DNA of 52,159 bases, taken from an uncultured Acidimicrobiaceae bacterium. GTDB lineage: Bacteria; Actinomycetota; Acidimicrobiia; Acidimicrobiales; Bog-793. The notes beneath the pieces are model-generated. The model was given only the letters and a program-made list of their open reading frames with translations, searched no databases and had not been told where the DNA came from. A program made the position numbers and the translations under genes. This document shows positions 1 to 52,159 of the stretch, one piece after another (positions within the stretch are counted from its first letter, which is position 1; each line of letters opens with the position of its first letter). The stretch covers positions 1-52,159 of the forward strand of contig CAZAMA010000007.1 of the NCBI GenBank assembly GCA_964485645.1. Reading direction: 5' to 3'.

Positions 1-384
1 CAGCAAACGACGACCAGTGCGTCCAAATCCGAGCAGACGACGACCCTCCCCCCGACCACCACCACGACTCTTCCGACGACGACGAGCCGCCCCACGTCGT
101 CCTCCCCAGTTGCGCCCGCGGCCGGAAGCGCGCCCGGACTTGTGTCGATCACCCCGTCGCAGGGCAGAGCCGGTGTCGTCGTCGTCGTCCGCGGCAGGAA
201 CTTCTTCAGCGCGAACGGGCTCGTCCTCGCGCGCGTGAACGGCCAGCCTACGCAGACTCGCTGTCCTTCGCAGACGTCTTGCCTCGTGACCATACCCAAG
301 ATCTCAGGCGGGCCATCTCGGGTGACGGTCACGATCACCACCGAGAGCGGAACCTCGAACTCGGTACCATTCAAGTACATATGA
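1..384 (+). CDS. C-terminal part of a secreted/surface protein: Thr/Pro-rich linker followed by an IPT/TIG-like beta-sandwich domain (5' end outside window)
   Basis: Frame 1 is open from base 1 (QQTTTSASKSEQTTTLPPTTTTTLPTTTSRPTSSSPVAPAAGSAPGLVSITPSQG...). The tail LVSITPSQGRAGVVVVVRGRNF...VTVTITTESGTSNSVPFKY fits the IPT/TIG pattern. The ORF track shows only the internal-Met part, 142..384. Confidence 0.55.
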   Translation, partial: QQTTTSASKSEQTTTLPPTTTTTLPTTTSRPTSSSPVAPAAGSAPGLVSITPSQGRAGVVVVVRGRNFFSANGLVLARVNGQPTQTRCPSQTSCLVTIPKISGGPSRVTVTITTESGTSNSVPFKYI

Positions 385-428
385 GCCCATCTCCAACCCA
401 GCCGCCATCTTGGTACCTGTGGTCGAGG

Positions 429-470
429 CGGTCCGCCTCCCGGCGGGCCGAGAGGTGCCGCGGCGGACCG
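429..470. terminator. Possible bidirectional hairpin between convergent genes
   Basis: CGGTCCGCC (429-437) is the reverse complement of GGCGGACCG (462-470), giving a 9-bp GC-rich stem. The loop is long (24 nt) and there is no clear U-tract. Confidence 0.3.
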
Positions 471-481
471 GCTCCTGCCAG

Positions 482-1345
482 CTAGGCGTCTCGGCGGCTC
501 AGCACGGTGGCTCCGATCGCGAGGAGCGCGAGGGTGTACGAGCACAAGATCAAGAAACCCACCCACGGTGAGAACAGGACAGCGCCGCCAAAGTCCGAGA
601 CGGCTGGTCGCGTGGCGGTCATGTTCTCGGCGATCACGAGCGGCAAGTACTTGATGACTCCGTGTTGGAACGAGACGGGGAACGCCTGCAGGATCAGCGG
701 CAAGACCAGCATCACACCGACGTAGGCGGCGATCGCCCCAGCGGTGTGGCGGATGATCGTGGCGAGGGCGAGCGCGAACAACCCGACGAGGGTGAGGACG
801 AGGCCCGCCCCTGCGACGGCTCGGAGCACGCCGGGTTGCCCGAGAGACGCATAGGGCGTCGTGCCCTTGAGCAGCTCCTGGCCGAGCAGGAAGGCTGCGA
901 AGGTGATGACCTCGCTCGTGACAAGAGCTACGGCGCCGAACACGAGCGCTTTGCAGGCGAGGACGAGCGGGCGGTTCGGGGCAGCGGCCAGCGTTGAGCG
1001 GATCGTGCCCGTGCTGTATTCGGCGCTCATCGTGAGAACTCCGAGCACTCCGATCGATATCTGTCCGAGGAACAGCCCGGCAAGGCTGCGCGCGGTGGGA
1101 TCGAACCCGATCTGGTCCGCGATGCCACCGCTGCGCCAGTGCGCCGCCGTCACCGCCGTAGCCACAGCGCCGATGCCGACCACGGCCGCGACCGTGACGA
1201 CGAGCGTCCAGATCGTCGAACGGACCGTGCGGAGCTTTGTCCACTCCGACTCGATCAGCTGGAGCGGCCCATAGTGGCCCGGTGGCGCGTTGCCTCGTCC
1301 CGCCCACCGATCGTCTCCGCGAACGCCCGTCTCGGCGATCGTCAC
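482..1345 (-). CDS. ABC-2 type transporter permease
   Basis: About six hydrophobic spans. The start overlaps the stop of the upstream ATPase gene (GTGA), which is typical ABC-2 operon architecture. Confidence 0.8.
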   Translation of the reverse strand: MTIAETGVRGDDRWAGRGNAPPGHYGPLQLIESEWTKLRTVRSTIWTLVVTVAAVVGIGAVATAVTAAHWRSGGIADQIGFDPTARSLAGLFLGQISIGVLGVLTMSAEYSTGTIRSTLAAAPNRPLVLACKALVFGAVALVTSEVITFAAFLLGQELLKGTTPYASLGQPGVLRAVAGAGLVLTLVGLFALALATIIRHTAGAIAAYVGVMLVLPLILQAFPVSFQHGVIKYLPLVIAENMTATRPAVSDFGGAVLFSPWVGFLILCSYTLALLAIGATVLSRRDA

Positions 1346-2259
1346 GACTCGCCGGACCTTGTTCCGCGATACTCCACGCTCTCGTCGGTCAGCTCCATGA
1401 ACGCCTCCTCCAGCGAAGCCGTCTGTGGGCTCAGCTCATGGAGCGCGAAGCCCCGCGCGGCGGCAAGGTCGCCGATGTCGGCCGCGTTCAGTCCGCTGAC
1501 TTCGAGCGCTCCGTCTCCCATCCTCTCGATCTGACCGCCGGAGCTCACGAGCACGGCGGCGAGGGCGTCTGACTGCGGCGAGCGCACCTTGACGTGGCTG
1601 TTGGAGCTGGCCCCGAGAAAGTCCGCGATCGTCGCTTCGGCGATGAGGCGGCCCTTTCCGATGACGACGACGTGATCGGCCGTCACCGCCATCTCGCTCA
1701 TGAGGTGGCTCGACACGAGGACCGTCCGGCCCTCGGACGCAAGGTGCTTGAGCAGGAGGCGAACCCAGCGGATGCCTTCAGGATCGAGCCCGTTCACGGG
1801 TTCGTCGAAGAGGAGCACGCCTGGGTCTCCGAGCAGGGCGGCGGCGATGCCAAGTCGCTGACCCATTCCGAGCGAGAAGGTCCCCGCACGCTTACGCGCG
1901 ACGCCCGTGAGACCGACGAGCTCGAGCACCTCGGCGATGCGTGCTCTCGAGATACCGTTCGTCTGGGCTAGAGCGAGCAGGTGGTTGTAGGCGGTCCGCC
2001 CGGGGTGGACGGACTTCGCCTCGAGCAGGCCGCCGACCTCGCGCAGCGGCCAGGGGAGGTCGCCGTAGCGGCGTCCGGCGACTGTCACGTGGCCACCGCC
2101 TGGCCGATCGAGGCCCAGGATCATGCGCATGGTCGTCGACTTGCCCGAGCCGTTGGGCCCGAGAAAGCCGGTCACCATGCCGGGCTTGACATCGAAGGAG
2201 AGGTGGTCGACAGCCACGGTCGAGCCGTACTGCTTGGTCAGATCCCGGACTTCGATCAA
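1342..2259 (-). CDS. ABC transporter ATP-binding protein (ABC-2/DrrA-like)
   Basis: Walker A GPNGSGKST, signature FSLGMGQRL, Walker B LLLFDEPVNGLD, and a C-terminal accessory domain. Confidence 0.9.
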   Translation of the reverse strand: MIEVRDLTKQYGSTVAVDHLSFDVKPGMVTGFLGPNGSGKSTTMRMILGLDRPGGGHVTVAGRRYGDLPWPLREVGGLLEAKSVHPGRTAYNHLLALAQTNGISRARIAEVLELVGLTGVARKRAGTFSLGMGQRLGIAAALLGDPGVLLFDEPVNGLDPEGIRWVRLLLKHLASEGRTVLVSSHLMSEMAVTADHVVVIGKGRLIAEATIADFLGASSNSHVKVRSPQSDALAAVLVSSGGQIERMGDGALEVSGLNAADIGDLAAARGFALHELSPQTASLEEAFMELTDESVEYRGTRSGES

Positions 2260-2278
2260 AAGCGTCTCCGATTCGAGC

Positions 2279-3064
2279 TCATGCGCCCTTTATCGCCTGC
2301 GAGGCAACCGCCGTCCCACCGCCCCGGGTCGCCTCGTCTGCGCCTTCGCCGCCCAGGTTCGCCGCGTCTGCCGTCCGTCCGACTGGCGTGTGGCCCGGTG
2401 GCGGCTCGATCGCAGCCTTGGCCGCGGCCTCGAAGGCCTCCGTTGCTTGCGACATCGCCTGGTCGTTGGCTACGAGCGTCTCCTGTAGTCTCTCGGCACG
2501 ACGGCGCGAAGCCTCGGAGAGCGCCCCCTCGTAGTTGGTCACCGCTTCGCGCAGAGCCGCCGCGCGGGCGGTTCCGGCCGAGAAGATCGCGTCGGCACGG
2601 GCCTGACCTGCAGTCCGGATCGCTTCGGCGCGGGCAATCGCGCTCGCGGCCGCAATCTCCGCCGCGCGCAGCGCTTCCTGGTGCGCCTTGTCGGCAGCCG
2701 CGAGCTCGTCCTGGTATGCCTGCTCGACGGCGCGCGCCGCTGTCTCCTCGGCTCGCTTCAGCAGCTCCCCGTAGCGTGCCTCTGCAGTGCGCATCGCGGC
2801 AGCCCTCGTGTTCTCGGCTGCCCTGAGGGACTCGTCGTGCTCCTTGGTGAGCTGCCGAAGCGCCTCGGCTCGCTCGATCGAAGCGGACCTGATGATGTTG
2901 GCTCTCTTGACGGTCGCCGCCTTCACCCGCTCAGCTCGCGCGAGCTCGGCCTCGGCGGCCTCCTCCGACGCGCTCAAGGCTTCCTCGCGCGCTTGGTCGG
3001 CTGCGCGCATGGCCTCGTCTTCGGTCCCGTGCCCCGTGTCGAGACGCACTACGTTGCTTCTCAT
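2279..3064 (-). CDS. Ala/Glu/Arg-rich predicted coiled-coil protein, function unknown
   Basis: 261-aa ORF with strong GC3 bias lying 19 nt upstream of the ABC ATPase gene. Low-complexity helical repeats (AEA/RAAE/ARA). No family recognised. Confidence 0.55.
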   Translation of the reverse strand: MRSNVVRLDTGHGTEDEAMRAADQAREEALSASEEAAEAELARAERVKAATVKRANIIRSASIERAEALRQLTKEHDESLRAAENTRAAAMRTAEARYGELLKRAEETAARAVEQAYQDELAAADKAHQEALRAAEIAAASAIARAEAIRTAGQARADAIFSAGTARAAALREAVTNYEGALSEASRRRAERLQETLVANDQAMSQATEAFEAAAKAAIEPPPGHTPVGRTADAANLGGEGADEATRGGGTAVASQAIKGA

Positions 3065-3160
3065 CTCGATCCTCCTTCTAGGCCCGCAGGCCCCGGCTGG
3101 GGACAGTGACGTCCCACCTCAAGCTTTGCACCGATATCTCAGCCCAGCTGGACGGATCTC

Positions 3161-3649
3161 TCAAGCTGGCCCGTCCTCTGGCTGCCTCGACGGCTCTGCA
3201 GCGGCGCCTGCGGGTGCCGGGAGGTCCTCAGCTGCCCGCCAGCCGACGCCGAGTCGCCGGCGGATTTGCAGAATTCTCAAGGAGGCAGCGACCGCGGACA
3301 AAAGGACGCCTCCGAGGGCCGCGAAGACCAGCGCAGCGCCGAGAGGTATGGCGCCGCTGGCGCTGAAGAACGACACCCTTACCGATCGTGTGTTCTGGAG
3401 AACGAACACGAGCAGGAGCGCGAGCACGATCGCGCCCACGACCACGCCGACCCACACTCCGGAGATCCTCGTCGGCGCCGTGGCACGGGGCCGACGGACT
3501 CGCCGCGCTCGAGGCGCCCTTGCGGGGGGAGCATCTGCAACCTCGGGGCTCTCGGGCGGATCTGCACCTGCAGCAGTGGGGGGATCGCTCAAAATGGGCT
3601 CCTGGCTCCCGTCTTCAGCCGTCCAAGACCGTGGCACGGCGATCGACAA
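3161..3649 (-). CDS. LapA-domain (DUF1049-like) membrane protein with a Pro/Ala/Glu-rich N-terminus
   Basis: Two TM helices flank the LQNTRSVRVSFF motif characteristic of LapA_dom proteins. Confidence 0.6.
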   Translation of the reverse strand: MSIAVPRSWTAEDGSQEPILSDPPTAAGADPPESPEVADAPPARAPRARRVRRPRATAPTRISGVWVGVVVGAIVLALLLVFVLQNTRSVRVSFFSASGAIPLGAALVFAALGGVLLSAVAASLRILQIRRRLGVGWRAAEDLPAPAGAAAEPSRQPEDGPA

Positions 3650-3731
3650 GGGGAGATGGTGAACCTGCTTCAGATCGCCCTGACAGCTCTGTGCTCATCG
3701 GCCGGCCCTTCGTCAAGCCTGACAACTCCGT

Positions 3732-3765
3732 GTCCTCAAGTTGCGGGTCCTCAAGTTGCGGGTCC
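3732..3765. repeat. 15-nt tandem duplication (GTCCTCAAGTTGCGG x2 plus a 4-nt partial copy)
   Basis: Read directly: 3732-3746 is identical to 3747-3761, then GTCC. Intergenic, just 3' of the stop of the 3775..5355 gene. Confidence 0.8.
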
Positions 3766-3774
3766 GTTTCGAGA

Positions 3775-5355
3775 CTAGCGCCGCTGGCTTTCAGCTCTGA
3801 CGCGTATCACGTCCCGGTCGGTGACGATGACGTCGACAGTGACATCGTCGGTCGTCGTGGGCACGTGCTCGACCACTTGCTCGGCAAAGCCGATCGCGAC
3901 GAGAGCGGGTCTTGCCGGGAGCCGCCGGAGGAACCTGTCATAATATCCGCCTCCGTAGCCAAGACGGGCGCCGTGGCGGTCGAAGGCAAGTCCCGGGAGG
4001 ATCACGGCATCGATAGAGCTCGTTTCGAGGTGCCGGCGGAGCCGGGGCTCGCGCGGGCCGTAGCTCGTCGGTTCGAGCTGCTCGCCGCTGCGGTGAGCTG
4101 CGACCCGCATCTCGCCTGCCTCCAGGTAGGGGAGGAGCACCTGGACACCGTCTGCCTCCAGCTGCGCGAGGAGCTCGGCGGTAGGGACTTCGGTGCCGAA
4201 GGAAGCGAAGGCAAGCACAGTGCGTGCGGAGCCGATCTCGGGGAGGGAGAGCACAGATGAGACGATGCGCGCGGCCGCGTTCGTCCTCTCGGCTGGAGGG
4301 ATCTCCCGGCGAGTCTTGCGCATCGCTGCCCGCAACATGTCCTTGGTGGCGCGCGACGACCTGTGCGACGACTGGCGGGCAAGTGCTGCCACGTGGTCGA
4401 CCGCTTCTCGCGTCACTGCCGCGAAAGCCGTGCCGGCAGTGACCGGCGCGTCGTGGTCACCTTCCACCTCGAACACCTCTGCCTGCAGGGCATCTGCCAA
4501 GGCTCGCTGCTTGGAGGGAGACACGAGCCGGTCGGCCGTCGTCACCACGACGGCAGCGGGAAGGCCCAGGGTTGGGGCCCAACCTCGCGCGTCGTAGGTG
4601 CTGAGAGCCCTGCCCGCCTCGACGATTCCGCGGACGTCGCTGCGGCTGATCTCGGCCGCCAGCCATGCCCGGTACTGCTCGATGGAAGGCTCTTTTTCGA
4701 CGACCTCACGAAGCGCACGCTGCAGGACGCCGCCACCAGATCCGGCGCGCAGGCCCGCTTCGACGATGTTGAGGCTCCGCCAAAGAGCGCGCTCTCGCAG
4801 AGCCTCCTTGAACTCGAGGGAGGTGGACTGAAGCACGAGCCCCCTGCACTGCTGAGAATGCCGCTGTGCCAACAAGAGCGCGATGGGGCCTCCCATCGAG
4901 TACCCGACGACGATCGCGTCGTCGAGATCCGGCTCGTGGAGCAGCGCGGCCGCGTCGTCTGCGCAGTCCTCCAGGGTGAAGGTGACCTTGGACCGGAGCC
5001 CCCGCCCGTGACCACGGTGGTCAAGGGCCAGCACGCGATAGCTCTGCTCGAGGCTCGGGTAGACGCGGAAGAAGTTGGTATCGGCGCTCGCTCCCCAGCC
5101 GTGCAGCAGCAGCACTGCCGGCAGCTTGCTCCCTGTGTCGCGGACGAACAGCTCGCCCACTCCTGTGACCGAGATCACGCGGCCCGGTGGCAGCGGCGGC
5201 GGCAAGGGAGGAGATGGCGATAGGTGCAGAGGGCGGGTGAAGTCGCGCAGGCGGCGGACCTCTTGACGTATCGACGGGTTGAGCGCGATCGCACCGACGG
5301 TCGCCGCCGCGGCGGTCCCGAGTCCGGCCGCGATTTTCCGGCCCTGAGTGCTCAC
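3775..5355 (-). CDS. Fusion protein: N-terminal alpha/beta-hydrolase, C-terminal 5-formyltetrahydrofolate cyclo-ligase (MTHFS)
   Basis: N-terminal half: HGWG oxyanion region and GYSMGG nucleophile elbow. C-terminal part from about residue 340: LAFASFGTEV...PGLAFDRHGARLGYGGGYYDR, typical of MTHFS. It is a single uninterrupted 526-aa frame. Confidence 0.75.
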   Translation of the reverse strand: MSTQGRKIAAGLGTAAAATVGAIALNPSIRQEVRRLRDFTRPLHLSPSPPLPPPLPPGRVISVTGVGELFVRDTGSKLPAVLLLHGWGASADTNFFRVYPSLEQSYRVLALDHRGHGRGLRSKVTFTLEDCADDAAALLHEPDLDDAIVVGYSMGGPIALLLAQRHSQQCRGLVLQSTSLEFKEALRERALWRSLNIVEAGLRAGSGGGVLQRALREVVEKEPSIEQYRAWLAAEISRSDVRGIVEAGRALSTYDARGWAPTLGLPAAVVVTTADRLVSPSKQRALADALQAEVFEVEGDHDAPVTAGTAFAAVTREAVDHVAALARQSSHRSSRATKDMLRAAMRKTRREIPPAERTNAAARIVSSVLSLPEIGSARTVLAFASFGTEVPTAELLAQLEADGVQVLLPYLEAGEMRVAAHRSGEQLEPTSYGPREPRLRRHLETSSIDAVILPGLAFDRHGARLGYGGGYYDRFLRRLPARPALVAIGFAEQVVEHVPTTTDDVTVDVIVTDRDVIRVRAESQRR

Positions 5356-5451
5356 CGAGCGACCTCCTTTGCGTGATATGGCTCAGAGTAGGGCCACCGG
5401 GCCGCTCGACTCCCAACGCGACCGCTCCGGCGCCCGGGAGCGTTGTATAAA

Positions 5452-5464
5452 TGACTAACAGTCA
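5452..5464. promoter_or_regulatory. Perfect 5-3-5 palindrome TGACTaacAGTCA (candidate operator, copy 1)
   Basis: Read directly. Lies in the low-GC divergent intergenic region 5356-5578. Confidence 0.4.
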
Positions 5465-5498
5465 GTCAGTTACTTCGCTCCTTGCTGCCCGCAGATAC

Positions 5499-5527
5499 TT
5501 GACTCGTCGTCTGAATCTCGTCACACT
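5499..5527 (+). promoter_or_regulatory. Possible sigma-70-type promoter (TTGACT - 17 nt - CACACT) for the downstream flavoprotein gene
   Basis: Good -35 hexamer at 5499-5504. Weak -10-like hexamer at 5522-5527 after a 17-nt spacer. Confidence 0.3.
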
Positions 5528-5559
5528 CACCGTGACAGAGCAGAGTTGAAGCTTATACA

Positions 5560-5572
5560 TGACTGGAAGTCA
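5560..5572. promoter_or_regulatory. Perfect 5-3-5 palindrome TGACTggaAGTCA (candidate operator, copy 2)
   Basis: Same arms as copy 1, 108 nt downstream, just 5' of the GTG at 5579. Confidence 0.4.
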
Positions 5573-5578
5573 AGCTTA

Positions 5579-7189
5579 GTGAACAGCAGCCGCAATTGGG
5601 ATGTGATCGTGGTCGGTGGCGGCCACAATGGCCTTACGGCCGGTGCGATGCTCGCCGGAGCCGGGCTGTCCACCCTCGTGCTGGAGAGCCGCGACATTGT
5701 CGGTGGCTGCTGTGTCACCGAGGAGATAGCGCCCCACTGCCGCGCGTCGACGACCTCCTACATCGCGAGCATGCTCCGCCCCGAGGTGATCAAGGCACTC
5801 TCGCTCGGTCGGCACGGTCTGGCGATGGTGCCTTGCGAGCCCGCGCTGCAGGTGGCACTGGAGGGCGGCCGAGTCGTAGCCCATTGGAACGAGCCCGCAC
5901 GGACCGCGGCCGAGCTTCAGCCCTACTCGCCCCGCGACGCACGTGCTTTCGTCGCGGCCGACGAGCAGCTGCGCCACCTCGCGAAGCGTCTGCAGCCGCT
6001 TTTCATGGAACCGCCGCCCGACACAAGATCGCGATCGCTCTCGGGGTATCGGGAGTTGTTTCGCCTCGCTTTCAAGCTTCGAGGAACCACCGGCAAAGAT
6101 GTCGAGGGCCTCACTGAGCTTCTCACGGGCAGCCTCGGGCATTTCATCGACAGCCACTTCGAGTCCGAGGAGGCAAGGGCCCTCATGCTCGCCAACAACC
6201 TTTACGGCAAGCACGGCGGACCCTACCAACCCGGCACTCTCGTCGGACTTGCGTTCCACCTCCTCACCGGGGGCGAAGAGAACCTCCAGGGCTTCTTCGG
6301 GCATGTGATGGGCGGGATGGGCGCCATCGCCAACGCGATCGCGTCGTCGGGCCGGAGCCGAGGGATGGAGATCCGAACCGGCACCGCCGTCGAACGGGTC
6401 ATGGTCAAGTCTGGGCGAGCCCATGGCGTGGCTCTGTCCGATGGGACCGAGCTGAGCGCGAGGACCGTGCTCTCGGGCGTCGACCCGAAGCGAACCTTTC
6501 TCCGACTGCTTGACAAATCGGAGCTTCCCGACGACTTCCGTGCCGCCGTCGCAGGGATCAAGATGGACGGTCCCTGCGCGAAGGTGAACCTCGTCCTTGA
6601 CGCCGAGCCAACCGTCACAGGCATGCCCAGCGATGCCAGCCCCGGCCGGCGCGCGCTGTTCACGCTGCCCCCGAGCCTCGCGGTGGCAGACGCCTGCTAC
6701 GACCGGTCCAAGCGCGGGGAGCTCCCCGACGCCGAGCAGCTGTTCATCGACTGCGTGGTCGCGTCGAACGTGGACGACTCCCTCGCGCCGCCCGGTCGCC
6801 ACGTCATGACGTGCTTCGTCCAGTACGTGCCCTACAGACTTGCTGTCGGGACCTGGGACGACTGGCGCGAGGAGCTCGGTGACCGCGTCGTCGGCCGTAT
6901 CGGGCACTTTGCCCCCAACGTGCCCGCGGCCGTCGTCGCGCGTCAGGTGCTCACGCCCCTCGATCTCGAGCGTGAGTACGGGCTGAGCGAGGGCAACATC
7001 TTCCACGGCGACGTTGCCTCCGATCAGCTGTTCCATATGCGGCCGGTGCCGGGTTGGGCGCGCTACGCGACGCCCGTCGCAGGGCTCTATCTCTGCGGCG
7101 CCGGTGCTCATCCCGGCGGCGGCGTCACGGGAGCACCGGGCTACAACGCCGCCAGGCGGGTCATGGCGGACAGGAAGGCGGCGAGATGA
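5579..7189 (+). CDS. Phytoene-desaturase-family (CrtI-like) NAD(P)/FAD-dependent oxidoreductase
   Basis: N-terminal dinucleotide fold WDVIVVGGGHNGLTAGAMLAGAG and C-terminal GLYLCGAGAHPGGGVTGAPG. The ORF track starts at TTG 5546. I prefer GTG 5579 because the palindrome at 5560-5572 would otherwise fall inside the ORF. Confidence 0.8.
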   Translation: MNSSRNWDVIVVGGGHNGLTAGAMLAGAGLSTLVLESRDIVGGCCVTEEIAPHCRASTTSYIASMLRPEVIKALSLGRHGLAMVPCEPALQVALEGGRVVAHWNEPARTAAELQPYSPRDARAFVAADEQLRHLAKRLQPLFMEPPPDTRSRSLSGYRELFRLAFKLRGTTGKDVEGLTELLTGSLGHFIDSHFESEEARALMLANNLYGKHGGPYQPGTLVGLAFHLLTGGEENLQGFFGHVMGGMGAIANAIASSGRSRGMEIRTGTAVERVMVKSGRAHGVALSDGTELSARTVLSGVDPKRTFLRLLDKSELPDDFRAAVAGIKMDGPCAKVNLVLDAEPTVTGMPSDASPGRRALFTLPPSLAVADACYDRSKRGELPDAEQLFIDCVVASNVDDSLAPPGRHVMTCFVQYVPYRLAVGTWDDWREELGDRVVGRIGHFAPNVPAAVVARQVLTPLDLEREYGLSEGNIFHGDVASDQLFHMRPVPGWARYATPVAGLYLCGAGAHPGGGVTGAPGYNAARRVMADRKAAR

Positions 7190-8346
7190 GCGCGGATGTG
7201 ATAGTCGTCGGGGCCGGCGTCATCGGCGCCGCGACGGCCTTTCACCTGAGCCTACTCGGGGCCGGCGACGTGCTCGTCCTTGACCGGGACCACGTGGGAT
7301 CGGGGATGAGCAGTCGATCTTCGGCACTTGTGCGGATGCACTACACCTTTGGTCCCGAGGTAGAGCTTGCGGTGCGGAGCGACCAGATGTTCGACGGCTG
7401 GCCAGAGCTCGTCGGTGCGCCCCACTGCGTCCGCCGTACCGGATTCGCCCGGATCGTGCTGCCCGGCGAGGAACCACAGCTCCGGGCCAATGTCGCGATG
7501 CAGCAAGCTCTCGGCGCCAAGGTCGAGCTCGTCGACGGGGTCACGTTGGCGGAGATGGCGCCAGGGCTCTCAGCCGACGGCGTGACCTTGGCTGCGTGGG
7601 AGCAGCACGGGGGTTACGGCGACGGGTCAGTTGCCGCGGGCGACATGCTCGAGGCCGCGCGCCGCGGGGGTGTCGGCTACCGGCCCCGCAGCGCGGTGCG
7701 GTCGGTTCTCGTCAAGGGCGACCGGGTGATCGGAGTCGAGACGGACGCGGGAGCCGAGCTCGCGGGCACGGTCGTGCTGGCCGCGGGCGTGTGGTCGCCG
7801 CCACTTCTTGCCGGGATCGGTTTGCGGCTACCGATCCAAGCCGAGTTGCACCACGTTGCCGTGCTCAAGCACGAAGCCGGGCTTGGTGCCCCGGTTGCCT
7901 GCATCGACTCGACTACCCAGACTTACTTCCGCCCCGAGGGCTCGCGGGAGACGACGCTCGTCGGCGCCTTCACCGGCTCACCGATAGACCAGCCCGACAG
8001 CGCTCCCCCAAGCCCGGATCCAGAACAGCTTGCCGCTGTAGCGGCCAGCGCTTCACGCCGGGTCCCCTCATTGGCAGATGCCGGTATCGCCGGCGGAGTG
8101 GTCGGCGTCTACGACATGACACCTGACGCACGGCCCTTGCTCGGCATCGTTCCCGGTCTGGACGGCCTCGTCGTTGCCGCGGGCTTCTCGGGGATGGGCT
8201 TCAAGATATCGCCGGCCGTCGGGGAGGCTCTCGCCGAGCTCGTGACGACCGGCGGCTCCACGAGAGTCGACCTGAGCCCGTTTCGCCCGAGCCGCTTCGA
8301 CGACGGAGAGCCAATCTCCTCACCGTTTCCCTACTCCGACGACTGA
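7186..8346 (+). CDS. FAD-dependent oxidoreductase (DAO / sarcosine-oxidase-beta-like)
   Basis: MSADVIVVGAGVIGAATAFHL GxGxxG fold. The ATG at 7186 overlaps the upstream stop (ATGA). The upstream part of ORF 7054..8346 overlaps the preceding gene and is Arg-rich. Confidence 0.85.
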   Translation: MSADVIVVGAGVIGAATAFHLSLLGAGDVLVLDRDHVGSGMSSRSSALVRMHYTFGPEVELAVRSDQMFDGWPELVGAPHCVRRTGFARIVLPGEEPQLRANVAMQQALGAKVELVDGVTLAEMAPGLSADGVTLAAWEQHGGYGDGSVAAGDMLEAARRGGVGYRPRSAVRSVLVKGDRVIGVETDAGAELAGTVVLAAGVWSPPLLAGIGLRLPIQAELHHVAVLKHEAGLGAPVACIDSTTQTYFRPEGSRETTLVGAFTGSPIDQPDSAPPSPDPEQLAAVAASASRRVPSLADAGIAGGVVGVYDMTPDARPLLGIVPGLDGLVVAAGFSGMGFKISPAVGEALAELVTTGGSTRVDLSPFRPSRFDDGEPISSPFPYSDD

Positions 8347-8358
8347 GAAGAGCGCTCT

Positions 8359-9579
8359 GTGACCTACCCCGTGGGGCAATCCGGCGATCTCCGCCCAGAT
8401 GACGCCGGCCGGTCTGTTCGGCCGGTCGGGCACGAGGCCGCGCCTCTGGCGCGTAGCCTGCCAAAGGCGAGCTACGTGGAGCAGTCCGGTTTCGAGCGGG
8501 AGCGGGACGAAGTGCTGATGGCCGACTGGTTCTGCGTCGCGAGGCTGGAAAGTCTGGGCCAGCCAGGGGAGTACCTCGCGATCGACGTTCTGGGCGAGAG
8601 CGTGCTCGTCGTTCGCCAAGGCGACGGTGGCCTGCGCGCCTTCTACAACCTGTGCCGCCATCGCGGGAGCCGTCTCGTCCCGAGGTGCGATGTCGCGTCC
8701 CTGCCACCGGGCAGTTCCGGCGGGTGTTTTTCGGGCTCGATCCGCTGTCCCTACCACGGGTGGACCTACGCTCTCGACGGCCAGCTCCGGGGGGCGCCCT
8801 TCCTGCCCGGTCTGAGAGGACAGCGGGCCGAGCTCTCGCTTCACCGCGTGGACGTTCTGACCTGGGAGGGGTTCGTCTTCGTGCGGCTCGAGCCACCTCG
8901 AAGTCAAGAGGCCGGAAGCTCGCGCAACCATGAGATGAGCGGTGTGTCGAAGCGGCTGCACGGTTACGCAATGGAGGAGCTCAGGCTCGGAGACCGCCGC
9001 GTCTACGAGGTCGCCGCAAACTGGAAGGTGATCCTCGAGAACTACAACGAGTGCTACCACTGCGGACCGGTGCACCCTGAGCTCTGCTTGCTCGTCCCGG
9101 CTTTCCGCCGCGGCGGTGACGGACTTGACTGGGACGCCGGCATCCCTCACCGCGACGGCGCGTACAGCTTCACGACGAGCGGCACGACGGACCGGGCGCC
9201 GTTCCCCGGGCTCTCCGAACAAGAGCGACGCCGTCACAAAGGCGAGCTGCTTCTTCCGAACCTGATGCTCAGCTTGTCGTCCGACCACGTCGCGGCGTTC
9301 ACTCTCTGGCCGGAGTCGGCGACACGTACGACAGTGGTCTGCGACTTCCTCTTCCATCCCGGTGAGATCGCGAAAGACGGCTTCGACCCCTCAGACGCGG
9401 TCGAGTTCTGGGACCTCGTCAACCGCCAGGACTGGGCGATATGCGAGCAGGTCCAGGACGGTATGACGTCACGGCGCTTCGACTTTGGCTACCTTGCCCC
9501 GATGGAGCAGCCGAGCGCCGATGTCGGGGCCTACCTGGGGGGGCGCCGCGAACGTGGCGTCGTCCCTGACAGCGGCTAG
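8359..9579 (+). CDS. Rieske [2Fe-2S] non-heme-iron oxygenase, alpha-subunit type
   Basis: Rieske motif CRH...CPYH and mononuclear iron motif NYNECYHCGPVH (H-x4-H). Confidence 0.85.
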   Translation: MTYPVGQSGDLRPDDAGRSVRPVGHEAAPLARSLPKASYVEQSGFERERDEVLMADWFCVARLESLGQPGEYLAIDVLGESVLVVRQGDGGLRAFYNLCRHRGSRLVPRCDVASLPPGSSGGCFSGSIRCPYHGWTYALDGQLRGAPFLPGLRGQRAELSLHRVDVLTWEGFVFVRLEPPRSQEAGSSRNHEMSGVSKRLHGYAMEELRLGDRRVYEVAANWKVILENYNECYHCGPVHPELCLLVPAFRRGGDGLDWDAGIPHRDGAYSFTTSGTTDRAPFPGLSEQERRRHKGELLLPNLMLSLSSDHVAAFTLWPESATRTTVVCDFLFHPGEIAKDGFDPSDAVEFWDLVNRQDWAICEQVQDGMTSRRFDFGYLAPMEQPSADVGAYLGGRRERGVVPDSG

Positions 9580-9684
9580 CCCGGATCGCTGGGCTAGCCC
9601 GGATCGCTGGGCTAGCCCGGATCGCTGGGCCAGCCGGATCGCTGGGCCAGCCGGATCGCTGGGCCAGCCGGATCGCTGGGCCAG
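9575..9684. repeat. Tandem repeat array: 3 x 18 nt (GCTAGCCCGGATCGCTGG), then 3 x 17 nt (GCCAGCCGGATCGCTGG), then a partial unit
   Basis: Read directly. The first unit contains the TAG stop of the Rieske gene. The array ends about 89 nt upstream of the ATG of the ABC substrate-binding protein gene. Confidence 0.9.
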
Positions 9685-9772
9685 GGCGGGATGTTGGGCA
9701 ACTCGGGCAGTAGGCAACAGGTCGGTCAGTCGGGACTTTGGATAGGCAGCAGAGACAAGGGGGAGAACCCAG

Positions 9773-11473
9773 ATGACGAAAGATGCTCACCTGAGCCGCA
9801 GGCAGTTTCTCGGTGCCGCTTCGGCCGGCCTGGCCGCCGCGGGCCTCGCCGCCTGCGGGTCGAGCTCGCCGGGGGCTGCGAGCACCGCGGGGGCCGGAGG
9901 TGGCGGCCACGACGCTGTCAAGGCGGCGAAGATCCTGTCCGGGCCACCGGGACCAGGGCCTGTCTCGGGCGGCTACTACGGGGGCACCCTCAATGTCGGG
10001 TGGAACGCGGAAGCGAACTCGTTCGATCCCGCTCTCGGGTACAACCTGCAGGCCTGGGACGCGCTCACCTGCTTGCTCTTCACGCCCCTCTACCAATTTG
10101 GCGGTCAGTACGGAGGTGCCGCCCCGGCTCTGGCGGCAGCCATGCCCGAGATCACCGACGGGGGCTTGCGATATGTGATCCCGCTGCGCCGGGACGCGAA
10201 GTTCTCGAACGGCAGGGCCATCGTCGCCGACGACTACATCTACAGCTGGACGCGGGTGCTCGAGCCCAAGCTCGCTTCCTGGGCGTCCAGTTACCTCGCG
10301 CCGATCGAGGGGTCTGGCGAGGTCATCGCCGGCAAGACAAAGACCCTGTCGGGTGTCAGGGCGATCGACGACCACACCCTCGAAGTGAGGCTCGCGCAGC
10401 CAACTTTCACGTTCCTCAACCAGCTGGCCCAGCCCTATGCCGCAGCCGTTCCAAAAGAAGCGGTCGAGAGCGAGGGAACGGGCTTCGGCACTCACCCTGT
10501 CGGCTGCGGACCGTTCGTCCTCACGTCGTACTCGAGCTCCGACCAGTCGGCCACCTTCGTCCGCGACAAGAACTATCCGTGGAAGGGACTTCCCTACCTC
10601 TCCGCCGTCAACTATCACTGGGGCATCAACTCCCAGCTCGAGCTGTTGCAGCTCGAGAAGGGGGCTATCCAGGTCATCGGCGACGGGATCGGCCCGAGCC
10701 TGGCGGCGCAGGTGCTAGCCGAGCCCAGCTTGCGCCGTGATACCGACGAGGTCAAGCTCAACGCGACTGCCTGGGTCGCGCTCAACTGCACAAAAGGCCC
10801 GCTTTCCGACCCGCGAGTGCGGGCCGCCCTCAACTGGGCAACTGACAGGGCTTCCCTCGCCACGGTGACCCACGGCGAGTGGCAGGCCTGGGGGTACCCC
10901 CTGCCCGCACAGCTTGCCGACTACGAGCGGATCGCCAAGCCGTTCGGGTTCGACCAAAAGCTTGCCCGCTCGCTGCTGTCGGCAGCCGGGGCGTCAAAGC
11001 TGCGGCTCCGCTTCCTCACAGACGGCAGTGACCCATGGGGCAACGTCTCGCAGATACTCCAGCAGCAGTGGGCCGAGGTCGGTGTCAGCCTTGTCATCGA
11101 CACCGTCAGCACCTCCGCGCTCGACACGATCAGCACAACGGTCCCGTTGCAGACGGACTCGTTCGCCGACAGCTACTACATGGTGCAGCCGAGCGCGCTC
11201 GACCTGATCATGCCCAACTTCACCTCGAACGGCTCCTACAACAGCTACGGCTACAAGAACGCCACGGTCGACTCGCTCGTCGCAAGGGCAGAAGCCCAGA
11301 CGACACTTGCGGAGAGCAACGTCTATGTGGCGCGCATAGAGGAGGCTCTCGTCAAGGACCCGCCGGGCGTGTTCCTCTTCAATGTCGGCTTCCTTGCCGG
11401 CCGTAGCTCTCAGCTGCACAACTACCAGTACAGGGGCGAGACGGGCACCTACTACAACAGGATCTGGCTCTAG
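9773..11473 (+). CDS. ABC transporter substrate-binding lipoprotein, family 5 (peptide/opine/nickel type), Tat-exported
   Basis: Twin-arginine motif SRRQFL, lipobox LAAC, and family-5 SBP length and pattern. Confidence 0.9.
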   Translation: MTKDAHLSRRQFLGAASAGLAAAGLAACGSSSPGAASTAGAGGGGHDAVKAAKILSGPPGPGPVSGGYYGGTLNVGWNAEANSFDPALGYNLQAWDALTCLLFTPLYQFGGQYGGAAPALAAAMPEITDGGLRYVIPLRRDAKFSNGRAIVADDYIYSWTRVLEPKLASWASSYLAPIEGSGEVIAGKTKTLSGVRAIDDHTLEVRLAQPTFTFLNQLAQPYAAAVPKEAVESEGTGFGTHPVGCGPFVLTSYSSSDQSATFVRDKNYPWKGLPYLSAVNYHWGINSQLELLQLEKGAIQVIGDGIGPSLAAQVLAEPSLRRDTDEVKLNATAWVALNCTKGPLSDPRVRAALNWATDRASLATVTHGEWQAWGYPLPAQLADYERIAKPFGFDQKLARSLLSAAGASKLRLRFLTDGSDPWGNVSQILQQQWAEVGVSLVIDTVSTSALDTISTTVPLQTDSFADSYYMVQPSALDLIMPNFTSNGSYNSYGYKNATVDSLVARAEAQTTLAESNVYVARIEEALVKDPPGVFLFNVGFLAGRSSQLHNYQYRGETGTYYNRIWL

Positions 11474-11474
11474 G

Positions 11475-12395
11475 GTGTCCTTCGCGGCTCTCGGGTTGGG
11501 CGAGGAGGCCTCCCCGGCCGAGACAAAGAGCCGGGTCGGGCGCGCCTCACCGAGACTGCGCCGCCCGCGGGCCGCTCTCATCGCCGGACTCGGCCTGCTC
11601 GTCGCGCTCGTGGTGTTCGTGCTGCTGGCTCCCGCGATCGGCTCCCCCTATCACATCTATGCAAACGGCCTCAACCACGAGGGGCTACCGCTGGGGCTCG
11701 GGGCAAGGGGTCACCTCCTTGGCACCGACACGATAGGCCGGGACATGCTCGCCCGCCTTGCTGCCGGCGGGCGGACCACACTTGAGTACACGGCCATCGC
11801 GAACTTCACCTCCCTCGGCCTCGGAGTTCTCGTCGGGCTCATAGCCGGCTTCTACCGCGGTCTTGCCGAGCAGGTTCTCATGCGGGTCACCGACGTCTTT
11901 CTGTCGGTGCCGACGGTCGTGTCCGGCCTGGCGCTCGCAAGCGTGGTGGGGGAGGGGATCGCCGGCATCGTGATCGTCGTCACGGCTCTGTATTGGGCCT
12001 GGACGGCGCGCGTGATCTACGGAGAGGTCCTGCGGCTCCGCACACGGGTGTTCGTGGACGCCGCGGTCGCCGCGGGGGTTCGCCGCTCGACAATCCTGCG
12101 ACGGCACGTCCTGCCGCATCTCTACTCGCTCATTCTCGTCATCTCTGCGCTGAACGCGGCCTCCGTCGTGGGAATCGGCGCCGGGCTTTCCTATCTGGGC
12201 GCCGGTATCCAGCCGCCCCGGCCCGACTGGGGCAACATGTTGGAGGAGGGACAGGGCGCTCTGCAGTTCTCCCCGCACCTCGTGGTGGAGCCGCTTATAT
12301 TCATCGTCTTGACGGTGCTCGCCTTCATGCTCATAGGCGAGGGCCTCACGAGCCGCGACCCGGCAGGAAAAGGCAAGTCATGGCTGGACATGTAG
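11475..12395 (+). CDS. ABC peptide-type permease (DppC/OppC-like)
   Basis: OppC-type N-terminus with the HLLGTDTIGRDMLARL motif. GTG at 11475 lies 1 nt after the SBP stop. The C-type permease precedes the B-type here. Confidence 0.85.
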   Translation: MSFAALGLGEEASPAETKSRVGRASPRLRRPRAALIAGLGLLVALVVFVLLAPAIGSPYHIYANGLNHEGLPLGLGARGHLLGTDTIGRDMLARLAAGGRTTLEYTAIANFTSLGLGVLVGLIAGFYRGLAEQVLMRVTDVFLSVPTVVSGLALASVVGEGIAGIVIVVTALYWAWTARVIYGEVLRLRTRVFVDAAVAAGVRRSTILRRHVLPHLYSLILVISALNAASVVGIGAGLSYLGAGIQPPRPDWGNMLEEGQGALQFSPHLVVEPLIFIVLTVLAFMLIGEGLTSRDPAGKGKSWLDM

Positions 12396-13342
12396 CGGGG
12401 CCCGACCCTGAGCGCCGCGCGCTCGCGAAGAAGATCACGTTGCGCATCGTGCTCGCCGTCGTGACAGTTGTCGCGGTGATCGTCCTCACCTTCGTGCTCG
12501 AGTTCGTCGTGCCCGGCAATCCAGCCCGCTCGGTCGCCGGTCCGAGGGCGACTCCACGAGTCCTCGCCGAGGTGACGCGCAACCTCGGCCTCAACCGGCC
12601 GGAGGTAGTCCAGCTGGTCGACTACGTCGGTGGCGTGTTCCAGGGCAACCTCGGCTACTCCTATGTCTCCGCGGCGCCGGTGGCGAGCCTCGTCTTCGGG
12701 CGCCTCGGGGCCACGGCGCTCCTCATGGCGGCAGGCATCGTGATCGAGCTCGCTGTCGGCGGAGCAGTCGGGCTGTGGGACGGTCTGCGCCAGAAGCGCA
12801 GTTGGGTGGTGGCAACGCTCAACATCGGGCTGCTGTCGGTCCCGACGTTCACGTTCGGGTTTCTCCTCTTGCTGCTCTTCGGCTATGTCTGGCCGGTGCT
12901 CCCGGTCTCCGGCGGCTTCGGCGCGACGCAGCTCGTGCTCCCGGCAGTGACTCTCGGGCTTCTCGGGGCGCCCTATTACGCGAATGTCGTGCGCGACCAG
13001 CTACGCGAGACTCTCTCTGCACCTTTCGTCCGTACGGCACTGGCAAAGGGGTTGAGTCGCCGGGCGATCCTCCAGGGCCACGTGCTGCGGGTCGTGCTGC
13101 CGCCGGTGCTCACGATGGCCGGGATGGACGTGGCGCTGTTCCTCTCCGGTGTCGTGTTCGTCGAGAACATCTTTGCTTGGCCGGGCATCGGTCAGCTGCA
13201 GGTGCAGGCCTTCGAGAACGTGGACAGGCCGGTCCTGATGGGGACCGTCATAGTCGCGGCGGCAGCCGTCGTGGTCGCCAACCTTGCAGTCGATCTCATC
13301 CGACTGGTCGTCGACCCGCGAGTGCGGGCCGAGTCGCTCTAG
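12380..13342 (+). CDS. ABC peptide-type permease (DppB/OppB-like)
   Basis: N-terminus KKITLRIVLAVVTVV...VPGNPARSVAG. The ATG at 12380 overlaps the previous gene by 16 nt. Confidence 0.85.
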   Translation: MAGHVAGPDPERRALAKKITLRIVLAVVTVVAVIVLTFVLEFVVPGNPARSVAGPRATPRVLAEVTRNLGLNRPEVVQLVDYVGGVFQGNLGYSYVSAAPVASLVFGRLGATALLMAAGIVIELAVGGAVGLWDGLRQKRSWVVATLNIGLLSVPTFTFGFLLLLLFGYVWPVLPVSGGFGATQLVLPAVTLGLLGAPYYANVVRDQLRETLSAPFVRTALAKGLSRRAILQGHVLRVVLPPVLTMAGMDVALFLSGVVFVENIFAWPGIGQLQVQAFENVDRPVLMGTVIVAAAAVVVANLAVDLIRLVVDPRVRAESL

Positions 13343-13350
13343 GACACGAC

Positions 13351-14376
13351 ATGTCGCTTCCCTTTGCAGTCCGGCCGACCGGTGGCCCGGACGTTCCCAG
13401 CCGCCAGGCAGCCGGTTCTGGCAAGGCGCTCGTGGTGGAGCACCTGAGTGTCGACTACGGGGGGTTTCACGCGGTCACAGACGTCGGTTTCGAGCTGCAG
13501 AGCGGCCGAGTCCTCGGTCTCGTGGGGGAGTCAGGCTCGGGCAAGTCGTCTCTCGCCCTGGCGGTGTCACGGTTGCTCCCTCCCGCCGGGACCGTGGCGC
13601 GCGGATCGGCTCGCGTTGGCGACGTCGAGGTGCTCGCGCTCACCGGAGAGGAGCTCCGACGCGCCCGCGGTGAGCTCGTCGCCTACATCCCCCAGGACGC
13701 TTCGGCCGCGCTGAACCCTGTCCACACTGCCGGTCGGCAGCTGGCCGAGGTCTTTCGCGTCCGCCACGGCCTGGGCAAGCGCCCTGCTCTGGCAGAGGCG
13801 ATCGCACTTCTGCGTCAGGTTGGCATCCGCAGACCCGAGCAGACGGCGCGCTCGCATCCGCACGAGTTGTCCGGTGGAATGCGCCAGCGGGTGATGATCG
13901 CGATGGCGGTCGCGCTGCGGCCCGCCCTTCTCGTCGCCGACGAGCCGACGACGGCGCTCGACGTCACCGTTCAAGCCGAGATCATCTCGCTTGTGCGGGA
14001 GCTCCAGAGCGAACACGGGACGACGCTGCTGTGGATCACCCACGACATGGGAGTGATCGCGGAGATCGCCGACGACGTGGGAGTGATGTACGGCGGTCGT
14101 CTCGTCGAGCACTCCAGTGTGGATGAGCTCTTCCGCCATGCCGCCCACCCCTACACGGCGGCCCTGCTCGCGAGCTTTACGAGCGGCCGGCTCGCGAGAG
14201 CCAAGGAGCCCTTCGTCACGATAGAGGGGCTGCCGCCTCTCGACCGGATCCCGCCGGGCTGCCCATTCCACCCGCGCTGCGCGTACGCGATGGATCGCTG
14301 TAGGACAAAGGTGCCTGCGGAGCGCGTCGAGAGCAACGGGCATTCCGTCTGTTGCCACCTGGAGGAGCTGAGGTGA
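13351..14376 (+). CDS. ABC peptide-type ATP-binding protein (DppD/OppD-like)
   Basis: [32 protein letters not shown], and a C-terminal oligopeptide-type Cys cluster (CPFHPRC...C...CC). Confidence 0.9.
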
Positions 14377-15359
14377 GCTCGCGGTCGGTGCCGAAGGCGG
14401 CTGCGGGCCTCGATCCGGCGCAGGTGCCGGTGGTCGAGCTCGTGAACGTCACGAAGCGGTTCGGGCAGCTCTGTGCTGTCGACGCGCTGTCGATCGCCAT
14501 CGGGCCTGGTCGCACGCTCGGAATGGTGGGGGAGTCGGGATGCGGCAAGAGCACAGTGGCTCGTCTCGTCGTCGGGCTCGAACGAGCCACCTCGGGAGAG
14601 CTTCGCTTCGACGGGCAGCCATACCCACGGTCGAGCCGGGCAATGCGGACCGTCAGGCGCCAGATCGGCATGGTCTTCCAGGATCCATACGAGTCGCTCG
14701 ATCCGCGCTGCACGCTTCGACAGATCGTCGGCGAGCCACTCATGGCCCATCAGCAGTGGCGCGTCGGCGGTCCCGAACGAGTCCACGAGCTGCTCGGTTC
14801 AGTTGGGCTCCCGGGAGCATCGCTCGATTCACGACCGGGCCAGTACTCCGGCGGAGGCCGCCAGCGCATAGGAATCGCGAGGGCGCTCGCCCTCCGCCCG
14901 CGTCTCGTCGTCTGTGACGAGCCGACCTCGGCACTAGACGTCTCGATCCAGGCTCAGATCGTGAACCTGCTTCTCGAGCTCCAGGCAGAGCTCGGCCTCT
15001 CCTATCTGTTCATATCCCACGACCTGGACGTCGTCCGCAGGGTCAGCGACTCCGTGGTGGTCGTCTACGGGGGGGCGATCATGGAGCAGGGCCCGACGGA
15101 GGCTGTCACGAGCGACCCCTTGCACCCCTACTCGAAGGCACTGTTGTCTGCCGTCGCAGGGACAGGGCCGGGTGACCGTCGCCTGGACAAGCGGATCCGC
15201 TTGAGAGAGGGCGAGGACGCCGACAGGGGGGCCTGCCCCTTTGCCGGTCGCTGTCCTTCGGTGCACGAGGCTTGCTCTGTCCGCCCGGCGCTCGTCGACG
15301 CCGGGGGCGGCCGTGCCGTCGCCTGCCATCTTTACCGAGAGAAGAGGAGAGACAGATGA
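14373..15359 (+). CDS. ABC peptide-type ATP-binding protein (DppF/OppF-like)
   Basis: GESGCGKST, YSGGGRQRIGIA, VVCDEPTSALD. GTG at 14373 overlaps the previous stop (GTGA). Confidence 0.9.
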   Translation: MSSRSVPKAAAGLDPAQVPVVELVNVTKRFGQLCAVDALSIAIGPGRTLGMVGESGCGKSTVARLVVGLERATSGELRFDGQPYPRSSRAMRTVRRQIGMVFQDPYESLDPRCTLRQIVGEPLMAHQQWRVGGPERVHELLGSVGLPGASLDSRPGQYSGGGRQRIGIARALALRPRLVVCDEPTSALDVSIQAQIVNLLLELQAELGLSYLFISHDLDVVRRVSDSVVVVYGGAIMEQGPTEAVTSDPLHPYSKALLSAVAGTGPGDRRLDKRIRLREGEDADRGACPFAGRCPSVHEACSVRPALVDAGGGRAVACHLYREKRRDR

Positions 15360-15372
15360 GAGCGATGCAACG

Positions 15373-17460
15373 ATGCGGAGCTGCAGAGCGCCTCGAGGTG
15401 GGCGCGAGTTGACCGCGAGCACGCAGCTTCGAGACGTCGTCACGCTAAGCGACGTCGCCATCCCTCTCTCCGACGGAGCCAAGCTGGCGGCGCGCATCTG
15501 GCTCCCTGCAGACGGCGAGACCTCACCTGTCCCGGCGATCATGGACTTCCTGCCGTACAGGCAGGGAGATCTGATGGCGGTGCGCGACTCGACGATCTTT
15601 CCCTACTGGGCCGCGCGCGGCTATGGGTGCGCTCGCGTCGACCTTCGCGGAACGGGCAACTCGACTGGGATCATCACCGACGAGTACACCGCGCAGGAGC
15701 AGGCAGACGGCGAGGAGGTGATCGCGTGGCTCGCCGCCCAGCCGTGGTGCGATGGAGGGGTGGGGATGACCGGGATCTCCTGGGGCGGCTTCAACAGCCT
15801 CCAGCTCGCCGCGAGACGCCCGCCAGCTCTGCGCGCCATCATCACGCTGTGCGCCAGCGACGACCGGTACTCAGACGACGTCCACTACCGCGGCGGCTGC
15901 GTGCTCGCGGTAGACATGTTGCAGTGGGCCGTCGCAATGCTCACCTGGAACGCCCTGCCCCCTGACCCGGCGGTCGCAGGCGCGAGCTGGCGGGAGGAGT
16001 GGCGACGGCGGGTCGAGGAAACGCCGGCGTTCATCGAGCCCTGGATGGCCCACCAGCGCAGGGACGACTACTGGCGCCAGGGCTCGGTGTGCGAAGACTA
16101 TTCCGCCATCGAGGTACCCGTCTACGCGGTCGGGGGCTGGTCGGACGGCTATGTCGACGCAGTTCCGCGCCTGTTGGCCAACTTGAGATGTCCGCGAAAA
16201 GGACTCGTCGGTCCCTGGTCGCATGCCGTCCCCAACCACTCGGTCCCCGGACCAGAGATCGGCTTTCTCGAGGAGGCCCTGCGTTGGTGGGACCATTGGC
16301 TGAAGGGCATCGACACGGGAATAACCTCTGAGCCGATGCTGCGGGCATGGATGCAGGAGTACACCCAACCAGCGCCGTTTCACGCGCACTGGCCTGGAAG
16401 GTGGGTGGCCGAGGCGCAGTGGCCACCTCCAGGCGGCTTGGGAGAGAGGATGAAGCGGATGTACCTGGCTGCGCGCGGGGGCGACAGCGCAGGCGGCCTC
16501 GAGGCACAGCCCGGTGACGGCAGATCGCTGTTCCACACCGGGGACCAGGCGGCCGGTCTCGACGCGGGCTCTCTCACCGCAGACGGCGGCTACGGGGACT
16601 GGCCGGGAGATCAGCGGGGCGAGGACGGGATGTCGCTGTCCTTCACGTCCGCTGTGCTCGACAGCAGGGTGGAGATACTGGGCAATGCTGCCGTGGAGCT
16701 CGAGATCTCGAGCACGCGCCCGGTCGCGACCGTGATCGTCCGGTTGCTCGACGTCGCTCCGACGGGGGAGTCGCTGCTCGTGACCCGCGGCATGCTCAAC
16801 CTCACCCATCGCTTCGGTCACGACAGGGTCGTGCGCCTCGACCCAGGACGCCGCAGCACCGTGTCGGTGCCGCTCAAGGCGATCGGTCACTGCTTTCCGG
16901 CCGGACACCACATCCGTGTCACCGTCGCCTCGACCTACTGGCCTTGGATCTGGCCGGCACCCGAAGCGGTGACTCTCGAGCTCTCGTGCGGTGCCTCGAG
17001 CTTCATCGACCTGCCCGTACGCGACGCTCAACCCGGCGACCTGGAGCTTCGCGAGTTCGGACCGCCCGAGCGTGTGACTCCGGTCGCTCACGAGAGTCTC
17101 GGCGGTCAGCCGACATCGCGCAAGATCGTGCACGACCTTGCGACGTTGACCAGCGAGGTCGTGTTCGACTGGAACGTCGGGGGAAACGTCCGCCTCGCCG
17201 ACTCCGCGATCGAGTACGACGGAGCCACACTTACCACCTATCGGATCGACAGCTCCGATCCACTTTCTGCCGAGGTGACGACCGAGCAGTCGGCGTCGCT
17301 CAGGCGAGAGGGAGACTTCGATGTGCGTGTCGAGGCCACCGGCCGGATGACCGCCGATTCCGGGAGCTTTCTCGTGACGATGAGCCTCGATGCCTTGGAG
17401 GACGGGCACCGGGTCATGAATCGGCTGTGGAGTCTCCGCTTTCCCCGAGACGGGGTGTAG
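15373..17460 (+). CDS. CocE/NonD-family (X-Pro dipeptidyl-peptidase S15-like) hydrolase
   Basis: N-terminal pattern VAIPLSDGAKLAARIWLP...DFLPYRQGD, nucleophile region GMTGISWGG, and a C-terminal beta-sandwich. Start is ATG 15373 (alternative TTG 15409). Confidence 0.85.
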   Translation: MRSCRAPRGGRELTASTQLRDVVTLSDVAIPLSDGAKLAARIWLPADGETSPVPAIMDFLPYRQGDLMAVRDSTIFPYWAARGYGCARVDLRGTGNSTGIITDEYTAQEQADGEEVIAWLAAQPWCDGGVGMTGISWGGFNSLQLAARRPPALRAIITLCASDDRYSDDVHYRGGCVLAVDMLQWAVAMLTWNALPPDPAVAGASWREEWRRRVEETPAFIEPWMAHQRRDDYWRQGSVCEDYSAIEVPVYAVGGWSDGYVDAVPRLLANLRCPRKGLVGPWSHAVPNHSVPGPEIGFLEEALRWWDHWLKGIDTGITSEPMLRAWMQEYTQPAPFHAHWPGRWVAEAQWPPPGGLGERMKRMYLAARGGDSAGGLEAQPGDGRSLFHTGDQAAGLDAGSLTADGGYGDWPGDQRGEDGMSLSFTSAVLDSRVEILGNAAVELEISSTRPVATVIVRLLDVAPTGESLLVTRGMLNLTHRFGHDRVVRLDPGRRSTVSVPLKAIGHCFPAGHHIRVTVASTYWPWIWPAPEAVTLELSCGASSFIDLPVRDAQPGDLELREFGPPERVTPVAHESLGGQPTSRKIVHDLATLTSEVVFDWNVGGNVRLADSAIEYDGATLTTYRIDSSDPLSAEVTTEQSASLRREGDFDVRVEATGRMTADSGSFLVTMSLDALEDGHRVMNRLWSLRFPRDGV

Positions 17461-17497
17461 GGACCGTCACCGCCGTCAGCCGGAGCCTTCGAGCCCG

Positions 17498-18217
17498 ATG
17501 AGCGAGAAGAGGAGCCCGCCGCCGACCCCCGCGGCGCCCCGAGGCGGCGGCCGCCGGTCCCCGCAACGAGCCGTCGCGCGCCAGGAGGCCAAGGTCGAGC
17601 GGATCGTGCAGGTCGCGATGGAGCGTTTCGCGTTCGAGGGGTACGAGGGAGCGCGCGCCGAGACCATCGCCGAGCTCGCGGGGGTGTCGAAAGGCGCGAT
17701 CTTCGGCTATTTCGGCAGCAAGGCGGGGCTTTTCCTTGCTGCCTACGAGGCCGCCGCGAGATCGTTCAGTGCCTACCTCGATGCTCCGCCCGAAGTGCTC
17801 GAGGCGGGCTTCTTCGCCACTGTCACCTACTGGCTCGAGCGCACGACCCGCTTGGTGCAAGATTCATGGATCCCCTACCGGGTGACGCTTCTCGGCAGCT
17901 ACTGCTCGGATCTGCACCTTCGCCGGGAGATCACCCAGTTCCAGCTGCGTGAGGATCCTCCTGGCACCCGGGCCTTCGTTCGCTTCGGCATCGAGCGTGG
18001 CGAGGTGCGACGGGACATCGACCCGAAGATGATCGTCTCGCTCGTCGATTGGCTCATGGACCGGTGCCAGGACGCCATCGTCGCCGAGGAGCTGGATCCG
18101 GGTCTTTTTGGAGCCAACGCGCAGTCACCGGAGGACCGCCATGAGCGGTACGTGCAATTCGTGGAGCTGCTGCGGAGTGCCATCGGCGTCCGTTGCGGGC
18201 ATCCCCCGGGTTTCTGA
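17498..18217 (+). CDS. TetR/AcrR-family transcriptional regulator
   Basis: N-terminal HTH FEGYEGARAETIAELAGVSKGAIFGYFGSK. Confidence 0.85.
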   Translation: MSEKRSPPPTPAAPRGGGRRSPQRAVARQEAKVERIVQVAMERFAFEGYEGARAETIAELAGVSKGAIFGYFGSKAGLFLAAYEAAARSFSAYLDAPPEVLEAGFFATVTYWLERTTRLVQDSWIPYRVTLLGSYCSDLHLRREITQFQLREDPPGTRAFVRFGIERGEVRRDIDPKMIVSLVDWLMDRCQDAIVAEELDPGLFGANAQSPEDRHERYVQFVELLRSAIGVRCGHPPGF

Positions 18218-18237
18218 GCAACTTGCGCGCATATACG

Positions 18238-18251
18238 ATTGTCCGTACAAT
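18238..18251. promoter_or_regulatory. 14-nt near-palindrome ATTGTccgtACAAT upstream of the TauE-like gene
   Basis: Read directly. The arms ATTGT/ACAAT are perfect. It lies 27 nt upstream of the ATG at 18278. Confidence 0.3.
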
Positions 18252-18277
18252 AGGGGCATGTACACCGGTGGCCCCAG

Positions 18278-19117
18278 ATGACTCCTCTCACTTTCGTGAT
18301 CTCTCTCGCCCTCATATCGGTCGCCGCGGGCGTTCTCGGCTCGCTCGTCGGACTCGGTGGCGGAGTCGTGATCGTCCCAGTTCTCACGATCCTCTACCAC
18401 ATCGACATCAGGCTGGCGATCGGGGCGAGCATCGTCTCGGTCATCGCCACCTCGAGCGGGGCGGCGGCGGCTTATGTTCGGGAGAAGATGACCAACCTGC
18501 GGGCTGGCATGTTTCTCGAGATAGCCACGACAACCGGCGCGGTGAGTGGCGCATATCTCACGACTGTCCTTCCCACGCGGACGCTGTTCGCGCTTTTCGG
18601 CGTCGTGATCGGCTACTCGGCCCTCGCCACTTTTCGCAAGCGCCACAAGGCCGAGCCGCTAGAGGTCTCGAACGACAGGATCGCCAACTACTTCGACCTG
18701 CACGGCTCGTACTACGACCAGGCCGAGAAGAGGGAGATCTCCTACAAGGTCGTCGGTACCAAGCCGGGCCTCGCCCTCATGTACGTCGCTGGTCTCGTGA
18801 GCGCTCTTCTCGGCATCGGCTCGGGGGCCCTGAAGGTGCCGGCGATGGACGTCGCGATGCACCTTCCGATGAAAGTGTCGTCGGCGACGAGCAACTTCAT
18901 GATCGGCGTGACGGCCGCCGCGAGTGCGGGCGTCTACTTCGCCAGGGGCCAGATCGACCCCGTCATAGCCGCCCCGGTAGCAGCCGGCGTGCTGCTCGGA
19001 GCCACCTTCGGCGCGAAGGTGCTGGGTCGGGTGACGAGCAAATCTGTGAGACTGGTCTTCGTGGTCGTCCTCGGCGTCATCGCGCTCGAGATGCTGCAAA
19101 AGGGGATAGTGCCATGA
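18278..19117 (+). CDS. TauE/SafE-family (DUF81) anion exporter membrane protein
   Basis: Internally duplicated membrane protein of about 8 TM spans, with GxGGG motifs (LVGLGGGVVIVP; LLGIGSGALKVP). Confidence 0.85.
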   Translation: MTPLTFVISLALISVAAGVLGSLVGLGGGVVIVPVLTILYHIDIRLAIGASIVSVIATSSGAAAAYVREKMTNLRAGMFLEIATTTGAVSGAYLTTVLPTRTLFALFGVVIGYSALATFRKRHKAEPLEVSNDRIANYFDLHGSYYDQAEKREISYKVVGTKPGLALMYVAGLVSALLGIGSGALKVPAMDVAMHLPMKVSSATSNFMIGVTAAASAGVYFARGQIDPVIAAPVAAGVLLGATFGAKVLGRVTSKSVRLVFVVVLGVIALEMLQKGIVP

Positions 19118-19572
19118 CCCAGGTCCCAGGCATACACCGTCACGGCAAGCGCGCTTTCACCGCGGCAGAGCGAGCGGCGATCGATGACAAGGTCCGCAAG
19201 ACTGAGATCGCCATCAGCCTTGTGCTACGTATAGGCGTATCGATCAGCGTCGTCGTCATCGCCATCGGACTGGGACTTATGTTTGCTCACCACAGCGGCT
19301 ACTCGAGCTTCACTGGAAGCACCTCGTACCACCAGCTCACCTCGTCGAGCACGTCGTTCCCACATTCTTTCGGGGCTCTTGGCCGGTCCCTCGCCAAGGG
19401 GCAGGGCAGGGGGGTCGTCGTGCTCGGTGTGCTCCTTCTCATCCTCACCCCGATACTTCGAGTCGCGGTAGGCGTCCTGTCATTCATGTACGAGAAGGAT
19501 GCTCCGATGACGGTTGTCACTCTCTACGTGCTCGCCGTCCTCATCGCCTCGTTCTTCCTCGCCGGAGCCTGA
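19114..19572 (+). CDS. DUF1634-like membrane protein (usual TauE partner)
   Basis: ATGA overlap with the TauE-like gene. Hydrophobic spans and a size typical of DUF1634. It is embedded in the longer artefactual ORF 18193..19572. Confidence 0.7.
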   Translation: MTQVPGIHRHGKRAFTAAERAAIDDKVRKTEIAISLVLRIGVSISVVVIAIGLGLMFAHHSGYSSFTGSTSYHQLTSSSTSFPHSFGALGRSLAKGQGRGVVVLGVLLLILTPILRVAVGVLSFMYEKDAPMTVVTLYVLAVLIASFFLAGA

Positions 19573-19576
19573 GATT

Positions 19577-20314
19577 GTGGTTGCCCTCGACCGGCGAAGC
19601 CCGCTGCCTCTTTGGGCACAGCTCGTCGATGACCTGCGACACAGGGTTGCCGCGAGCGAGTTCGACGGACACTTCCCGACCGATGCTGAGCTCTCCAAGA
19701 GCTACGACGTGAGCCGCCACACCGTGAGAGAGGCCGTCCGTCATCTCGAGGCGGAGAACCTCATCGTGCGCGGACGTGGGCGCCTCACGGTCGTCCAGCC
19801 GTTGCTGGAGCAGCCGCTCGACTCCCTCTACAGCTTTTCCTCCTCCCTCAGAGCCCAGGGCCTCTCGGAGCGCAGCACTGTCCGGGTCTGCGAGCGCCGC
19901 CGCGCGCCCGCCGAAGCTGCCGAGGAGCTTGGAGTTGGCGAAGGCACCGAAGTCCTATATCTCGAGAGGGTTCGCCTCGCTGACGACGAGCCGATGGCCT
20001 GGGATCGATCGTGGCTGCCGATCGAGCGAGCTGAATGTCTGCTCGGACTCGATCTCTCGGGTGGTGGCCTCTACGAGGCGCTTGCGACGCACTGCGGACT
20101 GCGCGTCACTGGCGGCTGGGAGCGGATCCGGCCGGTGATCCCGCGAAGCGAGGAGCGCCGCCTGCTGGCGATGCCGGCCGAAGTTGCGGCGTTCTCGATC
20201 GAGCGGCTCGTCGTAGCCGACGAGTACCGTGTCGAGTGGCGACGCAGCCTGATCCGCGGCGACCGCTACCGGCTGAGCGTCCAGTGGCCCGCGGGGGTCC
20301 CTACAAGGCTCTAG
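19577..20314 (+). CDS. GntR-family regulator, HutC/UTRA subfamily
   Basis: HTH ELSKSYDVSRHTVREAVRHLEAENLIVRGRGRLTVV and a C-terminal UTRA-like domain. GTG at 19577 lies just after the upstream stop. Confidence 0.8.
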   Translation: MVALDRRSPLPLWAQLVDDLRHRVAASEFDGHFPTDAELSKSYDVSRHTVREAVRHLEAENLIVRGRGRLTVVQPLLEQPLDSLYSFSSSLRAQGLSERSTVRVCERRRAPAEAAEELGVGEGTEVLYLERVRLADDEPMAWDRSWLPIERAECLLGLDLSGGGLYEALATHCGLRVTGGWERIRPVIPRSEERRLLAMPAEVAAFSIERLVVADEYRVEWRRSLIRGDRYRLSVQWPAGVPTRL

Positions 20315-21212
20315 GCGGGTCCGTGGCACACGCGAGCTGGACGAAGCGGTTGGCCGCGGGCGTAAGCGGGCCTTCCCGGTGGACCAGGACGACATCTCGG
20401 CTCCGTCGGGGCACTGGCTCAACGATGGTGCAACCGAGTCGCTCGGCCAGCTCGGCGAGAGGACGGGGCAGGAGTCCGATGCCCGCGCCGGCGAGGATGA
20501 GAGGCAGGATCGCCTCCCGCTGGCTAGCTTCAACTCCGAGGTGAGGCGAGATACCGGTGCCCCGGAATGCCTCCTCGAGCAGGGTGCGGCTCGAAGTGCC
20601 TGGCGGAGGTGCGACGACAGGGACGCCGTCGAGGTCTTCGAGACGGAGGTGGCCAGCGAGGGCGGAGTGTCGAAGGCCCGCATCCTTGGGACCCCTGCCG
20701 GGTGGGAAGACGACGAGGAAGTCCTGGCGCCCGAGATCGTGGGAGACGAGCCCCGTAGCCGGGCGGTCGTCGACGATCCCCAGCTCGGATCTCCCAGAGC
20801 GGACCAAGTCGTGCAGTGCGAAGGTGTCCTCCGGCGCTGCGAGCCGCACGACGATGCCCGGGTGCGCACGGCGGAACGCCCCGATCAGTGGTGCAAGAGG
20901 CGCAGCCGCCAGGGTCGGCAGGCAGGCTACGTCCAGCTCGCCGGCTTCGAGTCCGACGACCTCGCGCACCGCCGTCCCGGCGGCGACGAGGTCACGCTGG
21001 ATACGCCGGGCGGGGGCTACGAGGGCCCTGCCGGCAGCTGTGAGCTCCACGCGACGGCCGACGCGAAGGAACAGTGGCGTGCCCAGCTCCGCCTCGAGCT
21101 GACCGATTGCCTGCGACACGGCCGGTTGGGAGCACAGCAGGACGTCAGCCGCCCGGGTGAAGCCACCCTGCTCGACAACCTCCAGGAAGATCGAAAGCCG
21201 GCGGATATCCAT
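20301..21212 (-). CDS. LysR-family transcriptional regulator
   Basis: MDIRRLSIFLEVVEQGGFTRAADVLLCSQPAVSQAIGQLEAELG HTH. Its 3' end overlaps the GntR gene convergently by 14 nt. Confidence 0.9.
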   Translation of the reverse strand: MDIRRLSIFLEVVEQGGFTRAADVLLCSQPAVSQAIGQLEAELGTPLFLRVGRRVELTAAGRALVAPARRIQRDLVAAGTAVREVVGLEAGELDVACLPTLAAAPLAPLIGAFRRAHPGIVVRLAAPEDTFALHDLVRSGRSELGIVDDRPATGLVSHDLGRQDFLVVFPPGRGPKDAGLRHSALAGHLRLEDLDGVPVVAPPPGTSSRTLLEEAFRGTGISPHLGVEASQREAILPLILAGAGIGLLPRPLAELAERLGCTIVEPVPRRSRDVVLVHREGPLTPAANRFVQLACATDPPRAL

Positions 21213-21286
21213 AATAAGATCGGATCAAGGCTACCTGACGGCTGCTAGCCTGCTTCTCCGGCCCGCGACGGCGAGCAGGTGAGCGC

Positions 21287-22597
21287 TCAGATGTGGCCGA
21301 GCCTCCAGCGCAAGGAGGGCACGGGTAGTGCCCCAGCGGTTTGCAGAGCCGTGCGGCGACGCTCCGACCCAAACGTGAGGGTCACCTCACCCACGTCCTC
21401 GCCGGCCTTGAGCGGTAGGGAGAGGTGGCTCGAGACTCGCACGCTCAGGCGAGCCCGGGCGCTGGCCCAACCGAGGAGCGAGAGCGGCGACGACGTCGTC
21501 AGGGCCACGCTGGCTCCTGCGGCAGATGACAGCGTCGCTACCTTCAGGCCCGCCGGTACGTGCTCCATCTGCAGCACCGACCCGGTTGCAAGGACCAGAT
21601 GCTCTGCGAGCGACAGAGCGGTCGGGAGCGGTGACCCGCCCTGCTGACCTTCGAGCGCGCCGAAGATCGTCACTTTCGCGTGTGCGACATGAGCCTTGGC
21701 CGCGAACACGAAGCACGCGCCGCCCTGTGGCAGCCACCCGGTCTTGATCCCGATGATCCCGTCGGTCCCCAGATCCGCGTTGACGTTGTAGACGACGCCT
21801 GCGACAGGAAGCGTTGCTTGGGGCATCGCCACTATCGACGCGAACGTCGGGTTCCTCATCGCGATCTGGGCAAGGCGAATCTGGTCGGCCGGTGAGGACG
21901 CAGAACCCGGGTTTACGCCGCTCGGACCGGCGTAATGGGTGTGGTGGAGGCCGAGGGCCCGTGCCATGGCGTTCATCTTCGCCACGAAGGCGGCCGTGCT
22001 CCCACTGTCCCAGGTCGCGAGCAGCTGGACGATGTTGTCGCCCGAAGGGATGAGGATGCCCTCGAGGGCCTGGAACTCGGTCAGCTGCTCGCCGTCGCGG
22101 ACTGCCACGACGGAATCCTGCTGGGCACGCTCGGTGTCGTAGGTAGCGACGTCTGCCGGGGTGACCGTGATGGCAGGCCCGCTCGCACCCACCGTCAGGG
22201 GATGGTCGTGCAGGATTACGAGGGTCGACATGATCTTCGTGACGCTTGCGAGCGGTGTCACCAGATTCGCGTTTGAGCTTGCGACCGTACCGACTCCTCC
22301 AACGGCGATGGCGCTATTTACCCCATGGGGGAGTGCAAGTCTGTGCGAGGAGGGCGGGAACGCTACCGTCGTGGCGGAGAGGGACATCGTCGGGGCGGGC
22401 ACGGGCCGTGAGAGGGCAAACGCGACCCAGCCGGCGGCCAGTACGACGACGACCAGGAGCAGGATCCCGGCACTTTTGAGAGCCCTCGACCTGGCTCGCA
22501 CGACGGTCCGCCGCCCATGTGATCTTCGCAAAGGCCGCCTGTCCCTATCTGATGCCGAGGTCGGGCACCAAGACGTGTCCCGACGACGTCGTGGCAC
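21287..22597 (-). CDS. D-alanyl-D-alanine carboxypeptidase (S11 serine peptidase / low-MW PBP) with an N-terminal membrane anchor
   Basis: SxxK (SVTK), an SGDN segment and KTG (IKTGW). An N-terminal TM helix follows an Arg-rich tail. Confidence 0.8.
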   Translation of the reverse strand: MPRRRRDTSWCPTSASDRDRRPLRRSHGRRTVVRARSRALKSAGILLLVVVVLAAGWVAFALSRPVPAPTMSLSATTVAFPPSSHRLALPHGVNSAIAVGGVGTVASSNANLVTPLASVTKIMSTLVILHDHPLTVGASGPAITVTPADVATYDTERAQQDSVVAVRDGEQLTEFQALEGILIPSGDNIVQLLATWDSGSTAAFVAKMNAMARALGLHHTHYAGPSGVNPGSASSPADQIRLAQIAMRNPTFASIVAMPQATLPVAGVVYNVNADLGTDGIIGIKTGWLPQGGACFVFAAKAHVAHAKVTIFGALEGQQGGSPLPTALSLAEHLVLATGSVLQMEHVPAGLKVATLSSAAGASVALTTSSPLSLLGWASARARLSVRVSSHLSLPLKAGEDVGEVTLTFGSERRRTALQTAGALPVPSLRWRLGHI

Positions 22598-22682
22598 CGG
22601 AGCCGAATGGCTCGCTCAATGTCTTGGCTGCCGGCGTCACTTTGCCATGGTCGCCCAGATCGGCTCGAAGGTCCAACAAGGC

Positions 22683-22703
22683 TCACTTCTTAGCCGTAGA
22701 AGT
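22683..22703 (-). terminator. Small hairpin downstream of the 79-aa gene (CACTTCT-7 nt-AGAAGTG)
   Basis: Perfect 7-bp inverted repeat in a low-GC stretch, 33 nt past the stop at 22736. Confidence 0.3.
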
Positions 22704-22735
22704 GTTACTAATACAATCTACCTTCCACCAGTACT

Positions 22736-22975
22736 TCAGGCGGCTACGGTCCGTGACTCGCTCTCGCGGTGGGCCCGGCGAACCCGGTGGCCGCGCGTCG
22801 TGTCGACGAAGCGCTGGTGACTGGCGCATCGCGTCGAGTCGTTGTAGACGGACAGAACAGTGCGACACGACGGCTCGTCGCAGATCCGGCCCGGCATGTA
22901 GGACTTCGACGGTTTGAAGTGCACATCGGCCCGCTGCGCGTGAAGCACTCCTTCGGGCATCCTCACGTCTGCCAT
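22736..22975 (-). CDS. Small (79 aa) Cys/His-containing protein, possible zinc ribbon, function unknown
   Basis: High GC3. GGGAG Shine-Dalgarno about 8 nt upstream of the ATG. Motif C-x4-C-x12-C-x2-H (CDEPSCRTVLSVYNDSTRCASH). Confidence 0.5.
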   Translation of the reverse strand: MADVRMPEGVLHAQRADVHFKPSKSYMPGRICDEPSCRTVLSVYNDSTRCASHQRFVDTTRGHRVRRAHRESESRTVAA

Positions 22976-23192
22976 GTAAGGCTCTCCCTTCTCGTCCCGA
23001 CCGATCCCTGGTGGGCTCGCCTTGAGTCTCCACGTCGACCCGCTCGCCGAGTAGGGCCAAAGGTCAGAATCGTGACTCGGCGCTGGCGCCCCCGCGCGTT
23101 CTGCTCGTACGACGCCGGGGGATCTCGCTCCAATCGGCCGAGCCGCTTATCGTGTCGACGAGGAAAGATGCCGAGAAAGGCGAGGTTCAGCC

Positions 23193-24221
23193 GTGACGTC
23201 AATCGAAGCCGAGGGCCGGCTCAACAACACTCACCGCGCGCTCGAGCGGTGCTGGCACCCTGTCGCGCGCTCCGGGGAGATAGGTGAGCGACCCGCCAGA
23301 GTGCTGCTCCTCGGGAAGCCCTACGTGGCTTTTCGCAGCGAGGGCCAGGTCGTAGCTTTCGCCGACCGGTGCCCGCATCGCCTCGCGCCGCTGTCGCTCG
23401 GCGGCCTCGAAGGGGGCCAGCTGCGCTGTGCCTACCACGGCTGGTGCTTCGACCGAAGCGGACGGTGCGTGGACATCCCTGCGCTCGGCCCTGGCGCTTC
23501 CCTGCCGCCGACCGCCAGACTGCGGGCGCCGGCAGGCGTCCACGAGCGTCTCGGGATGGTCTTCATCGCTCCGCAGGATCCTCTTGTCGAGCTGACCTAT
23601 ATCACAGAGGCGGAGCAGACGGGCTTCGAGATGCTCGAGCTGGCACCGACCGAGGCTCGAGCCGGCGCAGGGCTCATGGCGGACAATTTCCTCGACTTCG
23701 CTCACTTTCCCTTCGTCCACGCCGGCACTTTCGGCACTGACGAATCAAAGGTGCTGGCCCCCTACGAGGTCGAACGTGACGGCTACAGGTTCAAGGTGGT
23801 CTACGAGCATCCTTTCGCGAATCGCGAGGATCCCGGCGTGGCGGCCGGAATCCGCCCTCTTGTCCAGACGAGACGGATGACGTACCTGTACCAGGCCCCC
23901 TTCTTCCTCTCGCTCCGCTTGGAGTTCCTCGAGGCGAGGGGGACGAGCCTCATCGCTTTCTTCATACAGCCTCAGGACGACGAGCACTGCAGGCTCTATA
24001 CGACCTTGTGGCGCGATGATCTCGGGGAGGACGTGGCGGCAAGAGCCGACGCCATCGCTTTCGAGCAGCGAGTCCTGAACGAGGACCTCGTCGTGCAGTC
24101 GCGCTATGACGATCTGTCCCTGCCCCTCGACCTGAGGACCGAAGTGCACACTCGCGCTGACCGCAACACCATGGAGCTTCGCCGTGTCCTGGCCGAGCTA
24201 GTGCTGGCCGCGACCAGCTGA
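23193..24221 (+). CDS. Rieske [2Fe-2S] non-heme-iron oxygenase (VanA/PaO-like single-component alpha type)
   Basis: CPH-x16-CAYH Rieske motif and DNFLDFAHFPFVH iron motif. Confidence 0.85.
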   Translation: MTSIEAEGRLNNTHRALERCWHPVARSGEIGERPARVLLLGKPYVAFRSEGQVVAFADRCPHRLAPLSLGGLEGGQLRCAYHGWCFDRSGRCVDIPALGPGASLPPTARLRAPAGVHERLGMVFIAPQDPLVELTYITEAEQTGFEMLELAPTEARAGAGLMADNFLDFAHFPFVHAGTFGTDESKVLAPYEVERDGYRFKVVYEHPFANREDPGVAAGIRPLVQTRRMTYLYQAPFFLSLRLEFLEARGTSLIAFFIQPQDDEHCRLYTTLWRDDLGEDVAARADAIAFEQRVLNEDLVVQSRYDDLSLPLDLRTEVHTRADRNTMELRRVLAELVLAATS

Positions 24222-24302
24222 GCTGCAGTTGTCCGGCTGTCGCGCCGCCAGGTAGTCGCGCTGGCTGTGCCCGTCGCTCGCGCGCCTATGGGCATTAGAG
24301 AA

Positions 24303-24563
24303 TCAGAAGTAACGCTCGTCCTCGGTCCCGAAGCTGCGAAACGCGATCAGCGTTCTCAGCCCTACGATGCCCTCGAGCAGAGCGATGCGCTGCGTGACGA
24401 CCTCGGCCAGCTCCTCGTGGCTCGCGACGCGAACGACCGCGACGAAGTCTTCGTCTCCTGCTACCGAGTAGGCCGCAACGACTCCCACGACGTCCGCGAG
24501 CGCCCGGCCGAGCCGAGCCAGATGGGCCGGAGCGGCGCTTACGAGGACTATGGCTTCGACCAC
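24303..24563 (-). CDS. Stand-alone Lrp/AsnC ligand-binding (RAM) domain protein with no HTH
   Basis: 86 aa. The beta-alpha-beta-beta-alpha-beta pattern (MVEAIVLVS...VAGDEDFVAVVRVASHEELAEVV...GIVGLRTLIAF) matches the AsnC_trans_reg domain only. Confidence 0.7.
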   Translation of the reverse strand: MVEAIVLVSAAPAHLARLGRALADVVGVVAAYSVAGDEDFVAVVRVASHEELAEVVTQRIALLEGIVGLRTLIAFRSFGTEDERYF

Positions 24564-24787
24564 GTCTGCAGCTTAGGTGTCGCCGTCGCAAGAGTCGGTC
24601 CATGTCGCTCTCATGTCAGAACACCTAGATGGAACAACGAGGTGGTATTCACTAGAGTTTGAGAAAGGGTAGAAGGACTCTAGAGAGGGCGCAGAGCAAC
24701 AGCACATCATTTGATCAGGCAGGTTGGGGGAACTGCGACCTAGCGGACGTGGGCTCCTCTCCCTCTGCCAGAAAGGGAGGTCCGGCG

Positions 24788-26284
24788 ATGGCCGACGGCT
24801 CGGGTGTTGTGACAGGAGGCAGCGGCGGAGGGGGAGGACTCCTCGATCTGGACGCCGCCCCAGTGCCAGAAGAGTACGAGGCCTTCAGGCTGGAGCAGCG
24901 TGGCATCGACCTGATCCCGGAGTCGGACCGCAAGATGCGCCCTTCCGGGCTCTTTTGGATGTGGGCGGGCGCGACCTGGAACGTCGAGTACCTCGTCTAC
25001 GGCGCCCTCGTCCTCTCCTTCGGCCTCTCCTTCTGGCAGGCCGTGCTCGCGATCCTCGTCGGCAACGCCTTCTACGCGTTCCTCGGGTGGGCAAGCATTC
25101 CTGGCCCGCAAACGGGCACGACCGCATTCATGGTGAGCCGAGCCCCCTTCGGCCGCAACGGCAACCGCTTTCCCTCCCTTTTCAACTGGATCACCCAGGT
25201 CGGCTTCGAGATCGAGGGCATCGTCATCATCGTGCTGCTCGTCGAGGCGATGTTCTCGAGAGAAGGTACCGTCCTCGGCACGGCCGGAAAAGTGGTGGTG
25301 ATCATCCTGGCTGTAGCAGTTCAGTTCGTGATGCCGTTCCTCGGTCACGCGACGATCTTGAAAGTCCTGCGCTACCTGTCCTATGTGTTCATCGTCGTCT
25401 TCGTCATCATGGCCATCCTCGTCATCCCGCACGCGCACATAACGAGCTTGCACCAGCACACCTCCTGGTGGATCTGGACCACGGCACTCGTGGTCATAGT
25501 GTCCACCGGCGGGTTGGGCTGGACCGAGAACGCGGCCGACTACTCCCGTTACCTGCCCAAGGACACGCCCAAGAGCAAGACGTTCTGGGCAGCAGTGGGT
25601 GGAGGCGCCATCTCCTCGACGCTCCTCGAGCTCCTCGGAGCCGCGGCATACCTCGTGAGCCCGAAGGTCACCGCCGTGACGGGAGTTCCTTCGTCGTTTG
25701 CGAGCTGGTTCTTCTGGCCCTTCGTGATCCTTGCCCTGCCGCAGCTCTTCTCGATCAACTCGATCGACATGTACTCCTCCGGAGTCACCCTGCAAGCCAT
25801 CGGGCTCAAAGTGAAGCGGTGGCAGGCCGTGCTCATCGACACCGTCGTCGCCGGCGGGGTGACGGCGCTCGTCATCTTCAAGGGCAACTTCTATACGGAC
25901 CTCTCAGGCTTCCTCGACTACATCGTCGTCTGGCTCGGGCCCTGGTTCGGCATCATCATCGTCGACTACCTGCTCCGGCGCGGCCGCTACGACGTCAACT
26001 CGCTGGCCGCGACCCGAGGTGGCGTCTACTGGCGTGACGGCGGCTTCAACTGGAAGGCGCTCTTGTCCCTCGGGCTCGGCATGTTCGCGGCGATGATGTG
26101 GATCGACGCCGCCTTCTACGTGCCGTCCTATACGGGACCGATCTCGAACTCAACGAATGGCGCCGACTTCAGCTGGCTGTTCGGCTTGATCGTGGCCGGC
26201 GTCGTCTACTTCCTGCTGTCGTATTCGAGCGTTCCCAAGGAAGCCTCGGTCAGCTCCGACCGGCTGCAGGCACCCGGCAGTTGA
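24788..26284 (+). CDS. NCS1-family permease (purine-cytosine / hydantoin / allantoin type)
   Basis: 12-TM profile and the ENAADYSRYLP motif typical of CodB/NCS1 proteins. ATG 24788 is preferred over the upstream start of ORF 24659. Confidence 0.85.
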   Translation: MADGSGVVTGGSGGGGGLLDLDAAPVPEEYEAFRLEQRGIDLIPESDRKMRPSGLFWMWAGATWNVEYLVYGALVLSFGLSFWQAVLAILVGNAFYAFLGWASIPGPQTGTTAFMVSRAPFGRNGNRFPSLFNWITQVGFEIEGIVIIVLLVEAMFSREGTVLGTAGKVVVIILAVAVQFVMPFLGHATILKVLRYLSYVFIVVFVIMAILVIPHAHITSLHQHTSWWIWTTALVVIVSTGGLGWTENAADYSRYLPKDTPKSKTFWAAVGGGAISSTLLELLGAAAYLVSPKVTAVTGVPSSFASWFFWPFVILALPQLFSINSIDMYSSGVTLQAIGLKVKRWQAVLIDTVVAGGVTALVIFKGNFYTDLSGFLDYIVVWLGPWFGIIIVDYLLRRGRYDVNSLAATRGGVYWRDGGFNWKALLSLGLGMFAAMMWIDAAFYVPSYTGPISNSTNGADFSWLFGLIVAGVVYFLLSYSSVPKEASVSSDRLQAPGS

Positions 26285-26293
26285 GCGGTCACG

Positions 26294-26336
26294 GACCCCG
26301 GCCAGAGCTGGCGAGAAGCCGGCCCGGGCCGGGGTC
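26294..26336. terminator. GC-rich hairpin (GACCCCGGCC ... GGCCGGGGTC) after the NCS1 gene
   Basis: Perfect 10-bp inverted repeat beginning 10 nt after the stop at 26284. Confidence 0.45.
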
Positions 26337-26350
26337 TCCCCGCTGACCGG

Positions 26351-26376
26351 CCGACAGGCACAATGCTGCCTGTCGG
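26351..26376. terminator. Hairpin CCGACAGGCA-caatgc-TGCCTGTCGG abutting the stop of the PGK-like gene
   Basis: Perfect 10-bp stem with a 6-nt loop, lying between convergent genes. Confidence 0.55.
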
Positions 26377-27555
26377 TCAGGTGGCAGGCCCCTCGCGACT
26401 CGCGCGCAGCGCGAGGAGACCAGGCAGGTCGCCGTCCTTGAGCAGCGCGACCGCGCTGTCGGTGGCGCTGAGAACGCCGGTGGCCGCTTGCAGGATCTCG
26501 TCGTCCAGACTCGCTATGAGGGCGTCGCCGCCGAGCACGACGTGGCCCCGGGGAGGCAGCGCGGCGGCGACTGTGCGCGTGCCGGCAGCAAAGCGAAAAT
26601 CCTCTGACCGGCCGAGAGCACCCACCCAGAGCACGCTCGCAGCACCTTCGAGCACCTCGGAGAAGCGAAGCTGCGTCGTCGGCCCGATATCGGAGACCGA
26701 CCCGTCGACGAGCGTGCCCGACGGTGCCAGGGTCATGGAGCCGTCCCGAGCTGCCCAGACGAGATCCGACGGAAGGTGCACACCGTGGCGGATCTCTCGC
26801 GCGAGCCCGAAGCAGGCCCTGTACTCGGCCAGGAGCTCGGTCTCGGTGGACTGTTGGGGGCGGGCGCCAATGGCCTCGAGAAACGGCAGCGCCATCGCTC
26901 CACCGAGCAGCACCGCGTCGGCACGAAGTATGAGCGCGCGTATGCCCGCAAGGCGCGAGAGCGACTGGTCGCTCCCGATCACGACCACGAACGGCCGGGG
27001 TGGAGCATGAAGGAACGGCTCGAGGAGCTCAAGGTCGGCCACCAGACGAGGGCCGGCTGCCGACGGCAGGCTCCCGGGCGGTCCCACGATCGACGCGAGG
27101 GCGAGCCAGCACCACTGGAATGCCTCGTTGACGTACGCGTCCTGGCCGCGGACCAGCTCTGCGACGAGACCCTTGTCGCCGGCTCGCTCCCGCTCTCCGG
27201 CGAGGTTCGGGAGGACTACCACCTCCGGAAACGTGCTCGTGATCTGCTGGCTCACGAAAGAGAACGCCGCGTCGTCCGGGCCGGTGTCGAGGTCCCCGGC
27301 GTGCCCGCACACCGTGACCTTGGCGGCTTTGCCAGCGAGGAACGAAAGGGTCGGAAGGAGCAGATCCAGCCTCCTTCGCGCAAGCGGCGATGACGGGTCC
27401 TTGTCGCCGACGTCGAGGTCGGCGCGCACGAGCACACGACGACCGGCGAGCTCTCCGAGATCGCTGAGCACGGGTACGCCGAAAGGTCGGCCAGGCGGCT
27501 CGCCGTTGTGGCTCACGGGAGGGTGCGCCTCAGCGCGTCCTGTCGACTGGAGCAC
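26377..27555 (-). CDS. Phosphoglycerate-kinase-family protein (divergent, motif-degenerate paralogue)
   Basis: PGK-like length and overall pattern (RVLVRADLDV...; ...LKDGDLPGL). Several canonical PGK motifs are altered; see findings. Confidence 0.7.
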   Translation of the reverse strand: MLQSTGRAEAHPPVSHNGEPPGRPFGVPVLSDLGELAGRRVLVRADLDVGDKDPSSPLARRRLDLLLPTLSFLAGKAAKVTVCGHAGDLDTGPDDAAFSFVSQQITSTFPEVVVLPNLAGERERAGDKGLVAELVRGQDAYVNEAFQWCWLALASIVGPPGSLPSAAGPRLVADLELLEPFLHAPPRPFVVVIGSDQSLSRLAGIRALILRADAVLLGGAMALPFLEAIGARPQQSTETELLAEYRACFGLAREIRHGVHLPSDLVWAARDGSMTLAPSGTLVDGSVSDIGPTTQLRFSEVLEGAASVLWVGALGRSEDFRFAAGTRTVAAALPPRGHVVLGGDALIASLDDEILQAATGVLSATDSAVALLKDGDLPGLLALRASREGPAT

Positions 27556-27637
27556 TGCAAATGATCACCTCTCTGCAAAGGCCGCTCGGTACCGCGTGCT
27601 CGACGGCACCTCACAAGCTATCGCGAGCCGCGTCGAG

Positions 27638-28651
27638 ATGACCTCGGCAGACCTCGTCGCGGCGGCCGCAGCGATCGGTCTTGCGGCGTTGCTCGGGGTG
27701 AGTGACGCCCCCAACTCGACCGCGGCCCTGGTCTCGTCCCGCTCCGGGTCCTACGCCGCGGTCGCGGCCTGGTCGGTCGGCTGGCACCTCGTCGGAGGGC
27801 TGGTCGCCGGTACGGCCGTCGCCCACACGGTCGTCGGGCTCGTTCACGTCCGCCCGCACCTGCTCGAGCCGGCGTTAGCCTCCGGCTGCATCGCTTCGGT
27901 CGGCTTCACCTGGCTGACGACCAGGCGCGGCTTCCCGACCAGCGCGAGCGTCGGCCTCGTTGGCGGGCTCGCGGGGGCCGGCGTCATGGCTGGGGGTTGG
28001 CACGCTGTCGACTGGGGCCACCTGAGTGGATTTCGCCTGGTCGGTATCGCCGGCGTACTCGTGGGCATAGTGGCAGCACCAGTGCTCGGGGCTCTCGCGG
28101 CCGGCGCGCTCGACCGCGGCCTGCGTCCCGTCTCGTTCCACTTGCGTCGTTCCTCGCTTCGTGGGCTGCACGGTGGCCTGTGGGCCGCGTCGGCCGCGGT
28201 GGCGGTCACCGACGGAAGCAATGACGGGCAGAAGGCCATGGCACTGCTGGCCGTCGCGCTGTCCGGTCCTGGCACATTCGCCGCCGGCGGGGCTGGGATC
28301 TCCGGGGCGGAGAAGATCGTCTGCGCATCGGTGCTCGCGGTCTTCACCGTGCTCGGCGGCCGGCGTATCGTCCTCACGGTGTCTCGTGGGCTCGGCAGGG
28401 AATCCTCGGTCGACGACCTCGCCGCGCAGAGCGCCTCGGCGGCGGTCATATTCCTCGGGGGCCTGGCTGGCCTTCCGCTGTCCACCTCGACGGTAGTGAC
28501 TTCGTCGATGATCGGGACGGGCCTCGCGCGCCGGCAAAGGCACATCCGGTGGCAGGGGGTCGCGCGGATCGTCGCCGTCTGGGGCGTGACGGTGCCGTCG
28601 TGCGCGCTCTTAGGCGGTGTGCTCTTCGAGCTGTGGAAAGCCGCGAGCTGA
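27638..28651 (+). CDS. PiT-family inorganic phosphate (or sulfate) transporter
   Basis: PHO4-type motifs GVSDAPNSTA and TDGSNDGQKAM. Multi-TM. ATG at 27638 lies within the longer ORF 27128..28651. Confidence 0.8.
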   Translation: MTSADLVAAAAAIGLAALLGVSDAPNSTAALVSSRSGSYAAVAAWSVGWHLVGGLVAGTAVAHTVVGLVHVRPHLLEPALASGCIASVGFTWLTTRRGFPTSASVGLVGGLAGAGVMAGGWHAVDWGHLSGFRLVGIAGVLVGIVAAPVLGALAAGALDRGLRPVSFHLRRSSLRGLHGGLWAASAAVAVTDGSNDGQKAMALLAVALSGPGTFAAGGAGISGAEKIVCASVLAVFTVLGGRRIVLTVSRGLGRESSVDDLAAQSASAAVIFLGGLAGLPLSTSTVVTSSMIGTGLARRQRHIRWQGVARIVAVWGVTVPSCALLGGVLFELWKAAS

Positions 28652-29334
28652 TGGCTGAAGAGACGAGCCCCGCGGGGACGCCACGGCGCCGGCGCCTCCG
28701 GTCCCTCTTCGGGTTCAAGGCGTTCGAGCAGTTCTTCCTCGCCGTCGCGCCGGACGTGACAGGGATGCTCGTCGCGCAAGGGGAGCTGAGCGTCGAGGCG
28801 ATGGCTGCTTTCGAACGGTGGTCGCGCGGAGACGTGGGGCCCGACGGGCTGAGCGGGCTCAAAGACCTCGAACAGGCCTGTGACGACGCCCGGCGCAGGC
28901 TCATGAGCGCGCTGCGGGGCGCTCTGGCGACTCCGATCAACCAGGAGGATCTCTACGTGCTCTCGGAGCGGTGCGATCGCGTCGTGAACGCCGCCAGGGA
29001 CATCGCGGCGGAAGCCACCGACCTCGGCTGGGCGCCGGACCCCCATGCAGCCGAGATGGCGAGGTGTCTTTCCGACGGCATGGTGGAGATCGTGAGGGGT
29101 TTCTCTTTGCTGCGAACCGACCCCGGCGGCGCCTCTGCGGCGGCCGACGGTGCCGTGCGTCACGCGCACCGGGTCGAGCACGCTTACCGGGTGGCCATGG
29201 CCGACCTTCTCAAGTCTCCCGACTTGCTCACCGTCTTCACGACGCGGGAGATCTACCGGCGCTACGGACGCTCGGCCGAGCTGCTCATCGCTCTCGGCGA
29301 CCGGCTCTGGTACTCGGTGCTAGCGGAGGCCTAG
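28651..29334 (+). CDS. DUF47 / PhoU-like PiT-associated protein
   Basis: The ATG overlaps the PiT stop (TGATG). Helical protein with the DUF47 pattern (DLYVLSERCDRVVNAARDIA...REIYRRYG). Confidence 0.75.
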   Translation: MAEETSPAGTPRRRRLRSLFGFKAFEQFFLAVAPDVTGMLVAQGELSVEAMAAFERWSRGDVGPDGLSGLKDLEQACDDARRRLMSALRGALATPINQEDLYVLSERCDRVVNAARDIAAEATDLGWAPDPHAAEMARCLSDGMVEIVRGFSLLRTDPGGASAAADGAVRHAHRVEHAYRVAMADLLKSPDLLTVFTTREIYRRYGRSAELLIALGDRLWYSVLAEA

Positions 29335-31043
29335 CCCTGCTCGGTCACCGGCGCGCCGGCGACCATGTCCGAGTCGCCGGTGAGGTCCCCGCGCGCGACG
29401 ACCCTGTGGCCCGCGACCCAGACGCCTTCGATGCCGACGGGGTACTCCCATGGTGACTCGAAGGTAGCCCTGTCGGCGATGACGTCCGCGTCGAACAGGA
29501 CGAGGTCACCGGGCAGGCCGGGGCGGATCTCGCCGAGCATGCCCTGCCATCCGACGACTCGTGCGGCCTGGGAGGTCACCTTGCGTACAGCCTCGGGCAG
29601 CGAAAGCGTCCCGAGCTCGCGCACGAAACGTCCAAGGACCCGAGGGAACGTCCCATGTAGGCGCGGGTGCGGGTGGCCCCCGTGGTCCACGACCGCGTCG
29701 GTGCCGATCGCGGTGTAGGGCTGCGCCATGAAGCGTGCGACGTTCTCCTCCACGTTGTTGAATGAGACGAGCGACATGGCGAGGTCCTCGGCGGCCAGGA
29801 GCGCGAAGATCGTGTCGAATGCGTCCTGGGAGCTCAGGTCTCCCACGCCGGCTGCGGAGATAACTTCTGCGAAGGACCGACCGACCAGTTCCGGCTTGCT
29901 GCACCTCGCCACTCTGAGGCCGCTCCAGCCGTCCGAGAAACGCCACCAGTTGTCCCACGACGTCGTGTCGTCGAGCAGCTGGAGGCGAAGCCGTGCCCGT
30001 ATCTGGGGGTCCGACAGCCGTGCTATCGCGGCCTCGTGGCCCCCGGCTTGGACCCAGGGGGGCAGCAGGACGATGGCAGAGGTGGAGCCGGCGACGTAGG
30101 GGTGGACGTCGGCAGAGATGCTCACGCCGGCAGCCTGTGCCGCGCCGATGTGCTCGAGCATCGCTTCGACCTTGTGCCAGTTGTCGCGACCCGCCGTCTT
30201 GATGTGGCTGTAGTGGAGGTGGCAGCCCGTGCGAGCGGCGACCTCGAGCACCTCGTCGGTTGCCTCGAGCACGCGATCGCTCTCCGAGCGCACGTGGACG
30301 AAGAAGGGCAGATCGCGCGCGGCCACTACCTCGCAGAGCGCGGCCACCTCGTCCGTCGTCGCATATGCCGCCGGGACGTAGACGAGACCCGTAGAGAAGC
30401 CCGCCCCGCCCTCGTCGAGTGCGGTTGCGAGCGCCTCCTGCATCGCGGCGATGTCGTTCGCGGTGGCCTCGCGGGCCGCATCGCCCATCACGAGTCGCCG
30501 GATCGTCGCGTGACCGACGAGGAGCGCAGTCCGGGTGGCGGACGCGGCGCGAATCGCCTGGCGGTACTCGCGAAAGGAGCGCCAAGTCCAGTCCTTGGCG
30601 GGAATCGAGCCGTCGAGACCAGCCAAGAAACCCATGTGGTCCTCCAAGTCCCCGTCGGCGACCGGCGCAGCCGAGATGCCGTCCTGCCCGAAGACCTGGG
30701 CGGTGCAGCCTTGCACCAACTTGGGCGAGTCTCCGATCGGGGGGGTTCCAGGCGACTCTCGCACGAGGGCATACAGGTCGGAGTGGGAGTGGAGGTCGAC
30801 GAAACCCGGCGCGAGCACGAGCCCGTTCCCATCGACGGTCGAGGCGACTGCGATCGGGGCCTTCCTGCCCGGAGCTCCGACAGAGACGATCATGCCACTG
30901 TCGTCCAATAGGACGTCTGCTTCGAAGGGGTCCGCTTCCGTGCCGTCTATGACAGTGGCTCCCCTGATCCACAGGGATTTGGAGCTGCGGTCCTGCCGAG
31001 TCAATGATCGGACTCCTTGGTTGCGCGTCGAGCTGCCGGACAT
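29331..31043 (-). CDS. D-aminoacylase-family (N-acyl-D-amino-acid deacylase-like) metal-dependent amidohydrolase
   Basis: LWIRGATVIDG...PGFVDLHSHSD metal motif and a large amidohydrolase fold. Its stop shares a CTAG tetranucleotide with the convergent DUF47 gene. Confidence 0.85.
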   Translation of the reverse strand: MSGSSTRNQGVRSLTRQDRSSKSLWIRGATVIDGTEADPFEADVLLDDSGMIVSVGAPGRKAPIAVASTVDGNGLVLAPGFVDLHSHSDLYALVRESPGTPPIGDSPKLVQGCTAQVFGQDGISAAPVADGDLEDHMGFLAGLDGSIPAKDWTWRSFREYRQAIRAASATRTALLVGHATIRRLVMGDAAREATANDIAAMQEALATALDEGGAGFSTGLVYVPAAYATTDEVAALCEVVAARDLPFFVHVRSESDRVLEATDEVLEVAARTGCHLHYSHIKTAGRDNWHKVEAMLEHIGAAQAAGVSISADVHPYVAGSTSAIVLLPPWVQAGGHEAAIARLSDPQIRARLRLQLLDDTTSWDNWWRFSDGWSGLRVARCSKPELVGRSFAEVISAAGVGDLSSQDAFDTIFALLAAEDLAMSLVSFNNVEENVARFMAQPYTAIGTDAVVDHGGHPHPRLHGTFPRVLGRFVRELGTLSLPEAVRKVTSQAARVVGWQGMLGEIRPGLPGDLVLFDADVIADRATFESPWEYPVGIEGVWVAGHRVVARGDLTGDSDMVAGAPVTEQG

Positions 31044-31141
31044 CTGTGTCCGCCTTTCGGCAACTGTACTGGCAGGGCTAGCTTCGCGAACGGGCCAAAC
31101 GACCCTATTCAGGCCCCCCGCCGCGAGAGGAAGATCGTCAC

Positions 31142-32095
31142 ATGAGAAGCTTTCTAGGTAGAGATATCCTGTCCCTCAAGGACATGGAACGGGAGGAGTT
31201 CTTCCAGATCTTCCGTGTCGCCGAGACGCTCAAGCCTTATGCCGCCGAACGGCGCAACGGAGATCTGCTCAAGCACAAGACCCTGCTCACGGCTTTCTAC
31301 CAGCCGAGCACGCGCACGCGGCTGGCGACCGAGGCAGCGATGCACCGTCTCGGCGGCCACGTGCTCGGGTTCTCCGACGCCAAGATGACGCGAGCCGGCG
31401 ACTTCTACCAGGAGTCCATCAAGGACACCGTCCACATGCTCGAGTACTACGGTGACGTGATCGCGATGCGCCACTTCCAGCAGGGTGCCCCAGACGAGGC
31501 GGCCCGCTGGGCTTCGGTTCCCGTGATCAACTGCGGTGACGGCTGGGGCGAGCACCCGACCCAGGTGCTGACCGACCTCTACACGATCTGGCAGCAGCGC
31601 GGCACCCTCGACGGCATGAAGATCCTGCTTGTCGGGGACATGAGGATGCGTACGATGCACTCGATCCTCTACGCAATGTCGCAGTTCGACCTCGAGGGTT
31701 TCGTCGTGTCACCGCCGGACATGTCTCTTACAGAGGAATTCAAGGCCGATCTCGACGGGCGCAGCGTCCAGTACCGCGAGGTCGAGAGCGTGGAGGCGTG
31801 CATCGCGGATGCGGACGTGATCTACATGGAGCCGGTCGTACAGGCCGACTACACCCAGTCGCGCGTCGAGGCGAGCGGCGAGCGAGGCGGCACGCCGGCG
31901 GCATATCGGGTGACGCGCGAGCTTCTCGCGGCCAGGGCGAAGACGGACTCGATCATCTTGCACTCCCTGCCGCGCATGGACGAGCTGCCGCCCGACGTGG
32001 ACAGCACTCGCCATGCCCGCTACTGGGTGGAGGCGTTCAACGGCGTTGTCATGCGCATGGCCCTTTTGTCCCTCGTCCTCGGAGCGACGGAGTAG
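31142..32095 (+). CDS. Aspartate-carbamoyltransferase-family (PyrB-like) protein
   Basis: STRTR, HPTQ, the GDMRMRTMHS segment, HSLPR, and a C-terminal FNGVVMRMALLSLVLG typical of ATCase catalytic chains. Confidence 0.85.
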   Translation: MRSFLGRDILSLKDMEREEFFQIFRVAETLKPYAAERRNGDLLKHKTLLTAFYQPSTRTRLATEAAMHRLGGHVLGFSDAKMTRAGDFYQESIKDTVHMLEYYGDVIAMRHFQQGAPDEAARWASVPVINCGDGWGEHPTQVLTDLYTIWQQRGTLDGMKILLVGDMRMRTMHSILYAMSQFDLEGFVVSPPDMSLTEEFKADLDGRSVQYREVESVEACIADADVIYMEPVVQADYTQSRVEASGERGGTPAAYRVTRELLAARAKTDSIILHSLPRMDELPPDVDSTRHARYWVEAFNGVVMRMALLSLVLGATE

Positions 32096-32102
32096 ACAGC
32101 CC

Positions 32103-33080
32103 GTGCAGACTCATCTTCGTGGCCGCGACCTCATCGACCTGCAGGAGTGGACCAAGGGCGAGGTGGACACCCTCCTCGACGTCGCCTTCCAGCTGAAGCG
32201 CGAGAGAGCCCTCGGCATCGCCCATCCTCTCCTGCGGGACAAGGTGCTCGCGATGCTGTTCTTCTTCGCGAGCACGCGGACCCGGGCCTCCTTCGAGGCC
32301 GGCATGGCCCAACTCGGCGGTCATGCCCAGTTCATCGAGAGCCGCACGACCCAGATAGCCCACGGCGACACCGCGAAGGAGATCGGCGAGATACTCGGCC
32401 GCTACAACGACGGCATCGCCATTCGCCAGGTCGACTGGGGCGTCGGCAACCAGTACCTGCGCGACGTCGCCGCAGCCAGCCGGGTGCCGGTGCTCAACAT
32501 GCAATGCGACGTCTACCATCCCCACCAGGCCCTCGGCGATCTCATGACAATCATCGAGCGATTCGGCGATCCGAGAGGGCGTACTGCCACGATCAGCTGG
32601 GCACACGATCCCTCCTACCTAAAGCCCATAAGCGTCGCGCAGAGCCTGCTCCTGCTGCTGCCGCGATTTGGGATGAACGTGCGCCTCGTCCATCCGCCGG
32701 AGTTCCCCCTTCTGCCCGAGATCGTGGAGCAGGCGAGGGAGAACGCCCGCGTCGGCCATGCGGGCTTCGAGCAGATGGATGACTTCGAAGCCGGCTTCGT
32801 CGGCACCGATGTCGTCTATGCCAAGAGCTGGGGCGCCATGGTCACGACGTCCGACGAGGCGGAGGACACGCGTCTGATCAACAAGTACGCTTCGTGGATG
32901 ACAGACACGCGTCACATGGAGACGGCGAGCGAGGATGCCGTATTCATGCACCCTCTGCCTGCAGACCGCAATGTCGAGGTCACCGACGACGTCATCGACG
33001 GACCGCGCTCGGTCGTGTACGACCAGGCGGAGAACCGCCTGCACGGCCAGAAGGCCGCGATGGCGCTGACGATGAGCTGA
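32103..33080 (+). CDS. YgeW-type (knotted) carbamoyltransferase
   Basis: STRTR, QIAHGDTAKE, MQCDVYHPHQALGDL, ISWAHDPSYLKPISVAQSLLLLLPRFGMNV and HPLPADRN. By my recollection of E. coli YgeW, this matches closely. GTG at 32103 lies 7 nt after the PyrB-like stop. Confidence 0.8.
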   Translation: MQTHLRGRDLIDLQEWTKGEVDTLLDVAFQLKRERALGIAHPLLRDKVLAMLFFFASTRTRASFEAGMAQLGGHAQFIESRTTQIAHGDTAKEIGEILGRYNDGIAIRQVDWGVGNQYLRDVAAASRVPVLNMQCDVYHPHQALGDLMTIIERFGDPRGRTATISWAHDPSYLKPISVAQSLLLLLPRFGMNVRLVHPPEFPLLPEIVEQARENARVGHAGFEQMDDFEAGFVGTDVVYAKSWGAMVTTSDEAEDTRLINKYASWMTDTRHMETASEDAVFMHPLPADRNVEVTDDVIDGPRSVVYDQAENRLHGQKAAMALTMS

Positions 33081-33083
33081 TCG

Positions 33084-34040
33084 GTGAGCACAGATCGGCC
33101 CCGGACGGCTGTAGTAGCCATCGGTGGCAACTCGCTTATAAAGGACTCCTCGCACCAGAGCGTGCAGGACCAGTACGTCGCGGCCAAGGAGACGTGTCAC
33201 CACATCGTCGGGATGATCCGCCACGGCTGGAACGTCGTCATCGCGCACGGCAACGGGCCGCAGGTCGGTTTCATCCTCCGACGCTCCGAGCTCGCGGCAG
33301 GCGAGCTGCACGAGGTCCCCCTCGACGTGTGCGGTGCCGACAGCCAGGGCGCCATCGGATATGCGCTCCAGCAGAACCTTGCCAACGAGTTCCGCCGCTA
33401 CGGCATGGACCGCCATGCTGCCACCGTCATCTGCCAGACCGAGGTGAGGGCCGACGACCCGGCTTTTGCTCATCCGAGCAAGCCGATCGGCTCCTTTATG
33501 GACGAGAAGATGGCCGAGATGCGCCGACAGCAGGGCTGGGAGCTGATAGAGGACGCCAACCGAGGCTGGCGGCGGGTCGTGGCCTCGCCTACCCCCGTGC
33601 GGATCGTGGAGCTGTCGGCGATCTCCTCTCTCGTCGCGGCCGGTGTCGTCGTCATCACTGCGGGCGGTGGCGGCATACCGGTGATCTCTCGGGAGGACGG
33701 CGATCTCGAAGGGGTGGCGGCCGTGATCGACAAGGACCTCGCGTCGGCGCTCCTTGCCACCGCTCTCGGGGCTGAGCTGTTGCTCGTCTCGACGGCCGTC
33801 GAGAAGGTCGCGCTCAACTTCGGGCGCCCTGAGCAGAGCTTCGTGGACCGGCTCACAGCTTCGGAGGCCCGGAGGTACCTGGGCGAGGGGATACATTTCG
33901 CGGTCGGCTCCATGGCTCCGAAGATCCAAGCCGTGCTCAATTTCCTCGATAACGGGGGGACGGAGGCGATCGTGACCGATCCTGCCAACGTCGAGCGCGC
34001 GCTTGCCGGTGAGACCGGGACTCACTTCGTGCCCGGATGA
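33084..34040 (+). CDS. Carbamate kinase
   Basis: AVVAIGGNSL...VIAHGNGPQVG...ITAGGGGIPV motifs. Starts 3 nt after the YgeW-like stop. Confidence 0.9.
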   Translation: MSTDRPRTAVVAIGGNSLIKDSSHQSVQDQYVAAKETCHHIVGMIRHGWNVVIAHGNGPQVGFILRRSELAAGELHEVPLDVCGADSQGAIGYALQQNLANEFRRYGMDRHAATVICQTEVRADDPAFAHPSKPIGSFMDEKMAEMRRQQGWELIEDANRGWRRVVASPTPVRIVELSAISSLVAAGVVVITAGGGGIPVISREDGDLEGVAAVIDKDLASALLATALGAELLLVSTAVEKVALNFGRPEQSFVDRLTASEARRYLGEGIHFAVGSMAPKIQAVLNFLDNGGTEAIVTDPANVERALAGETGTHFVPG

Positions 34041-34041
34041 G

Positions 34042-35589
34042 CTAGCTCGGCACGACTCCTGCCATGAGGAGCCCGACCGCCTCGCGAGTCGAGGTGCGCG
34101 GGTCCGCCGAGCCGATGACCCGGCCCTCGTACATGACAAGGACGCGGTCTGACAAGGACATGACCTCGTCGAGGTCCTCGGAGATGATGAGGACGGCCGT
34201 GCCTGCGTCGCGTTGCTCCACGAGGCGCTCGTGGATGTAGTGGGCAGCACCGACGTCGATACCCCGAGTCGGTTGTGCCACCAGCAGCACGCGCGGCCTG
34301 CCGGAGAGCTCACGAGCCATGATCAGCTTTTGGATGTTGCCACCAGAGAGGTTCCGCGCCGGGGTGTCGAGGGACGGGGTCTTGACCGCGAACGCTTCGA
34401 CGAGCTCCTGGCAGTGCCTCTTGATCGTCCGGGCGCGCAGGAAGCCGAGATGGGAGAAGGCGGGATGCCCGCTGTCGACGAGCATGAGGTTCTCGGCGAC
34501 GCTGAAGTCGGGCACGATGCCGTCGCGCATGCGCTCCTCGGGGACGTAAGCGAGCCCCGCCGCGCGCACCTCGGACGGCGGGGAGCCGAGCACCTCCTTG
34601 CCGTCTATGAGGACCGAGCCGCCCTCGGACGCACGGATGCCGGCGACGGCCTCGGCCAGCTCTCGCTGGCCGTTGCCCGACACGCCCGCGATGCCCACGA
34701 TCTCCCCTGACTCGACGGCAAGGTCGACACCGCGTACCGCCTCCTGTCCCCGGTCACCTCGTACGGTGAGACCCGACAGCACCAGGCGCTTGTCGCCTCC
34801 TGCCGCCGCCGCCGGACGAACATCCGCGGAGATGGCGTGGCCGACCATCATCTCGACGAGGCTCTCCCGCGAGGCGTCCTTGCGCGACAAGGTGCCGACG
34901 CGCCGCCCTGCGCGAAGCACCGTGATGCGGTCGGAAAGCCCCAGCACTTCGTTGACCTTGTGGGAGATGAACACGAGACCGCGTCCCGCGGCGGCGAGCT
35001 GGCGCAGAACCCTGAAGAGGTCGTCGACCTCGTTCGGGGTGAGCACGGCAGTCGGCTCGTCGAGGACGAGGATGTTGGCATCCCTGTAGAGGGCCTTCAG
35101 GATCTCGACGCGCTGGCGCTCTCCGACGGACAGCTGCCAGACGAGGGCATCGGGATTCACCTTGAGGCCGTGGCTGTCGGCAAGCTCGCCGACGCGCTTT
35201 GCGACGCGCCGCAAGTCCGTGAGCGGGCCGCGCGACGACTTGAGCCCGAGCGCGACGTTCTCGACGACCGTGAGGGTGTTGACGAGCATGAAATGCTGAT
35301 GGATCATCCCGATGCCCTGGCGGATGGCGGCCGCCGGCGACGAGATCACGGTCACCTCGCCGTTGATCGCGATCTCGCCCTCGTCGGGCCGGTAAAGGCC
35401 GTAGAGCACTCTCATGAGCGTGCTCTTGCCGGCGCCGTTCTCTCCGAAGAGAGCGTGCACCTCGCCGGCGGCGAGCTCGAAGTCGACGCCGTCGTTCGCG
35501 AGCACGCCGGGGAAACGTTTGGTGATGGCGCTCATCTGGAGGAGCGGTACAGGCTCCTCCAGATGAGCAAGTGTGCCCGGCAGCGTCAT
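34042..35589 (-). CDS. ABC transporter ATP-binding protein with two fused NBDs (sugar/nucleoside CUT2 type)
   Basis: GENGAGKST / LSVGERQRVEI / LVLDEPTAVL, plus a second NBD with LSGGNIQKLIM. Confidence 0.9.
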   Translation of the reverse strand: MTLPGTLAHLEEPVPLLQMSAITKRFPGVLANDGVDFELAAGEVHALFGENGAGKSTLMRVLYGLYRPDEGEIAINGEVTVISSPAAAIRQGIGMIHQHFMLVNTLTVVENVALGLKSSRGPLTDLRRVAKRVGELADSHGLKVNPDALVWQLSVGERQRVEILKALYRDANILVLDEPTAVLTPNEVDDLFRVLRQLAAAGRGLVFISHKVNEVLGLSDRITVLRAGRRVGTLSRKDASRESLVEMMVGHAISADVRPAAAAGGDKRLVLSGLTVRGDRGQEAVRGVDLAVESGEIVGIAGVSGNGQRELAEAVAGIRASEGGSVLIDGKEVLGSPPSEVRAAGLAYVPEERMRDGIVPDFSVAENLMLVDSGHPAFSHLGFLRARTIKRHCQELVEAFAVKTPSLDTPARNLSGGNIQKLIMARELSGRPRVLLVAQPTRGIDVGAAHYIHERLVEQRDAGTAVLIISEDLDEVMSLSDRVLVMYEGRVIGSADPRTSTREAVGLLMAGVVPS

Positions 35590-35618
35590 CTATGCCTCCG
35601 GGCCTGTTACCTGATGGA

Positions 35619-36641
35619 TCACGCCGGGACCTTGATCTTGTTGTGCTCGATCGCCGTGATGAGCGCCAGCGCCTTGGCCTTCACCGATTTCGCCAGCTTG
35701 TAGCCGGAGTTGAACTGGATCTGCTCGCCGCCGTTGCCGAGCTTTAGGACATAGGTCGCGCCGCCGCGCTTTCCCGCGCGGATGTCCTTGATCATCGCGA
35801 CGAGCGTTGGCTTCCAGTTGTAGAGCTGGGAGGAGACGACGTTCTTCGGCGCCAGGACGGCCTGGGTCCACTGGGTCCCGAACCAAGGGATGTTGTCGGC
35901 TTTGGCTACACCGATAGCACCTACGACCGACTGCGAGCTGCCTGTGAGGACGTCCGCGCCGTCGGAGACGAACGTCTTCGCGGCAGTTGCCATGAGGCTG
36001 TCGTCGCTGAAGGAGCCCGTGTAGACCGTGTGAGCCGTGATCTTCTTGTCCTCCGCCTTGGCACCCGCGACGAAGCCGTCTACGTAGAGCTTCGCGTCGC
36101 CGGTCGCGATCGGTCCGATCACGCCGAGCACGTGGGACTTGGACAGCATGGCTCCCATGTAGCCCTGGACATAGCCGCCCTCGTTGGAGGCGGCCTCGTA
36201 GGCAAAGATGTTCTTCTTCCCGAACGTGGAGGCTGCCGTGCCCCAGGCGAAGGAGACCTTCGGGAACTGCGAGGCGAGAGCTTCCACGGTCGAGCCGTAC
36301 TGCGATCCGTGGGCAAGGATGAGGTTGTAGCCCTCGGAGGCGTACTCGCGGATGACATTTGCCGCGTCGGCGACGACGAACTCGTTCTCCGATACCGAGA
36401 TCTGCAGGTGCTGCGAGCTCTTGAGCGATTCGAGCGCGCTGTACATCGACTGGGTGAACGCGAGATCGTTCGTGGCGCTCGGCGCGACGAGGGCAACTCG
36501 CAGCACCTTTACCGATGCTGGGCGTGCGCTGGTCGACGGGCCCGGGCGGCCTGCGGCGCTACTGCTGCCCACGGCCATCGTGAGGGCCATGGCCACGACG
36601 GCGACCGGCACCGCGACCTTGCTTAATAGATGTGTTGGCAT
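35619..36641 (-). CDS. BMP-family (PnrA/Med-like) ABC substrate-binding protein, nucleoside type
   Basis: Signal peptide and the BMP pattern (VALVAPSATNDLAFTQS...GYNLILAHGSQYG...). Confidence 0.9.
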   Translation of the reverse strand: MPTHLLSKVAVPVAVVAMALTMAVGSSSAAGRPGPSTSARPASVKVLRVALVAPSATNDLAFTQSMYSALESLKSSQHLQISVSENEFVVADAANVIREYASEGYNLILAHGSQYGSTVEALASQFPKVSFAWGTAASTFGKKNIFAYEAASNEGGYVQGYMGAMLSKSHVLGVIGPIATGDAKLYVDGFVAGAKAEDKKITAHTVYTGSFSDDSLMATAAKTFVSDGADVLTGSSQSVVGAIGVAKADNIPWFGTQWTQAVLAPKNVVSSQLYNWKPTLVAMIKDIRAGKRGGATYVLKLGNGGEQIQFNSGYKLAKSVKAKALALITAIEHNKIKVPA

Positions 36642-36726
36642 TTGCTCTGTCTCCTTTTCGCTGGGTTCATCCGGGACTGCGGGTCAACTGCGGCCGGCGA
36701 TACCGACGTTGGGCTCGGTCGATGAG

Positions 36727-37659
36727 TCAGTCACCTCTCTCGTACGGCTTGCCGAGAACGGCGGGCTGGCGGAAGCGGCGCGCCACCAAGAGCAGCGTGA
36801 GGATGGTTATCACTGCCGGCGCGGTCGCCGCGAGATCCGAGGCGCTGAGCGGTATGATCCCGAGCGACTTCCAGGAGAGCACGACAGCGATCGCGAGGCC
36901 GTAGAGGACCGAGCCACCCATGACCCCGAGCGGGCGCCAGGCACCGAAGTAGACGAGGGCGACTGCGATGAAACCTTCGCTCTGGGTGAGGTTCTCCATG
37001 AATATCCCGTCGTAGAGCAGGAGCGCCGCTCCCGCGAGCCCTGCCATGGTGCAGCCGATGAGGACTGTCGACCAGCGGATGCGAGCGACGCTTATGCCGA
37101 CGGTGTCGGCGGCGGAGGGGTTCTCGCCTGCCGCGCGGATCTTGAGGCCGTAGGTCGTGCGGTTGAGCACGAAGGTGAAGACAGGCACGAGAACAAAGGC
37201 CAGGTAGACGAGGATCGTCTGCTTGAACAACATCGCACCGACCGCGGGTATCTGGTCGAGCAGCGGGATGCCGATCGGTGACAGCTGGGATATCGGCAGC
37301 GGTGTGCCTACGAGCTTCAGGAAGAGAAGGTCACTCAGTCCGAGCCCGAACAGGTAGACCCCGATTCCGCTGATGCCCTGCTCTGCTTTCAAGGTGACGC
37401 TTATGAAGGCGGTGATCACTCCCATGACGAGCCCGACGCCCGCACCGGCGAGCACTGCAAATACGAGGTTGCCGGTCTTGAGCGCAGTGAAGTAGGTGGC
37501 AAAGGCGGACAGCAGCATGATCCCGTCGACACCGAGGTTGATGACTCCACTGCGCTGGCCCATGGTCTCGCCGAGGGCGGCGAAGAGGAAGGAGCTGGAC
37601 AGGGCGATTGCCGCAGCCACGGTGGAGGTGAGGACCGCGTAGGTGAAGAAGTGGTCCAC
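36727..37659 (-). CDS. ABC permease (BMP/CUT2 system, second membrane component)
   Basis: Multi-TM BPD_transp_2-like profile. Starts 4 nt downstream of the preceding permease stop. Confidence 0.85.
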   Translation of the reverse strand: MDHFFTYAVLTSTVAAAIALSSSFLFAALGETMGQRSGVINLGVDGIMLLSAFATYFTALKTGNLVFAVLAGAGVGLVMGVITAFISVTLKAEQGISGIGVYLFGLGLSDLLFLKLVGTPLPISQLSPIGIPLLDQIPAVGAMLFKQTILVYLAFVLVPVFTFVLNRTTYGLKIRAAGENPSAADTVGISVARIRWSTVLIGCTMAGLAGAALLLYDGIFMENLTQSEGFIAVALVYFGAWRPLGVMGGSVLYGLAIAVVLSWKSLGIIPLSASDLAATAPAVITILTLLLVARRFRQPAVLGKPYERGD

Positions 37660-37662
37660 GAG

Positions 37663-38907
37663 TCAACCCCCTTCGCGCGATGCGGGAGCCGCGGGCGCAA
37701 GTGATGCGGGAGCCGCGGGCGCAAGTGATGCGGGAGCCGCGGGCGCAAGTGATGCGGGAGCCGCGGGCGCAAGCGATGCGGGAGCCGCGGGCGCAAGCGA
37801 TGCCGTACGGGCTCGCCTGCGCATGTACTCGAGGGACACGACGAAGACCACGACCAGGCCCTCGAGGGTCGTCACGAGGTCCGGGGGCACCCCGGTGGCG
37901 ACCTGCAGAGCGTCTCCGCCGGTGAGCAGCCCCCCGAAGAGGAAGGACGAGATGATGCTCCATAGCGGGCTCAGCCCCCCGAAGAGGGCCACTACTATCC
38001 CGTTGAAGCCGTCGGACCCGGTGAATCCGGTCAGGCTCCCGTCGGTGACCATACGGTGGGCGAGGCTGCCGAACACGAGCATCGCGCCGCCCATGCCGCA
38101 CATCGCGCCGCTCAACGTCATCGCCAGCACCATCGTCCGCTTGACCTTGATGCCGGCGTAGTTCGAAGCGTCCCGTGACATCCCGACGGCCCGCAGCCGA
38201 AAGCCCAGGCCGGTGTGCCAGAGGAGCACGTAGGTCCCGACCGCCGCGAGCACGGCGACGAGCACGCCCAGGTTCAGCTGGGTCCCCGGGACGAGGATGG
38301 GCAGCCACGAGCTGTGGGGGAGAAGCCGCGTCTCGGGAATGAGACCGAAGGTCGAGTTCTGGGTGGTGTCCACCAAGGGTCCAGCCAGGAGGTAGTTCAT
38401 GAGCTGTACGGCCACGAGGTTGAGCATGATCGTGCTGAGGATCTCGTTCACGTTGAAGTACGCCTTGAACGCTCCCGGGATGGCACCCCAGCCAGCGCCA
38501 CCAGCCGCCCCGGCGAGGAGCACGAGAGGTATGAGCACGATGCTCGGCAGGTTCGGCAGCGCGAGCGCGGTCGCCGCGCTTGCGAGGCCACCCATAGCCA
38601 GCTGGCCCTCCCCCCCGATGTTGAACATGCTGGCGCGAAACGAGATGCAGATCCCGACCCCGACGAAGAGCAGCGGCCCGGCTCTCGCGGCGCTCGCGCC
38701 GAGCGCGTAGCTCCCGACGAAGGCCCCGTCGAAGAGGGCGTGGTAGCCCGATATCGGGTTCACGCCGAGAAGCAGCATCATGACCGCTCCGAGCAGGAGT
38801 GCCGCGAGCAGCGAGGCGGGCAGCGCGAACCAGCTGAGGATGATGGTCTCCCAGCTGACGCGCCGCGCTGCGAGCCCTACTTGCGGCTCTGCACCCCCTG
38901 CCGGCAT
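37663..38907 (-). CDS. ABC permease (BMP/CUT2 system, first membrane component) with a repeat-containing C-terminal tail
   Basis: Multi-TM profile. The C-terminus is 5 x SLAPAAPA, encoded by the 24-nt tandem repeat. Confidence 0.85.
   Translation of the reverse strand: MPAGGAEPQVGLAARRVSWETIILSWFALPASLLAALLLGAVMMLLLGVNPISGYHALFDGAFVGSYALGASAARAGPLLFVGVGICISFRASMFNIGGEGQLAMGGLASAATALALPNLPSIVLIPLVLLAGAAGGAGWGAIPGAFKAYFNVNEILSTIMLNLVAVQLMNYLLAGPLVDTTQNSTFGLIPETRLLPHSSWLPILVPGTQLNLGVLVAVLAAVGTYVLLWHTGLGFRLRAVGMSRDASNYAGIKVKRTMVLAMTLSGAMCGMGGAMLVFGSLAHRMVTDGSLTGFTGSDGFNGIVVALFGGLSPLWSIISSFLFGGLLTGGDALQVATGVPPDLVTTLEGLVVVFVVSLEYMRRRARTASLAPAAPASLAPAAPASLAPAAPASLAPAAPASLAPAAPASREGG
37679..37803. 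repeat. In-frame tandem repeat, 24 nt x 5.2 (GATGCGGGAGCCGCGGGCGCAAGT/C)
   Basis: Read directly. Copies 1-3 are identical. Copies 4-5 differ only at the last base (T to C). Confidence 0.95.
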
Positions 38908-39091
38908 CGAATTCCTCCTAAGCCTCGCCTGGCCCTATCTCGCGCTCTCGGTGCCCGAGCTGGGACCCTGCTTGGTCGACAGAGGAAAGGCTAAGGAAAG
39001 CCGTCACGGCCACAAAGGGCCGAAGGACCCTTTTAGCGGGCCTCCAGCGCGCCGTTGGGCGCTTGGAGCCGGCCGGTGGGACAATGGGCAC

Positions 39092-41704
39092 ATGACCGAG
39101 TTCACCCTCAATGGAAAGCTGGTCGAAGTCGGCGAGCACGCCAATCTCCTCGCCGCGCTGCGCGAGGAGCTGGACATCACGTCGCCAAAGGACGGGTGCT
39201 CACCGTCGGGACAGTGCGGTTGCTGCACGGTGCTCGTGGACGGCAAGGCTCTGATCAGCTGCAGCGTCTCGCTCGCCCGGGTCGCCGGCAAGTCGGTGAC
39301 GACGCTCGAGGGCTTCGAAGCGACAGAGCGCGAGCGCTTCGCGCGGGCTTTCTCGTCGACGGGCGCCCTGCAGTGCGGTTTCTGCACGCCCGGGATCGTG
39401 GTGCGCCTCAAGGCCCTCTTGGACAAGAAGGGCACCGACCTGACGCGAGAAGACGCCGCCCGCCATCTCGGTGCTCATCTCTGCCGCTGCACGGGCTACG
39501 CGAAGATCCTCGACGCGGTCGAGCTGCTCGCGAGCGGAGCTCCGATTGACGCCCCGGCCGACGCGGGAAGCGGGGCAGGCGGCAAGGGCGGCGGCGGATC
39601 CGGCATCGGAGCCCGGGTGCCGAAGTACGAGAGCCTCGAGCTCGCTCTTGGCGATCGGGCTTACGTGGACGATCTCCGCGTGCCCGGGATGCTGCATGGG
39701 GCGCTTCGGCTGGCCGATCATGCCCGGGCCGACGTCGTGGCGATAAAGACGGCTGCGGCTCTTGATGCCCCGGGCGTCGAGGCGGTCTTCACTGCCGCAG
39801 ACGTTCCCGGGGCCCTGCGAGTCGGCATCATCGAGACCGACTGGCCCGTCTTCATTCCTGCAGGAGGTCGGACCTCGTATCTCGGCGACGTGCTCGCTCT
39901 GGTGGTCGCGAGGTCGGTAGCCGAGGCTCGCGCTGCCGCGAAGCTCGTCGAGGTCGAGTACCGGCCGCTGCGGCCCATCACAGACGCCGTCGCGGCTCTC
40001 GAGGACGCCGAGGACGCCGTCTGGCAGCTCGACGGCAACGTCCTCTCCCGGTCGAACTACCGCCGCGGCGACGTCGATGCCGCTCTGGCTGCATCGGCGC
40101 ACACGGTGCACGAGGTCTTCCAGACCCAGCGAGTCGAGCACGCGTTCTTGGAGCCGGAGTCGACGCTCGCGGTGCCCGAGGCTGACGGCGTGCTCAGGGT
40201 CTACTCCGGCGGTCAGGGAACCTGGGACGATCGCAACCAGATCGCTTCGGTTCTGGGCGTCGCCGAGGACCGTGTCGTGGTCGAGCAGGTCTCGAACGGC
40301 GGGGCCTTCGGGGGCAAGGAGGACATGGCCAACCAGGCTCAGACCGCGCTTGGCGCGTTCCTCCTCGATCGACCGGTGAAGTGCACGCTCTCGCGCGAGG
40401 AGTCCTTTCTCCTGCACCCCAAACGCCACCCGATCCGCCTCGAGTACTGGGCCGGATGCGATTCGCGCGGAGTGCTGAGCGCGATCAGGGCGCGCATGGT
40501 AGGTGACTCGGGACCGTACGCCTCGGTCGGCATGAAGGTCCTCGAGCGAGCCGCAGGTCACGCGTCGGGGCCCTATACCGTACCCGCCATCGACGTCGAG
40601 TCGGTGGCGGTGCGCACCAACAACTCGGTTTGCGGGGCATTTCGTGGCTTTGGCGCGAACCAGGCGCAGTTCGCGATGGAAGGCGTCATGGACCGGCTCG
40701 CCGAGAAGGTCGGCATCTCGGGACTAGAGATTCGCCGCCGCAACGCGATCGGGCCCGGCTGTCTCTGGGGGCCGGGCCAGGAGATGGACGACGGCTCACG
40801 CGGGGTGCTCGCGTGCCTGGAGGCGGTCGCGCCGGCCTACGAGGCCGCTGTCGCCGCGGGCAAGGCTGTCGGCCTTGGCCTCGGCATAAAGAACGCCGGT
40901 CTCGGCAACGGCCTCGAGGAGATCGCCGAGGCGGTCGTGCGTTTCGACGAGACCGGTGGAGTCGAGGTGAGGCACTGCTGGACCGAGATGGGTCAGGGCA
41001 TCCACACCGTCGCCCTGCAGGTGGCGGTCGAGGAGCTCGGAGTCGATCCGGCAAGGGTCCGAGTCGTCGTCGACACGACACGAGAGATCGGGGCCGGCCA
41101 GACGACCGGCTCCCGAGGCACGATGCTCGGTGCCGGCGCTATCGCGGACGCGTGCCGGAACGCGCTCGGCGACGGGTGCAAGCCCGGGATCGACTACAAG
41201 GGCGAGTTCCGCATCAACTGGACCAACTCGCTCTACGAGGGAGTCGAGAAGCCGGTCATCCACTCGGCCTTCTCCTACGCGGCGCAGCTGGTGGTGATCG
41301 ATCGTGAGACGAGCGGGATCGAGAAGGTCGTCGCGGTCCACGACGTCGGGCGTGCGGTCAACCCCATGCTGTGCGAGGGCCAGATAGAAGGAGCGGTGCA
41401 CATGGGGCTCGGCTATGCGCTGTCCGAGGAGTTCCCGACCGACAGCGAGGGACGCCCGACCCACATGACGCTTCGGAGCCTCGGAATCCTTCGGGCAAAG
41501 GACGTTCCCTTGATCGAGCCGCTGCTCGTCGAGGTCCCGCAACCCCGCAGCCCGTATGGCATAAAGGGGATGGGCGAGATCGGCCTCGTACCGACTGCCG
41601 GCGCGGTGGCCGCGGCACTCCACGATCTCGACGGCGAGTGGAGGGTCACTCTCCCCATGCGATTTGCGGCAGGCGTGGCCTCGGCAAGTGGGCCGGAGGA
41701 CTGA
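39092..41704 (+). CDS. Xanthine-dehydrogenase-family molybdoenzyme with fused N-terminal double [2Fe-2S] domain and no FAD domain (XdhD / Mop-like architecture)
   Basis: CSPSGQCGCC...C and CGFCTPG...CRCTGY Fe-S motifs, a Gly-rich linker, and a Mo domain with GGAFGGKE and KGMGE. ATG 39092 lies within the longer ORF 38780..41704. Confidence 0.85.
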   Translation: MTEFTLNGKLVEVGEHANLLAALREELDITSPKDGCSPSGQCGCCTVLVDGKALISCSVSLARVAGKSVTTLEGFEATERERFARAFSSTGALQCGFCTPGIVVRLKALLDKKGTDLTREDAARHLGAHLCRCTGYAKILDAVELLASGAPIDAPADAGSGAGGKGGGGSGIGARVPKYESLELALGDRAYVDDLRVPGMLHGALRLADHARADVVAIKTAAALDAPGVEAVFTAADVPGALRVGIIETDWPVFIPAGGRTSYLGDVLALVVARSVAEARAAAKLVEVEYRPLRPITDAVAALEDAEDAVWQLDGNVLSRSNYRRGDVDAALAASAHTVHEVFQTQRVEHAFLEPESTLAVPEADGVLRVYSGGQGTWDDRNQIASVLGVAEDRVVVEQVSNGGAFGGKEDMANQAQTALGAFLLDRPVKCTLSREESFLLHPKRHPIRLEYWAGCDSRGVLSAIRARMVGDSGPYASVGMKVLERAAGHASGPYTVPAIDVESVAVRTNNSVCGAFRGFGANQAQFAMEGVMDRLAEKVGISGLEIRRRNAIGPGCLWGPGQEMDDGSRGVLACLEAVAPAYEAAVAAGKAVGLGLGIKNAGLGNGLEEIAEAVVRFDETGGVEVRHCWTEMGQGIHTVALQVAVEELGVDPARVRVVVDTTREIGAGQTTGSRGTMLGAGAIADACRNALGDGCKPGIDYKGEFRINWTNSLYEGVEKPVIHSAFSYAAQLVVIDRETSGIEKVVAVHDVGRAVNPMLCEGQIEGAVHMGLGYALSEEFPTDSEGRPTHMTLRSLGILRAKDVPLIEPLLVEVPQPRSPYGIKGMGEIGLVPTAGAVAAALHDLDGEWRVTLPMRFAAGVASASGPED

Positions 41705-41707
41705 GCC

Positions 41708-42730
41708 ATGTCCAGCAGCTCTGAGACTCCTGGCCTCGTCTGTGCTCACCACCACCTCTACTCGACTCTCGCTCGTGGGATGCCGGCTCCTCCACGGGTG
41801 CCTCACGACTTCACCTCGATTCTCGAGCTCGTCTGGTGGCGGCTCGACAGAGCTCTCGATTTCGAGATGATCCGCTGGTCTGCCATGCTCGGCGCTCTCG
41901 AGGCCCTCGAGCGCGGCACGACTGCCATCGTCGACCACCATGCCTCGCCCAATGCCATCGAGGGCTCGCTCGATGTCGTCGCCCAGGCCTGCGAGGCGGT
42001 CGGGGTGAGGTCGTCGTGCTGCTACGAGGTCACCGACCGTAACGGTGCAGCCGGCATGGAGGCGGGGCTCGCCGAGAACGAGCGTTTCCTGAAGGCGGGT
42101 GGCAAGGGCTTTGTCGGGGCGCACGCATGCTTCACGCTCTCTGAGGCGAGTCTCGAGGCGGTGGCGGGCCTCGCGTCCGATCTCGGGACCGGCGTGCACA
42201 TCCATGTCTGCGAGGGCAGCGTCGACGACAAAGCCGGGGAGAGGCTCGAGAAACTTGCTCAGGACAGCTGGCTGCTGGCGCACTGCGTCCATCTGGATCG
42301 CCCGCTGCGCGGCACCATCGCGCACAACCCGCGCTCGAACATGAACAACGCCGTCGGCTACGCCCGCCCGGCGCGATGGCACAACACCGTCGCGCTCGGC
42401 TCCGATGGCATCGGCGCCGACATGCTCGAAGAGTTCCGCATCGCCTATGTGCGCCATCGGGAGGACGACGTGACGGCGACGCCGCTCTCGGCGTGGTCGT
42501 GGCTTGAGGGTGGATACGAGCTCGTGCCGGAAGCCAGGACCGACACGGTGACGTGGAGCTATGAGCCAGTGGATCCTTGGCACCTCGCTTTCACGCCAGG
42601 TGTCCGGCCGCTCGAGGTGACAGTCGGCGGCGAGGTGGTCCTGCGGGACGGCCTGCCGACGAAGGTGGATCCACTGGAGGTGAGAGCCCGTGCTCGCGAG
42701 CAGGCTGCTCGGCTCTTCGCTCTTCTTTGA
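41708..42730 (+). CDS. SsnA-like amidohydrolase (short form)
   Basis: CAHHHLYS, LVWWRLDRALD, IVDHHASP and HNPRSNMNNAVGY. These match my recollection of E. coli SsnA. Only 340 aa; starts 3 nt after the XdhD-like stop. Confidence 0.8.
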   Translation: MSSSSETPGLVCAHHHLYSTLARGMPAPPRVPHDFTSILELVWWRLDRALDFEMIRWSAMLGALEALERGTTAIVDHHASPNAIEGSLDVVAQACEAVGVRSSCCYEVTDRNGAAGMEAGLAENERFLKAGGKGFVGAHACFTLSEASLEAVAGLASDLGTGVHIHVCEGSVDDKAGERLEKLAQDSWLLAHCVHLDRPLRGTIAHNPRSNMNNAVGYARPARWHNTVALGSDGIGADMLEEFRIAYVRHREDDVTATPLSAWSWLEGGYELVPEARTDTVTWSYEPVDPWHLAFTPGVRPLEVTVGGEVVLRDGLPTKVDPLEVRARAREQAARLFALL

Positions 42731-42787
42731 CCTGCAGACACATCCGGTGGCATTTCGTCTCGCCGCGGGCGCGGCTGTAGCCCGGCG

Positions 42788-43822
42788 GTGATGGCGCGCC
42801 CGCACGTGCTCGTGACGAGGCGACTGCCTCTTGCGGTCATGGACCGACTGGCCCTGCACTGCCAGGTGTACTGCTGGCCCGAGAGCACTGCGATGCCTCG
42901 CGACGTGCTGCTCGACTTGGCGAGCGGGCAGCAGGCCCTCGTCACGGTGCTCACGGACCGGGTGGACGCGGACCTGCTCGAGGCCGCGGGCCAGCAGCTC
43001 CGCATCGTCGCGAACTACGCCGTGGGGTTCGACAACATCGACGTTGCCGCTTGCAGCGAGCGCTCGGTGATGGTCACCAACACCCCCGACGTCCTCACCG
43101 AGGCCACCGCCGACATGGCCTTTGCCCTGATGATGGCTGCCGCGCGAAGGGTGGTCGAGGGCGACGGCCTGTTGCGCTCGACCGCTTTGTGGCTCTGGGG
43201 CCCCGAGATGATGCTGGGGCAGGACGTCTACGGAAGGACCCTCGGGATCATCGGGTTGGGGCGGATCGGCAGAGCGGTCGCCGCGAGGGCGGCTGGCTTC
43301 TCGATGCAGGTCGTGCACCACAATCCCGTCCGCTCCGCGCCACTTGCAGGCGCCGGGGCCCCACCTCTCGGCTCCGGCGCCGGACCACCGGGCTCGGAGT
43401 CGGTGGACTTGGAGCATCTCCTCGCCGTCTCGGACTTCGTCTCCATCCACGTCCGGCTGAGCGACGAGACGCACCATCTGATCAACGCCGAGCGGCTTTT
43501 GCTGATGAAGCCGACGGCCGTGCTCGTGAACACCTCACGCGGTCCCGTCGTCGACGAGGAAGCCCTTGCAGACGCGCTCGAGAGCGGTCGTCTCTTCGCC
43601 GCGGGCCTCGACGTGTTCGAGCGCGAGCCGGTGGTGTCGCCGCGACTGCTCGCGCAGTCGCGAGCCGTGCTGAGCCCGCATCTCGGAAGTGCGACTGTCA
43701 GCACGAGAGTGGCCATGGGCATGCTGGCGGTCGAAAACGTCCTTGCAGCCCTCTCCGGCCAGCGGCCCCCGACGCTTCTCAACAGCGAGGTCTGGGAGCG
43801 GTCGCAGCCGGGCGAACCGTGA
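42788..43822 (+). CDS. D-2-hydroxyacid dehydrogenase (glyoxylate/hydroxypyruvate reductase-like)
   Basis: GIIGLGRIGRAVA NAD fold, VNTSRG and a catalytic H in LSPHLGSAT. There is a Gly/Pro/Ala-rich insertion after HHNP. Confidence 0.85.
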   Translation: MMARPHVLVTRRLPLAVMDRLALHCQVYCWPESTAMPRDVLLDLASGQQALVTVLTDRVDADLLEAAGQQLRIVANYAVGFDNIDVAACSERSVMVTNTPDVLTEATADMAFALMMAAARRVVEGDGLLRSTALWLWGPEMMLGQDVYGRTLGIIGLGRIGRAVAARAAGFSMQVVHHNPVRSAPLAGAGAPPLGSGAGPPGSESVDLEHLLAVSDFVSIHVRLSDETHHLINAERLLLMKPTAVLVNTSRGPVVDEEALADALESGRLFAAGLDVFEREPVVSPRLLAQSRAVLSPHLGSATVSTRVAMGMLAVENVLAALSGQRPPTLLNSEVWERSQPGEP

Positions 43823-43870
43823 TCGATCCGAGCGCGCCCAGGTGGGCCACCGAGCCGATACCTTGCTCTT

Positions 43871-44122
43871 GTGTCCGATTACGTCATCCCCGAACCCGAG
43901 CCGAAAGAGATCGACGAGAAGCGGGCGATCGAGCTTCGCCACCTCTCCGACAACGCCGTGCTCAAGGGCCGGCCCTCAGGCGAGGAGCGGTGCGACACCT
44001 GTCGCTACTACCTCGAGCCCTACAACGACATCTCCTACTGCTGGCACCCGAAGCTGCGAATTCTCGTCGGCTCGAGGTGGTGGTGCCAGTGGTGGGAGGA
44101 GATGCCGGACGGCGCGTCCTAG
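43871..44122 (+). CDS. Small (83 aa) Cys/Trp-rich protein with HiPIP-like cysteine spacing
   Basis: C41-x2-C44-x12-C57-x14-C72, then QWW. No signal peptide. Lies immediately upstream of hypC. Confidence 0.55.
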   Translation: MSDYVIPEPEPKEIDEKRAIELRHLSDNAVLKGRPSGEERCDTCRYYLEPYNDISYCWHPKLRILVGSRWWCQWWEEMPDGAS

Positions 44123-44195
44123 GCGTCGTCTCGCTGGGGTGGGCACGAGCGCACGATCGAGTACCTGCGTCGCGGACCTGAGAGGAAGAGCGCCC

Positions 44196-44468
44196 ATGTG
44201 CCTCGGCATACCAGGTGAGATAGTGGAGATCGTGGACCGAGCGCGCCAGCTGGCGAAAGTCGACGTCGCCGGAGTACGCCGCAATATCAACTACGGCTTG
44301 CTCGAGCACGAAGGCATAGGGCCAGGAGATTGGGTGCTCGTTCACGTTGGATTCGCGATGTCGAAGATCGACGCGGCGGAGGCGGAGCTCGCGATGGAGG
44401 CTTTGAAGCTGATGGGCCAGGTATACGACGACGAGATGCGAGCGGTCGTTGACTCAAAGATCTCCTGA
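44196..44468 (+). CDS. hypC: Hydrogenase maturation chaperone HypC
   Basis: MCLGIPGEIV N-terminus and GDWVLVHVGFAMS. GAGGAAG RBS upstream. Confidence 0.9.
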   Translation: MCLGIPGEIVEIVDRARQLAKVDVAGVRRNINYGLLEHEGIGPGDWVLVHVGFAMSKIDAAEAELAMEALKLMGQVYDDEMRAVVDSKIS

Positions 44469-44514
44469 TCGCCGCGGTGAGAGCTGGGCGAGGGGAACGA
44501 AGGAGGCTTAGCCG

Positions 44515-45642
44515 GTGCGCTTCGTCGATGGGTACCGTGACCCGGCCGCGGCGCGCGCCCTCGTCTCTCGCATCACCGAGCTCGCCGGCGACGACCACTT
44601 CAAGTTCATGGAGGTGTGCGGCGGCCACACCCACACCATCTACCGCCACGGCATCGAGCACATCTTGCCCGACACGGTCGAGCTCGTGCACGGACCCGGC
44701 TGTCCCGTATGCGTCATACCGATGGGTCGGGTCGACGACGCGATCGCTCTGGCAGAGCACCCCGGCGTCATCTTCACCTCATTCGGGGACATGATGAGGG
44801 TGCCCGGGTCGAAGGGGAACCTCCTGTCGGCCAAGGCGCGCGGAGCCGACGTGCGTTTTGTCTACTCACCCCTCGACGCCTTGCGGGTAGCCGTAGAGAA
44901 CCCGGCGCGAGAAGTCGTGTTCTTTGCCGTCGGGTTCGAGACAACGGCGCCCTCGACTGCCGTCACCGTGCTGCGTGCCCGTGCCGACATGGTGTCCAAC
45001 TTCACGGTCTTCTCGAACCACGTGACGATCGTCCCGCCGATGAAAGCGATCCTCGACTCTCCCGATCTCCGCCTCGATGGGTTTCTCGCGCCCGGCCATG
45101 TGTCGACCGTCGTCGGACAGCGGCCTTACCGCTTCGTGCCGGAGACCTATCACAAGCCTGTGGTGACGGCGGGTTTCGAGCCGCTCGATGTCCTCCAGGC
45201 CATCGAGATGCTCCTTCTGCAGATCCGCGAAGGGCGTTGCTGCGTCGAGAACCAGTACACGCGATGCGTGCGTGAAGAGGGGAATCCGCGTGCGCTCGAG
45301 CTGCTTTCGGAGGTATTCGAGGTCCGGCCGTACTTCGAGTGGCGCGGTCTCGGGTTCATATCCGAGAGCGCGCTCAAGCTGCGCGACGGCTTCGCCCTCT
45401 TCGATGCCGAGGTCCGTTACCGCGTGCCGGGCGTGAGGGTCGCCGACCCGAAGGCGTGCCAGTGCGGAGAGGTGCTGAAAGGCGTCATCAGGCCCTGGGA
45501 GTGCAAGGTGTTCGGAACCGCCTGCACACCGGAGATGCCGATCGGCACTTGCATGGTCTCATCCGAGGGAGCTTGTGCCGCTTACTACAACTTCGGGCGG
45601 CTGCACCGCGAGGTGGCTGTCGGGGTGCGAGCCAGGATCTGA
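44515..45642 (+). CDS. hypD: Hydrogenase maturation protein HypD
   Basis: FMEVCGGHTH, GPGCPVCV, FAVGFETTAP and the C-terminal CxxxxxxC cluster. Confidence 0.9.
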   Translation: MRFVDGYRDPAAARALVSRITELAGDDHFKFMEVCGGHTHTIYRHGIEHILPDTVELVHGPGCPVCVIPMGRVDDAIALAEHPGVIFTSFGDMMRVPGSKGNLLSAKARGADVRFVYSPLDALRVAVENPAREVVFFAVGFETTAPSTAVTVLRARADMVSNFTVFSNHVTIVPPMKAILDSPDLRLDGFLAPGHVSTVVGQRPYRFVPETYHKPVVTAGFEPLDVLQAIEMLLLQIREGRCCVENQYTRCVREEGNPRALELLSEVFEVRPYFEWRGLGFISESALKLRDGFALFDAEVRYRVPGVRVADPKACQCGEVLKGVIRPWECKVFGTACTPEMPIGTCMVSSEGACAAYYNFGRLHREVAVGVRARI

Positions 45643-48006
45643 CCGAGGCTCACCGGGAGCGCCCACCGCCTGCTCGACCTCCTCTCCTTTAGCTCCAGCG
45701 GGGGACGGGCCCGCAGCCGTCGCTGCGATCGCAGCTTGACCGATGCTGACTCCGCCGTCGTTGGGGGGTACGACCTCGTGCACGAGCACCTCGAAACCAA
45801 GGCGGCGGAGCTCTTCGCTCATGAGCCGCGAGAGCCGTGTGTTCTGGAAGACGCCACCGCTCAGGGCGACCGTCCCCAGCCCTCGTTCGGCCGCGAGCTT
45901 GGCCGCAAATGAGGCGGCCGCGATGGCGAGGCTTTTGTGGAACCCGGCGGCGATGGCGGGGATCGGAGTACCGCGGTGCTGCTCTTCGACGACAGCGGCG
46001 ATGAGTGGGCTCGGATCGAGCACGCTCGACGAATCGTCATGAGACAGCTCGAGCGGGTAAGTTGCTGCTTCGGAGTCAGGGACGGAGGCGGCGAGAGCTT
46101 CGAGCTCGACGGCGGCCTGGCCCTCGTAGGTGATGGTCCTGCGGACACCGAGAAGCGCGGCGACCGCATCGAAGAGGCGGCCGACGCTCGTTGTCCTCGC
46201 GACTCCGTCGGATCGCTCAGCCAGCGCGAGCACGGGGCGCCACCGGTCGTCGAGCTCGGGACCGAGCGTAGCCGCGGCGCCTGCGCCCAGGGCCGAGGCC
46301 ACCCACGAGAGAGCCATGCGCCATGGCTCCTTGACGGCGGCAGCCCCGCCTGGCAGGGCAGTGGCCCGCAGGTGACCGACTCGCTCGAAACCCTCGAGGT
46401 CGGCCGCGAGGAACTCACCGCCCCAAAGCACGCCGTCAGGCCCGAGCCCGAGCCCGTCGAAGACCACTCCGAGCACGGTGCCGGTGTGCTGGTGCTCGGC
46501 CAGGCAGGCAGCTACGTGGGCGTGGTGGTGCTGCACCGGCCACGGCTCGAGATCCAGCTCGAGCGCGTACTTCGTGGACAGGTACTCAGGATGAAGGTCG
46601 TGCGCGACCACCTGTGCCTCGACCCCCTGGAGCGTGCTCAGGTGGCCGATAGCCTGCAGAAAGCAACGGTATGCCGCGAGGTGCTCGAGGTCGCCCAAAT
46701 GCTGGCTCGTCACGATGCTTTGTCCTTTCACGACCGAGATCGTGCTCTTCAGCTGGGCGCCGACGGCCAGTACTTGGCGCCGGGCCTCGCCGGGCAACGT
46801 GAGAGGTTCGGGCACATAGCCGCGGGAGCGGCGAACTGCCTGGGTCCGGCGTGGGCTCGAGCGGATGACGGAGTCGTCGCATGCGACGTGGATCGGCCGG
46901 TCGTGAGCAAGCAGCCCGTCGACGAGCGGTCCGAGGCGCTCGATCGCGTCGCTGTCGATGTAGGAGATCGTGTCGCCGGAGAGGTTGCCGCTCGTCATGA
47001 CGAGCGGGCGCCCGACTCCGGCCATGATGAGGTGGTGCAGCGGCGTGTAGGCGAGCATCACACCGATCTCGGGCAGACCTGGGGAAACGCCGCGCGCGAG
47101 CATCCCATCGGCCCGCCCGCGCGCGAGCACGATCGGTCGCCTCGGGGAGGCCAGCGCCGCTTCTGCCGCGTCGTCGAGATGGCAGAGCGCCCGCGCCATA
47201 TCGAGGCCGCTGACCATCACGGCAAAGGGCTTGGCGTCGCGTGCCTTGCTGCGTCGCAACGAGGCGACGGCTGTCTCATTCGTGGCGTCGGTCGCCAGGT
47301 GGTATCCGCCGATGCCTTTCACGGCCACGGCCCCGCCGCAAAGCAGGCATTCGATGGCGAGCTCGAGTGCCTCCCCGCCCTGCGCGACCGCCCTGCCGTC
47401 AGGCTCGAGGTAGCAAAGTCGCGGCCCGCAGGAGGGACAGGAGTTGGGCTGCGCGTGGAACCGCCTATCGCGCGGGTCGTCGTACTCGGCCTGGCACTTC
47501 TCGCACATGACGAAACCCGCCATCGTCGTGGCGGGCCGGTCATAGGGGACCGAGATCGTAATGGTGTAGCGCGGCCCGCAGTTGGTGCAGTTGGTGAACG
47601 GGTACCTGTAACGCCTGTTCGTCGGGTCGTCGACCTCGGCGAGGCACTCGCTGCATGCTGCTGCGTCGGCGCTCACTGCGGCGGCGGGCGCGCCGCGTGC
47701 CGAGCTCGCCAGGATCTCGAATCCTTCCGCGCGCAAGGTGACTTCAAGCGGTGTCACGCGCACCGAGGTGACGCGGGCGAGCGGTGGCGGCTGCTGGCCG
47801 AGGGCGCGGCACAGATCGGCGACGGCATCTCTGTCGCCCTCCACCTCTATAAGCACCCCGGCGGAGTCGTTGCAGACGAAGCCTCTCAGACCACGCGAGA
47901 CGGCCTCTCGGTAGACGAAGGGGCGAAAGCCCACTCCTTGGACCGTTCCCGTGACCCGGATCGAGCATCTCGCGTCGCTCCCGGGCACGCCGCCAGTTGG
48001 GTCCAC
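45559..48006 (-). CDS. hypF: Carbamoyltransferase HypF
   Basis: Acylphosphatase domain (VTGTVQGVGFRPFV), two zinc-finger pairs (CSEC...CTNCGPRY; CEKC...CPSCGP), and YrdC and Kae1-like domains. Confidence 0.9.
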   Translation of the reverse strand: MDPTGGVPGSDARCSIRVTGTVQGVGFRPFVYREAVSRGLRGFVCNDSAGVLIEVEGDRDAVADLCRALGQQPPPLARVTSVRVTPLEVTLRAEGFEILASSARGAPAAAVSADAAACSECLAEVDDPTNRRYRYPFTNCTNCGPRYTITISVPYDRPATTMAGFVMCEKCQAEYDDPRDRRFHAQPNSCPSCGPRLCYLEPDGRAVAQGGEALELAIECLLCGGAVAVKGIGGYHLATDATNETAVASLRRSKARDAKPFAVMVSGLDMARALCHLDDAAEAALASPRRPIVLARGRADGMLARGVSPGLPEIGVMLAYTPLHHLIMAGVGRPLVMTSGNLSGDTISYIDSDAIERLGPLVDGLLAHDRPIHVACDDSVIRSSPRRTQAVRRSRGYVPEPLTLPGEARRQVLAVGAQLKSTISVVKGQSIVTSQHLGDLEHLAAYRCFLQAIGHLSTLQGVEAQVVAHDLHPEYLSTKYALELDLEPWPVQHHHAHVAACLAEHQHTGTVLGVVFDGLGLGPDGVLWGGEFLAADLEGFERVGHLRATALPGGAAAVKEPWRMALSWVASALGAGAAATLGPELDDRWRPVLALAERSDGVARTTSVGRLFDAVAALLGVRRTITYEGQAAVELEALAASVPDSEAATYPLELSHDDSSSVLDPSPLIAAVVEEQHRGTPIPAIAAGFHKSLAIAAASFAAKLAAERGLGTVALSGGVFQNTRLSRLMSEELRRLGFEVLVHEVVPPNDGGVSIGQAAIAATAAGPSPAGAKGEEVEQAVGAPGEPRSDPGSHPDSHLAVQPPEVVVSGTSSLG

Positions 48007-48020
48007 TTAAGCGCGGGTGG

Positions 48021-49160
48021 TCAACAGATGCGCGGGAGCGGGTCGCCGACGAGCATGTCGACTATGCGCGTGCTCCCAAGGCTCGTGCGCAACACGACGA
48101 TTCCCTCCGGTTGTGCCATGATCTCGCCGATCTCGGCCGCGTCTGCCCCGAGGGGGTGCGATCGGAGCGCCTGCAGTGCCGCGGCCGACTCGGCTGGCGG
48201 CACCACCGCGAGGAGCTTGCCCTCGCTGGCGACATAGAGGGGATCTATCCCGAGCACGTCACAGGCGCCGGCGACGCTCGCCCGCACGGGGAGGGCACGC
48301 TCCTCGAGCACGACCGCGACAGCAGCGTCACGGGCCAGCTCGTTGCAGATCGTTCCGAGACCTCCTCGCGTCGGGTCCCGCATCCAACGGGTCGAGGGGG
48401 CAGCAGCAAGCAGCACTTCGACGAGATCGCCGAGAGGCGCCGTGTCGGAGGCGATGTCGGCCTCGATGGCAAGCTCGCCCCGGGCAAGCATGACGGCCAT
48501 GCCGTGGTCGCCGATGGTGCCCGAGACGATCACGCGGTCGCCCGCTTGGACGCGGGCCGGTCCGAGCCGGCGCCCGCTCGGGACGGTCCCGACTCCTGAG
48601 GTGGTGATGTAGAGACTGTCGGCCGCACCCCGGTTGACGACTTTCGTGTCCCCAGTGACGATCGCGACTCCGGCACCGGCGGCCGCCTCGGCCATGTCAG
48701 TCGCGACGGCTCGGAGCTCAGCTACCGGGAATCCCTCCTCGATCACGAAGGCCGCGGCGATGAAGGAGGGCCGTGCACCCATCACGGCGAGGTCGTTGAC
48801 GGTCCCGTGCACGGCCAGGTGTCCGATCGATCCGCCGGGGAAACGCAGTGGTCTCACGACGAAAGAGTCGATCGTGAAGGCCACTTGCCCGCCCGCCGGG
48901 AGCTCGAGCACAGCCGCGTCCCCAAGTGGCGCCTCACCTGGGTGTCCGAAGGACGCGAGGAAGACGGCTTCGACCAGGGCTGCGGACGCTTTGCCACCGG
49001 CTCCGTGCGCGAGCGTGACGATGTCGTCCTTGAGTCGGGGTCCCCGTCGCCGGAAGGTCTCGATCCGCTCCAACACCTCCGCCTCGCGTCGATCAGTTGT
49101 CCGCCGCTCGTCGAGAGACGGGGTCACAGCCTCCTCGGGCGGCTCGAGCCGGTCGGTCAT
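48021..49160 (-). CDS. hypE: Hydrogenase maturation protein HypE
   Basis: AIR-synthase-like fold, LAHGAGG, and a C-terminal PRIC. The ATG at 49160 forms an ATGA overlap with the upstream SIS gene (the track ORF starts at 49202). Confidence 0.9.
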   Translation of the reverse strand: MTDRLEPPEEAVTPSLDERRTTDRREAEVLERIETFRRRGPRLKDDIVTLAHGAGGKASAALVEAVFLASFGHPGEAPLGDAAVLELPAGGQVAFTIDSFVVRPLRFPGGSIGHLAVHGTVNDLAVMGARPSFIAAAFVIEEGFPVAELRAVATDMAEAAAGAGVAIVTGDTKVVNRGAADSLYITTSGVGTVPSGRRLGPARVQAGDRVIVSGTIGDHGMAVMLARGELAIEADIASDTAPLGDLVEVLLAAAPSTRWMRDPTRGGLGTICNELARDAAVAVVLEERALPVRASVAGACDVLGIDPLYVASEGKLLAVVPPAESAAALQALRSHPLGADAAEIGEIMAQPEGIVVLRTSLGSTRIVDMLVGDPLPRIC

Positions 49161-49828
49161 GTCCCGACCTGGTCCGCGATGATCGCTTGAACCTTTTCCC
49201 ACACCGCGACTCCGATCCGGTCCTGGGTCTCCTGGATGCGGTGCACGCTTTCGCAGTCCACGACGAGGCAGTGGTCGAGGTCGTCACAGGCGGCCATATG
49301 GCCCCCACCGTGGCCCGCCATGCCAAGGCTGAGGATTCCCCGGCGGCGAGCCTCGCCGAAGGCTCTCATGACGTTCTCGGAGTTGCCGCTCGTCGAGTAA
49401 CCCAGGGCCATGTCGCCCGGTCGCCCGTGGGCGATGATCTGGCGCGAGAATACGAGCTCGAACCCGACGTCGTTGCCGAGCGCGGTGATCGTGGCTCCGT
49501 CGGACCCGAGAGCGCGGGCCGCGAGCGCTCGTCCCGCCGGTGGGTTCCGGAAAAGCGCCGCCAATGCCGCTGCATCGGTCGAGCTGCCACCGTTGCCGAA
49601 GGTGAAGAGGCGCCCGCCTGCGGCAAAACGCCGAGCCATCTCCGTGGCGATGTCGTCGATCTCCGCTTCGAGCCTGTCGATAGTGGCGTATCCAAGCGCA
49701 AAGCTCTGTGCCGCCTTCGAGGCTGCCGATGCAGCCAACTCGCAGAGCAGGCTGGTCGGATCCCGCTCCTGTGGCGAGGTGGACGGGTAGAGGAAAGCTG
49801 TCATCTCAGGTGTCATGGGGTCAGTCAT
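49157..49828 (-). CDS. SIS-domain protein (GmhA / phosphoheptose-isomerase-like)
   Basis: FGNGGSSTDAAALA, TALGNDVGFELVFSRQ, STSGNSENV and a HRIQE-type tail. Confidence 0.8.
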   Translation of the reverse strand: MTDPMTPEMTAFLYPSTSPQERDPTSLLCELAASAASKAAQSFALGYATIDRLEAEIDDIATEMARRFAAGGRLFTFGNGGSSTDAAALAALFRNPPAGRALAARALGSDGATITALGNDVGFELVFSRQIIAHGRPGDMALGYSTSGNSENVMRAFGEARRRGILSLGMAGHGGGHMAACDDLDHCLVVDCESVHRIQETQDRIGVAVWEKVQAIIADQVGT

Positions 49829-50579
49829 CGAGGAGTGCCAGGGCCGAGCCGGCGTGAACGAGAAGGAGGTCGCCCGGCCTCGGCGTGCCGATCAAGGTCG
49901 TGTCGATCGACTCCAGTCCGCCGGCTGTTCGCACGCGAGCACGAAGGAGCGGGCCTGTATCGACTACCTCGGCGAGGCGTCCCTCGTCAGAACAGCTGAT
50001 GCAGAGCCCGTCGTCGCCAGACACTCTCGGCGTCCCGGCGTCTTGGCCGAGCAGCCCGCCGTATTCGAGGCAGACATGTGTCAGTTCCCAGAGAAGGTGG
50101 TAGACGAGCACGAGCGGGCCGCCGTAGGCAGCCCGAGTCGGCTCGCCGTCGACCCAAAGGACGTGGTCGGCCGAGCCAGGGGCCGGCCGGCTCCCGCTGC
50201 CAACCCAGATCGATTTGAGGCCCCAGAGGGGCGCGCGCCGCATCACGGCGCACGTGGAAGCCTCGACGGCGGTGGCGATGGCGACGATGACGTCACCGGG
50301 CTCCGCGACGGCTCGCAGCGTGCCCACGAGATCGCTGCCGCTGATCGCGACCGCCGGCAGCGCGGGCTTGCCGAGGATGACCGGGTGGACGAACTCCACG
50401 GCGACGTGCTGGGCATGGTAAGGCCATTCCGGAGCCACGCACCACATCGTTGCCCCTGATGCGAAACTCCGGGCGAGGTCGAGACTGGCCATCGCGAGGT
50501 CGTCGGCCATCGGGCCCATTGCATGGCGAGGGGCCGTGCCCGGCGAACACGACGGGCTGCGGTCATCGGCAAAATCCAA
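49821..50579 (-). CDS. Fusion protein: degenerate SIS-like N-domain plus C-terminal HypC/HupF-like OB domain
   Basis: The C-terminal 60 aa (CISCSDEGRLAEVV...RARVRTAGGLESIDTTLIG...GDLLLVHAGSALALL) aligns by eye with HypC (MCIGVPG...VDLTLVG...WVLVHVGFAM). The N-domain follows the GmhA layout but lacks the GNGGS motif. Confidence 0.6.
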   Translation of the reverse strand: MDFADDRSPSCSPGTAPRHAMGPMADDLAMASLDLARSFASGATMWCVAPEWPYHAQHVAVEFVHPVILGKPALPAVAISGSDLVGTLRAVAEPGDVIVAIATAVEASTCAVMRRAPLWGLKSIWVGSGSRPAPGSADHVLWVDGEPTRAAYGGPLVLVYHLLWELTHVCLEYGGLLGQDAGTPRVSGDDGLCISCSDEGRLAEVVDTGPLLRARVRTAGGLESIDTTLIGTPRPGDLLLVHAGSALALLDD

Positions 50580-50700
50580 GACGAGCCTCCTCTACTCACG
50601 ATAGTAGGTGACCTGAGGTGCCGGTCGCGCATGGGAGCAAGGGGGATCCGGGCCTGCCGGGCTGTCACCGTCGGGCCGCAGGCGCGCCAGACTGGTGGGC

Positions 50701-52159
50701 ATGGCACCCCAGTTCATCTTCACCATGCGCGACCTCCGCCGGTTCTACCCACCTGACCGCGAGGTGCTGCGAGGCATCAACCTCTCCTTCTATCCCGGTG
50801 CCAAGATCGGCGTCATCGGAGCCAACGGCTCGGGCAAGTCGTCGCTCCTCGCGATCATGGCGGGCGAGGACGAGGCCTACAGCGGTGAGGCGCGTCTCAC
50901 CCCGGGCTTCACCGTCGGCTTCCTACCCCAGGAACCCGTGCTCGACCCTTCCAAGGACGTAGTCGGCAACGTGGCAGACGGCGTCGCGGCGACGATGAAC
51001 CTCCTCGACCGGTTCAATGCGGTCTGTGCCGAGATGGGTGAGCCGGGCGCCGACTTCGACAAGCTGCTCGCCGAGCAGGCCACCCTCCAGGACGGCATCG
51101 ACTCGGTCCGTGGCTGGGATCTCGAGCGGAAGTTCGAGATCGCCATGGATGCGCTCCGCCTGCCCCCTGGCGATGCCGATGTAACGGCGCTGTCGGGTGG
51201 CGAGCGTCGCCGGGTCGCCCTCTGCCGCCTCCTGCTCTCGAGTCCTGACCTCCTCCTCCTCGACGAGCCAACGAACCACCTCGACGCCGAGTCGGTAGCA
51301 TGGCTGGAGCGAACCTTGCAGGAGTATCCAGGCACCGTGGTGGCTGTGACGCACGATCGCTACTTCCTCGACAACGTCGCTGGGTGGATTCTCGAGCTCG
51401 ACCGTGGGGCCGGCATCCCCTGGAAGGGGAACTATTCCTCGTGGCTCGAGCAGAGAAAGGCACGCCTCGACGCCGAGGAGAAAGCGGACCGGTCGAGGCA
51501 GGCCGCGCTCGCCCGGGAGCTCGAATGGATCAAGATGTCGCCGCGGGCCCGCCAGGCCAAGAGCGGCGCGCGGATAAATGCCTACAACAGCCTTGTGAGC
51601 GAGGCAGAGGTGGCCGAGCGGAGGGCCGATGGCCCGGAGATCACCATCCCTCCAGGCCCGCGCCTTGGGGATCGCGTCGTCGAAGCGGTCGCGCTGAGGA
51701 AGGGCTTCGGCGACCGGCTCCTCATCGACGGGCTGTCGTTCGTGCTGCCGCCCGGTGGAATCGTGGGAGTGATCGGCGCCAACGGTGCCGGGAAGACGAC
51801 CCTGTTTCGCATGATCGCCGGCGAGGACAAGCCCGACGAGGGCGTCTTGGACCTCGGGAGCACCGTCAAGCTTGCCTACGTCGACCAGTCCCGGGAAGCC
51901 CTTGTGGCCGAGAACACCGTCTTCGAGGAGATCACGGGCGGTCTTGAGCACATCGTGGTCGGCAATCGCGAGCTCCACGGCCGGGCTTTCGTGTCCAGTT
52001 TCGGCTTCCGGGGAAGCGACCAGCAGAAAAAGGTCGGGCAGCTCTCCGGAGGAGAGCGCAACCGAGTGCACCTGGCCAAGGTGCTGAAGAGTGGGGCAAA
52101 CGTGCTCCTCCTCGACGAGCCGACCAACGACCTCGACGTCGACACCCTCCGTTCCCTGG
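50701..52159 (+). CDS. ettA: ABC-F translation factor EttA (energy-dependent translational throttle), 3' end outside window
   Basis: My own translation of frame 1 from ATG 50701: MAPQFIFTMRDLRRFYPPDREVLRGINLSFYPGAKIGVIGANGSGKSS...LSGGERRRVAL...LLLLDEPTNHLD...GANGAGKTT...LSGGERNRVHL...LLLDEPTNDLD. It is open to the end of the window and is absent from the ORF track because it has no stop. Confidence 0.9.
   Translation, partial: MAPQFIFTMRDLRRFYPPDREVLRGINLSFYPGAKIGVIGANGSGKSSLLAIMAGEDEAYSGEARLTPGFTVGFLPQEPVLDPSKDVVGNVADGVAATMNLLDRFNAVCAEMGEPGADFDKLLAEQATLQDGIDSVRGWDLERKFEIAMDALRLPPGDADVTALSGGERRRVALCRLLLSSPDLLLLDEPTNHLDAESVAWLERTLQEYPGTVVAVTHDRYFLDNVAGWILELDRGAGIPWKGNYSSWLEQRKARLDAEEKADRSRQAALARELEWIKMSPRARQAKSGARINAYNSLVSEAEVAERRADGPEITIPPGPRLGDRVVEAVALRKGFGDRLLIDGLSFVLPPGGIVGVIGANGAGKTTLFRMIAGEDKPDEGVLDLGSTVKLAYVDQSREALVAENTVFEEITGGLEHIVVGNRELHGRAFVSSFGFRGSDQQKKVGQLSGGERNRVHLAKVLKSGANVLLLDEPTNDLDVDTLRSL

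Follow-up and report, generated by a model that had tools for sequence, protein, structure and literature searches.

The reductive, oxygen-independent urate pathway of gut bacteria was reconstituted in two 2025 studies (PMC12507026; bioRxiv 10.1101/2025.04.24.650524), so an earlier note on the DNA analysed here, which had called the pathway still poorly resolved, has been overtaken on this point. The E. coli cluster comprises xdhD-ygfM, ygfK, ssnA, hyuA, ygeW, yqeA, ygeY and ygeX (PMC12507026). Several enzyme alternatives are known, namely YgfK, UacX or an F420-type LLM enzyme, and YgeW or UacY (PMC12507026; bioRxiv 10.1101/2025.04.24.650524; PMC12990295). Clostridial clusters include that of C. 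sporogenes with XdhAC (DOPDH) and the UacX/UacY variant of C. difficile (bioRxiv 10.1101/2025.04.24.650524; PMC12507026), and a sequence-similarity network showed an F420-type variant in Chloroflexota (PMC12507026). We find the F420-type variant complete in Fodinibacter luteus (locus L012) and Dormibacteria (L013). Here we describe an island within a window of 52,159 nucleotides (the whole stretch of DNA analysed) from an uncultured Acidimicrobiaceae bacterium. With a probability of roughly two in three (0.68), we read it as a rewired form, in Acidimicrobiales, of the cluster for reductive urate degradation (the 2,8-dioxopurine or "yanthine" route), incomplete within the window.

Re-inspection recovered the gene content, strands and gaps described earlier, and Pfam and NCBIfam searches confirmed the domain assignments. 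There are three tightly packed units and a divergent amidohydrolase gene. Gaps of 7 nt and 3 nt separate the ATCase-like gene from the second carbamoyltransferase gene and the latter from the carbamate kinase gene; the kinase and the ABC ATPase genes converge with 1 nt between their stops, and 3 nt lie between the Fe-S/Mo enzyme and SsnA-like genes, both on the plus strand. The arrangement is syntenic in close relatives and the island genes are under purifying selection (dN/dS 0.03-0.23), which argues against a chance assembly. The nearest homologues are all from Acidimicrobiales MAGs, and this, with the cross-phylum context given below, bears out the proposal that an actinobacterium here carries a variant of the ygeW/yqeA/ssnA/xdhD-type urate cluster. 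The left edge had been placed at 29331. We move it to ~24.66 kb to take in the genes of an NCS1 permease and a phosphate transporter, together with a motif common to three promoter regions, and the island thus extends over about 24.66-42.73 kb.

As in E. coli, a Mo hydroxylase gene adjoins that of an SsnA-type amidohydrolase, a YgeW-type carbamoyltransferase gene is followed by a carbamate kinase gene, and purine-type transporters lie close by. Unlike in E. coli, the Mo enzyme is outside the XdhD clade and has no YgfM FAD subunit, the SsnA lacks the N-terminal 55 residues, and the carbamoyltransferase has 70 aa fewer than YgeW. YgfK, HyuA, YgeY and YgeX are missing from the window; its additions are an ATCase-like transcarbamylase and a D-aminoacylase-family hydrolase. 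The F. luteus and Dormibacteria clusters come from the phylogenetic vicinity of the window's host (Actinomycetota and relatives) and contain orthologues of the ATCase-like enzyme (81-86% identity), the YgeW-type enzyme (81-87%), the carbamate kinase (63-76%) and the NCS1 permease (73%). Unlike the window, both carry a Mer-like LLM reductase, a full-length SsnA, HyuA, PLP enzymes and 8-oxoguanine deaminase, whereas the window combines a TIGR03311-type Mo enzyme with a short SsnA. In F. luteus, the ATCase-like and YgeW-type genes (81% each) and the carbamate kinase gene share the cluster with two PLP enzymes and an XdhD-like gene (36% identity to E. coli XdhD) with its YgfM-like partner. In Dormibacteria, the trio is accompanied by YgeX, the LLM enzyme, SsnA, HyuA and the NCS1 permease.

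The first gene of the trio (31142..32095, plus strand) had been described as a second, ATCase-like transcarbamylase. It is present and its product passes the ATCase model TIGR00670 (252.7 bits, cut-off 237), but the amino-acid site is altered. Lys84 and Arg229, which in ATCase take part in aspartate binding, are replaced by Tyr and Pro, invariantly in five sequences from different lineages, while the carbamoyl-phosphate site and Arg167 are retained. In ATCase, Arg229 is the ligand of the aspartate beta-carboxylate. The second gene (32103..33080, plus strand) encodes a compact, 325-aa carbamoyltransferase, assigned as YgeW-type from motifs and context. The earlier YgeW-like assignment holds at the level of the YgeW motifs QCDxxHPxQ, SYxKPxSVxQ and YxKSW, the last of which replaces the ornithine motif of OTC (D231...SMG). 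It does not hold at the level of the YgeW equivalog models (159-174 bits, cut-offs 453-500); the protein shares 33% identity with E. coli YgeW and also falls below the OTC equivalog cut-offs. Across Actinomycetota and Dormibacteria, conservation within its family is 80% or more, and the context is urate-type. The third gene (33084..34040, plus strand) encodes a carbamate kinase equivalent to YqeA (49% identity to the E. coli protein; NF009007, 390 bits, cut-off 266). An ATP module formed by carbamoyltransferase and carbamate kinase, as suggested before, is plausible. It resembles the arginine deiminase-type module of catabolic OTCase and carbamate kinase, in which ureido phosphorolysis yields carbamoyl phosphate and then ATP. 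It differs in that two different transcarbamylases feed one kinase, and the substrate would be purine-derived ureido-diaminopropionates rather than citrulline.

Gene context was compared between 34 loci of the YgeW-type family, from many phyla, and 49 ordinary-OTC loci. Carbamate kinase neighbours 21 family loci and one OTC locus, and HyuA seven and two. XDH-type enzymes (16 loci), ATCase-like enzymes (16), SsnA (11), YgeY (10) and 8-oxoguanine deaminase (10) occur at family loci and at none of the OTC loci; YgeX/PLP enzymes are also among the family's neighbours. ATCase-like and YgeY genes are nearly exclusive of each other: one family locus has both, 15 have only the former, nine only the latter and nine neither (Fisher p = 0.008, uncorrected for phylogeny). 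The position directly upstream of the YgeW-type gene is held by an ATCase-like gene in 11 loci and by YgeY in five. The ATCase-like enzyme is probably a phosphorolytic replacement of the hydrolase YgeY, acting on the second ureido group.

In Pyrococcus, carbamate kinase serves as carbamoyl-phosphate synthase for ATCase and OTCase, and the trio could likewise be anabolic, a kinase feeding a true ATCase and OTCase that adjoin purine genes by chance. The best solved relatives of the two transferases are indeed an archaeal ATCase (1ML4, 234 bits) and the Pyrococcus OTCase (1PVV, 196 bits), and the TIGR00670 cut-off is passed. However, the lost Lys84 and Arg229, the YxKSW motif in place of the ornithine motif, the strong association with urate-catabolic genes across phyla that ordinary OTC loci lack, and the position-for-position occupation of the YgeY slot make an anabolic role very improbable.

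The fused 2x[2Fe-2S]/molybdopterin hydroxylase (39092..41704, plus strand) has Fer2_2, Ald_Xan_dh_C and MoCoBD_1/2 domains and no FAD domain; its true start is the ATG at 39092 (870 aa), correcting an upstream ORF start at 38780. It had been called XdhD-like. We reject membership of the XdhD clade, given 24% identity to E. coli XdhD (31% to XdhA) and a TIGR03311 score of 798 bits, itself below the curated cut-off, compared with 182 bits for TIGR03313. Against the urate reading, the most similar solved structure is that of an aldehyde oxidoreductase. The enzyme is probably of the Clostridial XdhAC type, since the fused, FAD-less Fe-S/Mo layout (~850-870 aa in both) fits the published description, and the missing FAD domain, in Clostridia as in the window, indicates an electron donor other than NAD(P)H. 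Homologues 45-50% identical lie within urate-type clusters (L017, L021 and L039, and L049, which has no SsnA); the Clostridia cluster L039 carries a 45% identical homologue with SsnA, YgeX and YgeY. From these comparisons, we infer a dehydroxylase converting urate to 2,8-dioxopurine.

In the relatives compared, the Mo-enzyme gene is always followed by a short SsnA, here of 340 aa (41708..42730, plus strand), a length of ~340 aa that is conserved throughout the short family. In line with the SsnA-like label of the earlier note, SsnA is by a wide margin the best NCBIfam family (270 bits; next family 73), although the score is below the curated cut-off. The protein aligns to E. coli SsnA residues 56-434 at 34% identity with all conserved His/Asp/Glu positions intact, and its AF2 model (pLDDT 90) has an amidohydrolase fold (TM 0.82). 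It is a candidate ring-opening hydrolase.

That the SsnA-like, YgeW-type and TIGR03311-type proteins fall below curated NCBIfam cut-offs, which the carbamate kinase and ATCase-like enzyme pass, counts against the urate reading. The island might instead serve another N-heterocycle or ureide, such as xanthine by xanthinase-like hydrolysis, orotate or another pyrimidine, with only protein families shared with urate clusters. The low identities of the Mo enzyme, the atypical short SsnA and the pass on the ATCase model are in keeping with this, and carbamoyl-aspartate is an intermediate of orotate fermentation. There is also the precedent of a reductase-free xanthinase route in Clostridia (Tong et al. 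2023, as cited in PMC12507026). On the other hand, orthologues of both carbamoyltransferases (65-87%) cluster with bona fide XdhD/YgfM, full SsnA, HyuA and YgeX, and the same clusters hold 8-oxoguanine deaminase, a urate-making enzyme. The ATCase-like enzyme lacks Arg229, and neither dihydroorotase nor dihydroorotate dehydrogenase was found among the island genes. We thus regard a different substrate as unlikely. Whereas the note had supposed that substrate and intermediates may differ, the context points to urate as the substrate here too, with unchanged ureido intermediates but other enzymes acting on them.

The left flank begins with an NCS1-family nucleobase/ureide:cation symporter (24788..26284, plus strand; Pfam Transp_cyt_pur, NCBIfam ncs1), 73% identical to that in the Dormibacteria cluster; NCS1 genes are also present in the closest relative (L015) and in L016. 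A divergent phosphoglycerate-kinase-fold protein (26377..27516, minus strand; Pfam PGK, 154 bits; 110 bits to the best PDB PGK) is syntenic in L015 only and has the highest dN/dS in the island (0.44), and its membership is uncertain. A PHO4/Pit-type phosphate transporter (27638..28651, plus strand; PHO4 2.5e-40, start codon checked), syntenic in L015, would provide Pi for phosphorolysis. The next gene (28651..29334, plus strand; syntenic in L015, dN/dS 0.18) encodes a 227-aa protein with no Pfam or NCBIfam match and a weak PDB match to the PhoU-like protein 3L39 (E 0.18), possibly a PhoU/DUF47-like partner of the transporter. Between the trio and the Mo enzyme, domain matches identify a four-gene BMP/PnrA-type ABC importer (34042..38907, minus strand), transcribed as permease (37663-38907), permease (36727-37659), substrate-binding protein (35619-36641) and ATPase (34042-35589). 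Transporters with a similar ATPase adjoin the YgeW-type family in L026, L034 and L044; L030 and L044 encode BMP-like binding proteins.

Three copies of the motif AAnGGGYMRAASGACYCT lie on the plus strand: at 24664..24681, ~105 nt upstream of NCS1; at 31089..31106, 36 nt upstream of the ATCase-like gene; and at 39014..39031, ~60 nt upstream of the Mo-enzyme gene. The third copy is a near-palindrome, AAAGGGCC-GAAG-GACCCTTT. With up to two mismatches, the 52 kb contain three matches against 0.11 expected, for a pattern derived from these very sites. All three positions are conserved in L015, and the third is kept upstream of the orthologous Mo-enzyme gene in L002, L006-L010 and L015. This suggests a single regulon for the NCS1, carbamoyltransferase and Mo-enzyme units.

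The divergent D-aminoacylase-family gene (29331..31043, minus strand; Amidohydro_3) keeps its position in L015 and L016. Its product matches D-aminoacylases 1M7J, 1RJP and 3GIQ at ~220 bits and retains the ligands H67, H69, H220, H250 and D366, with Cys96 replaced by Asp. It shares its family (PF07969) with C. difficile UacY. There, UacY replaces YgeW and carbamate kinase, whereas here the enzyme coexists with two transcarbamylases and a kinase; it is redundant with one transcarbamylase in the scheme proposed below and counts against that scheme. At the right, a glyoxylate/hydroxypyruvate-reductase-like D-2-hydroxyacid dehydrogenase (42788..43822, plus strand; domain matches) had been counted as an island member. 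The suggested comparison of neighbourhoods found the arrangement conserved but not this gene, which was not found in the clusters of the closest relatives (L006-L010, L015) and is displaced in L002. By this comparison, it appears accessory.

The steps that remain concern genes carried inside the cluster in sister lineages: reductase, HyuA and diaminopropionate lyase. By tblastn at E <= 1e-3, the full window gave no match to ygeX, ygeY, hyuA, ygfK or ygfM, consistent with the earlier observation for the first four; nor does the window encode UacX, an LLM orthologue, another PLP lyase, or, unlike Clostridial clusters, selD, yqeB or yqeC. These absences count against the urate reading. They could be explained by scavenging: a lineage that has lost the means to reduce the ring, open the hydantoin and deaminate diaminopropionate would import its neighbours' ureido intermediates or related ureides through the NCS1 and/or ABC systems and draw only on their carbamoyl groups, for ATP and NH3. 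The substrate of the Mo enzyme and the short SsnA would then not have to be reduced first. The 20-kb surroundings of the cluster in the closest relatives likewise have no reductase, HyuA or PLP lyase gene, and among the best 120 LLM homologues listed none is on a contig with a window-like cluster. The carbamoyltransferases have two uptake systems and a phosphate transporter as flanking neighbours, and the remaining genes are under purifying selection. Yet an LLM or YgfK reductase adjoins the Mo-enzyme/short-SsnA pair in all other lineages examined (the LLM orthologue follows it in L003 and L004 and is on the opposite strand in L002; YgfK follows it in L021), and the missing genes may lie beyond the 52-kb window. 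Scavenging is therefore an unlikely explanation.

Under the urate reading, a purine, urate or ureide would enter through the NCS1 permease and/or the BMP-type importer, and the FAD-less Mo enzyme would convert urate to 2,8-dioxopurine by removing its 6-oxo group. A dearomatising reductase (F420-type LLM or YgfK in sister lineages), for which the window has no gene, would act next, followed by ring opening by the short SsnA and a hydantoinase step (HyuA, likewise without a gene in the window) to 2,3-diureidopropionate. The compact YgeW-type enzyme would phosphorolyse one ureido group and the ATCase-like enzyme the other, probably N-alpha, in place of YgeY, with Pi from the adjacent Pit-type transporter; the UacY-family enzyme could instead cleave a ureido group by hydrolysis. 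To run the pathway to its end, the organism would also need, outside the window, the genes for deaminating diaminopropionate to pyruvate. Carbamate kinase would convert both carbamoyl phosphates to ATP, and the second carbamoyltransferase may thus raise the yield to up to 2 ATP per urate rather than 1.

The island is most likely a variant of the now-solved reductive urate pathway, with the same substrate and intermediates. The earlier note, a sequence-only description, had placed it with the ygeW-yqeA-ssnA-xdhD-type islands, which holds except for several gene labels. It had also called the pathway poorly resolved and suggested that substrate and intermediates might differ here, and on both points our view has changed. 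The pathway was reconstituted in two 2025 studies, in gut anaerobes only (PMC12507026; bioRxiv 10.1101/2025.04.24.650524). In that route, XdhD-YgfM or the Clostridial XdhAC turns urate into 2,8-dioxopurine (“yanthine”), which is then reduced by YgfK, by UacX in C. difficile, or by a putative F420-dependent luciferase-like enzyme in Chloroflexota. SsnA then opens the ring and HyuA yields 2,3-diureidopropionate, of which YgeW phosphorolyses one ureido group in a step linked to carbamate kinase and ATP; C. difficile makes this cleavage by hydrolysis instead, with the D-aminoacylase homologue UacY. The other ureido group is hydrolysed by YgeY, and YgeX converts diaminopropionate to pyruvate (PMC12507026; bioRxiv 10.1101/2025.04.24.650524). 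Which ureido group YgeW attacks is disputed, and a review names two open points, the order in which the two ureido groups are cleaved and the electron donor that XdhAC-type enzymes use (PMC12990295). Li et al. already reported F420-type variants in Chloroflexota and SsnA homologues in Actinomycetota (PMC12507026). In E. coli K-12, xdhA-C, ygeW, ygeX, ygeY, hyuA, yqeA, ygfK, ssnA, ygfM, and xdhD are grouped together, as the earlier note said of ygeW, yqeA, ssnA, and xdhD.

The gene order, strands, and gaps first described were reproduced exactly by the ORF map and junction sequences, and every domain assignment was borne out by Pfam and NCBIfam. A D-aminoacylase-family amidohydrolase (29331-31043, −) is divergent from an operon of an ATCase-like (ATC-like) carbamoyltransferase (31142-32095, +), a second carbamoyltransferase (32103-33080, +, after a 7-nt gap), and a carbamate kinase (33084-34040, +, after a 3-nt gap) that is 49% identical to E. 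coli YqeA. An ABC importer follows on the minus strand, with an ATPase (34042-35589) whose stop lies 1 nt from that of the carbamate kinase, a BMP substrate-binding protein (35619-36641), and two permeases (36727-37659 and 37663-38907). Back on the plus strand are a fused 2Fe-2S/molybdopterin enzyme (Mo enzyme, 39092-41704; its true start is 39092, and 38780 is only the start of the upstream ORF), an SsnA-like amidohydrolase (41708-42730, after a 3-nt gap), and a D-2-hydroxyacid dehydrogenase (42788-43822). G+C is 63–70% across the window and the close homologues all come from Acidimicrobiales MAGs, which bears out the view of an “actinobacterium-like” genome. Compared with three relatives, all island genes have dN/dS values of 0.03–0.23, with the exception of a phosphoglycerate-kinase (PGK)-fold gene at 0.44, which indicates that the island is in use and not decaying. 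One reading frame holds the Mo enzyme, the SsnA-like protein, the dehydrogenase, and the small ORF after it, with a single TGA codon between each and the next (41702-41704, 42728-42730, and 43820-43822). Read-through or selenocysteine at these codons was rejected, as the proteins match their families over the full length and TGA is the usual stop at such GC content. Because no protein is cut short at either end, we judged the arrangement a coincidence. An Rfam scan of the whole window gave no match, and a scan for promoter and terminator consensus gave no excess over chance.

The layout from the NCS1 permease through the SsnA-like gene, including the divergent PGK-fold gene, a PHO4 phosphate transporter, and a 227-aa gene, is the same in the six closest relatives (L006-L010 and L015; 93–99% protein identity). 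The 2-hydroxyacid dehydrogenase, listed at first as a member of the set, is missing from all six and is not core. To place the carbamoyltransferases in context, we scanned one genome per species, with 80 loci returned of roughly 600 found, annotated by tblastn, and compared 34 family loci (carbamoyltransferase at least 40% identical to that of the window) with 49 ordinary OTC loci. The neighbors of the two sets differ markedly: carbamate kinase is found at 21 of 34 family loci vs. 1 of 49 OTC loci, HyuA at 7 vs. 2, and the remaining neighbors at no OTC locus, namely XDH-type and ATC-like genes (16 family loci each), a CysK-like PLP enzyme (14), SsnA (11), and 8-oxoguanine deaminase and YgeY (10 each).

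The carbamoyltransferase and carbamate kinase needed for ureido cleavage are present in the window, with two different carbamoyltransferases. The second of the two has 325 aa vs. 396 for YgeW, shares 33% identity with it, and is equidistant from OTC/AOTC structures and from YgeW. It falls below the YgeW models (TIGR03316, 158.8 vs. a cut-off of 500; NF005538, 174.2 vs. 453) and fails all curated NCBIfam equivalog models. In the alignment, it has in common with YgeW, and not with ArgI, the motifs QIAHG(D/E)T, GxGNxY (an insertion), QCDxxHPxQ, SYxKPxSVxQ, and YxKSW, which stand in place of the ornithine-binding D231...SMG region of ArgI, and it is without the insertions and C-terminal extension of YgeW. 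In place of the original YgeW-like label, we call this putative enzyme a compact YgeW type and not a YgeW equivalog; its family is at least 80% identical across Actinomycetota and Dormibacteria.

The first carbamoyltransferase passes the aspartate carbamoyltransferase model TIGR00670 (252.7 vs. a cut-off of 236.95) and resembles archaeal ATCases. Aspartate is bound in ATCase by Lys84, Arg167, Arg229, and Gln231 (E. coli numbering). Compared with E. coli PyrB, the carbamoyl-phosphate site and Arg167 are kept, Lys83 is changed to Asp, Lys84 to Tyr, and Arg229 to Pro beside a 5-residue insertion, and Gln231 is ambiguous; all five family members compared, from Acidimicrobiales, Fodinibacter, Dormibacteria, Chloroflexia, and Atribacteria, carry these changes. 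Because the carbamoyl-phosphate site and Arg167 are kept and Lys84 and Arg229 are lost, the site still looks built for an alpha-amino acid, having apparently lost residues that aid aspartate binding, including the beta-carboxylate ligand Arg229. Standard pipelines label the genes at 31142-33080 aspartate and ornithine (or N-acetylornithine) carbamoyltransferase, as seen in homologue source names, and given the altered substrate sites, such names are probably systematic mis-annotations across hundreds of genomes.

ATC-like and YgeY genes tend to exclude each other. Both occur at 1 of the 34 family loci, only ATC-like at 15, only YgeY at 9, and neither at 9 (Fisher p = 0.008, uncorrected for phylogeny), and the position directly upstream of the YgeW-type gene is taken by ATC-like in 11 loci and by YgeY in 5. 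This pattern of position and co-occurrence, together with the altered amino-acid site, supports a predicted non-orthologous in-place displacement of the hydrolase YgeY by a second phosphorolytic enzyme. The products of ATCases are N-alpha-carbamoyl amino acids, and the M20 enzymes related to YgeY include N-carbamoyl-amino-acid hydrolases. For these reasons, the displacement would fit the order of Liu et al., in which the YgeW-type enzyme would take the 3-ureido group, and YgeY or the ATC-like enzyme the 2-ureido group. We give a probability of roughly 0.5 that each of the two ureido groups of 2,3-diureidopropionate is captured as carbamoyl phosphate, through two transcarbamylases not characterised before, the compact YgeW-type enzyme and the ATCase-derived one that displaced YgeY. 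The single carbamate kinase would then turn over both carbamoyl phosphates, for up to 2 ATP per urate. We found no description of a two-transcarbamylase variant in the pathway papers (PMC12507026; bioRxiv 10.1101/2025.04.24.650524; PMC12990295) or among the titles and abstracts listed for the intermediates of the pathway.

[quoted passage not shown] It narrowly misses the cut-off of TIGR03311 (selenium-dependent XDH; 798.2 vs. 830.45), and other models score far lower (pucD 447, MOP-type 409, XdhD-type 182). It is 24% identical to XdhD and 31% to XdhA, and its best solved relative is the aldehyde oxidoreductase of D. gigas. No selenium-cofactor genes (selD, yqeB, yqeC) were found in the window, where the sole AIRS-family gene is a hypE. 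In place of the XdhD-like label first given, we regard it as TIGR03311-type, probably of the Clostridial XdhAC type; the C. difficile “XdhD” is likewise only ~26% identical to that of E. coli (Li et al., PMC12507026). The pairing of this gene with the SsnA-like gene is kept in L002-L010, L015, and the Chloroflexia locus L021, and relatives 45–50% identical are found in urate-type clusters of Streptosporangiaceae (L017), Chloroflexia (L021), and Clostridia (L039). In L017, the Mo gene is followed by SsnA, an F420-type luciferase-like candidate reductase (LLM), ATC-like, YgeW-type, and carbamate kinase genes. The TIGR03311-type enzyme and XdhD-type plus YgfM alternate in the same cluster context, which argues for the same role.

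The SsnA-like protein is a short form. Scored against the SsnA models, it falls below the cut-offs (TIGR03314, 254 vs. 455.5; NF005540, 270.5 vs. 444) and covers only profile positions 58-335; H62, H64, H200, H225, H227, E230, H264, and D312 (E. coli numbering) are all invariant. It is 34% identical to E. coli SsnA, lacks the first ~55 residues with the N-terminal beta-sandwich strands and four internal segments, and reaches the C-terminus. A PDB sequence search gave no match at 1e-8; the fold search did find relatives, with an AF2 model of pLDDT 90 and a TM-score of ~0.82 to ATZ/TRZ-type deaminases. We rejected a truncated pseudogene, as the length is fixed at ~340 aa in at least 120 homologues, the catalytic positions are kept, dN/dS is ~0.1, and the fold is confident. 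In L021 (33-5900, −), the Mo enzyme and a short SsnA 69% identical to that of the window are followed by YgfK and not LLM, which suggests that the short SsnA works with either kind of reductase. The D-aminoacylase homologue (PF07969; ~220 bits to 1M7J and 3GIQ), compared here with D-aminoacylases, keeps five of six catalytic or metal residues (His67, His69, His220, His250, and Asp366). Asp takes the place of the bridging Cys96, and the insert between residues 322 and 424 is larger.

Several steps are missing from the window. As first noted, tblastn with the E. coli proteins over the whole 52 kb found no YgeX, YgeY, HyuA, or YgfK, and no YgfM either; there is also no LLM orthologue, and no DHO_dh domain in any ORF scanned that could mark a dearomatising reductase. 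Neither the window nor its closest relatives, over contexts of 20 kb, hold a reductase, HyuA, diaminopropionate lyase or PLP pair, or 8-oxoguanine deaminase, all of which are cluster members in sister lineages. The organism may run the whole pathway with genes located elsewhere, or only a part of it. An LLM gene downstream in L009 was considered as the missing reductase and rejected, as it is not an orthologue (27% identity). HyuA is present in the sister lineages L012 (Fodinibacter luteus), L013 (Dormibacteria), and L016, and YgeX in L013. In the Acidimicrobiia loci L002-L004 (70–82% identity), a Mer-like F420-type LLM gene comes next after the Mo-enzyme/short-SsnA pair, followed in L003 and L004 by a guanine-deaminase-like (ATZ/TRZ-type) amidohydrolase that resembles the L012 8-oxoguanine deaminase. 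The cluster LLM genes form one tight orthologous group, 61–78% identical across the lineages compared. Among the best 120 LLM homologues listed, at least 12 short-SsnA contigs apparently also carry the orthologue, and none is from a window-like contig. Ring reduction and hydantoin opening could also be done by enzymes that are not homologous to the described ones, or be bypassed, in which case the Mo enzyme without FAD, the minimal SsnA, and the D-aminoacylase-like hydrolase would make up a new front end. That this holds together with the double transcarbamylase capture, we consider quite unlikely. Three features of the island are new: its second, ATCase-derived transcarbamylase, the family of minimal SsnA proteins, and the splitting of the cluster.

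Related clusters show how these modules are combined elsewhere. The 11-gene operon of F. luteus (L012), a cultured organism, holds an 8-oxoguanine deaminase, two PLP enzymes, full-length SsnA, LLM, ATC-like, YgeW-type, carbamate kinase, YgfM-like, XdhD-like (36% identical to E. coli XdhD), and HyuA. The Dormibacteria locus L013 has the trio of ATC-like, YgeW-type, and carbamate kinase together with YgeX, LLM, SsnA, HyuA, and an NCS1 permease 73% identical to that of the window. The CysK-like PLP enzyme (~498 aa) is often paired with a threonine-synthase/dehydratase-like protein (~458 aa; 7 of 34 loci). One or both are found in L012 (3728-6612) and in L016, L019-L023, L026, L028, L029, L036, L038, L045, and L049. 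A YgeX homologue is missing in L012 and most other loci with the CysK-like enzyme, and the pair may replace diaminopropionate ammonia-lyase or do something new. The L012 deaminase (2338-3708) passes the NCBIfam 8-oxoguanine deaminase equivalog (589 bits vs. a cut-off of 532), as do 9 other related loci, and this frequency suggests that oxidised guanine, besides urate, feeds these pathways.

The three plus-strand units share a motif, AAnGGGYMRAASGACYCT, 36–105 nt upstream of the start codons of the NCS1, ATC-like, and Mo-enzyme genes and always on the plus strand; the Mo-gene copy is a near-palindrome, AAAGGGCC-GAAG-GACCCTTT. With up to 2 mismatches allowed, the window has no further copy (0.11 expected), a count that is partly circular because the pattern was derived from these sites. 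It was first built from two sites and then widened after the third (NCS1) was spotted on reading the region, which is circular too. All three sites are at the same positions in L015, and the Mo-gene site is kept in L002 and L006-L010. We read the motif as a putative shared operator or leader element, and it would make the three units one regulon with a left island border at ~24.66 kb. Just upstream of NCS1 (23076-24572) are a VanA-like Rieske oxygenase (+) and a small AsnC-type ligand-binding-domain gene (24303-24572, −), both syntenic in L015; the latter is a candidate regulator, though it has no obvious DNA-binding domain. The PGK-fold gene (26377-27516, −) is a lone gene, with the NCS1 permease on one side and the phosphate transporter on the other. 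Good conservation is confined to its nucleotide-binding half (110 bits to PDB PGKs), its dN/dS is the highest here, and it could encode a kinase for another acyl phosphate. On the right, a small Cys-rich ORF (43874-44122, +; ~82-99 aa; CxxC...C...C, '...RCDTCRYYLEPYNDISYCWHPKLRILVGSRWWCQWWEE') has no Pfam or NCBIfam match. Its counterparts (L002 18840-19121, L006 11126-11374, and L009 11137-11388) are 75–94% conserved, and in this lineage the ORF is always found after the unit of Mo enzyme and short SsnA; a role as redox or metal partner is possible, or it may be unrelated. A [NiFe]-hydrogenase maturation cluster (44196-49283) lies directly after the island, with hypC (44196-44468), hypD (44515-45642), hypF (45559-48006, −), and hypE (48021-49283, −), and then a SIS-domain gene and a HupF/HypC-like gene; in L006-L008 the hyp cluster comes almost immediately after the short SsnA.

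Environmental Actinomycetota, Chloroflexota, and Dormibacterota widely carry the modules of this pathway, in several different combinations. An ATC-like gene in the slot of YgeY is an independent clue that the YgeY step may be cleavage of the N-alpha-ureido group, and the YgeW-type step then that of the 3-ureido group. Double capture, if true, would double the substrate-level ATP yield, and this predicted higher-yield version of the pathway, with 2 ATP per urate, is relevant to the engineering of uricolytic probiotics.

Follow-up and report, generated by a model that had tools for sequence, protein, structure and literature searches.

Within the window analysed here, the whole stretch of 52,159 nucleotides, two genes that encode proteins of the SIS fold lie directly upstream of the hydrogenase-maturation genes hypE and hypF. 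One resembles the phosphosugar isomerase GmhA, and the other is a degenerate SIS protein (hereafter pseudo-SIS) fused to a HypC-like domain. What is the role of such a pair in an operon for [NiFe] maturation? The [NiFe]-hydrogenases of groups 1h and 2a take up H2 from the atmosphere, and their maturation takes place in air. An association of gmhA with hydrogenase genes is already in print (PMC11879354, PMC5900883, PMC7735108, PMC12727194), and "gmhA" has been listed as a member of group 1h/2a loci (PMC5900883, PMC7735108, PMC11879354). In the literature searched it figures as a hydrogenase neighbor only, and no functional study, deletion phenotype or biochemical assay was found there.

Organization of the Locus

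The fusion gene (49821..50579, minus strand) encodes 252 amino acids from a TTG start at 50579. A Shine-Dalgarno sequence, GAGGAGG, can be read at 50586..50592 on the same strand with a spacing of 6 nt to the TTG, and the start is further backed by the closest homolog (P0002), which is also 252 residues long and has an MDPTDD-type leader. The stop of the fusion overlaps the start of the GmhA-like SIS gene (49157..49828, minus strand; 223 amino acids) by 8 nt (49821-49828). The SIS TGA and the ATG of hypE (48021..49160, minus strand; Pfam AIRS and AIRS_C) share the tetranucleotide ATGA at 49160, and a 14-nt gap separates the end of hypE at 48021 from the start of hypF at 48006 (45559..48006, minus strand; Pfam acylphosphatase, zf-HYPF, Sua5 and HypF_C domains). 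The minus-strand chain of four genes described in an earlier note on this DNA was reproduced from the open reading frames at every junction, and Pfam confirms the separate, canonical hypC that the same note placed at 44196. The latter gene (44196..44468, plus strand) starts MCLGIPG and scores 88 bits with Pfam and 78 bits with NCBIfam TIGR00074; it is followed by hypD (44515..45642, plus strand; Pfam HypD, 513 bits), which is convergent with hypF. A promoter and terminator scan of positions 45400-50900 gave no signal over background.

The HypC-Like Domain

The C-terminal domain of the fusion (residues 193-252; 49824..50003, minus strand) is a HypC-like OB barrel of five strands. This fold had been named beforehand as a check, and both the AF2 model and the HypC profile matches bear it out. 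A profile of the domain matches the solved HypC structures 3vyr (E 2e-6) and 2ot2 (3e-4), and also 2z1c and 3d3r, while hhalign against canonical HypC gives a probability of 97.6% and an E-value of 5e-12 over a span of approximately HypC residues 6-60. HypC homology, as originally proposed, is therefore sustained by the profiles and hhalign, but the full-length correspondence is not: only the OB core is represented and the C-terminal helix is absent. Single-sequence scores fall short of the family cut-offs, just so for Pfam HupF_HypC (PF01455; 27.3 bits, cut-off 28.5) and also for TIGR00074 (27.1 bits, cut-off 48); a precomputed PF01455 match is present in many homologs of the fusion.

With the HypC, HybG, HupF and HoxL proteins of PF01455 the domain shares its core and the histidine of the "VHxG" motif (His51 in E. 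coli HypC, His242 in the fusion), which pairs with the HypC HVGFA motif. It differs from them in being internal, in lacking the terminal helix and in carrying CxxC instead of MC[LIV][GA][LIV]P. This CxxC (Cys193-Ile-Ser-Cys196; 49992..50003, minus strand) stands at the start of the domain, at about the position of the HypC N-terminal cysteine, and the AF2 model has a short helix at residues 194-197. C193, C196, D198, E204 and H242 are invariant across 117 sequences. As the earlier note had reasoned, no free N-terminal cysteine is possible, since the domain begins at residue 193 of 252. The HypC-like domain is missing entirely from approximately 40 family clusters and is thus not essential to the SIS pair.

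Two SIS Proteins with Complementary Residues

The pseudo-SIS domain occupies residues 24-177 of the fusion (50049..50510, minus strand), as delimited by Foldseek, profile alignment to 2xbl and a residue table. In the AF2 model of the fusion (pLDDT 87, pTM 0.78) it matches GmhA 2x3y by Foldseek with an E-value of 1e-8 and a TM-score of 0.65-0.72, which identifies a GmhA-type SIS_2 fold; NCBIfam gmhA gives no match to the fusion. More than 4000 homologs of the fusion exist, under the NCBI name "HypC/HybG/HupF family chaperone." The reported loss of GNGGS is real, its position being occupied by VAPEWP, and the GND..SRQ segment (a 15-residue deletion), STSG and Gln175 are missing as well. The GmhA metal triad is retained as His58, Glu62 and His161 in the numbering of the fusion.

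The stand-alone SIS protein matches PDB GmhA structures with an E-value of 3e-27, is 33-38% identical to GmhA, and scores 49 bits with Pfam SIS_2 and 108 bits with NCBIfam gmhA, the latter below a cut-off of 209. In GmhA numbering, it retains GNGGS, Asp61, ND, RQ, STSGNS and Gln175-Glu176, with Ala, Leu and Val where GmhA has the zinc ligands His64, Glu68 and His183. The "intact GmhA-type motifs" once attributed to it are there in the form of GNGGS and STSGNS, but an intact GmhA it is not, as these three ligands are gone.

The pattern extends to the wider family. In a residue table comparing 119 SIS with 164 pseudo-SIS sequences, GNGGS, D61, N97-D98, R107-Q108, STSG..S and Q175-E176 are conserved at 97-100% in SIS and lost in pseudo-SIS; for the phosphate/sugar loops alone (GNGGS, GND..SRQ and STSG) the figure is 98-100% in the SIS family, with loss or deletion in pseudo-SIS. 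H64, E68 and H183, conversely, are conserved at 93-94% in pseudo-SIS and are never His or Glu in SIS. Positions 64, 68, 175 and 183 read Ala, Leu, Gln and Val in SIS, and His, Glu, Gly and His in pseudo-SIS.

In GmhA, one monomer provides His, Glu and His as zinc ligands and a neighboring monomer adds Gln175 (PMC5387315), the four ligands are invariant in orthologs and required for activity (PMC5705639), and three chains contribute to each site (PMC11056994). The fold of GmhA (SIS_2; TIGR00441; PDB 2x3y/2xbl, 2i2w, 1tk9 and 5i01) is common to both window proteins, and between them they lack none of the four zinc ligands and no part of the phosphosugar pocket. In contrast to GmhA, however, these residues are split over two polypeptides: neither protein carries four zinc ligands per subunit, and neither site is complete alone. 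Judged by their residues, each of the two window proteins supplies the half of a GmhA-type composite site that the other lacks. Because the GmhA site takes its His/Glu/His and its Gln from neighboring chains, the pair most likely forms an obligate heteromer whose sites are composite. Further differences from GmhA are that both window proteins fall under the family cut-off and in a separate clade, that they have motifs of their own (LYPF, AVEFxHP and YHxLWELxH), that their family is always found among hyp genes and never among heptose or LPS genes, and that one of the two carries a HypC-like domain as a fusion.

Undivided and Fused Relatives

An undivided counterpart is found in Cupriavidus necator H16, where H16_RS31885 of plasmid pHG1 encodes a 229-residue SIS protein with every residue that is split in the window. 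Its gene lies in the cluster of the group 1h, "actinobacterial-type" hydrogenase, in the order hypF-hypC-SIS-hypD-hypE, and Bradyrhizobium and Mesorhizobium also have an undivided SIS gene between hypC and hypD. The C. necator protein bears LYPF, AVEFxHP and YHxLWDLxH, and these motifs are distributed across the two window proteins. The undivided proteins thus share clade, motifs and hyp-operon position with the window pair, but they are encoded by one gene, have a complete site and lack a fused HypC-like domain, whereas the window has a duplicated, sub-functionalised and fused form. MSMEG_2706 of Mycobacterium smegmatis was also grouped with the hydrogenase-linked SIS examples; in the literature searched, it appears in a microarray table only.

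In a phylogenetic tree, the hydrogenase-linked SIS proteins share a common ancestry as one clade separate from GmhA (SH-aLRT 100), and within this clade undivided SIS, pseudo-SIS and SIS form three distinct lineages, that of pseudo-SIS on a long stem (1.77). The two halves also occur joined in nature. Single-chain pseudoSIS-HypC'-SIS proteins make up approximately 25 clusters and single-chain pseudoSIS-SIS proteins approximately 40, and certain of these "fusions" may be frameshift artifacts of error-prone assemblies (e.g., locus L008). One single-chain fusion was modelled (pLDDT 92, pTM 0.80): the whole chain resembles the tandem-SIS domains of GlmS, and its SIS domain superposes on GmhA with a TM-score of 0.83-0.93 and an rmsd of 1.3-1.8 Å.

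Synteny and Distribution

The comparison covered 80 related loci, which come from at least 562 species genomes. The two genes are neighbors in 79 of these loci, and in 60 of 77 the start overlaps the stop, by 1, 4 or 8 nt. The pair invariably adjoins hypE, hypF, hypC or hypD, often together with group 1h or 2a structural genes. This arrangement is far beyond chance, and the co-conservation with hyp and hydrogenase genes that the earlier note had made a check of its proposal is borne out. The sole locus without a SIS partner (L011) was considered as a counter-example and set aside, being an orphan copy with degraded motifs.

In a sample of 201 genomes of the phylum, 31 match either the whole fusion or the pseudo-SIS portion alone, and HypD is present in 29 of these 31 matching genomes. 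The module is absent from 68 of the 97 genomes that bear HypD, and is therefore not a general requirement of maturation. Elsewhere it goes with group 1h/2a hydrogenases. A search of the source genome (86% complete) found no hydrogenase of these groups; the only [NiFe] large subunit found there is group 3b-like (contig C32), and an Ehr-like complex on contig C1 has a large-subunit-like protein devoid of the [NiFe] cysteines. The same genome yielded no hypA, hypB only as a weak hypB-like match, and no HypX, for which the matches were weak and Fmt-like or enoyl-CoA-hydratase-like.

HypX is absent from 28 of the 31 matching genomes and was found in 5 of the 201 sampled. Three of those five also have the module, with HypX and the module on different contigs, and one of the three (G154) has a single large subunit. 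The proposal that the module substitutes for HypX, each excluding the other, was rejected in view of this coexistence in G109, G154 and G189.

Proposed Role of the Pair

The observed domain identities, reciprocal residue loss, synteny, gene fusions and common ancestry are best explained if the products of the two genes are the two subunits of a single accessory complex for hydrogenase maturation, a reading to which we assign a probability of roughly 70% as a whole. The ancestor would have been a hydrogenase-linked, GmhA-like SIS metalloprotein, kept elsewhere as a single gene between hypC and hypD. Its duplication would have been followed by reciprocal loss of the halves of the composite active site, leaving the pseudo-SIS copy with the His-Glu-His metal triad only and the SIS copy with only the phosphosugar loops and the Gln by which, in GmhA, the neighboring chain contacts the metal. 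A complete site would then form only at the pseudo-SIS/SIS interface, and an obligate heteromer is therefore expected. This heteromer is probably α2β2 with two sites, and translational coupling would supply its subunits in matched amounts. We infer that the HypC-like OB domain, with its CxxC and VHxG histidine, docks the complex on the HypC/HypD/HypE machinery or on the large subunit. The complex most likely binds or converts a phosphosugar similar to sedoheptulose-7-phosphate at a divalent-metal site, and this step would help to build the Fe(CN)2CO center. We hypothesize that it represents an undescribed accessory step in [NiFe] maturation; the earlier suggestion of a role with a CO or CN precursor is pure speculation.

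Could the pair instead act as a scaffold? DiaA, which is among the structural matches, is a GmhA-fold protein of a non-sugar process that works purely as a tetrameric scaffold and oligomeric partner of other proteins, and a similar SIS oligomer might carry out no small-molecule chemistry and only use its HypC-like arms to gather several Hyp proteins or large subunits. The HypC-like domain does hint at protein-protein docking, and no substrate is known. However, DiaA is a homotetramer that has lost the catalytic Glu (by alignment), whereas in the window pair the catalytic set is still complete, though supplied in trans; strong purifying selection has preserved every metal and phosphosugar residue of GmhA, whether the form is undivided, split or fused, and the proposed arm is missing from many family members. 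We regard a pure scaffold as unlikely.

Somewhat less probable again is a device for handling Fe or Ni, in which the His-Glu-His(-Gln) site and the CxxC/His would pass iron to HypC/HypD in oxic conditions and the phosphosugar pocket would be allosteric or vestigial. Metals are typically bound by sites such as a 2-His-1-carboxylate center or a CxxC beside a HypC fold, we know of no iron donor for HypCD, and the lack of a detected hypA and the weak hypB-like match in the source genome speak in the same direction. Conservation of the phosphate-binding residues at 98-100% is nevertheless too strict for a vestige.

The accessory complex that we favor has also been considered in a more specific form, as a novel, oxygen-compatible step of cofactor assembly. 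In one version, independent of HypX, the CO ligand or its reduced-carbon precursor would be drawn from a phosphosugar enediol at the His-Glu-His-Gln site and delivered to HypC/HypD via the CxxC OB domain. We see little chance of this, and the occurrence of HypX alongside the module in some genomes weakens the CO idea.

Hardly credible, finally, is an ordinary heptose-synthesis GmhA that is no more than a neighbor of hyp genes, the gene upstream of it encoding a HupF-type chaperone that is unrelated and has a dead extension at its N terminus: JGI and NCBI do call many homologs "D-sedoheptulose 7-phosphate isomerase" and "HypC/HybG/HupF family chaperone," and the SIS protein has the identity to GmhA and the pocket residues noted above, but it lacks three of four zinc ligands that are invariant and required in GmhA (PMC5705639), scores below the gmhA cut-off, belongs to a separate clade and to hyp loci, and has the fusion adjacent in 79 of 80 of them, with the "dead" extension keeping precisely the residues that SIS lacks.

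Significance

A two-subunit accessory complex would bear on two questions, the assembly of Fe(CN)2CO under oxygen and the source of CO where HypX is lacking. The conserved module, with its complete but split metallo-phosphosugar site, is carried in hypC/D/E/F operons of hundreds of species; as a candidate for a maturation step still missing from the scheme it can be put to the test, and it is relevant to the heterologous production of group 1h/2a hydrogenases for use in biocatalysis. That the two proteins have lost opposite halves of an active site also offers a clean natural case of sub-functionalization that would force an obligate heteromer. What appeared to be one good SIS protein plus one dead one is, as far as sequence comparison can tell, most likely one obligate heteromer.

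Gene Layout and Domain Identities

The earlier note described a minus-strand chain of four genes, fusion, SIS, hypE and hypF, which spans 45.5-50.6 kb; ORF and sequence checks confirmed all of its coordinates and motifs, and the feature is real and was accurately seen. The fusion gene (49821-50579, minus strand) encodes a 252-aa protein, with an N-terminal degenerate SIS domain (pseudo-SIS) and a C-terminal HypC-like domain, from a TTG start 6 nt downstream of a GAGGAGG Shine-Dalgarno sequence, and its nearest homologue, P0002, has equal length and a similar MD..DD leader. An 8-nt overlap joins it to the ORF of the 223-aa GmhA-like SIS protein (49157-49828, minus strand), whose TGA is overlapped as ATGA by the hypE start (ATG at 49160), and a 14-nt gap lies between hypE and hypF. 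Canonical hypC (MCLGIPG...) and hypD (44196-45642, plus strand) converge on hypF, the 3' ends of hypD and hypF overlapping by 84 nt (45559-45642). Directly 5' of hypC is an 83-aa Cys/Trp-rich ORF (43871-44122, plus strand) with no Pfam or NCBIfam match.

SIS is a GmhA-type SIS protein (Pfam SIS_2, 49 bits) whose best PDB matches are GmhA structures (E 3e-27), and it scores 108 bits against the NCBIfam gmhA equivalog, below the cut-off of 209. The AlphaFold2 model of the fusion, built on 117 homologues (pLDDT 87, pTM 0.78), places residues 24-177 in an alpha/beta domain, which is followed by a linker modeled with low confidence, a short helix at a CxxC motif and five beta-strands (residues 201-250). 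Against Pfam HupF_HypC the C-terminal domain scores 27.3 bits, about 1 bit short of the cut-off of 28.5. Its profile matches solved HypC/HupF structures (3vyr, E 2e-6; 2ot2, 3e-4; 3d3r, 5e-3), and hhalign pairs it with canonical HypC (81 sequences, the window's own and 80 from related loci) at 97.6% probability (E 5e-12) across HypC residues 6-60. Given these matches, this span and the modeled strands, the domain is HypC reduced to its OB core, with no C-terminal helix; the HypC homology proposed in the earlier note therefore stands, but not over the full length of HypC. NCBI names the protein a HypC-family chaperone, yet the domain lacks the defining N-terminal Cys as well as the helix. Cys193, Cys196, Asp198, Glu204 and His242 are invariant in the fusion family; His242 is the counterpart of the HypC "VHxG" His, and the CxxC lies at most about three residues from the position of the HypC N-terminal Cys.

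Reciprocal Halves of a GmhA Site

The catalytic zinc of GmhA is coordinated by His64, Glu68 and His183 from one monomer and Gln175 from its neighbor (PMC5387315). These four ligands are invariant and required for activity (PMC5705639), and three chains contribute to each site (PMC11056994). When 119 SIS-family and 164 pseudo-SIS-family sequences were aligned with B. pseudomallei GmhA, GNGGS, Asp61, Asn97-Asp98, Arg107-Gln108, STSG..S and Gln175-Glu176 proved 97-100% conserved in the SIS family and lost from the pseudo-SIS family, the loss including the GND..SRQ helix, where 15 residues are deleted. Conversely, His64, Glu68 and His183 are each 93-94% conserved in the pseudo-SIS family (His58, Glu62 and His161 of the window's fusion), whereas the SIS family has Ser/Gly/Ala, Leu and Phe/Leu/Tyr, respectively. 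As the triad is kept only in pseudo-SIS, and the pocket and Gln175 only in SIS, the pair first read as an intact GmhA plus a degenerate SIS is better described as two complementary halves. Judged from these alignments, a complete site could form only where pseudo-SIS and SIS subunits meet.

Synteny, Related Forms and Origin

A homologue scan using one genome per species returned relatives in at least 562 species. Among the best 80 loci, all from Actinomycetota, the SIS gene is directly 3' of the fusion gene in 79, and in 60 of the 77 measurable loci there is a 1-, 4- or 8-nt overlap between the fusion stop and the closest SIS start. The sole exception to pairing, in an Acidimicrobiaceae MAG (L011:1604-2362), is an orphan copy without SIS partner or hyp neighbors that carries degraded motifs (AVEFARPF, SHLLWELTHNW) and is probably decaying.

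Public data also hold single-chain pseudoSIS-HypC'-SIS proteins (about 25 clusters at 90% identity; HypC' denotes the HypC-like domain) and pseudoSIS-SIS proteins without that domain (about 40 clusters). The model of one three-domain chain, P0251 (pLDDT 92, pTM 0.80), resembles over its whole length the tandem-SIS isomerase domains of GlmS. Caution is needed with such records, since the "fusion" P0392 sits in a frameshift-ridden assembly (L008, ERZ25039507 contig_3171), probably error-prone long-read data, in which hypD, hypF and hypE are each split into two or three ORFs. An actinobacterial group-1h locus (L093:10886-12449, genome G059) instead has three separate genes, encoding pseudo-SIS, a free-standing HypC paralogue with CxxC, and SIS, directly upstream of the group 1h structural genes. 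The first SIS of this locus has degenerated in part only, keeping the GNGG and GxN..xHQ segments in weakened form, and its sequence suggests an intermediate on the way to the split.

An undivided form is found in the group-1h cluster of Cupriavidus necator pHG1 (hypF-hypC-SIS-hypD-hypE-hypA-hypB), an order repeated on Bradyrhizobium and Mesorhizobium plasmids. The single 229-aa pHG1 protein has all four zinc ligands and every pocket residue, and its motifs LYPF, AVEFxHP and YHxLWDLxH are split across fusion and SIS in the window. Hydrogenase-linked SIS proteins form one clade separate from GmhA (SH-aLRT 100), within which lie the undivided (99), pseudo-SIS (91) and SIS (93) lineages, the pseudo-SIS lineage on a long stem (1.77 substitutions per site). 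The undivided form reads hypC-SIS and the split form hypC-[pseudoSIS::HypC']-SIS, gene orders consistent with an origin in which a hypC-SIS cassette would have duplicated in tandem and the first SIS then fused with the second hypC. Synteny, gene fusions, the undivided relative, the three-gene form and the tree offer independent support for a heteromer.

Hydrogenase Context

In Mycolicibacterium the pair lies inside the Huc (group 2a) operon (hucS-hucL-protease-x-x-HucE-NHL-hypF-hypC-[fusion]-[SIS]-hypE-hypC-hypD-DUF6390), and in many mycobacteria and Acidimicrobiales it adjoins group-1h genes, identified by small subunit, large subunit and DUF5947. Both genes are tightly co-conserved with hyp and hydrogenase genes. 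Of 201 genomes sampled from the phylum, 31 matched either the fusion or the pseudo-SIS part of it, and HypD too is present in 29 of these 31. HypD itself occurs in 97 of the sampled genomes, which makes the module an optional extra of hyp systems and not a universal component.

The window's own genome, in 519 contigs, reaches 86% completeness, so that absence of a gene there is not demonstrative. It holds one module copy and single hypC, hypD, hypE and hypF genes; tblastn gave no match for hypA and, for hypB, just a weak one (contig C114, 32% over 148 aa). The sole true [NiFe] large subunit found there is group 3b-like and adjoins a protease and a DUF6390 gene. This locus (C32:4229-7940) encodes a large subunit of about 434 aa ending DPCISCSTH plus a tail, a small subunit, HyhG/HyhB-like partners and the maturation protease; the same DUF6390 family occurs 3' of hypD in most mycobacterial loci with the pair. 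A group-4/Ehr-like membrane complex (C1:5000-11000) includes a large-subunit-like protein without metal-binding cysteines, which has RVEGVASVAH in place of RxCGxC and is missing the C-terminal DPCxxC. Either the module serves the 3b enzyme in this genome, or a 1h/2a locus sits in the unassembled part.

Proposed Role

We put at roughly 70% the probability that pseudo-SIS and SIS form an obligate hetero-oligomer with composite metal-phosphosugar sites. The CxxC-bearing HypC-like domain would tether this complex to the HypC/HypD/HypE machinery or to the large subunit, and the complex would act as an accessory factor in [NiFe] cofactor assembly. Could the module replace the CO-forming HypX? HypX was not found in a search of the window's 86%-complete genome and is absent from 28 of the 31 matching genomes in the phylum sample, but simple substitution is not supported because three genomes carry both, HypX on contigs other than the module's; one of the three shows a single large subunit. 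A purely structural role like that of DiaA, with which, as with GmhA, the fusion N-domain groups (Foldseek, E 1e-8, TM 0.65-0.72), is argued against by the almost perfect retention of the GmhA pocket, which argues for the accessory factor binding or converting a sedoheptulose-7-phosphate-like phosphosugar.

Genes named "gmhA" adjoin group 1h/2a hydrogenase genes in Acidobacteria (PMC5900883), in Acidithiobacillus, where the protein level rises along with Hyp proteins (PMC7735108), and in Frankia (PMC11879354, citing a 2020 thesis); a SIS cluster was found in hydrogenase neighborhoods (PMC12727194), and MSMEG_2706 of M. smegmatis, adjoining hypE, is annotated gmhA (PMC5445863). The searchable literature on these genes reports no function, split site or heteromer. 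The window pair belongs to a widespread, uncharacterized hydrogenase-maturation module, and what is new relative to GmhA and HypC is the split composite site and the tethered, truncated chaperone domain. For specialists, the module opens a possible missing maturation step to direct testing.
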